This document shows, piece by piece, positions 1 to 61,922 of a stretch of 61,922 nt of DNA. The DNA comes from Rhynchobatus australiae. Lineage: Eukaryota. Below the pieces are notes generated by a model, which had not been told where the DNA came from, did not search any database, and worked only from the letters and a program-made list of their open reading frames with translations. Position 1 is the stretch's first letter. Every line of letters begins with the position of its first letter. Made by a program: the position numbers and the translations under genes. Location: NCBI GenBank assembly GCA_034780895.1, contig JAUZTB010000062.1, positions 21,677,586 to 21,739,507 on the forward strand, in the 5' to 3' direction.

Positions 1-277
1 ATCGCCTCATAGCTTATTACATCTTCCTCCCTCCCCCACCCACGTACCTTCCCCCTCTCACCTGAACTCACCTATCCCCTGCCTGTGTATGCTCCTCCCC
101 CTCCCCCCACCTCCCTATTCTGGCTTCTGCCCTCTTCCTTTCCAGTCCTGATGAAGGGTCTCAGCCCAAAATGTCAACTGTTTATTTCCCTCCAAAGATG
201 CTGCCTGATCTGCTGAGTTCCTCCAGCACTTTTGTGTGTTGCTCCAGATTCCAGCATCTGCAGAATCTCTTGTGACT
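1..277 (+). mobile_element. Penelope-like element 3' end/pLTR (pyrimidine-rich UTR, hammerhead motif, GATGCTGCCTGA..CTGCTGAGTTCCTCCAGCA tail)
   Basis: C/T-rich tract at 1-142, hammerhead-like core at 143-180, then the tail shared with copies at 6.4k, 36.5k, 39.9k, 42.7k and 56.5k. Confidence 0.75.
143..180 (+). ncRNA. Minimal type I hammerhead ribozyme motif, CpG-decayed
   Basis: CAGTC-CTGATGA-A-GGGTCTCAGCCC-AAAATGTC-AACTG. Departures from GAAACGTC-GACTG are all CpG-type transitions. Confidence 0.6.
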
Positions 278-459
278 CCAAGGAAATCATAGAACGAATA
301 CAATTAATTGTTGTTTCACTAATACTATTTAAATCAGACAGGTATCTGTGCCCAATAATGTTGACATCTTAATGTCATGTGACCTAAGCCCTGTTTAAGA
401 TTCTTGGAACACAGAGTAGCCATCTCAAAACTGGGTGGGGATACATCTGTGGAATACAA

Positions 460-700
460 TAGCATTGTGGTCAGGTTACTGGAACAACAATCCAAGGACC
501 TGGACTACCGCAGGGGCAACATCTGTGATAATAACTGGGGCATTTAACTTCTGTTAATTAAACAAATATCTAGATTTAAAGCTCAGATCAGTATCACTGA
601 CCACAAAGTCACCTGATTATCACAAAAAAAGTTCAATGACAACCTTTAGGGAAGGAAATCTGTCAATGATACCTGACCTGGCCTTGTTGCCTCTGCAATC
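460..700 (+). mobile_element. Old tRNA-derived SINE (chondrichthyan type), decayed
   Basis: tRNA-like head (GTGGTCAGGTTACTGGA..AATCCAAGG) and body ending CCTTTAGGGAAGGAAATCTG..CTGACCTGGCC, resembling a common shark SINE. Recognised from memory. Confidence 0.5.
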
Positions 701-3700
701 CTACAATATTAATAAATTTTTAAAAATATTTAATGCTGAACATTTTCCTTGCAATGGCATGCATAGTTGTTGTAAAAAACAGACTTTTGGTGAATGTCAA
801 GCTCCCTGTAAAATATAGGAAAACCTACAGAATATTGAATTGAAAGCTTGCCACATGGAACATCATACTGTCNNNNNNNNNNNNNNNNNCTAATGCCCCG
901 TTCAGCTGAGATTAATTTCAACTCGTTTGTCTCACCTTTAACTAAAACCAATCAAAGCCATCATTTATAACCCTCTCTGTGACCGGGTGTGTGAAGGTTT
1001 TCTGGACATACTAATTAAGTGTAAAAGGCTTTGTAGTACTGTGTTGGAAGGCTGCAGATGTGTAAATGAGCTGAAACATGGACTGAGGAATGTCAGTTTT
1101 ATAATGAAGTGTAAATGTGACATTTGTGAAATCAGTATGCTTTACATACCTGCTTTACAGTCAATAGGAATGAAAGGAATATTCTGATGCTCCTTTCATG
1201 TTCAATTTCAAAAGAAATTAAGGTGAGAAATAATATTTATTCATTTCATCGCTTATTTGAAAGCATCCTGCTGCCAATTTTGTTGTGTACTTATAAACAG
1301 TACGTAGTTGAGGACTGACTAATGGATGATGAATTCTGCTGATTTCATGCACATATGATCAATAATATGCTGAATAATTTGATTTTCTTCAAAGCATATA
1401 TGTGTACTTGCACTTTAGTTGCATCAGCTGCTAGATTAGAAAGACATGCTCAGTGAAATTTCATTTTGACCCAGTGTTGATTAGCAACACCTTCACTGTT
1501 GAGTGGTAAAGATGATGCATGGAAGTGGGGGGTGATGTGTCACATGACAGCTAGAGAAAAGCTTTATTGGCAGTTCTGGAGTACCTTGGAGTTTGGACAG
1601 ACATCCCTTTTCCTCATGGCTCCATATAAATCTCAAAATGTGTTTTTATTTTGGTGGCCACAGTTTGGCTGCAACAGCTGCTGAGGATCTGTGAGTAGAG
1701 TGAGACCAATGCCTGTTTCACAGACTATCAGCCAGCAGAGAGACCTGAAAGAGGTATTTTTGCCCTTTGCAAAAGGCTAACATCTAATAAAGCAGATTAC
1801 AACCACAGGTTATCTTTATATTCCAGAGGATTGAAATAATAATTGGTTGTGGAAGGTGAGAGCATGGTCCTAAAATGCAAATCTGTCATTATTTCCATTN
1901 NNNNNNNNNNTGTTATAAAGTTCCTGCAGCATAGAATATTAGACAAAATGCATACTCAGCCATACAAAGAAAGGCACTTAAAACCTCATAAAATGTTGAG
2001 TATAATAGTTAGAGCAAAGATCTTACACCATCTGTTAGGGGAACAGGTATAAAAATTGTACAACCCACCCTTTGAAGTTCACAAATAATTCATTCATTTG
2101 TCTTCAATGCTCTGTGAATGCCTTTCACTGAACATGCTTTTATTTTGTCTTATTCTTAACATTATGCTGTCACATTGCATTAAACTGCAGGCCTTCCAGT
2201 ATACTTATGCACATTAGACAGGTACTCAAAAAAATGTCCTGGCTAAAAAAAAAGGAGCATTTTCTTGTTCCAACTCATATGTAGGACATTGCAGTAATTG
2301 TGTTGTACTATGAATAAATTATGAAAATTCAAGTAGGTGGTGAATTTCAAGGCAGTAATATTAATTTTAAATGAACTACCCCACCCCTTCAACATAACAT
2401 CATCTGTTACGAAAATTTAACAGTGCCATTTTATATTGCAATGCCTAGAGATTTAAGTTAAAAAGCAGAGATTTGACACAAGGTTGTGTTCGTTATTTTT
2501 AATACTGTGCAGAAGTCATTTTCCATCCGAGATCATCAAGCAACCATCAGCTGCAGCCCTGATGAGGTTGGACAAGCAGCAGTCGACACTATTAATAACC
2601 TTGTTGGAAAGGGCAGGAAACCCTTGAGATTGCTTTTACAGCAACTCACTTTCTGATATCCCCAAGTGTACAGTTCAAGGATAGAGAAAGGGAAAATGAG
2701 GAGGTATGCCAGATGACTTCATTACATTAGAGAGTATCAAGAGGCCACAATAGTTCACTGATTCCATGTGGGATGCCATCTCATTCTGAATGACTCTTAG
2801 TTACAATTTAGTCTGGAAGTCAAAGTGAATAATAACTTCCTGTGTACTTTCTCATTTACTGTTGCATCTGAAGATTTCTCATGCTATGTGCCTTATGAGC
2901 TACGTGTTTTTTGTGGATTCCTTTTGTGGACAACCAAGAAAGTCCTTTTGCATATCATGCCTACAAATACATGAATCACAAGCTGCGCCCTCTTTATTCA
3001 AGGACTCCGCAATGGAATGTCAATCTCGAATTTTCTATAAACATAGTTGCAGCCGAGAGAACAGTTAATCACATAGCATGAAGCTTTTATATATGGCAGC
3101 CTAAAGCAACAATTCTTGATCCCAGCCACTATTGCATGCACTACATATGCTAACACACGTATGACAGGTAAGCTCCAATCTGCATCTTTAAAATTGACAT
3201 TTAACCCACACATAACCAAGCAAACTTTATATAAGTTGTTAGAAAAATAAAAATTATTTGCTCTTACCATTAAAGTATTTAATATCACTCATTTGTTGAT
3301 CTCTTTACTGAATGGATAGATGACCAAAAACTCCGGCCTGGAAACTTTTATGTACGGATCATTTTTTGTTACAAATGCACGAGATACAAGGAGTTCAAAT
3401 AAGTGCATGTTCTTTATACAAGGGCACCTCACAAATTGCCTCTCTGGAACTTCCTAGAAACANNNNNNNNNNCTTTCTTAACAATTATAAATTGGAGCTC
3501 CACAGTGTAACCTACAACCGTCATGGAATAGACACAGTAAAACCAGGAACACGTCATGTTACTTTGTTGGTTTTCTCTCCAGAACACCCTGATGACATCA
3601 GGAGACTTTACTGGGCAGATTCAATACTAACTACAGACTGTTCAAACACCTCCCAAACTCCAAAGAAGGTGCTAAACTAAGAGTGCTTTCTCAAACATTT

Positions 3701-4620
3701 AACTGCTGACATGTGCCTCAGCAACTTTTCTGACTGAGGCAGGGTCTATTGCAATGTCAGCAGCTACCATACCAGTGTGGCTTATCATTGCAAAATGAAA
3801 GATGATATTTCCTCTGAACGAGGGTGCATTTCAACAGTGTCAGTGTGCTCAGAATCAATTATCAATGACAAAAACAATCAACAGGTGCTCTCTGTCCAAT
3901 TCCTTGCTGTCTTTGTCTAAATTGAGATAATGAAAGTATGTGTGCATGGAGGCGAAAAAGAGCGAGAATGGGAGAGTGGGACCATGCGTGAGATTGAGAA
4001 GAGTGTGAGATAACAAGTGCATGTGCAAGAGAAAGATAAAATGAGAGTGAGGTAATGAGAGTAAATACAAGACTGAAGATAAGGGTGTGTGGTTTAAGTA
4101 GCTGCGTGAAAGAGCAGAATTTCTGTTGACCTAGATACCCTTGTGGCCACCTCCTGCCACTCTATTTCAATTGTGACACTTGTGGGTTGCCTGCCCACTT
4201 CCCAATATGCAGGGGACATCCCTACTGGCCTTTTTTTCTTGTACTAAGACATCTATGTCCCTTTGAGTAAACCTTGGAGCCATCACTCTCTCCCCTACAT
4301 ATGTAGGCCTCCCTCTCCTCCATGACAGCTACAGTGTGTGTTGCTGACCAGCTGTCATGGAGAGTGTACCTAAAGCCTTTTCAGCAAATTTGATGACTTT
4401 CTACCATATTCTGATTGGATGTTAGTGCTTTATGCAGTGCAGGTCTAGTGTACCAAAAGAAAGGCAATATCTAATTTTCAGAGAACACAGTCAAACTAAA
4501 TTGATCTCACTCTTCATGTTCTCAGAGCTGTTGACAACATTAAGCCAAAGTCAATGCCAATGAGCAAAATAAATAAACCAATAAATCATCTAACCAGAGT
4601 CTATTTCATTGCTGTTATAT

Positions 4621-5067
4621 TGTTACGGACTAGGTTACAATTAGTGAGGTTACTTTAAGATAGTGTGTGTGTGTGTGTGTGGTGCTTACGTCAACAGAAG
4701 ACAAAGAACGTCATGATGTTGTTGTTGCAACAACCAGTCAGAGTCAGTTTGAAGGAGAGACACACAGAAGAACAAGAGAGAGGAAGAGAGACACCAGCCT
4801 GCTTGTTTTCGCTATCAATGGATGAGAAACAATAACTGTGACTGTCACTGCAATCCATGTATGGATTGTTGAGAGTAATCCAGTGGAGTTCACTNNNNNN
4901 NNNNNNNNNNNNNNNNNNNNNNNNNNNNNNNNNNNNNNNNNNNNNNNNNNNNNNNNNNNNNNNNNNNNNNNNNNNNNNNNNNNNNNNNNNNNNNGTAGTT
5001 ATTAATAAAGTAGTTTTTAACACGTATACATGTCTCGGTGTGTTTCTGTTGTTGCTGGTACGTAACA
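4621..5067 (+). mobile_element. Solo LTR of an LTR retrotransposon (probably Gypsy-type)
   Basis: Perfect 7-bp terminal inverted repeats TGTTACG...CGTAACA (TG..CA). 4-bp TSD ATAT at 4617-4620 and 5068-5071. AATAAA near 5004. Contains an N gap. Confidence 0.8.
4663..4681. repeat. (GT)n microsatellite inside the solo LTR
   Basis: About 9 consecutive GT units. Confidence 0.9.
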
Positions 5068-5289
5068 ATATGCATGCAAAAGATTTCTATCATCTTTGCC
5101 TCTCTTTGTGAAAAAATATGAAGTAACAATTAATTTAATGAGGTGACTGAAAATGTTTACATTGAATATCTGTTTCTGAATTCTATCCAGAAGTAGAGAG
5201 AGCTCCTTCTTTAGGTTAATAAACAGCTCAACCGGGAATCTCTCCCTTTTAAACAGAACACTGTTTAATCAACACCATTAACTCTCCTC

Positions 5290-5505
5290 CTATCATCTAC
5301 CTACATTTTGGGCAATTTAGAATAGCCATTTAAATTATCAACCAATACATTTCTGGAATGTGGGTGGAAAATAGAGCACCCGGGAGAAACCCGTGCAGTC
5401 ACAGGGAGAATGTGTAAAAACAATATAGGCAGCACCTGGGTCAGGATCAAACCTCGATCACTGGTGCTGTGCACTGGCAGCACTAACCATTGTGCCACGA
5501 TGATG
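5290..5505 (-). mobile_element. V-domain/HE1-type SINE
   Basis: Reverse complement has a tRNA head (GTGGCACAATGGTTAGTGCTGCC..GGTTTGATCC) and the V core TTCTCCCTGTGACTGCACGGGTTTCTCCCGGGTGCTC. Confidence 0.75.
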
Positions 5506-6414
5506 CCTGATGCTTTCAACCAGAACTTCCCCTGGGGGTAAGGGTAGATAGGGTTCCGTTGTACCACAGTGATGGGAGCATAGCCAAGTACTAAAATTTC
5601 CAGGCTTTGCTCAAGGATTGCAGGATCATTAGAAAATAACCACATTTTTGGATAAGAGACCATCTTCAAAAATATCTGCAAACTTGGTACAAAGGATTAG
5701 AAAGTTGTATCATGTAGCTTTTGTGTTATGTTACCAAGATGAGGAATGAAATGATTCACTAAACATAATACAATGTGCATGAGTAAGTACTTATTGGAAT
5801 TTGAATGACATGGTTCCTTACATGCAACGTACCTATGTCCACAGGGTTCTGTGCACATAGTCATTTATGTCAATGGTTGTGCAATACATGTTTGAATCAC
5901 TGTTTCAACATTGGACAATTTGGGGTGGGAGGCTGGGGATGAAGAGAAACAGAATTCACTTGCCCATTAAGAACATTTGATAGCTAGCTGCTTATCCAGC
6001 TGTCAAACATTGACAAATTAGTAGAACATTTAGCTAAAATTAAGTCACCAAGTGTAAAATAGCCACACTAAGCCACAGTCCCTTGCAGGCATTCTTCTCT
6101 NNNNNNNNNNNNNNNNNNNNNNNNNNNNNNNNNNNNNNNNNNNNNNNNNNNNNNNNNNNNNNNNNNNNNNNNNNNNNNNNNNNNNNNNNNNNNNNNNNNN
6201 AGTCCCTTGCAGGCATTCTTCTCTGTTTCAATAAATAATGATGCTCTTCCTGCAGAACTTGCGTTCTGTGTCAGAGCTAAATCAGGAAAATGCAGGCCAA
6301 CAGGTCTGGGACCCTTGCACTCCACTGTATAGGTGCAGGAATCCTAAACTTGGTGGCAATTACACTGGGAAATGTCAGTGGGTCCAAGCAGACTGGACTC
6401 CTATCATAAATCTA

Positions 6415-6553
6415 ATGCAAGGTCCTGAAAAGGGTCCTGACCCACAACGTTGACCACCTGCTTTTCTCCACAGATGCTGCCTGGCCTGCTGAGTTCCTCC
6501 AGCATCACAGTGTTTTTCATCTAGGTTTCAGCAACTGCAGACCTATATTTCCC
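6415..6553 (+). mobile_element. PLE-derived short unit with hammerhead motif (GGTC/GACC stem-I subfamily)
   Basis: GGTC-CTGAAA-A-GGGTCCTGACCC-ACAACGTT-GACC (6421-6455), then the ACAGATGCTGCCTGGCCTGCTGAGTTCCTCCAGCA tail. Same subfamily as 42624-42804. Confidence 0.7.
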
Positions 6554-7689
6554 TAGCATTTGAAAGTTAACCACTACAGAGTTATAAAAGAAAGGATAAG
6601 TACAAATGGTAAACATCATAATTTCTCTCTAGTTCACCTCTCTAAAGTTACCTTAAAATTCTCCAATAAAAATTTAAGTGCTTTCATTTCCACTATCTTA
6701 TTGACAATGTTTTCTTTGTAATCATCACTGTATGCAAAATAATGTTGTAGAATCAGTCCTAAATTTTCCTTTGGGTTTTTTTTAAGACAGTATTCTTTTG
6801 TCCTAGTCTAACAGTTTAGGGTTTAGCAATTTCCTGTATTTACCTTTTACATATCACTTCATATAACCGGCCACCTTTAATTCTCCTCTATCAAAAGTGG
6901 AAACCTGTCCTCAACTCACTTTCAGACCCTAAAGCTCAACCTCACGGAAATGGCTGGAGAGTTTACTATGTTCCCAATAGACTGATTAGACAAATGAAAA
7001 TTATATGTTCACACTGTTTTATGGAACATCATCAAACTATTGTGGTACTCAATATGGCTGCAAGATGTATTTAGAGTTAAATTGTACACCTTATGTACTC
7101 ACCAATTCTATTNNNNNNNNNNNNNNNNNNNNNNNNNNNNNNNNNNNNNNNNNNNNNNNNNNNNNNNNNNNNNNNNNNNNNNNNNNNNNNNNNNNNNNNN
7201 NNNNNNNNNNNNNNNNNNNNNNNNNNNNNNNNNNNNNNNNNNNNNNNNNNNNNNNNNNNNNNNNNNNNNNNNNNNNNNNNNNNNNNNNNNNNNNNNNNNN
7301 NNNNNNNNNNNNNNNNNNNNNNNNNNNNNNNNNNNNNNNNNNNNNNNNNNNNNNNNNNNNNNNNNNNNNNNNNNNNNNNNNNNNNNNNNNNNNNNNNNNN
7401 NNNNNNNNNNNNNNNNNNNNNNNNNNNNNNNNNNNNNNNNNNNNNNNNNNNNNNNNNNNNNNNNNNNNNNNNNNNNNNNNNNNNNNNNNNNNNNNNNNNN
7501 NNNNNNNNNNNNNNNNNNNNNNNNTTCTTGCTTTAAAATCATTGCAAGACATTGTTTTGCTCCCCTATCAACGGGGGCAAAACATGACAGGGGGCACATA
7601 TTAAAATCCATCACTATCCTCACTGCTATTTGGGGTGAGATATTAGCAGGCTGATGCTCAACATAAAACTGAATTTTTTGTATCCCCTT

Positions 7690-9980
7690 TTTGGATATGG
7701 GTGCCACTGGCAAGGCCACAGGATTCATTGCCATCTCTAATTGCCCAAGAGAAGTTGGTGATGAACAAGCATCTCGTGATAGATCAGTAAGCCTGTGATA
7801 GGTAAGTTATTAGAGGGGATTCAGAAGGATAAGATATACAAGCACTTTGAAAGACGGGTTAATTAAGGATAGTCAGCATGCTTTGTGTGTGGGAGATCAT
7901 GTCTCACGAATTTGATTGAGTTCTTTGAAGAAGTAACTAAGAAGGTTGATGAGGGCAGGGCAGTCAATGTGGTCTACATGGACTTCAGTAGGGCCTTTGA
8001 TAAGATTCTGCATGGTAGATTGCTGTAAAAAGTTAGATCACATGGGATCCAGGAAGAGCTAGCAAATTTGATACACAATTGACTCGATGGTAGGAAGCAG
8101 AGGGTGATGGTGGAAGGTTGTTTCTTGGACTGGATGCCCATGACTAGTGGTGTTAACCAGGGCTTCGTGCTAGGCCTATTGTCATTTGTCATATTATATA
8201 TCAATGATTTGGATGAGAATGTACAAGGCATGGTTAGTACATTTGCAGATGATACTAAAATAGATGGTGCTGTTGACAGTGAAGACAGTTATCAGAATTT
8301 ACAGAGGGATCTTGATCAGATGGACGAGTGGGCCGAGGAATGGCAAATATATTTTAATTTAGATGTGCGAGGTGCTGCATTTTGGTAAAAAAAAAATCAG
8401 GATAGAACTTCACAGTGAACGGGAGAGCCCTGGAGAACTTTGCAGAACAGAGGGACCCAGGAGTACAANNNNNNNNNNNNNNNNNNNNNNNNNNNNNNNN
8501 NNNNNNNNNNNNNNNNNNNNNNNNNNNNNNNNNNNNNNNNNNNNNNNNNNNNNNNNNNNNNNNNNNNNNNNNNNNNNNNNNNNNNNNNNNNNNNNNNNNN
8601 NNNNNNNNNNNNNNNNNNNNNNNNNNNNNNNNNNNNNNNNNNNNNNNNNNNNNNNNNNNNNNNNNNNNNNNNNNNNNNNNNNNNNNNNNNNNNNNNNNNN
8701 NNNNNNNNNNNNNNNNNNNNNNNNNNNNNNNNNNNNNNNNNNNNNNNNNNNNNNNNNNNNNNNNNNNNNNNNNNNNNNNNNNNNNNNNNNNNNNNNNNNN
8801 NNNNNNNNNNNNNNNNNNNNNNNNNNNNNNNNNNNNNNNNNNNNNNNNNNNNNNNNNNNNNNNNNNNNNNNNNNNNNNNNNNNNNNNNNNNNNNNNNNNN
8901 NNNNNNNNNNNNNNNNNGTGGTCAGTATATGGAATGAGCTGCCAGAGGAAGTGGTTGAGGCAGGTACATTAACAACATTTAAAAGGTACTTGGATGGGTA
9001 CGTGGATAGGTAAGGTTTAGAGGGATGTGGGCCAAATGCAGGCAAATGGGACTTGCTTAGATGGGAATCTTAGTCAGCATGGACCAGTCGGGTCGAAAGG
9101 CCTGTTTCCATGCCGTATGATTCTCTGCTGAAGTTTTTCTGGTGACTGTACCTCTGTAGTGTTGTTAGATAGAAGGTTCCAGGATTTGGACTCAGCAACG
9201 ATGAATGAATGACAATATATTTCCACATCCGGATGGGAGAAAGGCATACAGGTGGTAGTGTTCCCATGCCCACCCTACCCTTATCCTTCTCGGCAGGAGT
9301 GGTAGTGAGTTCGGGAGCTCCTATGAGAGTAACCAGGATAAGTAAAGGCAGAGTAATTTTTAGATGGAACATACTGCAACCAGGGGAAACTGGTGGAAAT
9401 GCAACCGAAATTTAGGGTGGAGGAGAGTGTAAATCATCCAGGCTGCTTTGTCCTGGATGGTGCTGAGCTTCTTGAACATTTTTCGATCTGCAATCATTCA
9501 AACAATTGAAGCATATCTCATTATGCTTTTGACTACTGCTTTGCAGATGGTGTAAAGGCAAAGGGGTGTCAGAAAATAGTCATTTGCAGCAGGATATCCT
9601 GCTGCTGATCTGCTTTTGTTCCCACAGTATTAATGTGTTTGTTCCAGTTGAGTTTCTTGTCAGGGATGACCTTACCAGCATATTGAGTGAGGTCACGTTG
9701 ATGCTAATATCACTGAATGTCAACGATAAGTGGTTAGACTCTCTCCTGTTGGATATGGTCATTATCTGAAACATTATGTGATATGAATGTTACTTGTCAC
9801 TTTTCAGCCTCTGCCTAAGTGATACCGAGCTGCACGCAGGCTTGGACAGCTTTATTTTACGGTAATAGAATTAGATATTGGACAACATCAGCACAGATCC
9901 CCACTTATAATAGAAGGAAGGTCATTGACAAAGCTGCTGAAGATGGTTGAGTCTTGGATACCACCCTGAGGAACTCTTGT
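7690..9980 (-). mobile_element. Older CR1-group LINE 3' portion, split by a younger CR1 insertion
   Basis: 3' tail at 7690-7775 resumes at about 9126. Reverse complement near 9920-9975 gives an RT-like VPQG-G..STIFSSFVNDLP segment. A 3' fragment of the same family lies at 10500-10660 (+). Confidence 0.6.
7785..9125 (+). mobile_element. CR1/HER1 LINE, 5'-truncated ORF2 RT plus 3' tail (pseudogenised)
   Basis: Translates VYMDFSRAFDKILH, SGVNQGFVLGLL..YINDLD, FADDTKI and VVSIWNELPEEVVEAGTLTTFKRYLD. Tail GGGTCGAAAGGCCTGTTTCCATGCCGTATGA. In-frame stops present. Confidence 0.9.
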
Positions 9981-10879
9981 AGTGTGTACCATTGTATCTA
10001 CCCTTTACAGTCATAACAGTGGTACAAGATATTGGTGCATTTCAAAATGCATGATTCTGTTGCTACTGTTGATTGGAATGTGCTTCAGAAGTCAAAGCAC
10101 ATTGTGCAGACATGTTAAGAAGACCTGTAATTTATCAAAGTTAAAATAACAGAGAAATAAGAATGGGAGTGTGCTTGGACCAGGAACCCTGACAATGATC
10201 CTAACAATAACAGTATGAACTATGGACACAATGACAATTATTTCAATCAGCAACATCACAACCATATGTGGTTCAGATGCAGAATGCTGAGGAATTGGGC
10301 AAAAGGTCTGGATGGAAACTAGACCTCAGGCGATGTAGTGCAGAGACCCTGCTCTTGGAACACCTTAATAGACCTTGCATCCTTTCAAAGTTGCAAGGCA
10401 TTTTAGTAAGCTTCAAATGCTTCTGACCAGGAGCAACTGGATCAGCACACATCAGAGGCTGGAACACAGATACAAGGAAAGAACATGACTTTCAGATGCC
10501 TAAACCATACACCACTCTGACTTGGAAACACTCATCACTGTTCCCTCATTTGCTGGGTCCAAATCCTGAAACTCTTTACCTAGCAGAGTACCTTCACTAC
10601 TAATACTGATAGAATACCCACACTATAAGTAATGCAGTGGTTCAAGATGGCACATCTTCACTATCTTGATGTCCTTGTTATGAAAGAAAAAGTGATGACT
10701 GACTGGCCAGGAAAGCTTTGGAATAGTTGTCTAGTGATAATAAAAGTATAAACAAGGTTCAGCAGCCAGTAAGTCAAAGAAGGGCAAGCACAGGTGATGC
10801 TGTGTAGGTAGAAATAGGCAGCCTGCCTGAATAATGGAACCAAGCAAGAGCAGTTCTGCCCAGCTGGGCAATGGAAGAG

Positions 10880-11130
10880 AGTGTTCAACTATGTTGAAAT
10901 CTGCTGATAGGACAAGAAAAATAAGTGAGGGTTATTTACTGATCAAGATCACAAAAAATATTAGTCGTGGCTCTCATAAGACCCCTTTTAGTGCAGAGTC
11001 AAGGTCAAAAATTAAATTGGAGGGATTTAATCAGAATTGAGGGAAAAGTGAGAACAGATCTAGATGACCACCTGCTCAAAAATCTTAGATAGGAAAGGAA
11101 GTTAGAGAGAAGACAGTAACTTGGAAAGAT
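10880..11130 (-). mobile_element. L2 LINE RT fragment, very decayed
   Basis: Purine-rich segment (GATAGGAAAGGAAGTTAGAGA..CAGTAA) resembles the reverse strand of the L2 RT NYRPISNLPFLSK region. Confidence 0.4.
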
Positions 11131-11914
11131 TTTGCAATCAAATGTGAGTTCTGCCTGTGTATGCTATTTTATTCTCATGCTGCATCAACAATCTGGCTCC
11201 CACCACTATTCACCAACCTTTGGTGCCCATCATTCTCTCATTCAGATTCCCTACTTGAAACTAATTCTCTCTCTTCTGTTTTGATAATATTCTCAAAGCT
11301 TATATTTTTTCCAAGCCTTCAATTACCTCTCAGTTATCCATTCCCTCATCTAAGCCTCATACTATTCTATGAAGCAAATTAGGATGCTATGTATGTTCAT
11401 AGTGAAGTCTCAGGTTCCAGCTGGGCACATGCACAACTGTATTTATATTGAGGGTGCCAGGCCTTTCAGTTGTGTGACCTTTTGAGTAATTCTAGCAGGT
11501 TTTAAAATTTCTTCCTGTATTGACTCTAAATTTTAAGAGGTGTTCATAAATTATAAAACACAGATGTAAAATTTCGTAAAATATGCTGTACTAAATACAG
11601 TTATGCTGTGAAATATCATAAACTTAAAAAAAATATACATTTGCTCGTACATATATTTCAAAGAATAAAGTTGTCATCCTCAGTTGAAATTGTACATTAC
11701 TGGCAAACAGATATATGACCGAATCCGATCATCACAAGGCTGAAGTGTTTTAAATAATGACAATGACATGAATAACTCCAGAGCTCCTTCTTCCCTCCCA
11801 CATTTGCTTTGGGCTCAACAGAAATGAATTCAATTGTGGTTTTTAATATAACCCAGATTATTTATGGCCACTTGCAATGCACAGAAGAATTATCACCCTG
11901 TACACCACATGACT

Positions 11915-13330
11915 AGGCTACTACAGTGGAAGAGTTAGCATGGTTGCTTCACAGCTCCAAAGATCTAGGTTCAATCCTGACCTCCAGTGCTGTTGCGCGT
12001 GAAGTTTGCATATTCTCCCTGTGACTGCATGGGTTTCTTCTGGGTGCTCCAGTTTTCCAAAGACATGCAGTTTAGTCAGTTAATTTCCTACTGTAAGTCA
12101 TCCCTGGTGTACAAGTGAGTAGTAGAACTTGAGGGGAATTGGTATCGGTACATTATTGTCATGTGTACCAAGATACTGTGAGAAACTTTGTTGCGTGCCA
12201 GCCAGGCAGATCATGCCATACACAAGTACACTGAGGTAGCAATATAATGTTGCAGCTACAGAGAAAGTGCAGTGCAGGTAAATAAATAAAGTGCAAGGAC
12301 CGAGATGAGGTAGACTGGGAGATTGAGAATTAATCTTTTAAGCTTTTGTATCTTCCGCCTGATGAGAGAGGGGAGAAGAGAAAATGACTGGGGTGGGAGG
12401 GGTGCTTTGTTATGTTGGTTGCTTTCCTGAAGCAGCGGGAAGTGTAGATGGAGTCAATGGAGGGGAGGCTGGTTTACTTGATGGATGAGGCTGCATTTAT
12501 AATTCACTGCAACTTCTTGCGGTCTTGGGCAGAACTGTTGCATACAAAGCTGTAATGCATTTAGATAGGATGCTTTCTATGGTGCATCTGTAATAATTGG
12601 TAAGAGTCATCTGGGACATGCCGAATTTCCTTAGCCTTCTGAGGAAGTAGAGGAACTCGTGTGCTTTCTTGGCCATAACATCAATGTGGCTGGACTAGGA
12701 CAAATTGTTTGTGATATTTACACCTTGGAACTTGAAGTGCTCAACTATCTTCACCTCAGCACCATTGATACAGTCAGGGTCGTGTACTCCAGCCTGCTTC
12801 CTGAAGTCTATGACCAGCTCCTTTGTTTTGCTGACATTGAGGGAGACATTGTTGTCTTGGCACCATGCCACTATGCTCTCTATCTCCCTTCTGTACTCTA
12901 CCTTGTTTGCAAAGTCATCTGCAAACTTGTAAATGGAGTCAGAACAGAATTTGGCCTCACGGTCGTGTGTATATTGGGAATATAGTTAAGGGGCTGAGAA
13001 TGCAGCTTTGCAGGGCACCAATGCTGAGGATTATTATGGAGGAGGTGTTGACGCCTATCCTTATTGATTGTGGTCTGTTGGGCCGGAAGTCAAGGATCCA
13101 GTTGCAGAGGGGGATGCAGAGTCCTACATCCTGGAGCTTGGAGATCAGTTTGTTTGGAATTATGGTGTTGAAGGCCAAACTATAGACAATAAATAGGAGC
13201 CTGATGTAGGTGCCTATGTTCTCCTAATGTTCCCAAGATGGAATGTGGGGAGAAAGAAAAGGGTGCTTGATGGTTGACATGGAAACTGTGGGCTGAAGGC
13301 CCTTTTTCCACATTGTATGACTCTATACCA
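11915..13330 (+). mobile_element. HE1-type V-SINE interrupted by a Rex1/Babar LINE (SINE pieces 11915-12141 and about 13237-13330)
   Basis: tRNA head and V core up to GAGGGGAATTG. The sequence resumes as GATGGAATGTGGGG..GGGTGCTTGATGG..GGGCTGAAGGCCC, collinear with the intact copy at 33737-34065. Confidence 0.7.
12141..13215 (-). mobile_element. Rex1/Babar LINE 3' half (RT C-terminus and 3' UTR), decayed
   Basis: ORF 12957-13178: AFNTIIPNKLISKLQDVGLCIPLCNWILDF..RPQSIRIG..LSIGALQSCILSP. Also LYFLRRLRKFGMS. Tail CACAGTATCTTGGTACACATGACAATAA. Confidence 0.85.
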
Positions 13331-16300
13331 TACCAGGATATGGCCAGACTGATGATATACATTGCAGAAGAAAGTTCCAAAACTAGAAAAGTAAAATGTC
13401 TTTATGTGCACCATGAAGTAATGTCATTAGTTATTCAATATTTCTGATTTAGTACAGAAAATGTTTGTGTGTGGAAAACATGGACTCTCACAGAGTGTTG
13501 TAGTTCCAATAGTACGAAATAACAGAAATGCACAGAACAAAAAAATCTAGTATGACACCTATACAAAACTGACTTACCTAAAGCATTGTTGGACCTTTAA
13601 ATTACTGTTTTTGAGATCCATTGTTGGAATCTTCCCCCTTGCTATTGCACCTTTGTTCTGAACAAAGACTCTCATAGTAACTTACATCCAGATAGCAGGA
13701 TATGGGAAAACGACCTGTTTAATGAATTAGTCTTGATAACAACTTCTATCAGACAAGTGGTACTATTGTCTACTCTTGGAAAATTTCAGGTATGTTCATC
13801 ATAAGTACTATATTGTTAGATGCATTTTTTTGTAAAAGCATGGAACGCTGATGTTAATAATAATGGTATATTCCAAAGTCTGACTACTGATTTTGATTTA
13901 AATTTAGCTTTTTTACTTCCTATCAGATAGAATTTTCACTGACAACTATACATCTAGACTATTGAAAGAATCTAAACCCATATCAACTGTGTAAGGCTGG
14001 CAGAATCACAGGTAATAAAAGTGTAATGCTGGTTGGTCAGGCACAGCTTTCAAATCAGCTTTCATTTCCTCCTCTACGAGTAAGCGTCCAACACCTCACT
14101 CAGCATTTTGGCCTTGTTCTCAGTTGCAGATCTCAAGAATAATCCACCTTACATATAATTCACACATAAGTAGACTTAGCTTTGAGCTGCAGATCTTGCT
14201 AAAAACTGACGTTTAAAAACTGTGCTGAATGTGACTGTTCCTAATTGGAATGAATGCATAAAAATGTATCAGTTTGCATAGAAAATATTAAATTATACGT
14301 GTGCACCATCTATAACATTAACAAGGAATTACAATTGACTTAATATTATAGAAAATAAATTCTGCTGCTTCTCTAGCAGATGTTCCAATATTACGCTTCA
14401 CAGGTGCCACTATATTTTCTACATGACTGTTATTTCTTACATTTAAAAGGTTATTTTGATGTACATCAGTGAGTGGAAAACTCAAAAGGGAAAATATTGC
14501 TGGGTTAAGCCTCAATGCACCAGCTAAATCTGCTACACAAGGAAAATGTACTGTCTTTAAAAATGATACTGGATTTAACACCCAATTTAACACTAGCATT
14601 TTCATAAAATTACATAGATATAGTTACAAGGCTTCAGGCATGAGGAAAGAAATTCTTTTATATTCCATTTTTCCAACTGATTCCCAGCAATTACAAGTAA
14701 CATAAAGGTAAATTCAAAATATATATTGAATTGTTCTCAAAGAAAAGGATTCTTTATACTTGCCCTGTTAAAATCATATATCCTTTATAATATGTTTGTT
14801 TAATTAACAGTTCTGTGGGATGGAGGTACAGAGCATGATTAAAGTCAACATTTAGTGCCACATTCTTGGTTGAAAGCAATTCATATCCTACCCTACTTAG
14901 CTCCCAAACTGAACCGCACCAAGAAAAAAAACGCAGTGGAAATCTGCAACTCAAGTGAAAATTCAAAGCATAAGGGTAATACCCAGCACTGACTGGTAAG
15001 CAGCTGAAGGTAGTTTGGCCCTGGCTTATGCCATGCAGTCTATACTTCTACTAATAAAACATAAAGGAATGAAAGTCCACAGGATGACTTATAGGAAATG
15101 AGACTAAAAATACTGCTCATGATTCTGCACAATATAAGCAATGGTTGAAATCAGAAATTATGAAGAATTTCTGCTTTATGTGATCAATAAAATAATCAAG
15201 ACAATTTTACAAATAATGACATTTTTCAAAATTCTTTAGTAAACTAGAATGTTTACATTTTCAAAATTGTATGCATAATGTGACTTCTTCCAGAGGTCAA
15301 TTAACAATTTAGTTCATATGAATTTAAACATCATTCACTAATTTTTACCAATATTTCTGCAAATAGGTCATTGTTAAACAGGTTTCTGCACTGGACGAAG
15401 TGGGGGAGAGGGGTAATCAATAGTTAAAAATTCAGAGAGGTAGAGATTAATAAAAGATAAAGAATGGATGAAATGTTCAGTCTGAAATCTCACAATCACA
15501 CTTGGTCTTCGTTATTGGTGATGATGCTCAAAAATTGCAGGGCTGAGGTTCAGTCATCAAAGACATAGAAATGAAATAAATTAGAATTAATTTTCTTGCT
15601 TATAATCCATAGAAAAATTCAAAAATACAGCTGCTAAAGTGTATACCAAATATTTTTGATTTAATTAAAAATTGCATTCAGTTATTTGTATGCCTCTCAT
15701 GTAAAGCAAAGAATTACTTTAGCCTTTCTTGATAAATCTGTTGAATATTTTAGATCACTTTTGCTAATGTTGGAATTAAAAGCAGCATCCTTCCTTTTGA
15801 AGTACAGCAATTTTGTTGTGAGTAGAACACAGTAATTACTAGATGAAAAGTGACCTCAGTCGTATTATTTGTCTTCTATCATTCAAGTAGATACATGATA
15901 TAATGATTATGGGTATTGTCAATTAATCATAGGAAATCTTTATTTACACATTCTGTCTAAATTAGACAATCATTGAAAACTCATGCAAAAAGATTTTTTG
16001 TTGAAAAATTGGGTTTGCATCCCCTCACAAACAACCTACTTGTCAATTTTATTTTAGTTTCATTTTTCAGAGTCTACAATCCTGCCTTCTTTACAAATAT
16101 CTATTTACTTTAAAATTACCTCACTTGTAAAAATTGGACCTTCAAAATTCTTTGAAACTAAACAATGAATGGAATAGAATGCCTAGAGTTTATTATATTT
16201 TTCAAAGGAGGTTTATATATTGTCTAAAGAGTCAATAACAAATTGACTTACAATCATAATTGTGTGATGATTAAAAAATCATTAATATTTGTTTTATTCA

Positions 16301-17164
16301 AACACTACTCTTCTCAAAGAATTCTCAAGAGTTCTCACGATTCCCAGATTTCCATTTGTAAACTGAAAGATTTGGTATTAGCTTTCTTTCTGTCCAGAAT
16401 TCTTTTCTCATCATATTCATTGAGTTCTTATTACTCAAGCTCATTCACAGACGAACAAGCTGTCTAAATGTAGTTATCAGTCTGTACTCTGAACATTCAT
16501 TTCGTGGCTTTCAGAAGGTGAATAAAAATAATGGGAAATGAACTCATGTGCAAATATGATTTGAATACTAAAGTACTATGGGGACTTAACTGGATAATAG
16601 TGAATCTTGACGCACAACGAATCCAGTGAACACTATGCACTGAATGCTATGTGTTCATCGTTAGGATTTATTGACCAGCCTGAGGCAACCATGCTTTTGA
16701 TCGCCTGAGCATACCATCATAGAGTCCATGACTGCCAGCACCAATTCGAAGAGTCTTGAGTTACTCAAGTGCAGCTTTCAAACACCTCAGGAGAGGGTGA
16801 AAGTCATTGCAGCCTACTGGAACTGGTACCATAACACAGATGAGAGTAGACACCATAATTATCCAATGCAGGACCAGAGATCTTGGTCAGTGAGGAGAGG
16901 GAGAGGTCTATCCATAGGGGTCCAGGAGCAGGCCAAAATAAGCTATAGGAGGATATGAATGCAAGTAGTACAGCTCCAAGGATTTGGGATGAGTACCACC
17001 AAAATAAACAATGCCAAATCACAATGTTCTGAGTAACAAAACTTCACCAAAGTCAAAGAATCACAGAAGAGGCTTTAGAGCCTATCATGCCTATGCTGTT
17101 AAAATTAACCATTTAAACTATTTCCATATCCCAAAGGATTACAATACCAAGTGCTCATTCAGAT

Positions 17165-17255
17165 TCCTTCCTTCCCCACAGATATCGTCCGACCCACTGA
17201 GTTCCTTCAGCAGATAACTTACTGCTCCAGATTGTTAATCTCTGCTTCATCTCCA
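17165..17255 (+). mobile_element. PLE tail fragment without recognisable ribozyme core
   Basis: CCACAGATATCGTCCGACCCACTGAGTTCCTTCAGCA..GCTCCAGATT matches the PLE tail of the other copies. Confidence 0.5.
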
Positions 17256-17259
17256 GTAA

Positions 17260-18360
17260 TATTGCATCATTCACGTGATGTGATGATTGGAGCCATACAC
17301 AGTACTACAGCTGTGAACTAACTAGTGCTTTTCACAGTTCAAAAATGATTTCTTTGCTCTATAATTATATACCTCGGTCAATAAAGACCAGTATTCCCTT
17401 AACTATCTTACCCACCTGTCCTGCTACCTACAGAGATTGAAGACCATATACTGCGTAATACTTCTCAGTGTCCTTCAAGTTATCATAGATTCTATTGCTC
17501 TGTTTGTCTTCCCAAGATCCATTATTTCACACTTCTCTGGATTGAATTTTGCTTGCCACTTTTTTGCTATCTGACCAATCTTCTAACAATTTTTTTAACT
17601 TACATTTCACTTCATTACCAACTACAGTCATATCAGTAAGTTTCCTAATCATGGCTCCTACATTTAAGTCCAAATCAGTAATGTACGCCACAAAAAGCTC
17701 AACAGATCCCAACTGAATTCAGGCTTTTAGTCACTAGTATACCTTTTGAATATTACTCTATGCCTTCTGCCACTCAACTAATTTTGCACCCAACTTGCCC
17801 TGGGTCTTTACTGATCCATCTATCATGTGGGGATATTGTCTGAAGTCTTTCTAAAATCCATGTGGACTGCAATCAACATGCATCTCTGATGGTTACTTGA
17901 CATTCTCTCCTTAAAATATTCCATTATTAGTCAGATATGAACTTCCCTTAACATATCTGTCCTTAATTGAACTCCTCCATTGCAAATAATAATTTATATT
18001 GTCCCCCAGATTTTTCTAATTAAATAGTTCTTCAGAAATGTTCAGTTGACTGATCAGTGATCTCCATCTCCCCTTTTAAACAAAAGGAGAATTGGAAAAT
18101 GATGGTCCCGACTTCTGCCATTTCATCCTGCACCTCACCTGTCCTAAATTGGTTAATTCTTTATTCTGAAATTGATCCCTCTAGTTTCTAATGCTCTAAA
18201 AGCAGGACCAAGTCCTTTAGCATTTATACTGCTGATCTAATTGGAATCTTGTATTTTGCAAATAGATTGTCTCTCCTTTATTTAATCTCCAAGGAATATG
18301 TGCCTCAGCTATTCAAACTCCCCAAGCCAGGAATCAATTTAGTTAACAGCTGCTTCACTA
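17260..18360 (-). mobile_element. Old CR1 RT fragments
   Basis: Reverse frames give GSVELFVAYITDLD..IRKLTDMTVVG and MDFRKTSDNIPH-like RT remnants, with many stops. Confidence 0.6.
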
Positions 18361-18369
18361 TTTCCAAGA

Positions 18370-19140
18370 TAATACGCTGGCAGCCTTCTGCCCTATAGGA
18401 TGATGGTTAACTCCATGCTGAACATCGTCTCCTGTGGCTTAGGAGCCTCCCATTGGCACGGCAGTCACTGCTGCATTTAATGCAGATGAATGCGATGAAC
18501 TGAGGAGACACAAAATTTGCTGCTCTGTCTTTTCTCTGTCCCTTCTTCTCATCCAGATGAGCTCTGCATTTCTTGCCAACTTTTCTGGTGCCCTCCTGAA
18601 CAATTAACCTCCAGAGATGCTGAGTAGAAGTACCTATCACCTAGTTTCTTTCTCCAAGTCCACTATCTTCATATCTCACTTACAGTTGTACTTGTAGCAG
18701 AAATATGGATGGCCAATTAAGCATGACACAAGTGACCAATTCACCTTTGAGAATGTCTATGAAAATACCTCCATCATCATTTGATGCAGCATGGTACTTC
18801 AGATATGCAGGGCATGACAGACTGAAATAGAATGGGCACATTATTGCTTCCTGGATAGCAATTAATGACAATCAAGATAGATTGGTTATGGTCCACACCA
18901 GCTGTACATTTAAAGGTGGAAACGTTGAGGTTACAGTTCATTTCAGAGGTGACAGGCAGCATTTCTGCAGTCAATGACATCCAGTCCTGCTGGGAAGCTT
19001 GTAATTGTTTTGTAGTCGTACGATTTTGCTGCCTCCTGCTCTCTGACAAGGAAGCATGAAATGAATTCTACTCTCCCTGAGCAGAGCATCTGTGATGTTT
19101 CCGATTCAGCACAATGATGAAAACTCTAAAATGCTGCAGA
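18370..19140 (-). mobile_element. RTE-clade (BovB-like) LINE 3' fragment
   Basis: ORF 18407-18640 ends FICIKCSSDCRANGRLLSHRRRCS, matching the C-x2-C..SH..RC C-terminus typical of RTE ORF2. Short 3' UTR. Confidence 0.6.
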
Positions 19141-19590
19141 TGTCCCTTGTTGCAAATTGTCACATGAACTAATGCTCTTTACAATATGACAGGCAGCATG
19201 CTCCTGACCACATATATGCACATGTAACCATTCGTCATATTAGTTGGAAAATGACACCTATTACTCTCAAATAACAGGGGCTACACACCAGAATTTTGGA
19301 GCGTCAAGTGTCACAAATTTTTTAAATGCAAATTATTTTTTTGAAATTGAGAAGAATTTCATTTCCTATGTTCAACTCTGCAATATTTCCCATAATTGCA
19401 TTCTATTTAATGTTGTGATGTATGCCACATTCTGGAGAAATAATGTTCTGACACTAAACAAGACTAAGGATCACTGGTTTACACTAATTGTGATAATTTA
19501 TTGTCTTTTTTGGTATTTTAGTAAACATTTTGCAGTTCCATTTTACTGGTTTACAAGTTCTTTATGACTGAAGTCAAATGCCCTTTTGTA

Positions 19591-20106
19591 GGGCCAGAAG
19601 TTGCTGCAAGCAGCAGCTCATTCATGCTTGTTGCTGAAACATGTGCCATTTACAAACTTAACTTTGTCAGTTTCAGTATCAACTTGATGCCCACAGCTAT
19701 TCCAATCCAAAACTGCAAACTCTGCAATGGCATCAAGACATTCTGTGATGGGCCAGAACAAGCTTCACCCACAAAAAGATTGCTGCCAAAGCCATGCTCC
19801 CGGGCTTTGCCAACTGTCAAAGGACTTTGAATGCATATGAATTTCTCACAAACTTATAATAAATTTAATTTGCGAAAATTAAAAGCTATTAAACACATCA
19901 AAAATAAAAAAAGTAACCATTTAAAGCACTTCTAATGCTTGAAACAAACTCAAACAAAAAAAACTGTATATTACTTCATACTTGCCCCACCTTTCACTTC
20001 TTTTAAATGAATGGGCTCAATTTTCCTGTGCCATTTGTAATTTGGCATAGCTTCAGCAGGCAGATTCCCAAGTGTGATCACTGGAGAATTGCAGCAATTT
20101 AGACCC
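19591..20106. mobile_element. Non-autonomous DNA transposon/MITE with imperfect ~18-bp TIRs
   Basis: Left end GGGCCAGAAGTTGCTGCA; right end reverse complement GGGTCTAAATTGCTGCA. AT-rich core with AAATGAATGG also seen at 21420-21870. TSD not clear. Confidence 0.5.
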
Positions 20107-21874
20107 CACTCCTGAATCTGATATGGAGAGAGATGCTGGAGTGTAGCCAGTAAAGCACAGACAGGGCTCAGCTCACAAGTTCAGGTCTGTCCATGTGTGT
20201 AGAAGAGGACAGTTTGAGCACACCTGTGACGTTTCCAAGAAAGTTCTGGTCCTTGGTATCTTTACCAGCATTTGTCCATTAGAGTTTTTCATTTCTCCCC
20301 ACCTCTTCGTGTCCTTCATGACAAAGAATCATCGGCTCACCTCCACGAAAGGCAAAAGTTTCAAAGTCCTCAGTTCAAAGCATTAAATTTTCAAGGATTC
20401 TCTTATTTATTGCTGTGAACTTTTATTAAATTGTAGGAAGTTGTAACTTCTAAATTACTTAAATTGTGAAATAAACTTCGGGGCAAAGCCAATTCTACAC
20501 TTTATATAGAGTAAAATTGTCCTTCCCTCTCTGGAGGCGTATCATCATTGATAAGTCACGTCTCTTATGTAAAAGTGTATGATCTACTGTATGGTGGAAT
20601 AGTATGTGTATTATAGGCTGCAGCCTAAGAGTAATTTGGCACTACTGTGAAGGCATAAAATCGAATTTACTGTGTGACCAAACTGTGTTGATGGCATGGA
20701 GTGTTTTATCACACACAGGGTTAAAGGCCTGAACCAGGCTTTGTGTTCGCACAGTGGAATAAATAATATTATCTCTTATTTCAAATAGTGGTGGAGTCTA
20801 AGTGATAGCTACACAAACAGTTTGAGGAAAAAGGCCTGACATTATAGCAAAAGACTTTGGTTTATATACCCTTTGGGTTTTGCTGTTAAAAGTGCACAGG
20901 TTCCTAAGGNNNNNNNNNNNNNNNNNNNNNNNNNNNNNNNNNNNNNNNNNNNNNNNNNNNNNNNNNNNNNNNNNNNNNNNNNNNNNNNNNNNNNNNNNNN
21001 NNNNNNNNNNNNNNNNNNNNNNNNNNNNNNNNNNNNNNNNNNNNNNNNNNNNNNNNNNNNNNNNNNNNNNNNNNNNNNNNNNNNNNNNNNNNNNNNNNNN
21101 NNNNNNNNNNNNNNNNNNNNNNNNNNNNNNNNNNNNNNNNNNNNNNNNNNNNNNNNNNNNNNNNNNNNNNNNNNNNNNNNNNNNNNNNNNNNNNNNNNNN
21201 NNNNNNAGTGTATTAGAACTTAATTTAATTCTGGTTATGGTTTAGAATATCTCTCATGATAAGAAATAGTACCAGATATTTCAATGAAAATTCTTGATGA
21301 AATGGTCTATATTCTGACTAAGAACTGTTTATTATATAACTGCTACTTCCAGTATAAAATGTGCTAATTGCTTACTCAGGAATCAGGCAGCATCATTGGA
21401 GAGAGAATCAGAGATTTTTGGCTGGATTGTGATGGATCAAGCCTGGACTCTCAGTGATTGCACTTTTCTTTTGTGACCATGCAGATCCCAATGTCCTGCC
21501 AGCCTTAATGTCCTCCTGTGGCCTCTTCTCAAGACTAAACACTCCATATGCAAGGACCAGACCACAGAATGTTGAAACTAAAGCCCCATCTACAGACCAT
21601 GCTACAGGCTATCCGATTGCTCATGATGGTCAGGATAATTTAGAAACAGTTAAAAACATCTTTCAGTATTATAAAATATTAATAACTAAAATTTTAAAAA
21701 AATAAAAGCATATTCAACTTATATAAATTAATTAAGAAGAAAAAGTTAATTAAAATAAAGTTTGGGGAAAAGACACTGACTTTCACTTACCCATTTTAGT
21801 GGTCAGTGACTTCATTCAAATGAATGGAGTTACACTAGACAGCAGCTACAGCTATGTTTCTCGTGTCTACCGTA

Positions 21875-22090
21875 ATCTTTCATCAGTGACATTGACCTGA
21901 AATGTTAACTCTGTTTCCCTCCACANNNNNNNNNNNNNNNNNNNNNNNNNNNNNNNNNNNNNNNNNNNNNNNNNNNNNNNNNNNNNNNNNNNNNNNNNNN
22001 NNNNNNNNNNNNNNNNNNNNNNNNNTCCCTCCACAGACGCTTGCAGAACAGCTGAGTATTTCCAGCATTTTCTCTTTGATTCCACTTTCC
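21875..22090 (+). mobile_element. PLE-derived unit with partial hammerhead (AACT subfamily), split by a gap
   Basis: TTTCATCAG (inverted core remnant) then TTGACCTGAAATGTTAACTCTGTTTCCCTCCACAGA..CTGAGTATTTCCAGCATTTT. Confidence 0.6.
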
Positions 22091-22499
22091 CATCATTTGC
22101 AGGAGTTTGCTTTCTGATATGCTGATGATGCATACAATTAAGCAAAGATAATTTATCAAAATGATTTAGAGTTCTTGCTCTTCTCATTAACAAATCACTT
22201 GTAGCTTGCCCAAGTGCCTTGGGTGTTCTTCTCATATAAAAATGTACGATCAAAGGGAACTTTTACACACTGCAACAACTATCAGGATGTATCAAAGCAC
22301 AAAATTCCTGATAAAAGTGTGCATAAAATTTATTAGTACTTCCAATTACGCTTCCGATTTTTTGTTCTGTTTTATCCTACATATAAAAATAAAGCACATG
22401 TCATTCTGAATCATCTAAAGTACTGAAAATCTTAACACATACTAGTTCCAATCCTATGAGACTGTAACTAACATGATTGTGACTGTGCATATAAGCATT

Positions 22500-22818
22500 T
22501 GAGGAGATAGAGACAAAGGATGTGAACGGGCAAGGATGTAGCACATGGAAAAGTGAAAGATCATACACCTTGGTTAAAAAGAAGAGAAAGGCAGAATATT
22601 ATTTAAATAGTGAGGCATTGAAAGATAATCGTGTTTAGTAGGTCCTAGATATCTTTGTACACAAATCACTGAAAGTTAACATGTAGGTGAGGCAAGCAAT
22701 TAGGAAAGCAAATGGCATGACGGCTGTTATTGCAAGAGGCTTTGGGTATGCGGGTAGTGACGTCTTAATGCAATTGCACAAGTTGAGAGTGCACCTCGAA
22801 TATTGTGTACAGGTCTGG
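22500..22818 (+). mobile_element. Older CR1 RT C-terminal fragment
   Basis: Translates RQAIRKANGMTAVIARG and HLEYCVQVW. Confidence 0.7.
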
Positions 22819-25592
22819 CTGATATATTTCAATGTAAAGATATTATGGGAAGGCAGATGAACTTAGGCCCTGGATTGGTACATGGAACTACAATGTTGTA
22901 GTCATTGCAGAAACTTAGTTGAGAGAAGGACAGGACTGGCAGCTCAAATGGTCCAGGTTTCAGATGCTTAAGACACGATAGAGTGGGATGTAAAAGGGAT
23001 GGTGGAGTTGCACTACTGATCAGGGAGAATGCCACTGAGACACTTAGAGAGGACATCCTGGAGGGCTCATCCAGTGAGGCAATATGGGTAAAGATCAGGA
23101 GTAAGAAAGGTGCAATCACTATGATGTGGTTATACTATAAGGCCTCCCAATAGCCAGTGAGAGAGAGAGAGATGTTGGCAGACTGTGGAAAGATGTAAAA
23201 GCAACTGGGGGAGTTGTAGTGGGTGACTTTAATTTCCCCAATATTGACTGGGACTCCCTTAGTGCCAGGGGCTTAGATAGGACAGAATTTGTTAGGTGCA
23301 TCCAGGATGGTTTCTGACACAGTCCATAGAAAGTCCAACCAGGGAAGGGGCCATACTCAAAATGGCATTGGGAAATGAGCCTGGCCAGGTGATCAGAACT
23401 TCAGTGGGAAACCATTTTGGGAACAGTTATCATAACTCCATAAGTTTTCAGACAGCTATAGATAAGGATAACGCTGGATCTCTGGGGGGTTAAGTGCTAA
23501 ATTAGGGAAAGGCTTATTACAACAGTATTAGGCAGGAGCTGGGGAGATTAGATTGGGAGCAACTGTTATTGGGAAAGTCTACATCTGACAAGTTAGAGTT
23601 ATTTAAAGGCCAGCTAGTCAGAATTTAGAACCAATATGTCCCTGTGAGGAAGAAAGACAAGGATGGCAAGGTTCAGGGACCTTGGGTGACAAGAGATGTT
23701 GCCAATTTAGTCACAAAGGAAAAGGAAGCTGAAAGGAAGATTTAGGAAGCTGAAATCAGGCAGGGCCTTTGAGGGATATAAAGGAAGCAGAAGAGAACTT
23801 AAACTGGGAATCAGGAGAGCTAAAGGTGCTATGAAATGTTCTTGATGAGTAGGATTAAAGAGAACCCCAAGGCAATTTTTTTAAACATACATTAACAACA
23901 AGATGGTAACTAGGGAAAGAGCAGGACCACTCAAAGACAAAGGAGGGAATTTATGTCTGGACCCAGAGGAAATGGGCAAGGTACTAAATGAGTATTTTGC
24001 ATTGGTATTTATCAAGGAAAAGGACATGCAGTGTACCAAGGCCAGAGAGGCTAATATTCTGGGTTATGTTGATATCAAGAGGAGGAAGTGTTGGGTCCCT
24101 TGAAGAACATTAAGGTGAATAAGTCCCAAGGGCCTGATGGGATCTATCCTAGGTTATTGACAGAGGCAAGAGTGGAGATGGCTGGGATCTTTGTGTCTTT
24201 CTTGGTCAGAGGTGAGGTTCCAGAGGACTGAAGAATAGCCAGTATTGTTCTTCTGCTTAAGAAGGGCAGTAGGGCTGCACAGTAGTGTAGCGGTTAGCAT
24301 AATGCTATTACAGTGCCAGCAACCCAGGTTCCATTCCTGCTGCTGTCTGTAAGGAGTTTGTACATTCTCACCCTGTTTGCATGGATTTCCTCCAGGTGCT
24401 CCAGTTTCCTCCCATATTCCAAAGACGTACAGGTTAGGAGTTGTGGATATGCTATGTTGGCGCTGGAAGAGCAGCGACACTTGCATAGAGCATTCTTCAG
24501 TAATGCAAAAAGACACATTTCACTGTATGTTTCAAAGTACATGTGACTAATAAAAAAATCTTATATCTTTTCTTATATCTCATAGAGACAATCTGGGAAA
24601 TTATAAGCTGATGAGCCCTTCGTCAGTGGTAGGGAAATGATTGGAGAAGATTCCTTGGAATAGATCTACTTCCATCTAGAAAAGCAGAAATTTGTAGGGG
24701 ATAATAAGCATAGCTATGTGTGGGGAGGTCACGTCTTACAAACTTAATTGAGATTTCTGAGCAGATGACGAAGATGATTAATGAGAGCAAGGCTGTAGAT
24801 GTTGTAAACATGGACTTTAGTAAAGCTTTCAACAAGGTCCCTCATGGTAGGCTGATCCAGAATGTTAAGGCACATGGAATTCATGGAAACTTGGTAAATT
24901 GGNNNNNNNNNNGGGGAGTAGTAGAGGGGTGTTATTCTGACTGGAGGTTTGTGACCAGCGGTTTTCTGCAAGGATCAGTGCTGGGACCTCTGTTGTTTGT
25001 GATATATGTAAATAATTTGGACAAAAAAGTAGCTCGGCTGATTTAGTAAATTTACAGATGACACAAAATTGGTGGAGTTGTGGATAGTGAGTAAGTTTGT
25101 CAAAGGACTCAGCAGGATATAAACCAGTTGCAAATCTAGGCAGAGAAATGGCAGATGGAGTTTAATCTGGATAAGTGTGGGGTGCTGCACATTGGAAGGT
25201 CAAATGTAAAAGGAAAGTATTCAGTAAATGGCAATACCCTTAGGAGCATTGATGTACAGAGGGATCTNNNNNNNNNNCTTAGAGTGAAAGTTCATAGCTC
25301 CCTGAAAGTGGCAACACAAGTAGATACTAAATGAGGAATAGGGTATACTTGCCTTCACTTGTCAGTGTGTTGAATATTAGCATCAGAAAGTCATGCTGCA
25401 ATTGTATAAAACTTTGTTTAGGCCACATTTGGAGTATTGTGTGCAGTTCTGGTCACCACATTACAGGAAGGATGTGGAGGCTTTGGAGAGGGTGCAGATG
25501 AGGTTCACCTGGATATTGCCTGGATGAGAGGGTAATAGCTACAAGTAGAGATTGGACAAACTTGAATTGCTTTCTCTGGAGTGTCAGAGGTT
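22819..25592 (+). mobile_element. CR1 LINE ORF2 almost full length (APE endonuclease and RT), pseudogenised, 3' tail missing
   Basis: Endonuclease: KADELRPWIGTWNYNVVVIAET, VVVGDFNFPNIDW, PTREGAILKMALGNEPG..GNSYHNSI. RT: KSQGPDGIYPRLL, MDFSKAFNKVPH, QGSVLGPLLFVIYVNNLD, KFTDDTKIG, RPHLEYCVQFWSP. Frameshifts and stops throughout. Confidence 0.92.
24271..24580 (+). mobile_element. V-SINE with Rex/Babar-like tail inserted in CR1
   Basis: tRNA head GCACAGTAGTGTAGCGGTTAGCATAATGCTATTACAG..GGTTCCATTCC, V core, tail CATTTCACTGTATGTTTCAAAGTACATGTGACTAATAAA and TCTTA repeats. CR1 resumes at AGAGACAATCTGGGAAATTAT. Confidence 0.85.
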
Positions 25593-25830
25593 TACAGAGG
25601 AAATTCCAAAGTTTAGGGGCTTGGTAGCAGAAGGACAAGCATCAGTGGTGCTGTTAATGCATTTAGAGATGAAGAGGAAATCGGAAATATAGGTCTGATG
25701 CTTTGGTGGGTTATAGGACAGTAATTAATTAGAGGTAGGTAGGAGGAAGATCATGGAGAAATTTGAAAAAAAGGGCACATATTTTGAAATTGCAGTGTTG
25801 CCAAGAACCAATTAAGATCAACAAGCATGG
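25593..25830 (-). mobile_element. L2 LINE 3' fragment
   Basis: GGAAATTCCAAAGTTTAGGGGCTTGGTAGCAGAAGG..ATGGAGAAATTTGAAA, collinear with 41870-42100 and 56670-57130. Confidence 0.55.
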
Positions 25831-27029
25831 GTTTTAAAAGTCTTTGATTGCAGCAGGAGAAAAAAAGGACTGCTGGGACTGAAACCATCAACACTCTAAA
25901 TCCATTGAAAATAATAAGACTGAGAAATGATGTCACAATTTTTGACCTTGATACTTTGAAGGTGAAGGGAAGAAGTATGCAGGAGTAAATAGCTGAAGGT
26001 TTGGTACACAAAAATGGACTCAGAAGACCACTGACCAGAACCTTATTGACAGATCAGAGATGTTGAGAGTTGTCAGGGGTGGAAAAAATGATGAGAGAAA
26101 TATCATAACACAGGTAGATTTTCCTTGTTACTNNNNNNNNNNNNNNNNNNNNNNNNNNNNNNNNNNNNNNNNNNNNNNNNNNNNNNNNNNNNNNNNNNNN
26201 NNNNNNNNNNNNNNNNNNNNNNNNNNNNNNNNNNNNNNNNNNNNNNNNNNNNNNNNNNNNNNNNNNNNNNNNNNNNNNNNNNNNNNNNNNNNNNNNNNNN
26301 NNNNNNNNNNNNNNNNNNAGTTTAAATGTTGTATTTTAAAACAAAGTGTTTTGAAATGGAGTTAAAGAGAATGTACATTGACTGTTGATGTCAACTGTGT
26401 ATTAAAACTGGATGTCTATTTGGAAAAAAACAAATTATAGGAAGATACATAGCACAGATGATCACAACCCACTCTTTTTCAAACTAATGTAAGGATGCAT
26501 TGACATCCCAAACTTATTAGACAAAATGCCCAAAGATAACAAACAATTCAAAATCTAGTCACGGATGACCAAGTAACAGTGTTGGTATTGTGAGAATGAT
26601 TCAATTTATGTTCTATGGTGAACATACTCCTGGGAGATAGAATAGTAGGTCTGGTTGACAAAATTACTTAAGAACCTTTGTATGTGAAGGTGCCCTTCTG
26701 CTTTCTGGGTCAGTATTAGTAGAAATGAAAGGAAAACCCACATTCAGAAGCAAGGCTAGTCTTAAAAAGAACAGCAAGTCTCATTTTGTCTGCAACTGGA
26801 AGTTAAAAATTCAGGTCAGGACCTTGTATTTGGAAATTATCTGGAGAGAGAAGATGAAATAAAAAAAAACAGCAAAAAGCACACAAAAGGATGAAGTGAA
26901 ATGTTATTTTCTCCCCTTACTTTTCAAGTTAAAAGGGAAGATTGAGTTACAAAGTAGGACTCACTTTAACCTTTATTCTTATGTTCACTTAATGTTTTGA
27001 AGTAAACCATCTTAAATTTTATCATAGTC

Positions 27030-27120
27030 ATAAACTCAACCAGCATGGAAATAGGCCCTTCTGCTCACTGAGTCAATGTGGACTCTCAAGCATCCATTTA
27101 CACCTAATTCCATTAAAAAA
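27030..27120 (-). mobile_element. HE1/CR1-type 3' tail fragment
   Basis: CAGCATGGAAATAGGCCCTTCTGCTCAC..TCAAGCATCCATTTACAC is the reverse of the HE1/HER1 tail. Confidence 0.55.
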
Positions 27121-28029
27121 AATTCTATCTGTGCTATCTACCTGTGCTTTCCTTTCCACCTGGCCAAAATCTTTTTCATGCCCCACAAAATTTCAAGTGC
27201 ATTAGTTTATGCAAGAGGTACATATCCAGTTCAGATATTAAGAGGATTCTGCCGATGTTACCAGTTTTCACCATGGTGGAATTAGTATTGAGCTACATGG
27301 ACAGTTTTTTAAATACAAAACAGAGAGAGTACACTATTGCTTTGCTTATTATCATATTTTGTCAGAGAAGTAAATGGCAGACCTGTGTTGGTTTACTGCA
27401 GTGCATTATTCTGCCTAAAGCTAAATCCATTCAATTGTATGAAATGAAAGAATAAGTGAAAGGGAACGGGATGTAAATTTAATTTAGTACACACTGGTAA
27501 ACCTAAATAACATTCTTCTAAACAGCACTTTGAAGAGATAGGGCATAACAATGAGGACCTTGGCTTGCTGGCACCTTTTGTTGAGCACGAGTGCCCTTTA
27601 AATTCTGAACTGATATTAGAAGTGGGGAAAAGTATTTGAGGAGTAAATCACACCGGACATCACGTTGGAGGAAGCATTGAAGCCCACAGAAAATGTACAC
27701 TGAAAGCATGTAAAATAGGTCAATCTGTGGAACTTGCACTAAGTGAATCAGGTAAAATCCTCACTAAATGGCTGAACATGCACTGCCCACTCAAAATGCT
27801 CAGGTTAGTTACTGCTCGATTTCAACTGGCTGATGCAATGATTGCACAATTATTTTGTGCAGTTGTTTCAAGTAACAAAAGCCTTTAGGAAGTGGTGTGG
27901 CAAGTGCAGAAGAACCTTATGCTGACTTCAAGGCTTCTGCACAAATGTGCTTCTTCCAGCACATACAGAAAACAAAATGACTGACATCTCTAGGAAAGCA
28001 CACAGAGAGCATGAGAAGTTGCTGCAGGG

Positions 28030-28500
28030 GAAAAGAAAGGAAAGGAGGATGGTGTCCACATCCATCAAGGGTGTTTTCCAGGCTGGACCTCAGCAAGGAC
28101 CAATGTGAGATGTCTATAATCCAGTAATGATGGCCTCTATGTAACCTAACTCTCAAGCTAGCTATGACTGCCACAGACAGCAAATCATTCAGGTCCACAC
28201 CAGGTATCCTGGCAGAAATCATAATACCTTCATTGTCTGGCAGATATGCCAACTGCATTTGAGCCCCCATGGCAAATTAGAGCTTGGTTGGTAGTTGTCT
28301 GCGGCTATCCAGTGATGGTGACTTCAATAATGCAATGCTTGCACTTGTGCAACATGTACAGAATGAAAGTGATGCACCTCACAAAATATGATCATTGGCA
28401 AATCAAACTTACACCCCTCCAACCTGGACAACTCACTAGGACTATCTGGCACATTGTGTGAGAAGATTATTGGTAGTCTGCTGAGTGCTGCCATCATGAG
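28030..28500 (+). pseudogene. PIF/Harbinger DDE transposase fossil
   Basis: Translates RVFSRLDLSKDQC, then DCHRQQIIQVHTRYPGRNHNTFIVWQ (cf. CDHRQRI..V.ARYPGSCHDAFILRQ), then MPTAFEPPWQIRAWLVVVCGYP (cf. GWLLGD.GYP). Frameshifted and internally deleted. Confidence 0.7.
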
Positions 28501-28724
28501 TGGACAGTCATTGCTGGAAAAATGGAAGAAACAACTTGGACATTTCCTTTTGGCCCCAGATGGGAGTATTATATTAGTATGAGTAGTAGCATCCTTAATT
28601 CTCCACCCACAAACAACCTGAACTTCTTTTGTCACTGGCCATCCCACAAGGTAAACATGGATAGGTTTCAAATTCATAATTTATGCCATACTGGACAAAA
28701 AGACCAAATAATCATTCTGGTGCA

Positions 28725-29240
28725 TTGTCTCGCTATGGCCTTGCACCTTTTTGTCTGCCTACACTGCACTTTCTCTGTAACTGTAACACTTTATTCTGCA
28801 TTCTGTTATTGCTTTCCCTTGTACTACTTCAATGCACTGATGTGATGAAATAAGATAAGATCTTTATTAGGGATGAAACACACAGTGAAATGCTTCTTTG
28901 CATAGAGTGTTCTGGGGGTAGCCCGCAAGTGTCGCCATGCTTCCGCACCAACTTAACATGCCCACAACTTCCTAACCCGTACATCTGTGGAATGTGGGAG
29001 AAAACCAGAGCACCAGGAGGAAACCCGCGCAGACACGGGGAGAACGTACAAACTCCTTACAGACAGCAGCGGGAATTAAACCCAGGTTGCTGGCACTGTT
29101 GTAGTGTTACACTAACTGCTATCTTACCGTGCCTACCCGCTACACTACTGTGCCTGCCCATGTAATGAATGATCTGTATGGATGGCATGCAAAACTAAGT
29201 TTTTCCACTGTACTTCGGTACATGTAACCAATTTACAATT
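28725..29240 (+). mobile_element. Rex1/Babar-type 3' UTR fragment interrupted by a SINE
   Basis: CCTTGCACC..CACTGCACTTTCTCTGTAACTGTAACAC (28738-28850) resumes as GATCTGTATGGATGGCATGCAAAAC..TTTTCCACTGTACTTCGGTACATG (29161-29230). Same tail as 12141-12300 reversed. Confidence 0.7.
28851..29159 (-). mobile_element. V-SINE with Rex-like tail, ~10-bp TSD and duplicated 5' head
   Basis: Same family as 24271-24580. Flanks ATGTGATGAA and ATGTAATGAA. About 22 bp of the head is tandemly repeated at 29116-29159. Confidence 0.85.
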
Positions 29241-29834
29241 TGCCTTAGTGCCCACTGTTTTGAGGTTTTGGCTCTTCAAGTGCTCCCAAATTGTGCATGA
29301 CAAAAGGCTAATCATGCACAAAAACATTAAAGCAGTTACTGCTGCAGCAGTAAGCAGCAAGCAGTTCAGAGATCAAACATTGGTTTCAGCCTAGGCTGTA
29401 ATGAACAGCCAAATGAAGGTGCATGCAATGTGTAAAAAGAATATTGGCTACCAATTGTATGCTGGAAAAAATTCTTTAAGCTCTCTGGAAAACTTTATAC
29501 CATATTAGTGGTAGACTTCTCCATGCACTGAATGCAGGTTTGGTGGTAGGTTTCTCAATGCACTGTACATTTCCATCAATCTTCTTCTGCAGTCAGTTGC
29601 ATCTAAGTATTTGACTGCAGAGTTTGTGTATGTTCTCACCCTTCAGTAAGCTGGCACCTGTGCTATTCTTGCTCTCCCACAACAAGCAACTCTCCCAAAC
29701 CTATTACTCCTATGTACTGCAATCCAAGAGGCAGCAGCATAGAAGTGGCTGGCTGTTTGGGATAACTCATACATCGTATACTACCACCACCAAGATTATG
29801 CTTTTCTCTAAATTATGCACAGTATCAGTTTTTG

Positions 29835-30378
29835 AACAGGTGGCTGTGATTGTTAAAAAAAATTGCAGACAATAGTGAGAGCTGTAGAGAAGATTGCAGG
29901 TGTCTCTCTACCCTCCATTGCGGATATATATACGGACCGTTGTGTCAGAAAGGCCAAAAATATAATGTCTGACCCTTCTGCCACCTTTTTGCACTCTTGC
30001 CATCCGGAAGGCGGCTCCAGTGCATCCGTGCAAAAACTACCAGACTGTGTAATAGCTTTTTCCCACAAGCCATCAGAACCATGAACACCCTCAAAATGCT
30101 GCTCCCCATCCCTCCATCCCTCCCTCCAACACCAAAGGATGTTAGGCGTACAAAAATGCACCAGCACTTTAAGTGTCCAATGACTGCGGCATCAGTACGT
30201 TCATTTTAAGCTGTTTTTATTTGAGTCTCTTTTTAATGTGGTTCCCATGTCATTAATGTCTTTCTGTCTCTTATTGTCTTTAATGTGACCAGCACCTTGA
30301 TCTGTGGAGTACGGTATTTCGCTCCCATGCACGCTGTAAGTGTATATGGAAGTGACAATAAATTGATTCTGATTCTGA
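29835..30378 (+). mobile_element. Rex1/Babar LINE 3' fragment
   Basis: KKLQTIVRAVEKIAGVSLPSIADIYTDRCVRKAKNIMSDPS and LPSGRRLQCIRAKTTRLCNSFFPQAIR. Tail GACAATAAATTGATTCTGATTCTGA. Confidence 0.85.
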
Positions 30379-32257
30379 AACTGATGGTGTCTGTTAATCA
30401 TCTCTGCCTCCTTGTTGTTCTTCCATTATAATATCCTAACAGCACAAAGTTAGAATGCAGGTACATTATGATTAACAGGCATGGGTTAATCGAGCTTCAC
30501 AATCCTCAGGCTTATTTCTCAGGGCTGTCAGATTTAGACCCACTATCCCTTAAGAAACTCTGTTTTAAAGAAAGACTCCAGCATCCAGGCCAATGGCCAA
30601 TTATCTTCCTATAAATTAAGTACATTCAGTGGGTCATAACATTTAATGAATTCCACTCTTAATGAGTGTACTTCATGTGAGACAGAAGAAGCTGAAATCA
30701 AGAATGTATAGTTTGTTCAAGTGACTCTTCACAGCCAGACCCTAGAACTTTCTATTGCAGGGAGAGGGTCTCCTAGAGAGCATTTAATCATATGATTCCA
30801 TCCTTAAAGGGATGGCAGTCTTAAAGTAACCATGAGTGTTCACAACAAGTATTATATTAACTATTGCTTATAGCCAATATTTATTAAAACACTGTGGACT
30901 GCTTGTCAATCTGGTTCCAGTATGTTGGCAGCAGAGAATGCAAGTTACTGGCAGCCTGAACCAGATCATATGTTTCTAAATTTAACAAGTTCTGGCATTT
31001 TTATTTTGCCTGTTTTTGTCTGAATGCTGACTGGCATGGGGAACAGGCATGGGGAATTGCTGAATTACACTAAGAGGGAGTGAGGGATAGAAATAAATGT
31101 AAGCAGTTAAAATGCCAATTTGCTGAGCATTCTGAATATCTGAAGGTAATTCAGTTCCATCTCAGTGATCTCAGTTAACCTGCCTCCATTAATAAGGTTG
31201 TGAACAACAAATTAGTGCATACTTGATTCATAATTTGAAAATATATACAACCACAAGACAGCTCCTCATTGAAAATTTGTATATTCTTTAAAGAAATAAA
31301 AAGCAAGAATTAGTGCTACTAATCAGCAATGTTTTGAATTGTAAGATTCCAAATCATTCACTTTTTCTGCTTCCAATTAGGGTAAAGGACTCCAATCCCA
31401 AATCAAAAAACATCTTAGTAACCTCTGATGTGATCCAGCAAACTACTCAGTCGTATCAAGCTCTGAGGTAAACCTTATCACCACTTGTTTGCTTGTTTGC
31501 AAAGCCACAACCCATGAAGAAAAACGATTGCCACATTTCAGAAAAAACAAGTGTTGTGTTCCATCAGTCTTTGTTGGCTTTGCATCAAGTCCACTTTAAA
31601 AATAAATGGCTGTGCAGACAGTAAATCCTAAACAGAAATATTAGTTTTAAATCTTGAAAATCTGGAACTTATAGGCTTCATGGTTTTCTCACTCACAGGG
31701 AAAAATTATTTTAGCTGTACGCAAAGCTCCATTTAGATAATATGGATATATACTTAGCAAAAATCTGCTTTTACTTTTCATTTTGGACCAGAATGTCCAA
31801 CTCATCATTCACCAGCTTCTTACTTGGAAGTAATAGCTAAAATCATGGTGAAATACTGTGCAATGAGGAGGTATGAATGGGCAATATTAACCTTTCTATA
31901 AACAGGCAGGGCTAAAAAATTCAAACCAAATATTGATTTTATTCCCTTTCTCATGCCTACCACCTGATTCAGTATAAATTTACCATGTTATCTGGGCATT
32001 CATTTAGAAAAGGAATGCTGCATAGTGTTGGGTAAGCTTTGTAAATAACTTACTCTGCAGACATGCAACAAAATGTAATTTTGTTAAAATAATCTTTGAC
32101 AGTATGAACATAATTGAAAGTCTAAGGAAAGATATGATGAATGGATTATAGAGTAAGGGTAATATTACAGAAAATATTATCTTAACCAGCATTTTCTGCT
32201 TAATATGAGAGCAAATAATGTTCCGGCTTGATATTCCAACCAATAATTGACATATAC

Positions 32258-32338
32258 CTTTCAGCTTCTAAATATCCTCCTCCTCCAACTGGAAGTGCAT
32301 GAGACAAAGGGCCAATAAAGACAGCTCTGAGAGTTTCC
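32258..32338 (-). other. Candidate 81-nt internal exon (unassigned)
   Basis: Acceptor tttataatttgacag and donor AAG|gtatat. Only one open frame (ETLRAVFIGPLSHALPVGGGGYLEAE), phase 2-2, GC-richer than its flanks. No homologue recognised. Confidence 0.3.
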
Positions 32339-33736
32339 CTGTCAAATTATAAACAGTGATAGAATACTACCACAGCACATTTTCAATAGAATTTCACTTA
32401 ATATTTTTAGCTTATAATAATCAGGTAATGCAGATCAAATATGTTTAACTTTGCTGTTTCATTTAGATATATAAATTAATATTATAAATAAAACTATAAT
32501 CTTAAGTGGGGTTTATCAATGAACAAATTAAACCACAATAACTACAAATGTCTATATTTAATTGCAATAAACATGAGAATTTTTAATCCCTATCCCAACC
32601 CAACCTTCACATCATATTGAGTCTCCTCAGTCTGAGCCATTCTTCCCAGGGTCTCATTCACCTATGGCCTTCCTGCCACTCAGCAGTCCAGATATTATGA
32701 CAAACTCTCCAGAACCTGGATCACTCACACCAGGTGATGAGTTCTAATGAAGGGACTAGGAGATTCCCCCCTTCCAGCTGCACAGCCAGAAGCTGGCTGG
32801 CAATGAGCAGGTAGTTGAAAGTTTTGCAAGTCCAACCACTTTCCATCCTAGAGGGAGTTTAATACCATAACCAATCATGGCAGAACCTAGCAGTCCACTG
32901 ACATTCAGGTCAACAGAATTTGTAAGTAAATGTAACAATGGACATTTGCTGACAATATCTCAGCTATTTGTCTATTCAGCATAACATTCACTTAAACTAA
33001 AAGTGCATTCTGTTCACAGCAGCATAAACTGGATCCAACATATTTTAGGAAACAAGATCAGTAGGACATAAAGTGCCAGTCTACAATGAATGTGACTATT
33101 ACTAGATCACCTTGCACTCAGTTTGAAGAAATGAAAGAAACAAATTCCTATTTTAGAGATCATTTTAGTGCTGCATACTGAATAGATATTGCCTCATATA
33201 AAGTGTGGGGACATGTTTATATTATATTGAGATCCGAGTCAGAATATTTTCTTGACATGAGCGGCAACAAATTCTGGCCTGCTACTTTCACATTAAGTCC
33301 AAGTGCAGTAAATCTACAAGCCAGGAGCCAGTGTAACCTGCACTTTTCTCAATACAACATAAAAAGAGCTTTGAATCAGTTTCTCTGGAGAAAAGTTGCA
33401 AATAACATATGGTTTAGATTAAATCTGATACAAGGCAAATGACACTAATTACCAAAACTCAGTTAATTACTATAACTTGATTATTCTAAAGAACAATCTG
33501 ATTATTTGTATGTCATTTTGCTTTAGTTAACAAACAGGCTTAATGCTGTTGGCTAAAATGCCTTGTCAACTAGCAGTTCAAAATAAACAACATATGTAAG
33601 TGGACACTCTTCCTATCCAGTTCAATGACAGGAACCATGTTAAGTATGGCTAGTTAAACCATGGATTGGCTGTGTTTCTACAGCTCGGCTTCAGATACGA
33701 TTCAGGCATTGCCAACTTATCAGAACCTAGTTTGGC

Positions 33737-34065
33737 AAGGCAGCAGAGTAGCACAGCTGGTAGAGCAACTACCTCACAGGTCCAGTGAGCTGGGTTCAAT
33801 CCTGACCTTCAGCCTTTGTGGAGTTTGCAAGTTCTCCCTGAAATTACTCTGAATACTCTAATTTCCTTCCACATCACAAAGATGTATAGGTTGATAGGTA
33901 AATTGGCCACATTAAATGTGCCCTATTGTGTAGGTGAATGATAAAATCTGAGGAAGAATTGATGGGAATGAGAGTAAAATAAAATGGGATTAGGGTAGAT
34001 GGGTGCTTGATGGTTATTCTGGATATGATGGGCCGAAGGCCCTGTTTCTGTGCTGTAGTTCTCTG
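33737..34065 (+). mobile_element. HE1-type V-SINE with CR1/HER1 tail, near full length
   Basis: A box GTAGCACAGCTGG, B box GGTTCAATCC, V core, tail GGGCCGAAGGCCCTGTTTCTGTGCTGTA matching the CR1 tails at 9090-9120 and 39312-39345. Confidence 0.8.
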
Positions 34066-36414
34066 TAATGAGTATGAGAAATTATTTTTTATCAAAAATG
34101 CCGTCAACCATTTGAACTCCATTGCAATGCTTTTTCTCCCCACAAATAACACTATTCAGCAAAATTCTATATAATCGTATTTCATGCAAAATATCACATT
34201 TACTGATCCAGTGTGTTTTTCCTAATCTGATGTAGATAATGTTATTTAGACTTTGACATGCCAATTAATCAACTTTTGTGACCCAAAAAACAAACTAGGA
34301 CATGNNNNNNNNNNNNNNNNNNNNNNNNNNNNNNNNNNNNNNNNNNNNNNNNNNNNNNNNNNNNNNNNNNNNNNNNNNNNNNNNNNNNNNNNNNNNNNNN
34401 NNNNGGACATGTTGTCATATGACATTTTCATATCTCCAGAGTGATTGAATTGTAAATGCTTGAAACAAAATTTCTGGATGAAAAAGTCAAACAGCTGTAA
34501 GTTTCCCAAAATTAAAGGAACACACCAAAAGACTTCGCCCCTAAACATGTTGCTGTGGAAGGCTGTGTTATATCTGAATGCCTAATCACCAGTCTTCATT
34601 TTCTTCCTTCTTTTAACCAATATTATACTTTTCTTTTTCCTGTATCATGTGTAGCTTTCCACATGTATATTTGTTCACTTCACATTAGCAGATGCAAATC
34701 ATTATCAATGAAGTGCTCAGCTCCCAAAACATTTATCACTGTCACAGGAAGAGCAAATATATTTTCATGGTAAGCATGAAATGCATCACTTCAGCTGTGC
34801 TACAGGTAAGTTAGTCTCTGAACATCAGTTCATTATGAAGTTAAAATTCTGCTGTAACCAAGGTGTTATTTAATTTTAAAACAAGGCTTTTTGTGATTCA
34901 GACCAGAGTTAAAAAAGGGCCTCATAACTCAACACAAATTGGATGAATGCAATACATGATGGATTGCCACTTGTGCTCTTTCCCTTAACCTCTAGAACCT
35001 GTGACAAACTCAACCCTCATTGATGCAGATATGATATTCTTCTTATTAGAACAAAAAGGTTGTGGTATGCCACATAATTATAATCCAGTTCCTCTTACTT
35101 CTTCAGGCAGGATAGGTGTTAAGTTACTGAGCATTACAGAAAGGTTGAGCAGAGCCAATAGCATAGATGTCCAAAGGACAGATGATAGAAAATTTTGAAA
35201 CACGGAGGAGTATAACACTGACTTCATGTAAGAATTCAGGAAGGCTCATGTAGCCTTTAGATTGGGCAGTCAAATAAAATAATACATCTTGGAAGAACAA
35301 ATAGTAAATTAAAGAAAGGAAAAATAATAAATACAATTTTAATTGACTTGGAGGAACAGAAGATCCTTGATGTGCAGATAAATAGAATGGCCTGAAACAT
35401 CTGATCAAATGCCAGAGCTAATCCCAGGTTTTAGTCACATTTCTCAGCAAAGTCCCAGAGTCCATTGCTGTTGTAGGACTTAGCAAGTGGCACAAGATCA
35501 GAAGAAATCAGCTGTAGGAGAAAATTAAATAGAATCAAGCTCCATTAACCCTAGTTTGGTTATGTTTTTAATTGGTTTCAAGTTTACATATCTGAGAGTG
35601 TGTTTAATTCTTTTAACTTAAAAATGGCTTTTTTGTAATTTTAGTTCTTAATATTTTCATTTGGCATGTTCTAAATGTCTGTAAGTGTCGGAGTTAATGT
35701 CTGTAAGTATCAAACATTTAATAACAATGACAGCTTTGTCAGCTGATGAGCTTTGGGGCAGGTCCTACCTAGCTGTATCAAGCCATTGTGGAATTACAGG
35801 TGGTTGCCTATGCTGACCAGTCACTACACTGCACTCTGCCAAGTTGATGTGCAGAGAGCTCTCAGTGGAAGACTGCACTCAGAGCCATGTTAAAAGAAAC
35901 AGCACGGCCCCAGGGCTGACATCCAGTGTCTTTGGAACAATTGGAACATTAAATATGCTGGTACAAATAGATAGAACAGGACATTTTTAGAAATCTGAAG
36001 GTATATAAACATTTATGATAACACTGATATTATGGGAAGCCAAAGTTAGGCTGCAGTGAGATTATTGCATGCAGTTTTACACAAACCATAGGAAGGATAT
36101 AAAATCAACAGAAGTGGTTCAATACATATTCATCACATTATCAATGATGTAGCAAAGACAGGAATAATGTTTTAGGATTTTTTAAAATCTCTCANNNNNN
36201 NNNNNNNNNNNNNNNNNNNNNNNNNNNNNNNNNNNNNNNNNNNNNNNNNNNNNNNNNNNNNNNNNNNNNNNNNNNNNNNNNNNNNNNNNNNNNNNNNNNN
36301 NNNNNNNNNNNNNNNNNNNNNNNNNNNNNNNNNNNNNNNNNNNNNNNNNNNNNNNNNNNNNNNNNNNNNNNNNNNNNNNNNNNNNNNNNNNNNNNNNNNN
36401 NNNNNNNNNNNNNN

Positions 36415-36616
36415 CACAATAGATTCTGCAGATGCAGGAATTTGGAGCAACACACACAAAATTCTGGAAGAACTCAGCAGGTCAGGCAGCATCTATGGAG
36501 GGAAATAAACAAGTCGACATTTCAGGTCAAGACCTTTCATCAGCCCCTGATGAAGGGTCTTGACCCGAAAGGTCGACTGTTTATTTCCCTCCATAGATGC
36601 TGCCTGACCTGCTGAG
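36415..36616. mobile_element. Foldback PLE unit: two hammerhead-bearing tails head-to-head
   Basis: Inverted arms 36473-36543 and 36547-36616 (~70 bp, few mismatches) around a CCC spacer. Confidence 0.85.
36541..36579 (+). ncRNA. Minimal type I hammerhead motif, best-preserved copy
   Basis: CAGCCC-CTGATGA-A-GGGTC-TT-GACCC-GAAA-GGTC-GACTG. The mirror copy on the - strand (36511-36543) reads CTGATGA-A-AGGTC-TT-GACCT-GAAATGTC-GACTT. Confidence 0.7.
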
Positions 36617-36629
36617 ATACTACAACAGT

Positions 36630-37660
36630 GCTGTTATTGTGGAGTTCTACAACTTAGTTGCAATGATGAAGGAACAGTATAATATTAGACTTGTAGCTAG
36701 CCATAACATCTGTAAGGCTGGTAAAGCCAAGTTTCTGATCAACAGTGGCCCCACAGGTTGTTGATGGGTGAAGGATTCTGTGGTAATAATTCCAGCGAGT
36801 GTCAAATAGAGGTGATTAGACTCTCTCATTGGAAATGCCATTAACCTGATACCTATATGGTGCAAATCTTACTGGCTTGTCTGAATAATATCCAGGTCTT
36901 TCTGCTTGTGGGCATTCTTCTTTGTTATCTGAAGAATTGTTAATAGAAATGAAAATTAAACATCCCCATTTCTGACCCTGTTTTTGAAAGAAAATTATTG
37001 ATAAAGTACCCAAAGGTGGTAGGACTTGCAGTACTTTAATGTTCCTCAGGGACTATGAAAATTGGGCTCTAACAAACACAATTATCTTTCGCCAACCAAT
37101 GGCTGGTTCTCCTCTTGATTCTCTTTGATTCCAACTTTATTAGAATTTCTTAACACAACAAACTGGCCTTGAAATCAAAAGCCGTTATTTTCAACTCAAC
37201 CCTAGAATTCAATCATGTTGTCCTTGTCTCAACAATATCGAAATTAGCTCTCAGGCAAAATGTTCTTGGTAAAACCCAAATGGAGCATCATGGAGCAGGT
37301 TAAGTGCCACCTCCTAGAATATCAATGGCAACTTTGCTGACAACTAAGAGTAAACTGATGGAGCGGTAGAACACTTGTCCTGCTTTCTCTTGCGGACAGC
37401 AGAAATCTGAGTCATTTTGTGCTGCTGGGTAACCGTTGGTGCTGTAGATGAGATAGAACAGCTTGGCTTAATGAAGGCCTCATTCTGGATGATTAGCCTT
37501 CAGCACAACAATCAGAATATATTTAATGCACTGATCCTTTTCTTTATTTCACACAAATCACATTAGTTGAAAACTGACTTCTGCAAATATGGGGCCCTCA
37601 GGAGTAAAGCAAGATGGATCATTTACTCTGCAATTCTGGCTGAAGGTGGTTTCAAATGTT
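36630..37660 (-). mobile_element. Old CR1-group LINE RT remnant (same family as 9126-9980)
   Basis: Shares GATTAGACTCTCTCATTGGA..GGTGCAAATCTTACT and AAACATCCCCATTTCTGACC with 9730-9910. Confidence 0.5.
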
Positions 37661-38237
37661 CTAGTTTAATGAGCTAAATTGTCTATGCTTTAATATTCTG
37701 TGATTTTTCTCTCTCTTAGTTATAAAGGTCCTCTGTAAAATATATTTGGTTAATCATAATACATGACTGTCATTAACTAGGTAACCTTTGGGAAACAAAG
37801 GCCAAAAGATAACTTGGATATAAAACAGAGAAGATGTGCATTACTCTTTTGTTCTGCTGAAATCAAGGTGATGGTTGGAGTAAATGTTCTACAGCTTGAT
37901 AAGTCAATTCTGACTTGATACTGTCACTAAAGTAAAATTTAAAAATGTTACATTCCTAGGCACATTTCCATGTTGAGTACAAAAAAATCATTAAACTATT
38001 TAAAACAGCATTTCTAGCTACTGGATATCGAAGTAGCTTAATCCTGATGAGCAGTTAGTGGCATTAAGAAACTGTCCTGCTAGGACAGTTCTTAACTGGC
38101 AAGTCTGAGGAAATGGATGAGATCACTGTAACTTGTNNNNNNNNNNNNNNNNNNNNNNNNNNNNNNNNNNNNNNNNNNNNNNNNNNNNNNNNNNNNNNNN
38201 NNNNNNNNNNNNNNNNNNNNNNNNNNNNNNNNNNNNG

Positions 38238-38420
38238 GAAGTGGGTGAGGCAGGTACATTAACAACATTTAAAAGACACTTGGACAGGTCCGTGGATCCA
38301 TGGATAGGAAAGGTTTAGAGGGATATGGGCCAAACACGGGCAAATGGAACCAGCTTAGGTAGACACTTTGGTTGAGACAAGTTGGACTGAAGGGCCCATT
38401 TCCGGGCTGTATGACTATAT
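38238..38420 (+). mobile_element. CR1 3' end
   Basis: EVGEAGTLTTFKRHLDR; tail GGACTGAAGGGCCCATTTCCGGGCTGTATGACT. Confidence 0.8.
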
Positions 38421-38714
38421 GTGGTCAAGGCGATGACAGGGAAATTGTCCGCTGTAAAGGGGCGAATCTGGTCACAGGTGAAACCGCGGTAGGAGCAGTG
38501 AAGGTGTTCACCAAAGGACTTACTTTGTAGCACCAGAACTTGTCCAAAGGGACCATGTCAATGTAGGCAGGAATGGGGTCCTCCATCCTACCCAATAAAG
38601 GTTTCAGTGAGGGAAAGCTTGAAGGACGCACAAAGTGACTTAGGGGCCATTACTCAGAGGGATAAAATGTCAGGGACTGGTCTGTGGTTGGAAGTGTAAA
38701 AATTGTGGTAAAAA

Positions 38715-38857
38715 TTGTTCATATGTTTATCTTTTTCTTGTGAAAGCTGCTCATCTAATGCTCTGTGCCTGTGATGCTACTGCAGGTAAGTTTTTCATTG
38801 CACCTGTGCACACATGGACTTGTGCATCTGACAATAAACTCCACTTTGAACTTTGAA
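38715..38857 (+). mobile_element. Rex-type LINE 3' UTR fragment
   Basis: TGTGCCTGTGATGCTACTGCAGGTAAGTTTTTCATTGCACC..TGACAATAAAC followed by short ACTTTGA repeats. Confidence 0.5.
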
Positions 38858-39049
38858 GACAGCATTCAATTAAGGTGTCATGTCTAAGGTCACTGCACAA
38901 GGACTGATGGTACTGGAGATAATGTATGGGCAGATTGAATATTGCTGGAGGATTTGGTAGGAGTAAAGATGTATTACTATAATTATTTAGGGCCCTGGAG
39001 AACCGAAATTCTTATGATTTAATTCATATGGATTGAGGATGAATCATTT

Positions 39050-39360
39050 AACCAGGGCACCAATGCTCAAGACAAGAGGGCATGGATTTAAAGTAATGAG
39101 GGGGAAGTTCAGGGGGATGTCAGAGGGAGGTTTTTCACCCAGAGAGTGGTTGATGCATGGAATGCGCTGCCTGGGGTGGTGGTGGAGGCAGATACGTTGG
39201 ACAGGTTCAAGAGATTGTTGGATAGGCATATGAGGAATGTGGGATACAGGGATATGCAGGAGGAAAGGGTCAGATAGTCTGAGGTGTGGTTTGATGGATG
39301 GCACAACATGGTGGGCCGAAAGGCCTGTATTCTGCTGTATTGTTCTATGTTCTATGTTCT
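39050..39360 (+). mobile_element. CR1 3' end with (TGTTCTA)n tail
   Basis: KTRGHGFKVMRGKF and FFTQRVVDAWNALPGVVVEADTL..FKRLLDRHM. Tail GGGCCGAAAGGCCTGTATTCTGCTGTAT-TGTTCTA x3. Confidence 0.88.
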
Positions 39361-39529
39361 TTCAAGCTTTACAAAGTCACATTCTACGAGTCTCCACAAA
39401 GATTTCCTGGAGACCAAGCATCAAACACGGAGATCCTCTAAATGGGAGCTCTGGATTGTCAGTCATGCAACAGACTTCTCAAATGTACCTTTGCTGTGGA
39501 AAATGTCTGGAGAAGCAAAAAAACAAAAC

Positions 39530-39700
39530 ACCACAGGAGCTAGAAGTCTGAAATAAATAGAAACTGCACAAAGAAAAGGAAGCAAGGTGAGCATTTCAGG
39601 CTGATGACCTTTCAACAGACTCCCAGTTTTGATGGTAGGTCATCGACCTTAATGGTTAACTGTTTCTTTCTCCACAGATACTGCCTGGTCTGCTCTTTTG
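39530..39700. mobile_element. Degraded foldback PLE unit
   Basis: GCATTTCAGGCTGATGACCTTTCAACAG faces CAGTTTTGATGGTAGGTCATCGACC..GTTAACT..CCACAGATACTGCCTGG. Confidence 0.5.
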
Positions 39701-39780
39701 CTTTTGAAGTCTAGAGCAATATTGGTCAACAGTGGAATTGGTGTAGATTTCAGAGTTCCAGTGAGAATTTGTATTGCAAA

Positions 39781-40056
39781 TTTTTAAAAATTGCAAATGC
39801 TGCAAATCCAAGAGAAAAACAGAAAATGCTGGAAATACTCACCAGGTCAAGCTACATCTATAGGAAGAGAAACAGAGTTAGCATTTCAGGTTGAAGACCC
39901 TTCATCAGAAATGGGAAGGAGAGAAAACGAGCTTCATTTTTCTCCTTCCCAGTTCTGATGAAAGCTCTTCGACCCAAAATGCTAACTTGGTTTCTCGGCC
40001 CAGAGATGCAATCTGACCTGCTGAGTATTTTCAGCATTCTTTGTGTTTATTTTCTG
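39781..40056. mobile_element. Foldback PLE unit with two hammerhead motifs (AGTT/AACT subfamily) and probable 11-bp TSD
   Basis: Inverted arms about 39815-39927 and 39938-40050. Cores at 39876-39912 (-) and 39951-39987 (+). Flanks TGTATTGCAAA (39770-39780) and TGTATTGTAAA (40057-40067). Confidence 0.8.
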
Positions 40057-41689
40057 TGTATTGTAAAACTTAACTGAACAACTACATTGCTACAGGTGCC
40101 AACAGTCTAGATAGGTGCACAGTACTTGGGCATTGAGTAGATCAATGCTATAGCAGAGGTGGAGAGTACATCTGTGGCGGCACCAAGTTTGTTTCAAACA
40201 GTTTGCACACCGCATTCACCCAACTATTGATTTTCAAAGGTGGGTAGAAAATGTTAAGGTGCAGTCAAATGTCACACTCAGAATAGGGATGGATCAAGTT
40301 GTCATTTTTCTCACACAGAAGTGACACTGAGATAAACACATAGATTGTGGTTGTTGAGGTGACATACTGAGATGACAGACTTAGATAGATTTGGTTGTAT
40401 AACCCTCACTTGCTGAAATCCTCTGCCATTATTGGCAAGTCTGATATCAGGGTACCTTCAATACCGTTGAATGTTTTTGCTTGTGTGCCAGGTCATCAGC
40501 ACATCCAAGTTTCCTCAAGAATATATCAGGCACACTGCTGTTATAAATGTTATAGCGTATCAGGGCAAAAACGCTTCAATGCAAGAGACCACTTACTCTG
40601 CTCACTTTATCTCAGAGATAGGCATGTATCAATCGATTGCTTAGAAACATACACAAAAAGCAGAGCAGCCTGGCACATGGGAGAATGAAATGCAATCCCA
40701 TCACTACTTTATTAATTTATCTTTGTCACTTAGAAAGAATCATGGATGTGGAAGTTCAAAAAGAACACTGCCAGGATTTGATTTCAAGTCTTTAACATTT
40801 GATAATAATATGGAAGCAGTATGGGCTGGATTTTAGTTTCATCATGCATGCAAAAAAAAATTGTAGCAGCTAGTTTGCTCTAATTTGACTGAATTTAGTT
40901 ATCCCTGTTGCCTACTGCAAACTCTGATGTAATTTAATATCTTCATACTCTATTTGGCCCTAACTAGTCAGTCCTAGCCAACATATTCTTCCATTCTAAT
41001 NNNACATTTTTTCATATTCTCATCTCACTGTTAAGGTGACATAATAAACTTTCCAAAAAGTAAAATTATTGACTCAGTTTGCTTCTGCAAATCCATTCTG
41101 AGCTGCTGTTAGCTTCTATAACGGAGTAGCACATTAATAGATATTCACACTCCTGCAATCCTTAGATCATCATCTTTCTTGGGCCTGTAATAGATTTCTG
41201 GTAACACATCTGCTTTTTTTCTTCTTTTTTAGATTATGAGTGCTTATTTCTCCATTTATAGCTCATGTGCTTCCAAAAACCCATTAATAGCAAAACCATT
41301 TAACCTTGCATATACATCTGGAAAAGGAAGTCTGTGTGCAGGAAAGACCTTGTCTACACACATATTACAAATTTAACACATATAGAACAAAGTTCTCAAA
41401 TCATTAAGAACCAAAGCAACATGTTTACTAAAGATAATAAGCAGTTCACTGATGGGATTATATAGCACAGAGACAGCTTGTTTATTTAATTGTTCATCAA
41501 CAGTGGATTCAGTAAATTGTGTCTTAAGTGTCCCTTTGTAGATTTCATTGCGTTCTTATCCTTCTCATGCTGACAGTCAAAAATCCTTTTGTTGGAAACC
41601 ATGTATAAATTTACCAAACCATTGAAAGGAGTAACTGAAGTACTGGTTGATTTATGTCCATAGTTTTTCACAATACACCATGTGATGTT

Positions 41690-42590
41690 AACAAAAAGTT
41701 CTTTTATTTAGCATTGTGAAAACATTCCGACAATTCACAAGAGCATTTTCAAACTAAAAAGAAATTGATGCCCGCCACATAAAGAGCAGATAACCAAAAG
41801 CTTGGTCAAAGAGAATTAGTATATTGAAGGGGGGAACAAAGAGGTAGGGAACAAAGAGGTAGAAAGACAATTCCAGAACTTTGGACCTTGGTAGTTAAAG
41901 GTTGTCTACAGTGGAGCAATTTTTAAGTCATAGTTCCACCCTCCACCAACCCCCTCAGCAGCCCCCCCCCACAAGATTTGGAGGGCAGCAGCTATTTCAA
42001 AAGATTATGGGTTGGAGGAGATTGCAGAGCAAGGGAAGGAATTGCAAAATAAGGATGAGAATTTTAACATCAGAATGTTCCTTAATCAGGAGTCAACAGA
42101 GATAAATAAACTAAGGAGGAATTGATGAATTGGATTTGGTGCAAGCAAGAACAAGGGCAGCAAGTATTTTAAATGAATCAGGTTTGCAGAGAGCAGAATA
42201 CATCAGAAAAGTCCAGAGATAACAAAGATATGGATGAGTGATTCAGCAGCACATGAGCTGAGGAGAGGCAAAGTCAAGCTATGTTATGGAGATGGAAGTA
42301 GATGGCCTCAGTGAGGGTACAGATATGAGTTACAAATCTCAGTTTAGTGTAAATGTGACACCAAGGTTATGAAGAGTCAAGTTCAGTTTCAGACACTGAC
42401 CAGGGATGGGTATGAAGTTGATAGCAAGGGAATCTGTATGTGAGGAGTTTCAAATGCAATGGCTTCAGTATTTCTTATAAATTGTCAAACAATCTGATAC
42501 TTTAGAGATAGTGAAGATGTTAATAAAGATGGTGATGAGGTAAAACCAAGTGCCATCAACATAGATGTAGAAAGTGACATGATGCTTTGA
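41690..42590 (-). mobile_element. L2 LINE 3' ~0.9 kb (RT C-terminus and tail)
   Basis: Reverse frames give HNLGVTF, IYFHLHNIA and SSCAAESLIHIFVISGL. ACCAAAAGCTTGGTCAAAGAG is a landmark of the L2 tail. Confidence 0.75.
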
Positions 42591-42623
42591 CATTATTTTT
42601 CATCTGCCAACATGAATAACACA

Positions 42624-42804
42624 TACTATGATGCTGGAGGAACTCAGCAGGCCAGGCAGCATCCATGGAGAAAAGCAGGTGGTCAACGTTTCGGGTCAGG
42701 CCCCTTCTTCTGATGCTTCACAGATGCTGCCCAGCCTGCTGTGTTCCTCCAGCATCACAATGTTTTTCATCTAGATTCCAGCATCTGAAGTCCTTTGTTT
42801 CTCT
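42624..42804. mobile_element. Foldback PLE unit with one hammerhead motif and perfect 12-bp TSD
   Basis: TSD ATGAATAACACA at 42612-42623 and 42805-42816. The - strand core (42681-42712) reads CAGAAGA-A-GGGGC-CT-GACCC-GAAACGTT-GACC. Arms GATGCTGGAGGAAC..GGCAGCATC and GATGCTGCC..GTTCCTCCAGCATC. Confidence 0.85.
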
Positions 42805-44367
42805 ATGAATAACACAACATAATAACATAATACATTGAGAGTGATAGCCATCAACAATGATGCTTACCTTGTGGAGCTAACAGCAGATGCTGACAAAATT
42901 AATTGGTAACCATATTCTATTAGATTTTCTTACATGTCAACTAAAATATGTGGGTTACTCATTACATAGTTTTCTTGGTAACTTTGTAGTCTAGGTTTAA
43001 GGTTGGAGGGAATTATCTGTCAAATCAGCCAAGCTACAAGGATCACATTTGATGGCTGTAATAAATTTTCACTTTAAAAATAAATCTGGAGAATCTTTAC
43101 TTATATTTAAAAGATTTGTACATTATACAACTCAATTGATGCTAACATTGCACTGGGAACCACACATGAATCAATTGACTACTGTGATGCTTTAATAAAG
43201 AAACAGATGTGTTATTTGATGTTTCATTTTATGTTTCTTTTTTAATATAAAGAATTATGATTGTTTACTGACTAACAAGGCCTTATATAATCAAAATAGC
43301 TTGGGATGAAAGCAGTTTAAACATGGCCACAATGGTTGTGCAGCTTATTGGCACTTATGACAGGCATGTAATGAAATTGAACAATTGGCTTATAATTTGC
43401 TTTCTATACAGCTCAGAGGATGCCTCATGTCTCAATATATTTTTAGATTTTGCTTTCATTCAAAAGCAAAATAAACTATTAGAGATACTATTGTGGCATG
43501 TGCTCCTGATCACAAAACTGTCTTCTTCATACAAATGTTGCAAGAAAAGTTCATAACGATTATTAGCTTTGACCTCAGGTGGGTTCGATTTATGAGAAAA
43601 TCTGTTTAGCCCCAGTACACCTCCCAATCATGTTGATTATATTAAAAAAATAAATTATTACTTCCCAACCATAACTTTCTTTCATTGCTTGCGATATTTG
43701 ATTGGCAGATGGCTTCTATATTGGCAAGTTTTGCCATCTTTACAGCAAGCATCTTTTTTTAGAAGCTGCTTAACTTTACCAACACCAGAAAGGGCTTGGT
43801 TTCAGTAAACAAAACACGTTGCCTTGTTGAAAGGAAGAATTATTGTCTATAAATGGATACATTAATCAATGCCATATAAATAAGTAATTCATGTTTCATT
43901 GAGGTATCTCCAATGCATTTCAGAGTTATTTCTCTCAAACAGTTGACAGTTTTCAATGCATTCTTTCAATATATGCTTACATCTTGCTGGAAGTACAGAG
44001 CTGAGAAAAGCCTCCAAATATATTTAATATAATAAGGTNNNNNNNNNNNNNNNNNNNNNNNNNNNNNNNNNNATGGTTGAACATTTCTAAATGGACTTTA
44101 TTATATATTAACAGTTTTACAAAATTCATTTGTGTAATTATTAAAGAGCCACAGTAGCTCTTATTAATCAAACTCAATGTTTATGATAGTGTCATTATAT
44201 AATTAATAATATTAATAATTCAAGGGCTCATTTATAAATTTATCAAGTTAATATTTTCATGATCAGTGCAAAGCCCAATGTCAAGTAGAGGTTTATGAGG
44301 CTCAGTTAATTCTTTAACATTTAAAAGTTAGTTATGCCTTTATTCTCTCTTCTCATATTTTCTTACA

Positions 44368-44680
44368 ACATAGAAGGAGACCTTTCAGCACAATGTTTAT
44401 GCTGGCTCTCAGAGTAATCCCATATTCCTTGCAAACTGCCATCCATCACATCACCCCCCACCCCTCACTGCACCCCCGATTCTCTCACCACCCGCCTACA
44501 CTGGGAATAATTTACACTTGCCAATTAACTTAACAACCAGCCCATCTTTGGGAAAAACCCAAGAGGACACAAGAGGTGGAAACATAAACTTCACACAAAT
44601 AACACCGGAGATCAGGACTGAACCCAAGTCATTGGAGCTGTGGGAAATCTGCACCACCTGCAGTGTTACTGTATAATTCC
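44368..44680 (-). mobile_element. Decayed HE1-type SINE
   Basis: Reverse of CR1-type tail, TGGCCAATTAAC landmark and B-box remnant (GGACTGAACCC). A similar copy lies at 59950-60220. Confidence 0.55.
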
Positions 44681-44944
44681 AGCAGCATTATAAGACAGCA
44701 TTTTAAAAAAATGATTAAAAAAATAGAGACTTGATTTTCCATTGATTGGTATTGCTGTTTAAAAAATATATTGGTTCAAATTGTTGTAGACCTTTGCTAT
44801 AAACTTTTTCCTCAATATATATCATCTTTCTGTTCCTATTATCAACATTTGATTGCAAGATTTATAGTTGTGTTAAGTTCTCATTAAAAGAGCATGCTAC
44901 CTTAAATACTATGCAAAAGATGACAGGCAGAATATTTTGGAGAT

Positions 44945-45570
44945 TTAATAAAAACAAAAAATGCTGGATATTACTCCACATCAGAAAGCATCAAAAGGAA
45001 AAGAAACAGTGTTATGTTTCAGATAACAACCATAAGTGAGAAAAACAGAGATAAACAAGTTTTAAGAGACAAAGAAAAAAAGAAATGAGGAAGACAGAAC
45101 AATCTATTTTATGATAGCATAGATGGTGGGAGAGATTAAATGACAAATAGAATGATGATACAATATACAAGGATGATTGATTGGATTTTTAAGAAAATAA
45201 TATCAAAGGAAGCAAAATCTTTACCTGAAATCATCAAAAGGAAAATACAGTAGACACTAAAGTTAGAAATAAAACAACAAAGTACTAAAAATGTTCTATA
45301 AAATGCTGATTACCTGAAAAGTCCTTAACGTGTGCCCAGTTGAGAGATCATATGTGGTTCCTCAAGCTTAGATGTCAAAGAATTATGTGATGGATGAACA
45401 AAAGAGACTGAGGGAATTGAGTCATTTCACAAAACAGTCAACAATCTGCATTTGTCTCTCCAATCCAAAAGAGACTGCATTGTGAGCAGCCATTATAGTA
45501 TGTGAGGTTGAAAGAATGCAAGCAAACCACTGTCTCACCTGGAAAGTATATTTGAGACCCAGGATTGTAG
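44945..45570 (-). mobile_element. Penelope-like element fossil: GIY-YIG endonuclease fragment, 3' UTR and tail
   Basis: Reverse of 45440-45566 translates ILGLKYTFQVRQWFACI/SFNLTYYNGCSQCSLFWIGET (cf. PLE FQVRQRFTC.SSNLVYCIRCS.CGLLYIGET). PLE tail remnant at 44945-45030. Confidence 0.7.
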
Positions 45571-46867
45571 AGATTGAAATTACTTTAAGAGGATAGAAGA
45601 CAAAAACTCAGACCATTCTATATCTATGCTTCCTATGTTGATTACTTTTAANNNNNNNNNNNNNNNNNNNNNNNNNNNNNNNNNNNNNNNNNNNNNNNNN
45701 NNNNNNNNNNNNNNNNNNNNNNNNNNNNNNNNNNNNNNNNNNNNNNNNNNNTTTTAACTGTTTGCCATTAGATAAAAATTCCTTTTTCTCATACAAATGT
45801 GACCATTCTTACAGTTCTAGCTTCATAAATCATATCTAATGATTGATTTTGCTCCTAACATCTCAGATGACATTTCTCCAAGTTGAAAACAGGCTAATAA
45901 CCCTTTTTAATAAGATTTTTTATGACCTATTAAAATGCCAGATGCTTTCTTCTTAGCAATGTGATTTTATTTGTAGTAGTGGAAACAGATCAGCCAATCA
46001 CTAAATTCAAGTACTGATCATCCTTTAATATTTCTTAATCAGCTAAGAAGCCACTTTAATTACTGTAAGTTTGTGAATTGAATTATGAAATGTGTCATAC
46101 TTTTCTGAAATGACATCCTTGGTCATAACAGCTCGTAGACTACTCTGAAAGATTGCATCATGGAGAATATGGTTTCTCTTCTCTCGTTGCAAGCTCAAGG
46201 GGTGTTGTAAAGACGAGAAGTGAATTCAGTGCTTGACATAATGATTGGCCTGAGACAGGGAAAAAAATATCTCATTTTGAAAAAGAATGTCTTTGAAAAA
46301 TCATCAGTTACAGCTGTCATGGGGGTCATAGGGCTAATCAGGATCCTGGTGTAATTATATAGCCATGCTAGGTACAATGGGGATGGGTTACATAACACGG
46401 TGAAACTTAAATAATCTATTATCCAACTCTCAGAGCTCTTGGTAGTTAAACATTCAGCTCACTGTGACCCCATTCCCATGCTCCCCTTAAACTTACCTGG
46501 GCCCCATATCCCGCATTCCCTTTAATCTCACTGGGGCTCTGTTCCCATGTTCCTTTTTATCTCACTAAGGCCACATTCACACACTCCTTTAAAATAACCA
46601 GGACCTGTTTCCTGCACTTCCCTTAAACTCAGCAGGTTAACTGGAAGCTTTATAATACTATTGTAACATCTTAAAATGAATTCAAAAGTTATTAGATTAT
46701 TATTAGGAGTAATGTCCAATAGTCCAGAAAATCTGCCTGTGCAGCACTACCAAAGTGCCAAGGATGCCAGATTATCTGAAATTTATTTCAGATACAATCC
46801 TGCAGTGCACCCTTACCAATATCTGGAGGGTGTCCTCATTTTATAAACCAAATAGATATCAATTGAA

Positions 46868-46975
46868 ACCCATCTGGAAAGTAACATCTGCAACAACACT
46901 ATACAATCTCAGTACTTCATTGAAATGTCAGTCTAGAATTGTGCACCAGGATCATGGATTATGACCTCAACCAAC
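46868..46975 (-). mobile_element. Deu-domain SINE (SacSINE1/AmnSINE-like) remnant
   Basis: CATCTGGAAAG..CTCAGTACTTCATTGAAATGTCAGTCTAGAATTGTGC resembles the reverse of the Deu-SINE 5' region. Short and diverged. Confidence 0.4.
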
Positions 46976-47089
46976 AATTTAAACAGGATCCTGAAATCAG
47001 ATTGACAGCAACCATTGTTTGGGCTCTGCCCACAAATTGCCAATAGATGTCAAGGAAATTAAGCATTTTTTGTCTCTCATTTCTTGCAG

Positions 47090-47540
47090 ATGGCAACTGG
47101 AGATAATTGCAAAACTTCAATGGAATGTCTTGCCAGGGTGCAAGGTGTTATTGACCCCGTGTATACAGTATCAAAGGCATTGCTTGTAAACTCTGATCTA
47201 TACAAACATGTTCAGCCCCTCAACATCCAGTTGGTGTGTGGGCATAGATGACAAATCACACAGTGTTCCCTGGTANNNNNNNNNNNNNNNNNNNNNNNNN
47301 NNNNNNNNNNNNNNNNNNNNNNNNNNNNNNNNNNNNNNNNNNNNNNNNNNNNNNNNNNNNNNNNNNNNNNNNNNNACAGTGTTCCCTGGTATTCTGGCTG
47401 CAGTCATGGTGCCTTCAAACTACAGAAGTCCTCTGAACCAACTGCATGCTATTCATAAAGGCACATCAAACAGTGGCTGCTGGATAACAATGCTTATCAG
47501 TGATAATATAGTTGATAACTGCAGAGCCCAACATATTCAC
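47090..47540 (+). pseudogene. PIF/Harbinger DDE transposase fossil
   Basis: CLARVQGVIDPVYTVSKA (cf. GFPRVQGAIDCTHV.I.A), PLNIQLVCGHR* (cf. SLNVQLVCDHR), WYSGCSHGAFKLQKS (cf. RYPGS.HDAFILRQS), QWLLDNNAYQ (cf. WLLGD.GY). Confidence 0.75.
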
Positions 47541-47719
47541 CTGAAATCCATGCCATGACAGGAATTGTGAATTGCTATTTGTTCACTGAATCAACGAAAT
47601 GATCATTAAGAAGTATTAGTACTTCAAATCAATTCTCACTGAAGCCTATATAATCTCAGCAAGATTCCCTTATTTTTGTACTGAAAACTCCGTACAATAA
47701 AATATCAGCGCACTACTCA

Positions 47720-50090
47720 CCTTCAAGTTGATTCTGTACTTGAGTATTTATTGCTGTGTTGAATGACCAGGACACCAAAGTCCTAATGTACACCAATGTT
47801 TACATTTTTACTGCTTAAAACTACTGTTTTCCAGTCAAAACACAACCTCATATTTCCCCCATGTTTCATTCCTTCAGCCACCTTCTTGTCCACTCACTTA
47901 ACTTGCCTACATCCCTATGCAGACTTTTATTTAAATGTGATAAAGTATCTGTTTCGACCATCCTTTTAGGCAGTAGGAGCTATAGCCTTATCACNNNNNN
48001 NNNNNNNNNNNNNNNNNNNNNNNNNNNNNNNNNNNNNNNNNNNNNNNNNNNNNNNNNNNNNNNNNNNNNNNNNNNNNNNNNNNNNNNNNNNNNNNNNNNN
48101 NNNNNNNNNNNNNNNNNNNNNNNNNNNNNNNNNNNNNNNNNNNNNNNNNNNNNNNNNNNNNNNNNNNNNNNNNNNNNNNNNNNNNNNNNNNNNNNNNNNN
48201 NNNNNNNNNNNNNNNNNNNNNNNNNNNNNNNNNNNNNNNNNNNNNCAAGCTGTGATCTAAGTAGTGTTGTTTGCAATTCCAACATATCTTACCCAATCTT
48301 ACAGTCTGAACCTTGACTAATAAACAAAAGTATTTTACATGCTTTTAAAACCACCTTATTTTGTTACCTTGAGGATCACTCTGCCCCTCCTCAGTACACA
48401 GTCTCCTCCCTCTTCTTATCGCCCCAAATGTATTAATTTATTTCTCTGGCCTGAATTCCATTTGCTACTTTTAACCCCAAGTGATCAGCCCCTAAACATC
48501 ATCCTACAGCCTAAGGCTTTGCTCCTTTCTCAAACATATGACCAAAGTTTTGTTTCATCAGCAAACTTTCTTTTATTATTTCTCCCAACATTTGTCTAAA
48601 CCATTAATAGTGTATAAAGGGCAAAAATGTGTGCAGAGCCCTTTGAAATCAGGAGTCACAATCTTCCAATCACAAAAATACCTGCCAACCCTTTGCTTCT
48701 CACCAACTAAACAATTTTGGATCCAATTTGCCACTCTACCTTGGATCTGACAGGCTTTTATGTTTTTGAACAGCCTTCCGTGTGGGACCTTGTCATAAGC
48801 CTAAGTAAAATCTAATCAAATACAATTTCCTCATAGACCCTCTTTGTTACCTCTACAGAAAGTTCAGTCAAGTTGGTTAGACATGATTTTCCCTTAACAA
48901 ATGCATGCTAATTATCCTTGATTAAGCTCTGTTATTCTAAATGGTTTAGTAGACTGCCCCCTAGAATTGATTCTAATGATTTGACCATGAAAGTTAAGCC
49001 ATTTGGCTTGTACATACATCCATTTTTAAACAATGCTACAACATTAGCAGCGCTCCTGTACGTAGGGAGGATTGGAAAACAATAATCAGAGCCTCTGCAA
49101 TTTCCTCCCCTGCTTCTTTTAATAGCTTTAGATACATTTCACTCAAACCAATCAATTTCAGAATCAGAATCAGGTTTATCATCACTGAATATTTTGCAAA
49201 ATTTGTTGTTTTGCAGCAGGAGTACAGTGCAAGACATGAAAATTACTATAAGCTACAAAATAAATAAATAGTGCAAAAGAGGAATAACGAGGTAGTGTTC
49301 ATGAGTTCATGGTATGTTTAGAAATTTGATGGTGGAGGGGANNNNNNNNNNNNNNNNNNNNNNNNNNNNNNNNNNNNNNNNNNNNNNNNNNNNNNNCGAT
49401 GGTAGTAACATGAAAATGTCTTTGATGGTGAGGGTCCCTAATGATGGATGCCGCCTTCTTGAGGCACCGCCTCTCGAGGATATCCTCAGTGGCAGGGAGG
49501 CTTGTGACAATGATAGAGCTGGCTGAGTCTGCAACTCTCTGCAGCCTCTCTCGACCCTGTGCATTGGAGCTTCTGTATAGAGGTGATGCAACCTGTCAGA
49601 ATGCTCTCTACTGTACATCTATAGATATTTGCAAGAGTCTTTGGTGACGTACCAAATCTCCTCAAACTCCGAATGAAGTAATTTATTCACTTTTAGAGAC
49701 GCTGAACACCTTAATACTTCCACTCACATTACATTTATATCTTCCAATATTTCATAGCTTCCCTCCTCTTTCTGGAAGACATGCAGGAAAATATTCATTC
49801 ACCATCTTACCCACATTCTCTGCTTCACTTTGGTCTCGAATTGGCCATACATTTTTGTACTTCTAAAATATTTTTGAATTTTCTTTGATTTTACTTGTCA
49901 ATTTTTTTTCTTTTTCTTATTGTTTTCCTATTTTTTTCTTTTAATCTTACACTTCCTACAGTCTTCTAGGCAATATTAAGGTTTTGATGTCTGATGTAAA
50001 TTTCCCTATTTTGCCTTATATTATTCATCCAAGGAGGTCGTGATTTGGCAGTTTAACCTTTTTGCTTTTTGGGAGCATGTTTACCCTGAA
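47720..50090 (-). mobile_element. Old CR1 ORF2 remnant interrupted by Rex/Babar (49157-49680)
   Basis: Reverse landmarks DFGVLV, RKFADETKL, DFT*AYDKVPHGRL, HAFVKGKSCLTNL and EEIAEAL. Resumes after 49680. Confidence 0.65.
49157..49680 (-). mobile_element. Rex1/Babar LINE 3' fragment
   Basis: Reverse frames give YRCTVESILTGCIT, SLPATEDILERRCLKKAASIIRD and MLLPS..PSTIKFLN. Tail GATAAACCTGATTCTGATTCTGA. Confidence 0.8.
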
Positions 50091-50599
50091 TCCTGTTGTC
50101 TCAAGTAAATACAGATGATGGAGGTAGTTCACATTCAGTGCATGAGATAAGAGACACAGACTGCCTCTGGAGGAATGTGGTAATTGATGGTAACCTACGT
50201 TTTAACTGAACAAACTTGTATCTTAGGCTGAAGGAGCACCACAGCTTTATGAAAGGCAGAGGTGTGTAAGTCACAAGATGATCATCCAGGGAAAGTGATG
50301 CCAGAAGTGACTGATTACTCACCTTCTAAAGTGTGATCAACTGAATATCTGTACATCAGTGAAGATGCTCTACCATGTATATAAATGAGTATAAAAATAT
50401 GCCATACTTTGTACAATCAGCAAGAGAGTTTGTGGACTGCAATGGTAAGGTGAATGGGTCTCTCTCAATCCCTCCTCAACATGACAGGTCATATTAGTAT
50501 ATTTCTGTTTGACATGAGAACAGATGATGTGAGTTATTCCCTTGCTCCACAACATGGCCTTTTACATATTTGGAGCCTTTATTACACTTTAACAACACT

Positions 50600-51350
50600 A
50601 AATCTAACTGAATTATAATTCAGTATCACCAAAGTATTCTCTCAGTAATGCTCCTTCATTCCCTACATCCAAGTCCTAAACTGTTGAAGTACAAACCTGC
50701 TTGTACAGGACCACCTTGCTCTGAATTGTTCCAATACCTGCGGAATCTAGAGGCCTCCTTCCAACCATGCATTCATCTGCATTCACCTTTAAGAAACAGG
50801 ATTGCAATCTCTTCCCTAATTCCTTTAAATCTGCCAGCAGAGTCTCAGCTCTTTTTTCTACTCATGTAGTCGTATCAACAAGACTACAACTTCTAGCTGC
50901 TCACTCACCCCTGCCACAATGTCCAGCAGCCACTCATTGAAGTCTCAGACCCTGGCACCAGGGAGGCAATATAACATCCTCGATTCACATCTGCAACAGC
51001 AGAAATGATTTCCCGATCTTGAAGCTAAAGAATCCCCTTTAACAATTGCTCTCGAGCTTCCCTATTTCCCTGTATGGCCGAGCCATCCATGGTACTATGG
51101 TCTGGCAGTATGCCTATGGGAAATCTTCCCCCTGCACCACCACCCCACCGCCCAATCAGTTTGCTTCAAGAGCAAAATGCCCTCAGTCTGAACAGCCTGC
51201 CTGCTCTTTGTCTGTCGAGCAGTCACCTAGGACCTCTCCTGAAACGTGCCATCAATGAAATGCTCAGCCTTGTGGATGGATTGCAGTGATGTCAGCTGTG
51301 GCTCAAACTCAAAAGCCCAGAGTTCGACTTCCTCAGCTGATGACTCTTTC
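50600..51350 (-). mobile_element. CR1 ORF1 (SGNH esterase domain) remnant
   Basis: Reverse of about 50945-51045: VKGDSLASRSGNHFCCCRCESRMLYCLPGARV (cf. IGDSIVRGTDRRFCG..RDSRMVCCLPGARV). Confidence 0.7.
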
Positions 51351-51542
51351 TGCATTTGTGGTTTTTTAAGCCACAGAAAGCATCTTAGAGGTCGACGTGC
51401 CACAGACCTGAAGTGCCCTGACATGCCATGCCTCCATTTATTGGTTTAATGCAATTTACAGAAATCAATGACCTTTAAAAAGCAAAAGCACTCAGCATTA
51501 ACTAGCTTCCTCCCTTGACCTGTCTTTAGCCAGTCAAGCATA

Positions 51543-51713
51543 TAAGATAAGATATCTTTATTAGTCACATGTACATTGAAACACACAATGAAATGCATCT
51601 TTTGTATAGAGTGTTCTGCAGGCAGCCTGCAAGTGTCGTTATGTTTCCGGTGCCAACATAGCCTGCCCACAACTTCCTAACCCGTACGTCTTTGGAATGT
51701 GGGAGGAAACCAG
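51543..51713 (-). mobile_element. 5'-truncated V-SINE with Rex-like tail
   Basis: Highly similar to the 3' halves of 24271-24580 and 28851-29159. Confidence 0.85.
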
Positions 51714-51999
51714 ATCATTGCTTTATAATGATGCCCAACAAACCCCAATCAACTCGATGATTTGTGAATCCTGTAGAAGGTCTAGGCCAATACAGGGTCC
51801 AAGAACAGATTCCCCTGTAAAAGTTATGGGGCACCTCCAGTGCATTCCTACCTTGCCATAGATTTCACAAAGGTTTGAGCAGCAGAGCACAACTGGGCAA
51901 TTGCTGGCAGAGCTCAGCTATCAAAGTCAAGACTTCCACATTCATGCAGGAGGACTAAAGAAGCATTTTCACAGAGAAATGCTGACAATTATGATACAC

Positions 52000-52950
52000 A
52001 TATGGACTCCATATACTATTTCTGTCAGTATTCTTGTCCCTTGTTATTCCCTTTCTCCACTCATACTGATTTTATCTCTGAATCTTTCAGACCTAGATTA
52101 TTCATCACTTTTGTCTTTAGTTCGATCTTTTATCATTAAGGGATAATTCATATTCTTTTCCATTTCATCTATTCTCTATTAACAGCAAATACCCTGGAAT
52201 ATTCATTCCCAACTGTTGTCACAATTAGCTATTAGATCAAACCCATTTATTTCTCTTTGTGCCATGAGTTCATGGTCAAACTCTAGTGAATACTTTGCGC
52301 TTTCAGATGGCCTTTAAATTTTAAACTTTTTTAAAACAGAGGTTTGATGTTATTCACTGTTGCACTCTTGCCATTAACCCCCCTTATGTTTTCAGGTCAC
52401 TCTCTGTTTAAATCAAAATTGAACTTGTTCTTTGGCCTAAATTTTCATGTCCATGGCTGGGATATTGCAAGGAAATGCAACCAAATTTGGTGTTCCTATA
52501 AGTGCAAGCATAAAGTAGGAAATCCCAAATTAATAGCTATTTGTCAGCCTTTTCCAATTCCACGACAATGTTGGATACCTCAATTCTTCTCCCTGAAGTA
52601 ACTATCCAATTCCCTTTTGAAAAGGCTGATCAATCCACCTTCCCTTATGGGAAGTGTGTTCCAGATCATAATTATTCCCTTTGTAAGAAAGATTTTCCTC
52701 ATAGTCCCTTGGTGTGTTTCACCCAAAATTTTAAATCTGTGCTCTTTGTCCTTTAATTATCTAAACATGGGAGCAACTCTCCTCTACCTAATCTATTTAA
52801 ACCATTCATGGTCTTGTACAGCTCTATCAAATCTCTTTAAAAATATTTCTGTTGATTTCAACAAACAGAGCTTGACCCTACAAAAGCACCCTGGATTTGC
52901 AATTTGTGGGGCCATTTATCTTCAGAATAGTGACAAAATAACACTTACTT
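52000..52950 (-). mobile_element. Old CR1 fragments (endonuclease region and 3' end)
   Basis: GAATATTCATTCCCAACT..TTGTGCCATGAGTTCAT (endonuclease start) and GTGTGTTCCAGATCATAATTATTCCCTTTGTAAGAAAG (reverse of the FFTQRV..WN motif). Confidence 0.45.
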
Positions 52951-55519
52951 CCAGATTTTAAAGAAATCATAATCCTAACATCTTCTGCCTGGCTTCTCTC
53001 CAACACAAAAAATGGAAACAGAATATAAAGTTATACAATGTAATGAAGATTAAAATTACCCTAATTAAGAGAATGCTGTAATAAATAGCACAAAATTCTT
53101 CTATATAATTAGTAGATTTTTTACATCAGCACAAAATACTGTATAAATGAACTGCAACAAACCTAATTAACAGAAATGAATGAAATTCTAAAAAGGAGCT
53201 AGTTTGCCACATTTGAAATTAGTTTTCTCTTTACACATTCCATCTGCTAGCCTCTTAGTGTAGAGAAAATTCTTGGTATGTTACTGATTCTNNNNNNNNN
53301 NNNNNNNNNNNNNNNNNNNNNNNNNNNNNNNNNNNNNNNNNNNNNNNNNNNNNNNNNNNNNNNNNNNNNNNNNNNNNNNNNNNNNNNNNNNNNNNNNNNN
53401 NNNNNNNNNNNNNNNNNNNNNNNNNNNNNNNNNNNNNNNNNNNNNNNNNNNNNNNNNNNNNACACAGAAAGAGAGCAAATAGCCTTTCACAATTGCAATT
53501 CTGAACCTGTTTAAGACAATTAAAATTGGTGAATCTCTGCTGGTTGAAGTCAAGCTGAATGTTGACTGTAATATTCCAACTGCTGTCAAGAATTGCAAGC
53601 AACAGATTTTAAATTCCATGTAGACTCAGCACCATTAAAGATCTTACTTTTGAATCACAAATGTATGTTTGCAGTCTCCTTATTCTGTCAGTACTTGTCA
53701 ACATATGTTAACTTGTATGTTGTTACAGATGACAAGAGAGTGGGCAACAGCTGTTAAACTTTTCATAACTTTAGAAGTGGGCACTAATGAGTGAAAACTG
53801 GACACTGAGAATAGAACCATAACCTGTGGCTAGAAATTGGAATTCAGATATTTTCGATGCATGAAATGGGAGCTGCATTTAGGCCTAACACCCAGTCAAG
53901 GGATCAGCAAAGAAAGTTCAATCCATAAAAAGTACTTTTACGATATTATTAGAGTGGTTTGCACCCTTTTCCCTTCATTAAATTGGCCTGCACATTTCCT
54001 AAAGGCAACAGAGTTTACAGGTTACACGTCATTCCTGCACTGACTGCTGAAAGCAAGCCAATGCCTTAAAATCCACTGTCCATGGCAGCCACAATACTGT
54101 AGCATAAAGGTTGCCATGTTGGGGAGGTAAAAGGCTGGGGTTGTGGAGGAGCTACTGGAGCAGAAGGAAGGTGGAGCCCAGAGCCTTTAATGTCTCTGGG
54201 CATAAATCCCTGCTCCTGTGATTGTTTCCGCATGTTCCAGTGAAGCTGCNNNNNNNNNNNNNNNNNNNNNNNNNNNNNNNNNNNNNNNNNNNNNNNNNNN
54301 NNNNNNNNNNNNNNNNNNNNNNNNNNNNNNNNNNNNNNNNNNNNNNNNNNNNNNNNNNNNNNNNNNNNNNNNNNNNNNNNNNNNNNNNNNNNNNNNNNNN
54401 NNNNNNNNNNNNNNNNNNNNNNNNNNNNNNNNNNNNNNNNNNNNNNNNNNNNNNNNNNNNNNNNNNNNNNNNNNNNNNNNNNNNNNNNNNNNNNNNNNNN
54501 NNNNNNNNNNNNNNNNNNNNNNNNNNNNNNNNNNNNNNNNNNNNNNNNNNNNNNNNNNNNNNNNNNNNNNNNNNNNNNNNNNNNNNNNNNNNNNNNNNNN
54601 NNNNNNNNNNNNNNNNNNNNNNNNNNNNNNNNNNNNNNNNNNNNNNNNNNNNNNNNNNNNNNNNNNNNNNNNNNNNNNNNNNNNNNNNNNNNNNNNNNNN
54701 NNNNNNNNNNNNNNNNNNNNNNNNNNNNNNNNNNNNNNTTTGTTGGAGTGCCTTTTGCCATAGTCTTTCTAATGATGTGTTGCACAGCAAGCTGTTGTCA
54801 GACAAACAGCTTGGCACCCTCTACAGGGCACCAGGAACCTGTGTGAACAAAGCAGGCAACGGTGCATCTATTGGCTGGGAAAACTATTGTTGACAGCTTT
54901 GAGTCTAACTCATGAAGTACAGTTACAATATTGATTTAAATGACAAATCAGGTACAGGAGACAACAAAGAAAAAAGATGAAAAGAAATATTGGATTAAGA
55001 AACAGAGAGAATAAAAGTAATAAGAAGTTTCATTCTTTTAAACAGATTCAATTATGATTAAAAGTCAAAAGAATGAGAACCATATTTGTAAAGGTTAATT
55101 TTTAAAGATGGAGGTCAACAAGTAGGATTTACTATAGCATTTGTAAGTTATCACACTAAAATTGTTCGTGAGTTTAATTTGTATTCATGAAGTAAAATAA
55201 AATTCATGTCATTCTATGAATGGGGAGTCAGAAGGCAAAACGCATGATCAGGAAAGTTTTGGAAGAACATTGCAACTCAGACAACAAGTTCTCTATTTTT
55301 TTAATGATTAACCATGTGTGCTGTCACCAGATGTTTTTGTATATTTTGGACAAGCATTGGAAGAGGAACNNNNNNNNNNNNNNNNNNNNNNNNNNNNNNN
55401 NNNNNNNNNNNNNNNNNNNNNNNNNNNNNNNNNNNNNNNNNNNNNNNNNNNNNNNNNNNNNNNNNNNNNNNNNNNNNNNNNNNNNNNNNNNNNNNNNNNN
55501 TAAAAAGAATGTAAACCAA

Positions 55520-56595
55520 ACAAAAGCTGCTGGTGCTGAAATTCTGAAATAAAAACAGAAAACAAAGGTAACATTCAGAAAGTCAGGCAGCATCTGTGGA
55601 AAGAAAAACAGAATTAATTTTGTCCTTCTAGAAAGGGTAAGAAGTCTCCTTCTGACATCTAACCCTCTCTGGATCTATTCACCACCAATTGCCAATGCAA
55701 TATCAACTGCCTCAATTTTCCATTACCCTCACCCATTCTAACCTGCCTCTCTCTGAATTTGCAGCTCTCCACTACTAAGGTTCAGCCCCAACTTTGTCAT
55801 CAAACCCACCAACAAGGAAGTGCTTTTGTGGTTTCACAAACTGACAAACTGCACTCCATCTTGTAGAAGCTGCCTGAAGCACTGAGTGGCTTCAGCTGTT
55901 TGTGTTTTTGCTCCAGACTCCAATATCTGCAGTCTCTTTTATCTCCCCAAGAGGAATGTCTAGGCAGACAGAATGTTTCAGACTGCACTTGCCCCACTGA
56001 ACTTATTTCTTGCCTTGGCTTTGTCCTTTCTCTCTTGGTTCAGTCCTTTCCCACTTACATCCACACCTCTGAATAGGTTCCAGTATCCAAGTCCTAGTCA
56101 GCTCATCTCCCAATGGATGTCCAATCCCTCCACATCTCAATTCCAGAACAGGGTTGCAGCTTTCAGAATTCAATATCAAATTCAACAATTTCAGGTGACC
56201 TGCTTTTTCTGTTTGTGTGAGAACCAGTCAGTTCTGCTGGAAGCTTACCCATCAGTAATATTAACTCAGATTTTCAGTCTCCACTGACACAGTATTCTCC
56301 TTTTGGTTTCAGGTTTTAGCACAGATCTAATCTACATTTCACAGCTTTTATACATCTCTTTCTTTATTTTCTCTCTTTCAAACTACCATCATTAATACAG
56401 CTACCAGATGGTTTCATAAACAGTAGAATCATCTTGTCAACCTTGCCCTTTCTCTATCAGAGGTGTTCCCTTTTCTCTGTCCATCCTTTGCAACTTCCAT
56501 GTTACCAGTTCTGATAAATGATCCTCAACTCAAAACACTAACTTTGTTTCTCGTTCCATTGATGCTGCCCAACCTGTTGAGAATTTCCAGCAACC
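55520..56595 (+). mobile_element. Internally deleted Penelope-like element: inverted 5' pLTR, DKG region, GIY-YIG C-terminus, 3' UTR and hammerhead tail
   Basis: Inverted tail at 55520-55620. LDLFTTNCQCNINCLNF..THSNL..PNFVIKPTNK (IKPADKG motif) at 55670-55818. Extra tail at 55855-55945. LQLSEFNIKFNNFR* ends at 56198. Decayed core AGTT-CTGATAA..AAAACACT-AACT at 56507-56543. Confidence 0.75.
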
Positions 56596-56599
56596 TATT

Positions 56600-57140
56600 G
56601 TACATTTAAAAAAAATGTCTTGGTCATAGAGATTGCTGTAAGGGAGGATATTCAAAGATAAGTTGGCAGGAAAGTTTAGGAAGGGAATACCAGATGGAGG
56701 CTTCAGAGTTAAAGACAAAACACCAATAGTATAGATAAAGAACTGGGAAATACATGAATGACCAGGCTTAAAAAAAGCAAAGATATCTGTAGCGTGGAGC
56801 AGGAAGTGCAAGGATAGAAGTGGAGTGTGGTTGTAGAGCTGAGCAAGACNNNNNNNNNNNNNNNNNNNNNNNNNNNNNNNNNNNNNNNNNNNNNNNNNNN
56901 NNNNNNNNNNNNNNNNNNNNNNNNNNNNNNNNNNNNNNNNNNNNNNNNNNNNNNNNNNNNNNNNNNNNNNNNNNNNNNNNNNNNNNNNNNNNNNNNNNNN
57001 NNNNNNNNNNNNNNNNNNNNNNNNNNNNNNNNNNNNNNNNNNNNNNNNNNNNNNGTGGTCTGAGGAGGATATTATTTGAATACCTTTAGAATAAACATTT
57101 AGAATAGAAGTTTGACAATGTTTGGAAATCATGAGGAGTT
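56600..57140 (-). mobile_element. L2 LINE 3' fragment
   Basis: GGAAAGTTTAGGAAGGGAATACCAGA..AACACCAATAGT, collinear with the other L2 tails. Confidence 0.55.
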
Positions 57141-58904
57141 AATAATGTTTTGGACATTTTCCATTCCCGTCTTGCAAATGGATAGCTTTACATCATATAC
57201 ACGTTTGTTACTTTTAGTTTCAGAAATGTATTGGTGCATATGTAACTAAATTAAATCCTTCATTTATCGGTTGATTTAATTGATTTTCAAATTCATCCAG
57301 AGCACAGCCCTAATGAGATTATAATGAAGTTGTGCAGTGGTCAACATGAAGCTTCATGTCTAATTATAAACATGACATTCAATTTTCACCATTTGTAGCC
57401 TTTTGTTGTTTAATAAATAAGATACAAATATGATTTATTGTTTCAGTGGACTAAAAAAAAGTCAGTAAATCCCACAAGAAAATTCCCGATCTCAATTAGA
57501 CTATGAGAGGAGATGCAGCTCCTAATGTCTACTCTCTTTGCAGGACAAGCAGCAACCACGTGAGAAATCAATCTAGTAATTTGACTTTCTCCTAGTGAAT
57601 GACTCTGGTGTAACCAGCAGAGGATTAAGAAATGACTGTAACCTCACCTTTGCAAGCTGAGAAATGGTACATAATGTGGAAAGCTCGAGACAGCGAGAGA
57701 GACAAAACAGTGAAGAAAAAGTTGTAAAATATATGGATTTACTGAAGCAAATCTGGTGATTTCAAACTTCACAGAGAAGAGCCATTCAGATAATGACAGG
57801 AAATATAGTATTGCCAAGATGATATATTTTGTTCTTCTGAATTTTCAATTATTTTACATGTTCTTCCCATTTCAGTTCTTTCTATACTAAAAATTATTCC
57901 TTTAGTGACAGAGAAGGCACATCAGCTTTATATCTTGCTGCCTGAAGATGCTTGACTATGACAGGACAAGTCTCCATCCAAATTCCACCCCACTCACCAA
58001 TGAGTTTCTAATCTTTCTACTTAAATGTAATAATGATTGAAGGATGTAAATTCATTGATGAAAGGATTGTTCTGACACACAGTTTGCAGAAAGAATCTTA
58101 GTATTTCAATCTCAAACAACTGTTTATCATTGGACATTTGTCATCATACTTGGCTGGCTTACATCAAGCATCAAAACCTTTCTTTCTTTTACCTATTCAA
58201 ATCACTGCACCAAGATCATCTAAACAATGAAGATAATTTGCTTTAATTTCTTTAAACCAATATTTCCCATCACTCTAAACTATCACCTATAATACTTAAG
58301 TGTGAGAAGCTCTTGGATTTTTCTGTTATCAATTCAGAAGCCAGCCATGTTTGCTACTTTGATATCATCCACTTGACCACCAAACAATTCCTTCTTCCCA
58401 GGATTCCAGTGGTGTGAGCCTGGAAACTGTACAGCTCTCGATTTTCTCTCGATCCACCCATCGCACCCCACCCCTCATCCCCACCACCACATCTAAGCTC
58501 TTTCAGAGTTCATTTCTTTCCCTGATCCAAAGCTCCCACTCATACTAAACTGACAGTCACACGATATCCCTTCCAGCCTTCTACAATGTAAATGATTCCC
58601 CATTCTGAGGTAGTATTCATTCTGTTATTCATCATCCATCTTCACTTCTCCAGTTCTCAAAAACCCAGTCAATAACTTTCCTTGCAGGGAATTAGACCAT
58701 TTCCTTGTTCCTTTCTTCTCCAAGGTTATTAAGAAATAAACGTTTTCTTTCTAAGTGCTTTGTCCCAACAGCGTCCATATAATCCATATCACTGTTCAAT
58801 TTCCATCCCTCACACAATGCTGAAATGGCCTTACCTACACTCTCAAATGCTGAAATCATGCTGTATTAACTTTCCTTAAGCTCTCAATGAGACCATTAAC
58901 TGTG

Positions 58905-59725
58905 AAATCCGATTAAAGTTAACAAAACTTGCCCGATGGCATGCATCCTAGGATGATGAGGGATGTGTGTGGAGATGCAGAAGTGTTTTCCATAAACTTC
59001 TAAATCCTTTCTAGATGCAGGGAGGTGCTAGAGGATTGCAACATGGCAAATGTTTCAAAATGTTGCAAAATGTCAAAGGATAAACTAGAAACTGTAAGGC
59101 ANNNNNNNNNNNNNNNNNNNNNNNNNNNNNNNNNNNNNNNNNNNNNNNNNNNNNNNNNNNNNNNNNNNNNNNNNNNNNNNNNNNNNNNNNNNNNNNNNNN
59201 NNNNNNNNNNNNNNNNNNNNNNNNNNNNNNNNNNNNNNNNNNNNNNNNNNNNNNNNNNNNNNNNNNNNNNNNNNNNNNNNNNNNNNNNNNNNNNNNNNNN
59301 NNNNNNNNNNNNNNNNNNNNNNNNNNNNNNNNNNNNNNNNNNNNNNNNNNNNNNNNNNNNNNNNNNNNNNNNNNNNNNNNNNNNNNNNNNNNNNNNNNNN
59401 NNNNNNNNNNNNNNNNNNNNNNNNNNNNNNNNNNNNNNNNNNNNNNNNNNNNNNNNNNNNNNNNNNNNNNNNNNNNNNNNNNNNNNNNNNNNNNNNNNNN
59501 NNNNNNNNNNNNNNNNNNNNNNNNNNNNNNNNNNNNNNNNNNNNNNNNNNNNNNNNNNNNNNNNNNNNNNNNNNNNNNNNNNNNNNNNNNNNNNNNNNNN
59601 NNNNNNNNNNNNNNNNNNNNNNNNNNNAGAACAATGTGTAGGGGTCTGGAGAAAGTGCAAGAGAATGGGAATGCTCAATAAGCAGTTGGTGAAGTCACGA
59701 TGGGCTGAATAGCCTCATCTTGTGT
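58905..59725 (+). mobile_element. CR1 RT to 3' end (mostly gap)
   Basis: PDGMHPRMMRD..GEVLEDCNMANV..KDKLE before the gap; TGGGCTGAATAGCCTCATCTTGTG tail after it. Confidence 0.65.
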
Positions 59726-59949
59726 CAAAGACTCTTACACTGTAAATTTGATGGAACAGCGCACATCTGGTTCTGCCTATAACTATTCAATTGTAGTCAA
59801 TGGCATGCATGTTGTCCCTTGAGCATATATCTTTGGTTGTTTCTTTATCATTTACATGCTGATCCTTAGTGATGACAGCTATAGGCACAGTGCTGGCTAC
59901 ACTGATGACAACTAACCATTCCTTTCCATTACTTCCATATTTTCTTTAC

Positions 59950-60220
59950 AACATAGAGGTAGTCATTTCAGCCCATCATCTATGCAATCACACAGAGCAA
60001 TCCCATTTTTCCCCATAATCAACACCCCTCAGATCCCATAACCCACTGACACAAGGGGCAATTCACCCTGCCCAATTAACCTCCCAATTTGGGATGTAGG
60101 TGGAAAACAGAAACCCATGCATTGATAGGAAGAACATACAGCTCCACAAACATAGCACCAGAGGTCAGATTTGAACCCTAGAGCTGTAAGGCAGTAGTCC
60201 TACTAGTTGCTTCTACTGTG
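59950..60220 (-). mobile_element. Decayed HE1-type SINE
   Basis: GCCCAATTAACC..GGAAAACAGAAACCCATGC..CAGAGGTCAGATTTGAACCC, the reversed V core and B box. Confidence 0.55.
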
Positions 60221-61922
60221 GGTTTTCTCCCTGCCTCCTAGATTGCCTCATTGGTGTGCTCCTCACCTGACATCCAGCCATGGATGAACTACAATTTCCT
60301 TCANNNNNNNNNNNNNNNNNNNNNNNNNNNNNNNNNNNNNNNNNNNNNNNNNNNNNNNNNNNNNNNNNNNNNNNNNNNNNNNNNNNNNNNNNNNNATTAG
60401 GTCATGTGATATTCTTCACAAAGATTATCAAATTCTTTACTGCAACATCACCCTCATATGCCACAAACACACACATCCTGCTCTCATCAGTTCCAGACCC
60501 TGCTTTTACTCCTTCCTTCCATCCTCTCTAAACCTCAGTTCTTTGCTATCCATACCCTATGCTTTGCCAATTTCGATTTGACATCCACCTTTGCCTTTGG
60601 TTAGTTGGATTGTCTCAACATTAAAATTCTCACTCCGACACTCAAAATAGTCAATACTTCTCATCTCTTCTGACACTGCTTGAAGACAAGGGGTTATACC
60701 TATGATTACATCCATTAGTCTTCATGCTGTTTATGGAATTTGGAACAAAGGAGTCTAATTTCCCTACTTAATTACCAAAAGTAAAAATTGCAGCTATTTA
60801 AATTTAGTGGATTTAACCAGTCTCTTACTTCTGCATATTTTTAGGTTTAAATCTCTGGAACTAATGTAAATGTACACTAACAGAGAATCAAAGACAATAC
60901 TTAATCAAAACTAAGGATTAAAAAGATGCCTTAGAATGATAAGTTTCATTTCTTACATTTCATTCCCATTAAGGGCTGGATGATGTATAATCTAGTAACC
61001 ATTCCGGTCATCCTTTCTTCCACAAATTGCTTAAATATTCCATTATTCTACTTCAATTTAAAACTTATCCTCTGGAGAATGGAGTTGCATTATAACAGTA
61101 GAGGAAGAAGTGCAAGCTATATGATTGGACAACAATTCCCTATTCCATTAAAATGACATCTGTAACAGTCAAGAAATAACATAGCAACACTTAGAATGTG
61201 GAGATTCCTGGGTCTACAGGTAGTAACAGCAACTTATTAAAAGAGCTCAAGATTAGATATTACTTACTGTATTTTGGAACACCTTGTACACATAATGTGC
61301 ATATGCATGTGAATCACACACACATCTACATTTATAGTATATACTTGTCCCACTTGCAGATTTTCGACCTTTTCTTAGTGAACAAGTTCTGCATAATATG
61401 TTCTTAATAAGAAATATGTTCTTATCTTCTCAATAACATTTAAGGAGACACAACACGGTAAAGGAAATAGCTCGTTCTAAACTTCATATGGGTAAAAGTT
61501 AAAGCAAACTTTATACAGAAACCAACCAGCATCTTTTAAATCATTCTAAATCAATACCTACACAGAAAGAATATTCACTTCTAGGATCATTTATAAGAAA
61601 AACTGCAACTATTTTTGAGGTTTCAATATTATGAAACCAGATAACTCCATAATTATGAGGACATTTTCTTAATAAACAGGCATCCTCTAATCTAATGGAT
61701 ATTTGATTCTCAACCAATGTGATTTCCTTAAAATGTTCTTTGCGTTCCCTTATATATGTGAATAATTCATAATATAGTTAGCATCAGTACAGAAGCAGTC
61801 AGAATCTTACAAGTTTGACCTTTAAATCACAATATTGATTTCATTTCCTAAGGTTTAAAGCCAGTCATGATTTATAGTGCCTCACCAATTTATAACTCTT
61901 ACAATTTTAATAAAAGTAGTAA

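Follow-up and report, generated by a model that had tools for sequence, protein, structure and literature searches.

The hammerhead motifs scattered along a 61,922-nucleotide stretch of the Rhynchobatus australiae genome (contig JAUZTB010000062.1; the whole stretch is referred to here as the window) are very probably carried by dead pLTR fragments, the 5'-truncated 3' ends of endonuclease-bearing Penelope-like elements (PLEs) from four or more related subfamilies, the motif being the minimal type I hammerhead of PLE terminal repeats. The finding is real but mostly ordinary, in that these are worn copies of a motif that PLEs of other animals were already known to carry.

A profile search of the window recovered 18 pieces at about 13 loci, amounting to 2.9% of non-N bases; ten of the pieces contain the hammerhead block, and four subfamilies (S1-S4) can be distinguished. 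All 18 matches lie at E < 0.01, whereas the reversed window gives nothing below E = 1.6; 11 of the 18 also seeded the profile. A covariance model built from ten copies gave 16 matches at E < 0.001 among the 21 matches listed. By homology, the motif instances thus form one repeat family, far above chance, and the eight instances and two partial ones (21.9k and 39.6k) placed by the initial annotation were all recovered at the same positions and on the same strands. The eight nevertheless represent only six insertions, because those at 36.5k and 39.9k are inverted pairs. Structure taken alone gives a weak signal: a family-independent descriptor requiring an intact core has no matches in the window, and a relaxed version (one core change plus one mispair per helix) has three, compared with a mean of 0.92 in 12 shuffles. 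An Rfam search of the window returned no hammerhead family at the gathering threshold or at E <= 10, and its miRNA-family matches are the inverted pairs. The pieces and the duplications that flank them are as follows, alignment ends being approximate in old copies:

1..276, plus strand: copy a (S1), with a pyrimidine-rich upstream part running past the window start, the hammerhead, the downstream segment and a long 3' end
143-180, plus strand: hammerhead of copy a, with C3 at 148, predicted cleavage after 175 and G12>A
6421..6556, plus strand: copy b (S2), with its hammerhead at 6421-6455 and a long 3' end; helices I and II intact, core with a 1-nt deletion, G12>A and A13>C
17173..17212, plus strand: old downstream-segment fragment without the hammerhead (profile E 0.0012, covariance model E 1.8e-05)
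21374..21413, minus strand: old fragment whose start lies some 2 nt past the predicted cleavage site (profile)
21877..22117, plus strand: copy k (S4-like; profile), its first 10 core nt inverted in place (21877-21886, minus strand), the remaining motif at 21887-21925, and the downstream segment with a long 3' end after a 100-N gap
36415..36543, minus strand: copy c (S1), left arm of the 36.5k inverted pair, with both core boxes intact, the 5' arm of helix I missing and a long 3' end; adjoins an N gap
36547..36616, plus strand: copy d (S1), right arm of the 36.5k pair, with both core boxes intact, helix I broken and a short 3' end
39500..39621, minus strand: copy i (S4), left arm of an older inverted pair, with an internal deletion; left boundary approximate
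39622..39704, plus strand: copy j (S4), right arm of the pair with copy i, core heavily mutated, helices I and II intact
39781..39930, minus strand: copy e (S3), left arm of the 39.9k pair, with C at 16.1 and a long 3' end reaching 27 nt beyond its partner
39936..40056, plus strand: copy f (S3), right arm of the 39.9k pair, with C at 16.1, G12>A and a short 3' end
39770..39780 and 40057-40067, unstranded: target-site duplication of the 39.9k pair, 11 nt with one mismatch
42624..42712, minus strand: copy g (S2), left arm of the 42.7k pair, with the 5' arm of helix I missing and a short 3' end
42717..42804, plus strand: right arm of the 42.7k pair, starting after the hammerhead, with a 42-nt tail beyond its partner
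42612..42623 and 42805-42816, unstranded: target-site duplication of the 42.7k pair, 12 nt, perfect and AT-rich
44948..45021, minus strand: old fragment starting in the GAAA half of the motif (profile, covariance model)
55519..55623, minus strand: fragment starting near the 3' strand of helix I, with a long 3' end (profile)
55864..55943, plus strand: downstream-segment fragment with a long 3' end (profile)
56505..56595, plus strand: copy h (S3), with its hammerhead at 56507-56543 and a short 3' end; G8>A, G12>A, C at 16.1, helix II damaged

The upstream part of copy a is assigned to the repeat because translations of 72-228 match the unnamed proteins P0004 and P0005. In copy k the sequences on either side of the 100-N gap probably belong to one copy, judging by the 10 nt that they have in common.

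The reading of the motif as a PLE-type minimal type I hammerhead, proposed in the initial annotation, is supported, since core boxes, spacing, extra nucleotide, palindrome and NUH position all fit the consensus given in PMC4209133. At the level of the family (ten copies) the core boxes stand at the right spacing: CUGANGA is exact in five copies and GAAA in five, with both exact in three (c, d and e). The extra A after CUGANGA, said to be present in every copy, is found in nine of ten, the tenth having T. Helix II is paired in 35 of 40 cells and is recovered unaided by RNAalifold; its pair 10.1-11.1 is G-C in four copies, A-U in three, G-U in one and broken in two. Helix I, which provides the type I closure, is paired in 22 of 24 cells in the six copies that keep its 5' arm, the arm having been lost at inversion junctions in the other four (36543 on the minus strand, 36547 on the plus strand and 42712 on the minus strand among them). 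The palindromic 15.2-16.2 step, with no loop III, reads CG in two copies, TG or CA (the products of CpG decay) in six and GG in two. U16.1, which forms the A15.1-U16.1 pair and the NUH triplet, is present in six of the seven copies of S1, S2 and S4. All three S3 copies, from two insertions, have C at 16.1 and so lack this pair, and a mispair here has been treated as disqualifying for a hammerhead (PMC3088659).

Two details of the earlier description do not survive. GAAACGT[C/T] does not describe the copies with an AGTT/AACT stem I (39876-39912, 39951-39987 and 56507-56543), which all have C at 16.1, and the CAGTC/GACTG version of stem I occurs in no single copy, that at 143 having CAGTC with AACTG and that at 36547 having GACTG with AGCCC. 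The stem covariation then claimed is suggestive only. On the unmasked alignment of ten related copies, 86 of 500 shuffles reach the observed score; when the four junction-cut arms are masked post hoc, pairing is found in 57 of 64 cells, a count matched by 0.7% of shuffles, with the relatedness of the ten copies uncorrected. Three stem pairs differ on both sides between subfamilies and are still paired. Downstream of the hammerhead there is no second conserved structure (three pairs, -0.14 kcal/mol, no two-sided change).

That covariation is not significant on the unmasked alignment is among the observations expected if an unrelated short repeat, MITE-like or a SINE tail, carried a hammerhead look-alike with incidental stems. 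The same could be said of the absence of any Rfam hammerhead match or intact copy, of a structure-only descriptor performing near chance, and of folding, in which the plain I+II form is the minimum-energy structure of one copy in ten and no z-score falls below -1.7. Such a coincidence is nonetheless highly improbable, because it would have to reproduce each of the published PLE features listed above, CG palindrome and extra nucleotide included, as well as the three two-sided stem changes. A MITE is rejected on anatomy, the inverted arms being unequal and single-arm copies common.

The attribution of the hammerhead copies to PLEs, also made at the outset, is supported by insertion anatomy, and it is on anatomy that it rests because no PLE ORF was found in the window. 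PLEs are described as having inverted pLTRs, a 30-40 bp tail at one end, target-site duplications of 8-10 bp, head-to-head junctions and solo pLTRs (PMC3846280, PMC8557442). In the window there are four head-to-head inverted pairs, with junctions 1-22 nt upstream of C3. Both fully bounded pairs have a tail on one arm only (42 nt at 42.7k and 27 nt at 39.9k), and the 36.5k pair looks alike in this respect. Target-site duplications were found at two of the 12 loci tested, both flanking pairs with clear flanks on either side; the score of the perfect 12-nt duplication was reached by none of 400 random site pairs and that of the 11-nt one, with its single mismatch, by five of 400. No clear duplication is present at the other ten loci tested. 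The inserts are short (40-290 nt) and their 3' ends form two classes, eight of the 18 pieces stopping 94-104 nt past the cleavage site and six at 53-76 nt. In 13 pieces the start lies upstream of the cleavage site, which implies that the templates were uncleaved; one piece starts within 3 nt of the site.

The 5' ends bear on whether the copies are a family in their own right. The initial annotation took them for dedicated, SINE-like non-autonomous elements, and a PLE derivative of 130-150 nt, with its own transcription and moved in trans by a PLE, would explain why no ORF adjoins any copy; a short template could equally give the nine 5' ends that cluster from -22 to -1 of C3, and derivatives of this kind are known (PMC8557442; bioRxiv 10.64898/2026.07.22.740005). 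We nonetheless consider a SINE-like element or retrozyme monomer unlikely. Counted from C3, the 5' ends as a whole are scattered between +48 nt and a point beyond -147, past the window start; copy a extends upstream for 140 nt or more, and some of that sequence recurs in other records. There is no Pol III head, whether a tRNA or a B box, in any copy, the sole B-box match in the window (at 24327) belonging to a different repeat. Nor is there any tandem array with a period above 18 in the window, where all adjacent copies are inverted. Scattered 5' ends, no tRNA head or B box and no tandem array together argue for 5'-truncated insertions of a longer PLE.

Protein searches found no PLE domain. 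No PLE reverse transcriptase (RT) or GIY-YIG domain was found in the window, where all 284 stop-free frames of at least 55 aa gave only LINE-type RT fragments. A full phmmer search with the translated repeat matched only three ORFs, unnamed and spurious, none of them with a relevant Pfam or PLE domain. Word-based protein searches gave 88 candidates with P0001, none at E <= 1, 8000 candidates with alignment A3, none at E <= 0.1, and with P0004 only itself. A conserved ATG following YAG was considered as a PLE ORF start and rejected: both S2 copies that reach it have an in-frame stop, and the differences between subfamilies in the alignment are not mostly synonymous. A scan of prokaryotic genomes yielded a single match, 22 nt long and attributable to chance, in an actinobacterial contig of 67% GC; the sequences around it are not similar.

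Insertion anatomy and published PLE biochemistry suggest how the copies arose. An autonomous PLE elsewhere in the genome would be transcribed, and its GIY-YIG endonuclease would cut AT-rich DNA, with RT starting at one of two sites, some 55-70 or 95-105 nt past the cleavage site, to give the short and long 3' ends. RT would then copy through the uncleaved hammerhead and often stop or fold back in the 25 nt or so that precede the core, leaving single truncated copies or head-to-head inverted pairs with a tail on one arm, and repair would leave the 11-12 nt target-site duplication. The parent element probably had a weakly cleaving hammerhead, acting as a dimer or helped by the PLE protein. The last step, neutral decay in which the two CpG sites of the motif went first, is shown by the copies themselves.

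Most of the damage to the motif is CpG decay: 13 of its 20 CpG sites read TG or CA, and four of the five G12 losses are CpA, while other core positions differ in 8 of 90 cases. The two arms of one insertion are 72-91% identical (diverged 9-28%). None of the ten hammerhead copies is intact, as had been suspected, and any ribozyme activity of the window copies is unlikely. The accompanying suggestion of dimerisation does not apply to these loci, because the arms, lying head-to-head and thus one sense and one antisense in each transcript, fold into one long hairpin. That some copies are live ribozymes, cutting host transcripts or making circular RNAs, is barely credible. Copies c and d do keep both core boxes and U16.1, but they lack helix I and are locked together in a hairpin predicted at about -127 kcal/mol; at 39.6-39.9k there are same-strand motifs with spacings of 290 and 326 nt, but their cores are altered and they too are in inverted pairs, and even intact PLE motifs are reported to cleave poorly (PMC4209133).

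Subfamily S3 may have transposed with a crippled ribozyme, which is the one mildly new lead here. Were it to have kept retrotransposing after losing A15.1-U16.1, the motif would have been retained for something other than cleavage, namely as a structure at which RT stops or folds back and possibly as a splicing switch; this we regard as rather unlikely. The idea of a switch comes from a branch-point-like YURAC, present in S2-S4, that overlaps both the 3' strand of helix I and the cleavage site (in S3 this is CUAAC, created by the same U-to-C change as C16.1) and is followed downstream by a pyrimidine tract and then YAG|AUG. If true, a folded hammerhead would mask the branch point and tip the balance towards unspliced template, with implications for why PLEs retain introns.

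The novelty of the family was overstated in the initial annotation, as Cervera and De la Peña (2014, PMC4209133) already describe the truncated-PLE hammerheads of metazoans, including the palindromic 15.2-16.2, and treat the presence of one more nucleotide between 9 and 10.1 as a general feature. What the window adds is one more vertebrate genome full of PLE hammerhead relics, and a useful label for otherwise unclassified repeats that make up about 3% of it. If this density holds genome-wide, the copies would form a large natural data set on what PLE hammerheads do. It would allow large-scale measurement of covariation among subfamilies, of where 5' ends and inversion junctions fall with respect to the cleavage site, and of a subfamily whose core is non-canonical. 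A literature search found no paper on hammerheads in shark or ray PLEs, and a search of full texts and of the PMC8557442 supplement did not turn up the conserved motif of the repeat; Repbase/Dfam, Lunse, Weinberg and Breaker, or the 2026 bioRxiv supplements may already include the family.

As in the window, the hammerheads described in PMC4209133 combine CUGANGA plus an extra nucleotide, a helix II that begins with G10.1-C11.1, and GAAA with a palindromic 15.2-16.2, no loop III, a short helix I and U-rich flanks. Reported in their thousands, they too are mostly single copies from truncated PLEs, together with opposite-strand pairs and several families per genome. Unlike that consensus, helix II is short in the window (4-5 bp), S4 has A10.1-U11.1, and S3 has C at 16.1, where every row examined in Fig. 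S3 has U; no cartilaginous fish is among the rows examined in Fig. S3 and Table S1. Non-LTR retrozymes (PMC7229834; bioRxiv 10.64898/2026.07.22.740005) share a type I hammerhead, a relationship to PLEs and a lack of coding capacity, and have been reported in the one chondrichthyan sampled, but they form head-to-tail arrays of defined units, of which the window has none. Penelope of Adineta vaga (PMC3846280) and PLEs generally (PMC8557442, PMC8969392) share head-to-head inverted pLTRs, a tail on one arm, target-site duplications of about 10 bp, 5' truncation and solo pLTRs, and differ in that the window holds no ORF-bearing copy and only its short inserts. The ORF of the Anolis Poseidon element PAc (PMC11167929) begins at helix II; in the window that frame closes within about 20 codons. 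PAc otherwise resembles what is known of the window from its sequence: its tail is tied to two RT start sites downstream of the hammerhead, giving two classes of 3' end about 60-100 nt past the cleavage site, its targets are AT-rich, and its inserts span the cleavage site, uncleaved RNA being the main template.

The hammerhead-like motifs of this window belong to a longer dispersed repeat. All eight motifs of the initial annotation, together with its two partial ones, are present at the positions it reported, and every listed motif sits inside a longer repeat recovered by self-BLAST and a profile seeded with 11 copies; the eight represent six insertions rather than separate ones. At a cut-off of E<0.01 the profile finds 18 matches in the window, whereas the reversed window, used as control, gives none below E=1.6. 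The matches total 1,646 bases (2.9% of non-N sequence) and are spread over about 13 loci. A full hammerhead block is present at seven (ten copies), so hammerhead-bearing insertions occur about once per 8 kb. Weaker possible fragments at 26799-26825 (-), 56229-56288 (+) and 11466-11505 (+) (E 0.04-0.5) are excluded from every count. A structure-only descriptor performed near chance on the window (no match with an intact core; three with one core change, shuffled mean 0.92), and an Rfam search of the window returned no match for the block; the case therefore rests on the family-level pattern and not on any single copy.

Position-by-position parsing resolves the ten copies into four subfamilies.

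Subfamilies of the hammerhead block (copies by position and strand)
S1: 143+, 36543-, 36547+
S2: 6421+, 42712-
S3: 39908-, 39955+, 56511+
S4: 39618-, 39629+

Their motif matches the metazoan consensus for minimal hammerheads of Penelope-like elements (PLEs) in PMC4209133 (Fig. S3), a paper that gives an extra nucleotide, G10.1-C11.1 and a palindromic 15.2-16.2 as general features. Exact CUGANGA and GAAA each occur in 5/10 copies. The extra A after CUGANGA, previously ascribed to all copies, holds for nine and fails for the tenth, and the proposed CAGTC/GACTG stem I is found in no single copy. With four junction-cut arms omitted, 22/24 cells are paired in helix I and 35/40 in helix II. Two-sided changes occur at 2.1-1.1 (C-G in S1/S2, U-A in S3/S4), at the fourth helix I pair (G-C in S2, A-U elsewhere) and at 10.1-11.1 (A-U in S4). 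The suggested stem covariation lacks significance in the unmasked alignment, where 86/500 shuffles reach the observed score; in the masked one 0.7% do so, but there the masking was chosen after the data were seen, relatedness is ignored and the helix I signal leans on one copy (6421). Folding of single motifs is weak (z from -1.66 to +0.97).

The anatomy of the insertions points to PLEs. Their 3' ends lie 94-104 nt (8/18 matches) or 53-76 nt (6/18) after the predicted cleavage site, the remaining four being cut by deletions or gaps. The 5' ends are widely spread, the outermost lying beyond the window start and the innermost at +48 counted from C3; the interval from -22 to -1 holds nine of them. 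In copy 143 pyrimidine-rich sequence extends upstream for at least 140 nt, and unnamed proteins of other records match the translated segment 72-228, indicating an element longer than the common fragment. Head-to-head inverted pairs occur at four loci (36.5k, 39.6k, 39.9k and 42.7k). Two of these pairs have flanks that can be read clearly, and in both the 3' end of one arm is longer, by 27 or 42 nt; one pair is flanked by an 11 nt target-site duplication with one mismatch (equalled by 5/400 random pairs) and the other by a perfect 12 nt duplication (0/400). Of the 12 loci tested for duplications, the remaining 10 show none. According to PMC3846280, PMC8557442 and PMC8969392, PLEs are marked by 5' truncation, inverted pLTRs, a 30-40 bp tail at one end and short target-site duplications. 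The copies in the window are accompanied by neither a tRNA head nor a B box, and they form no tandem array. A PLE origin is very probable, and the copies are likely to be truncated PLE ends, not members of a non-autonomous family in its own right. Membership is assigned by anatomy and motif, since the window Pfam scan and protein searches with the translated repeat linked no RT or GIY-YIG sequence to it.

At 21877-21925 the 10 nt that open the core are inverted in place and stand immediately before the remainder of the motif; unlike the four pairs, this inversion involves no duplication. At 39500-40067 about 80 nt separate two inverted pairs belonging to different subfamilies, which may reflect insertion beside an older copy. 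The unnamed predicted protein P0003 appears to run across a head-to-head pair of the hammerhead repeat, so this arrangement seems to be present in other records too, producing spurious gene models.

The window is non-coding, with 4,278 N bases of 61,922 and depleted CpG (observed/expected 0.16). A Pfam scan of all 284 stop-free frames of at least 55 aa found LINE-type RT fragments and weak noise only. The LINE fragments, presumably CR1/L2-like, show no relation to the hammerhead repeat; a true tRNA-headed SINE family, which we take to resemble V-SINE/HE1-type elements, is likewise separate and includes a B-box-like match at 24327.

Decayed LINE fragments (Pfam matches: RVT_1, ALKBH8_N-type, endonuclease)
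7860-8390 (+)
24700-25200 (+)
48580-48930 (-)
12500-12985 (-)
49490-49690 (-)
23140-23310 (+)

tRNA-headed SINEs (shared core, AT-rich tail)
24240-24570 (+)
28850-29150 (-)
51540-51720 (-)
5340-5470 (-)
11950-12075 (+)

As the initial annotation noted, every copy carries a core or stem defect: none of the ten is intact, and the only two retaining both boxes and U16.1 (36543- and 36547+) lack helix I. Damage is concentrated at the motif's two CpG sites, which read TG or CA at 13/20, although two of the TG sites oppose A10.1 and may be genuine A-U pairs; 4/5 G12 losses are CpA, and other core positions are changed at 8/90. Inverted-pair arms, which started out identical, are now 72-91% alike. 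These are old copies in neutral decay. The present copies cannot act as dimers: transcription through an inverted pair yields a sense arm together with an antisense arm, and the two are predicted to form a hairpin (-27 to -139 kcal/mol).

A point missed earlier is C at 16.1 in all three S3 copies, and in 39618- of S4. Two of the S3 copies are arms of one insertion, so their template probably already had C16.1; the third was inserted independently. In PMC3088659 a mispair at 15.1-16.1 is treated as disqualifying, with low activity retained by some variants. Judging from three copies, S3 probably moved two or more times while its ribozyme was crippled.

The boldest reading, retention of the motif for a non-catalytic role, draws on S3 with C16.1, on junctions immediately upstream of the core and on the overlap, in S2-S4, of the cleavage site with a branch-point-like YURAC, a pyrimidine tract and YAG|AUG, read by eye from the alignment and position parse against the splice consensus. 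We consider it unlikely: S1 lacks YURAC, the sample is tiny, and the strand is 55-60% pyrimidine, so that splice-like sites arise easily. Pyrimidine tracts located at the helix I 5' arm end in CAG at 132-147 and 39940-39954 (+) and in CAT at 39909-39925 (-); further downstream come a second and a third YAG. In Drosophila virilis, according to PMC4209133, the intron of Penelope runs up to the 5' end of helix I.

Starts, with ends approximate, lie upstream of the cleavage site in 13/18 matches and within 3 nt of it in only 1/18, which argues for uncleaved RNA as the usual template. This agrees with the Anolis PLE described in PMC11167929, where two internal start sites for RT lie downstream of the hammerhead and set the tail, targets are AT-rich, the hammerhead cleaves only with protein, and catalytic mutants insert normally in vitro. 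A literature search, with repeat databases and Lunse et al. outside its scope, turned up no publication about the family itself. A 2026 preprint describes PLE-related retrozymes in the one chondrichthyan sampled (bioRxiv 10.64898/2026.07.22.740005). Truncated PLEs with single minimal hammerheads and opposite-strand pairs are already known from other animals: PMC4209133 counts about 2,000-9,000 minimal hammerheads in each of the genomes of Schistosoma, coelacanth and Xenopus. Most of them are single motifs that the paper attributes to truncated PLEs, and pairs on opposite strands occur as well.
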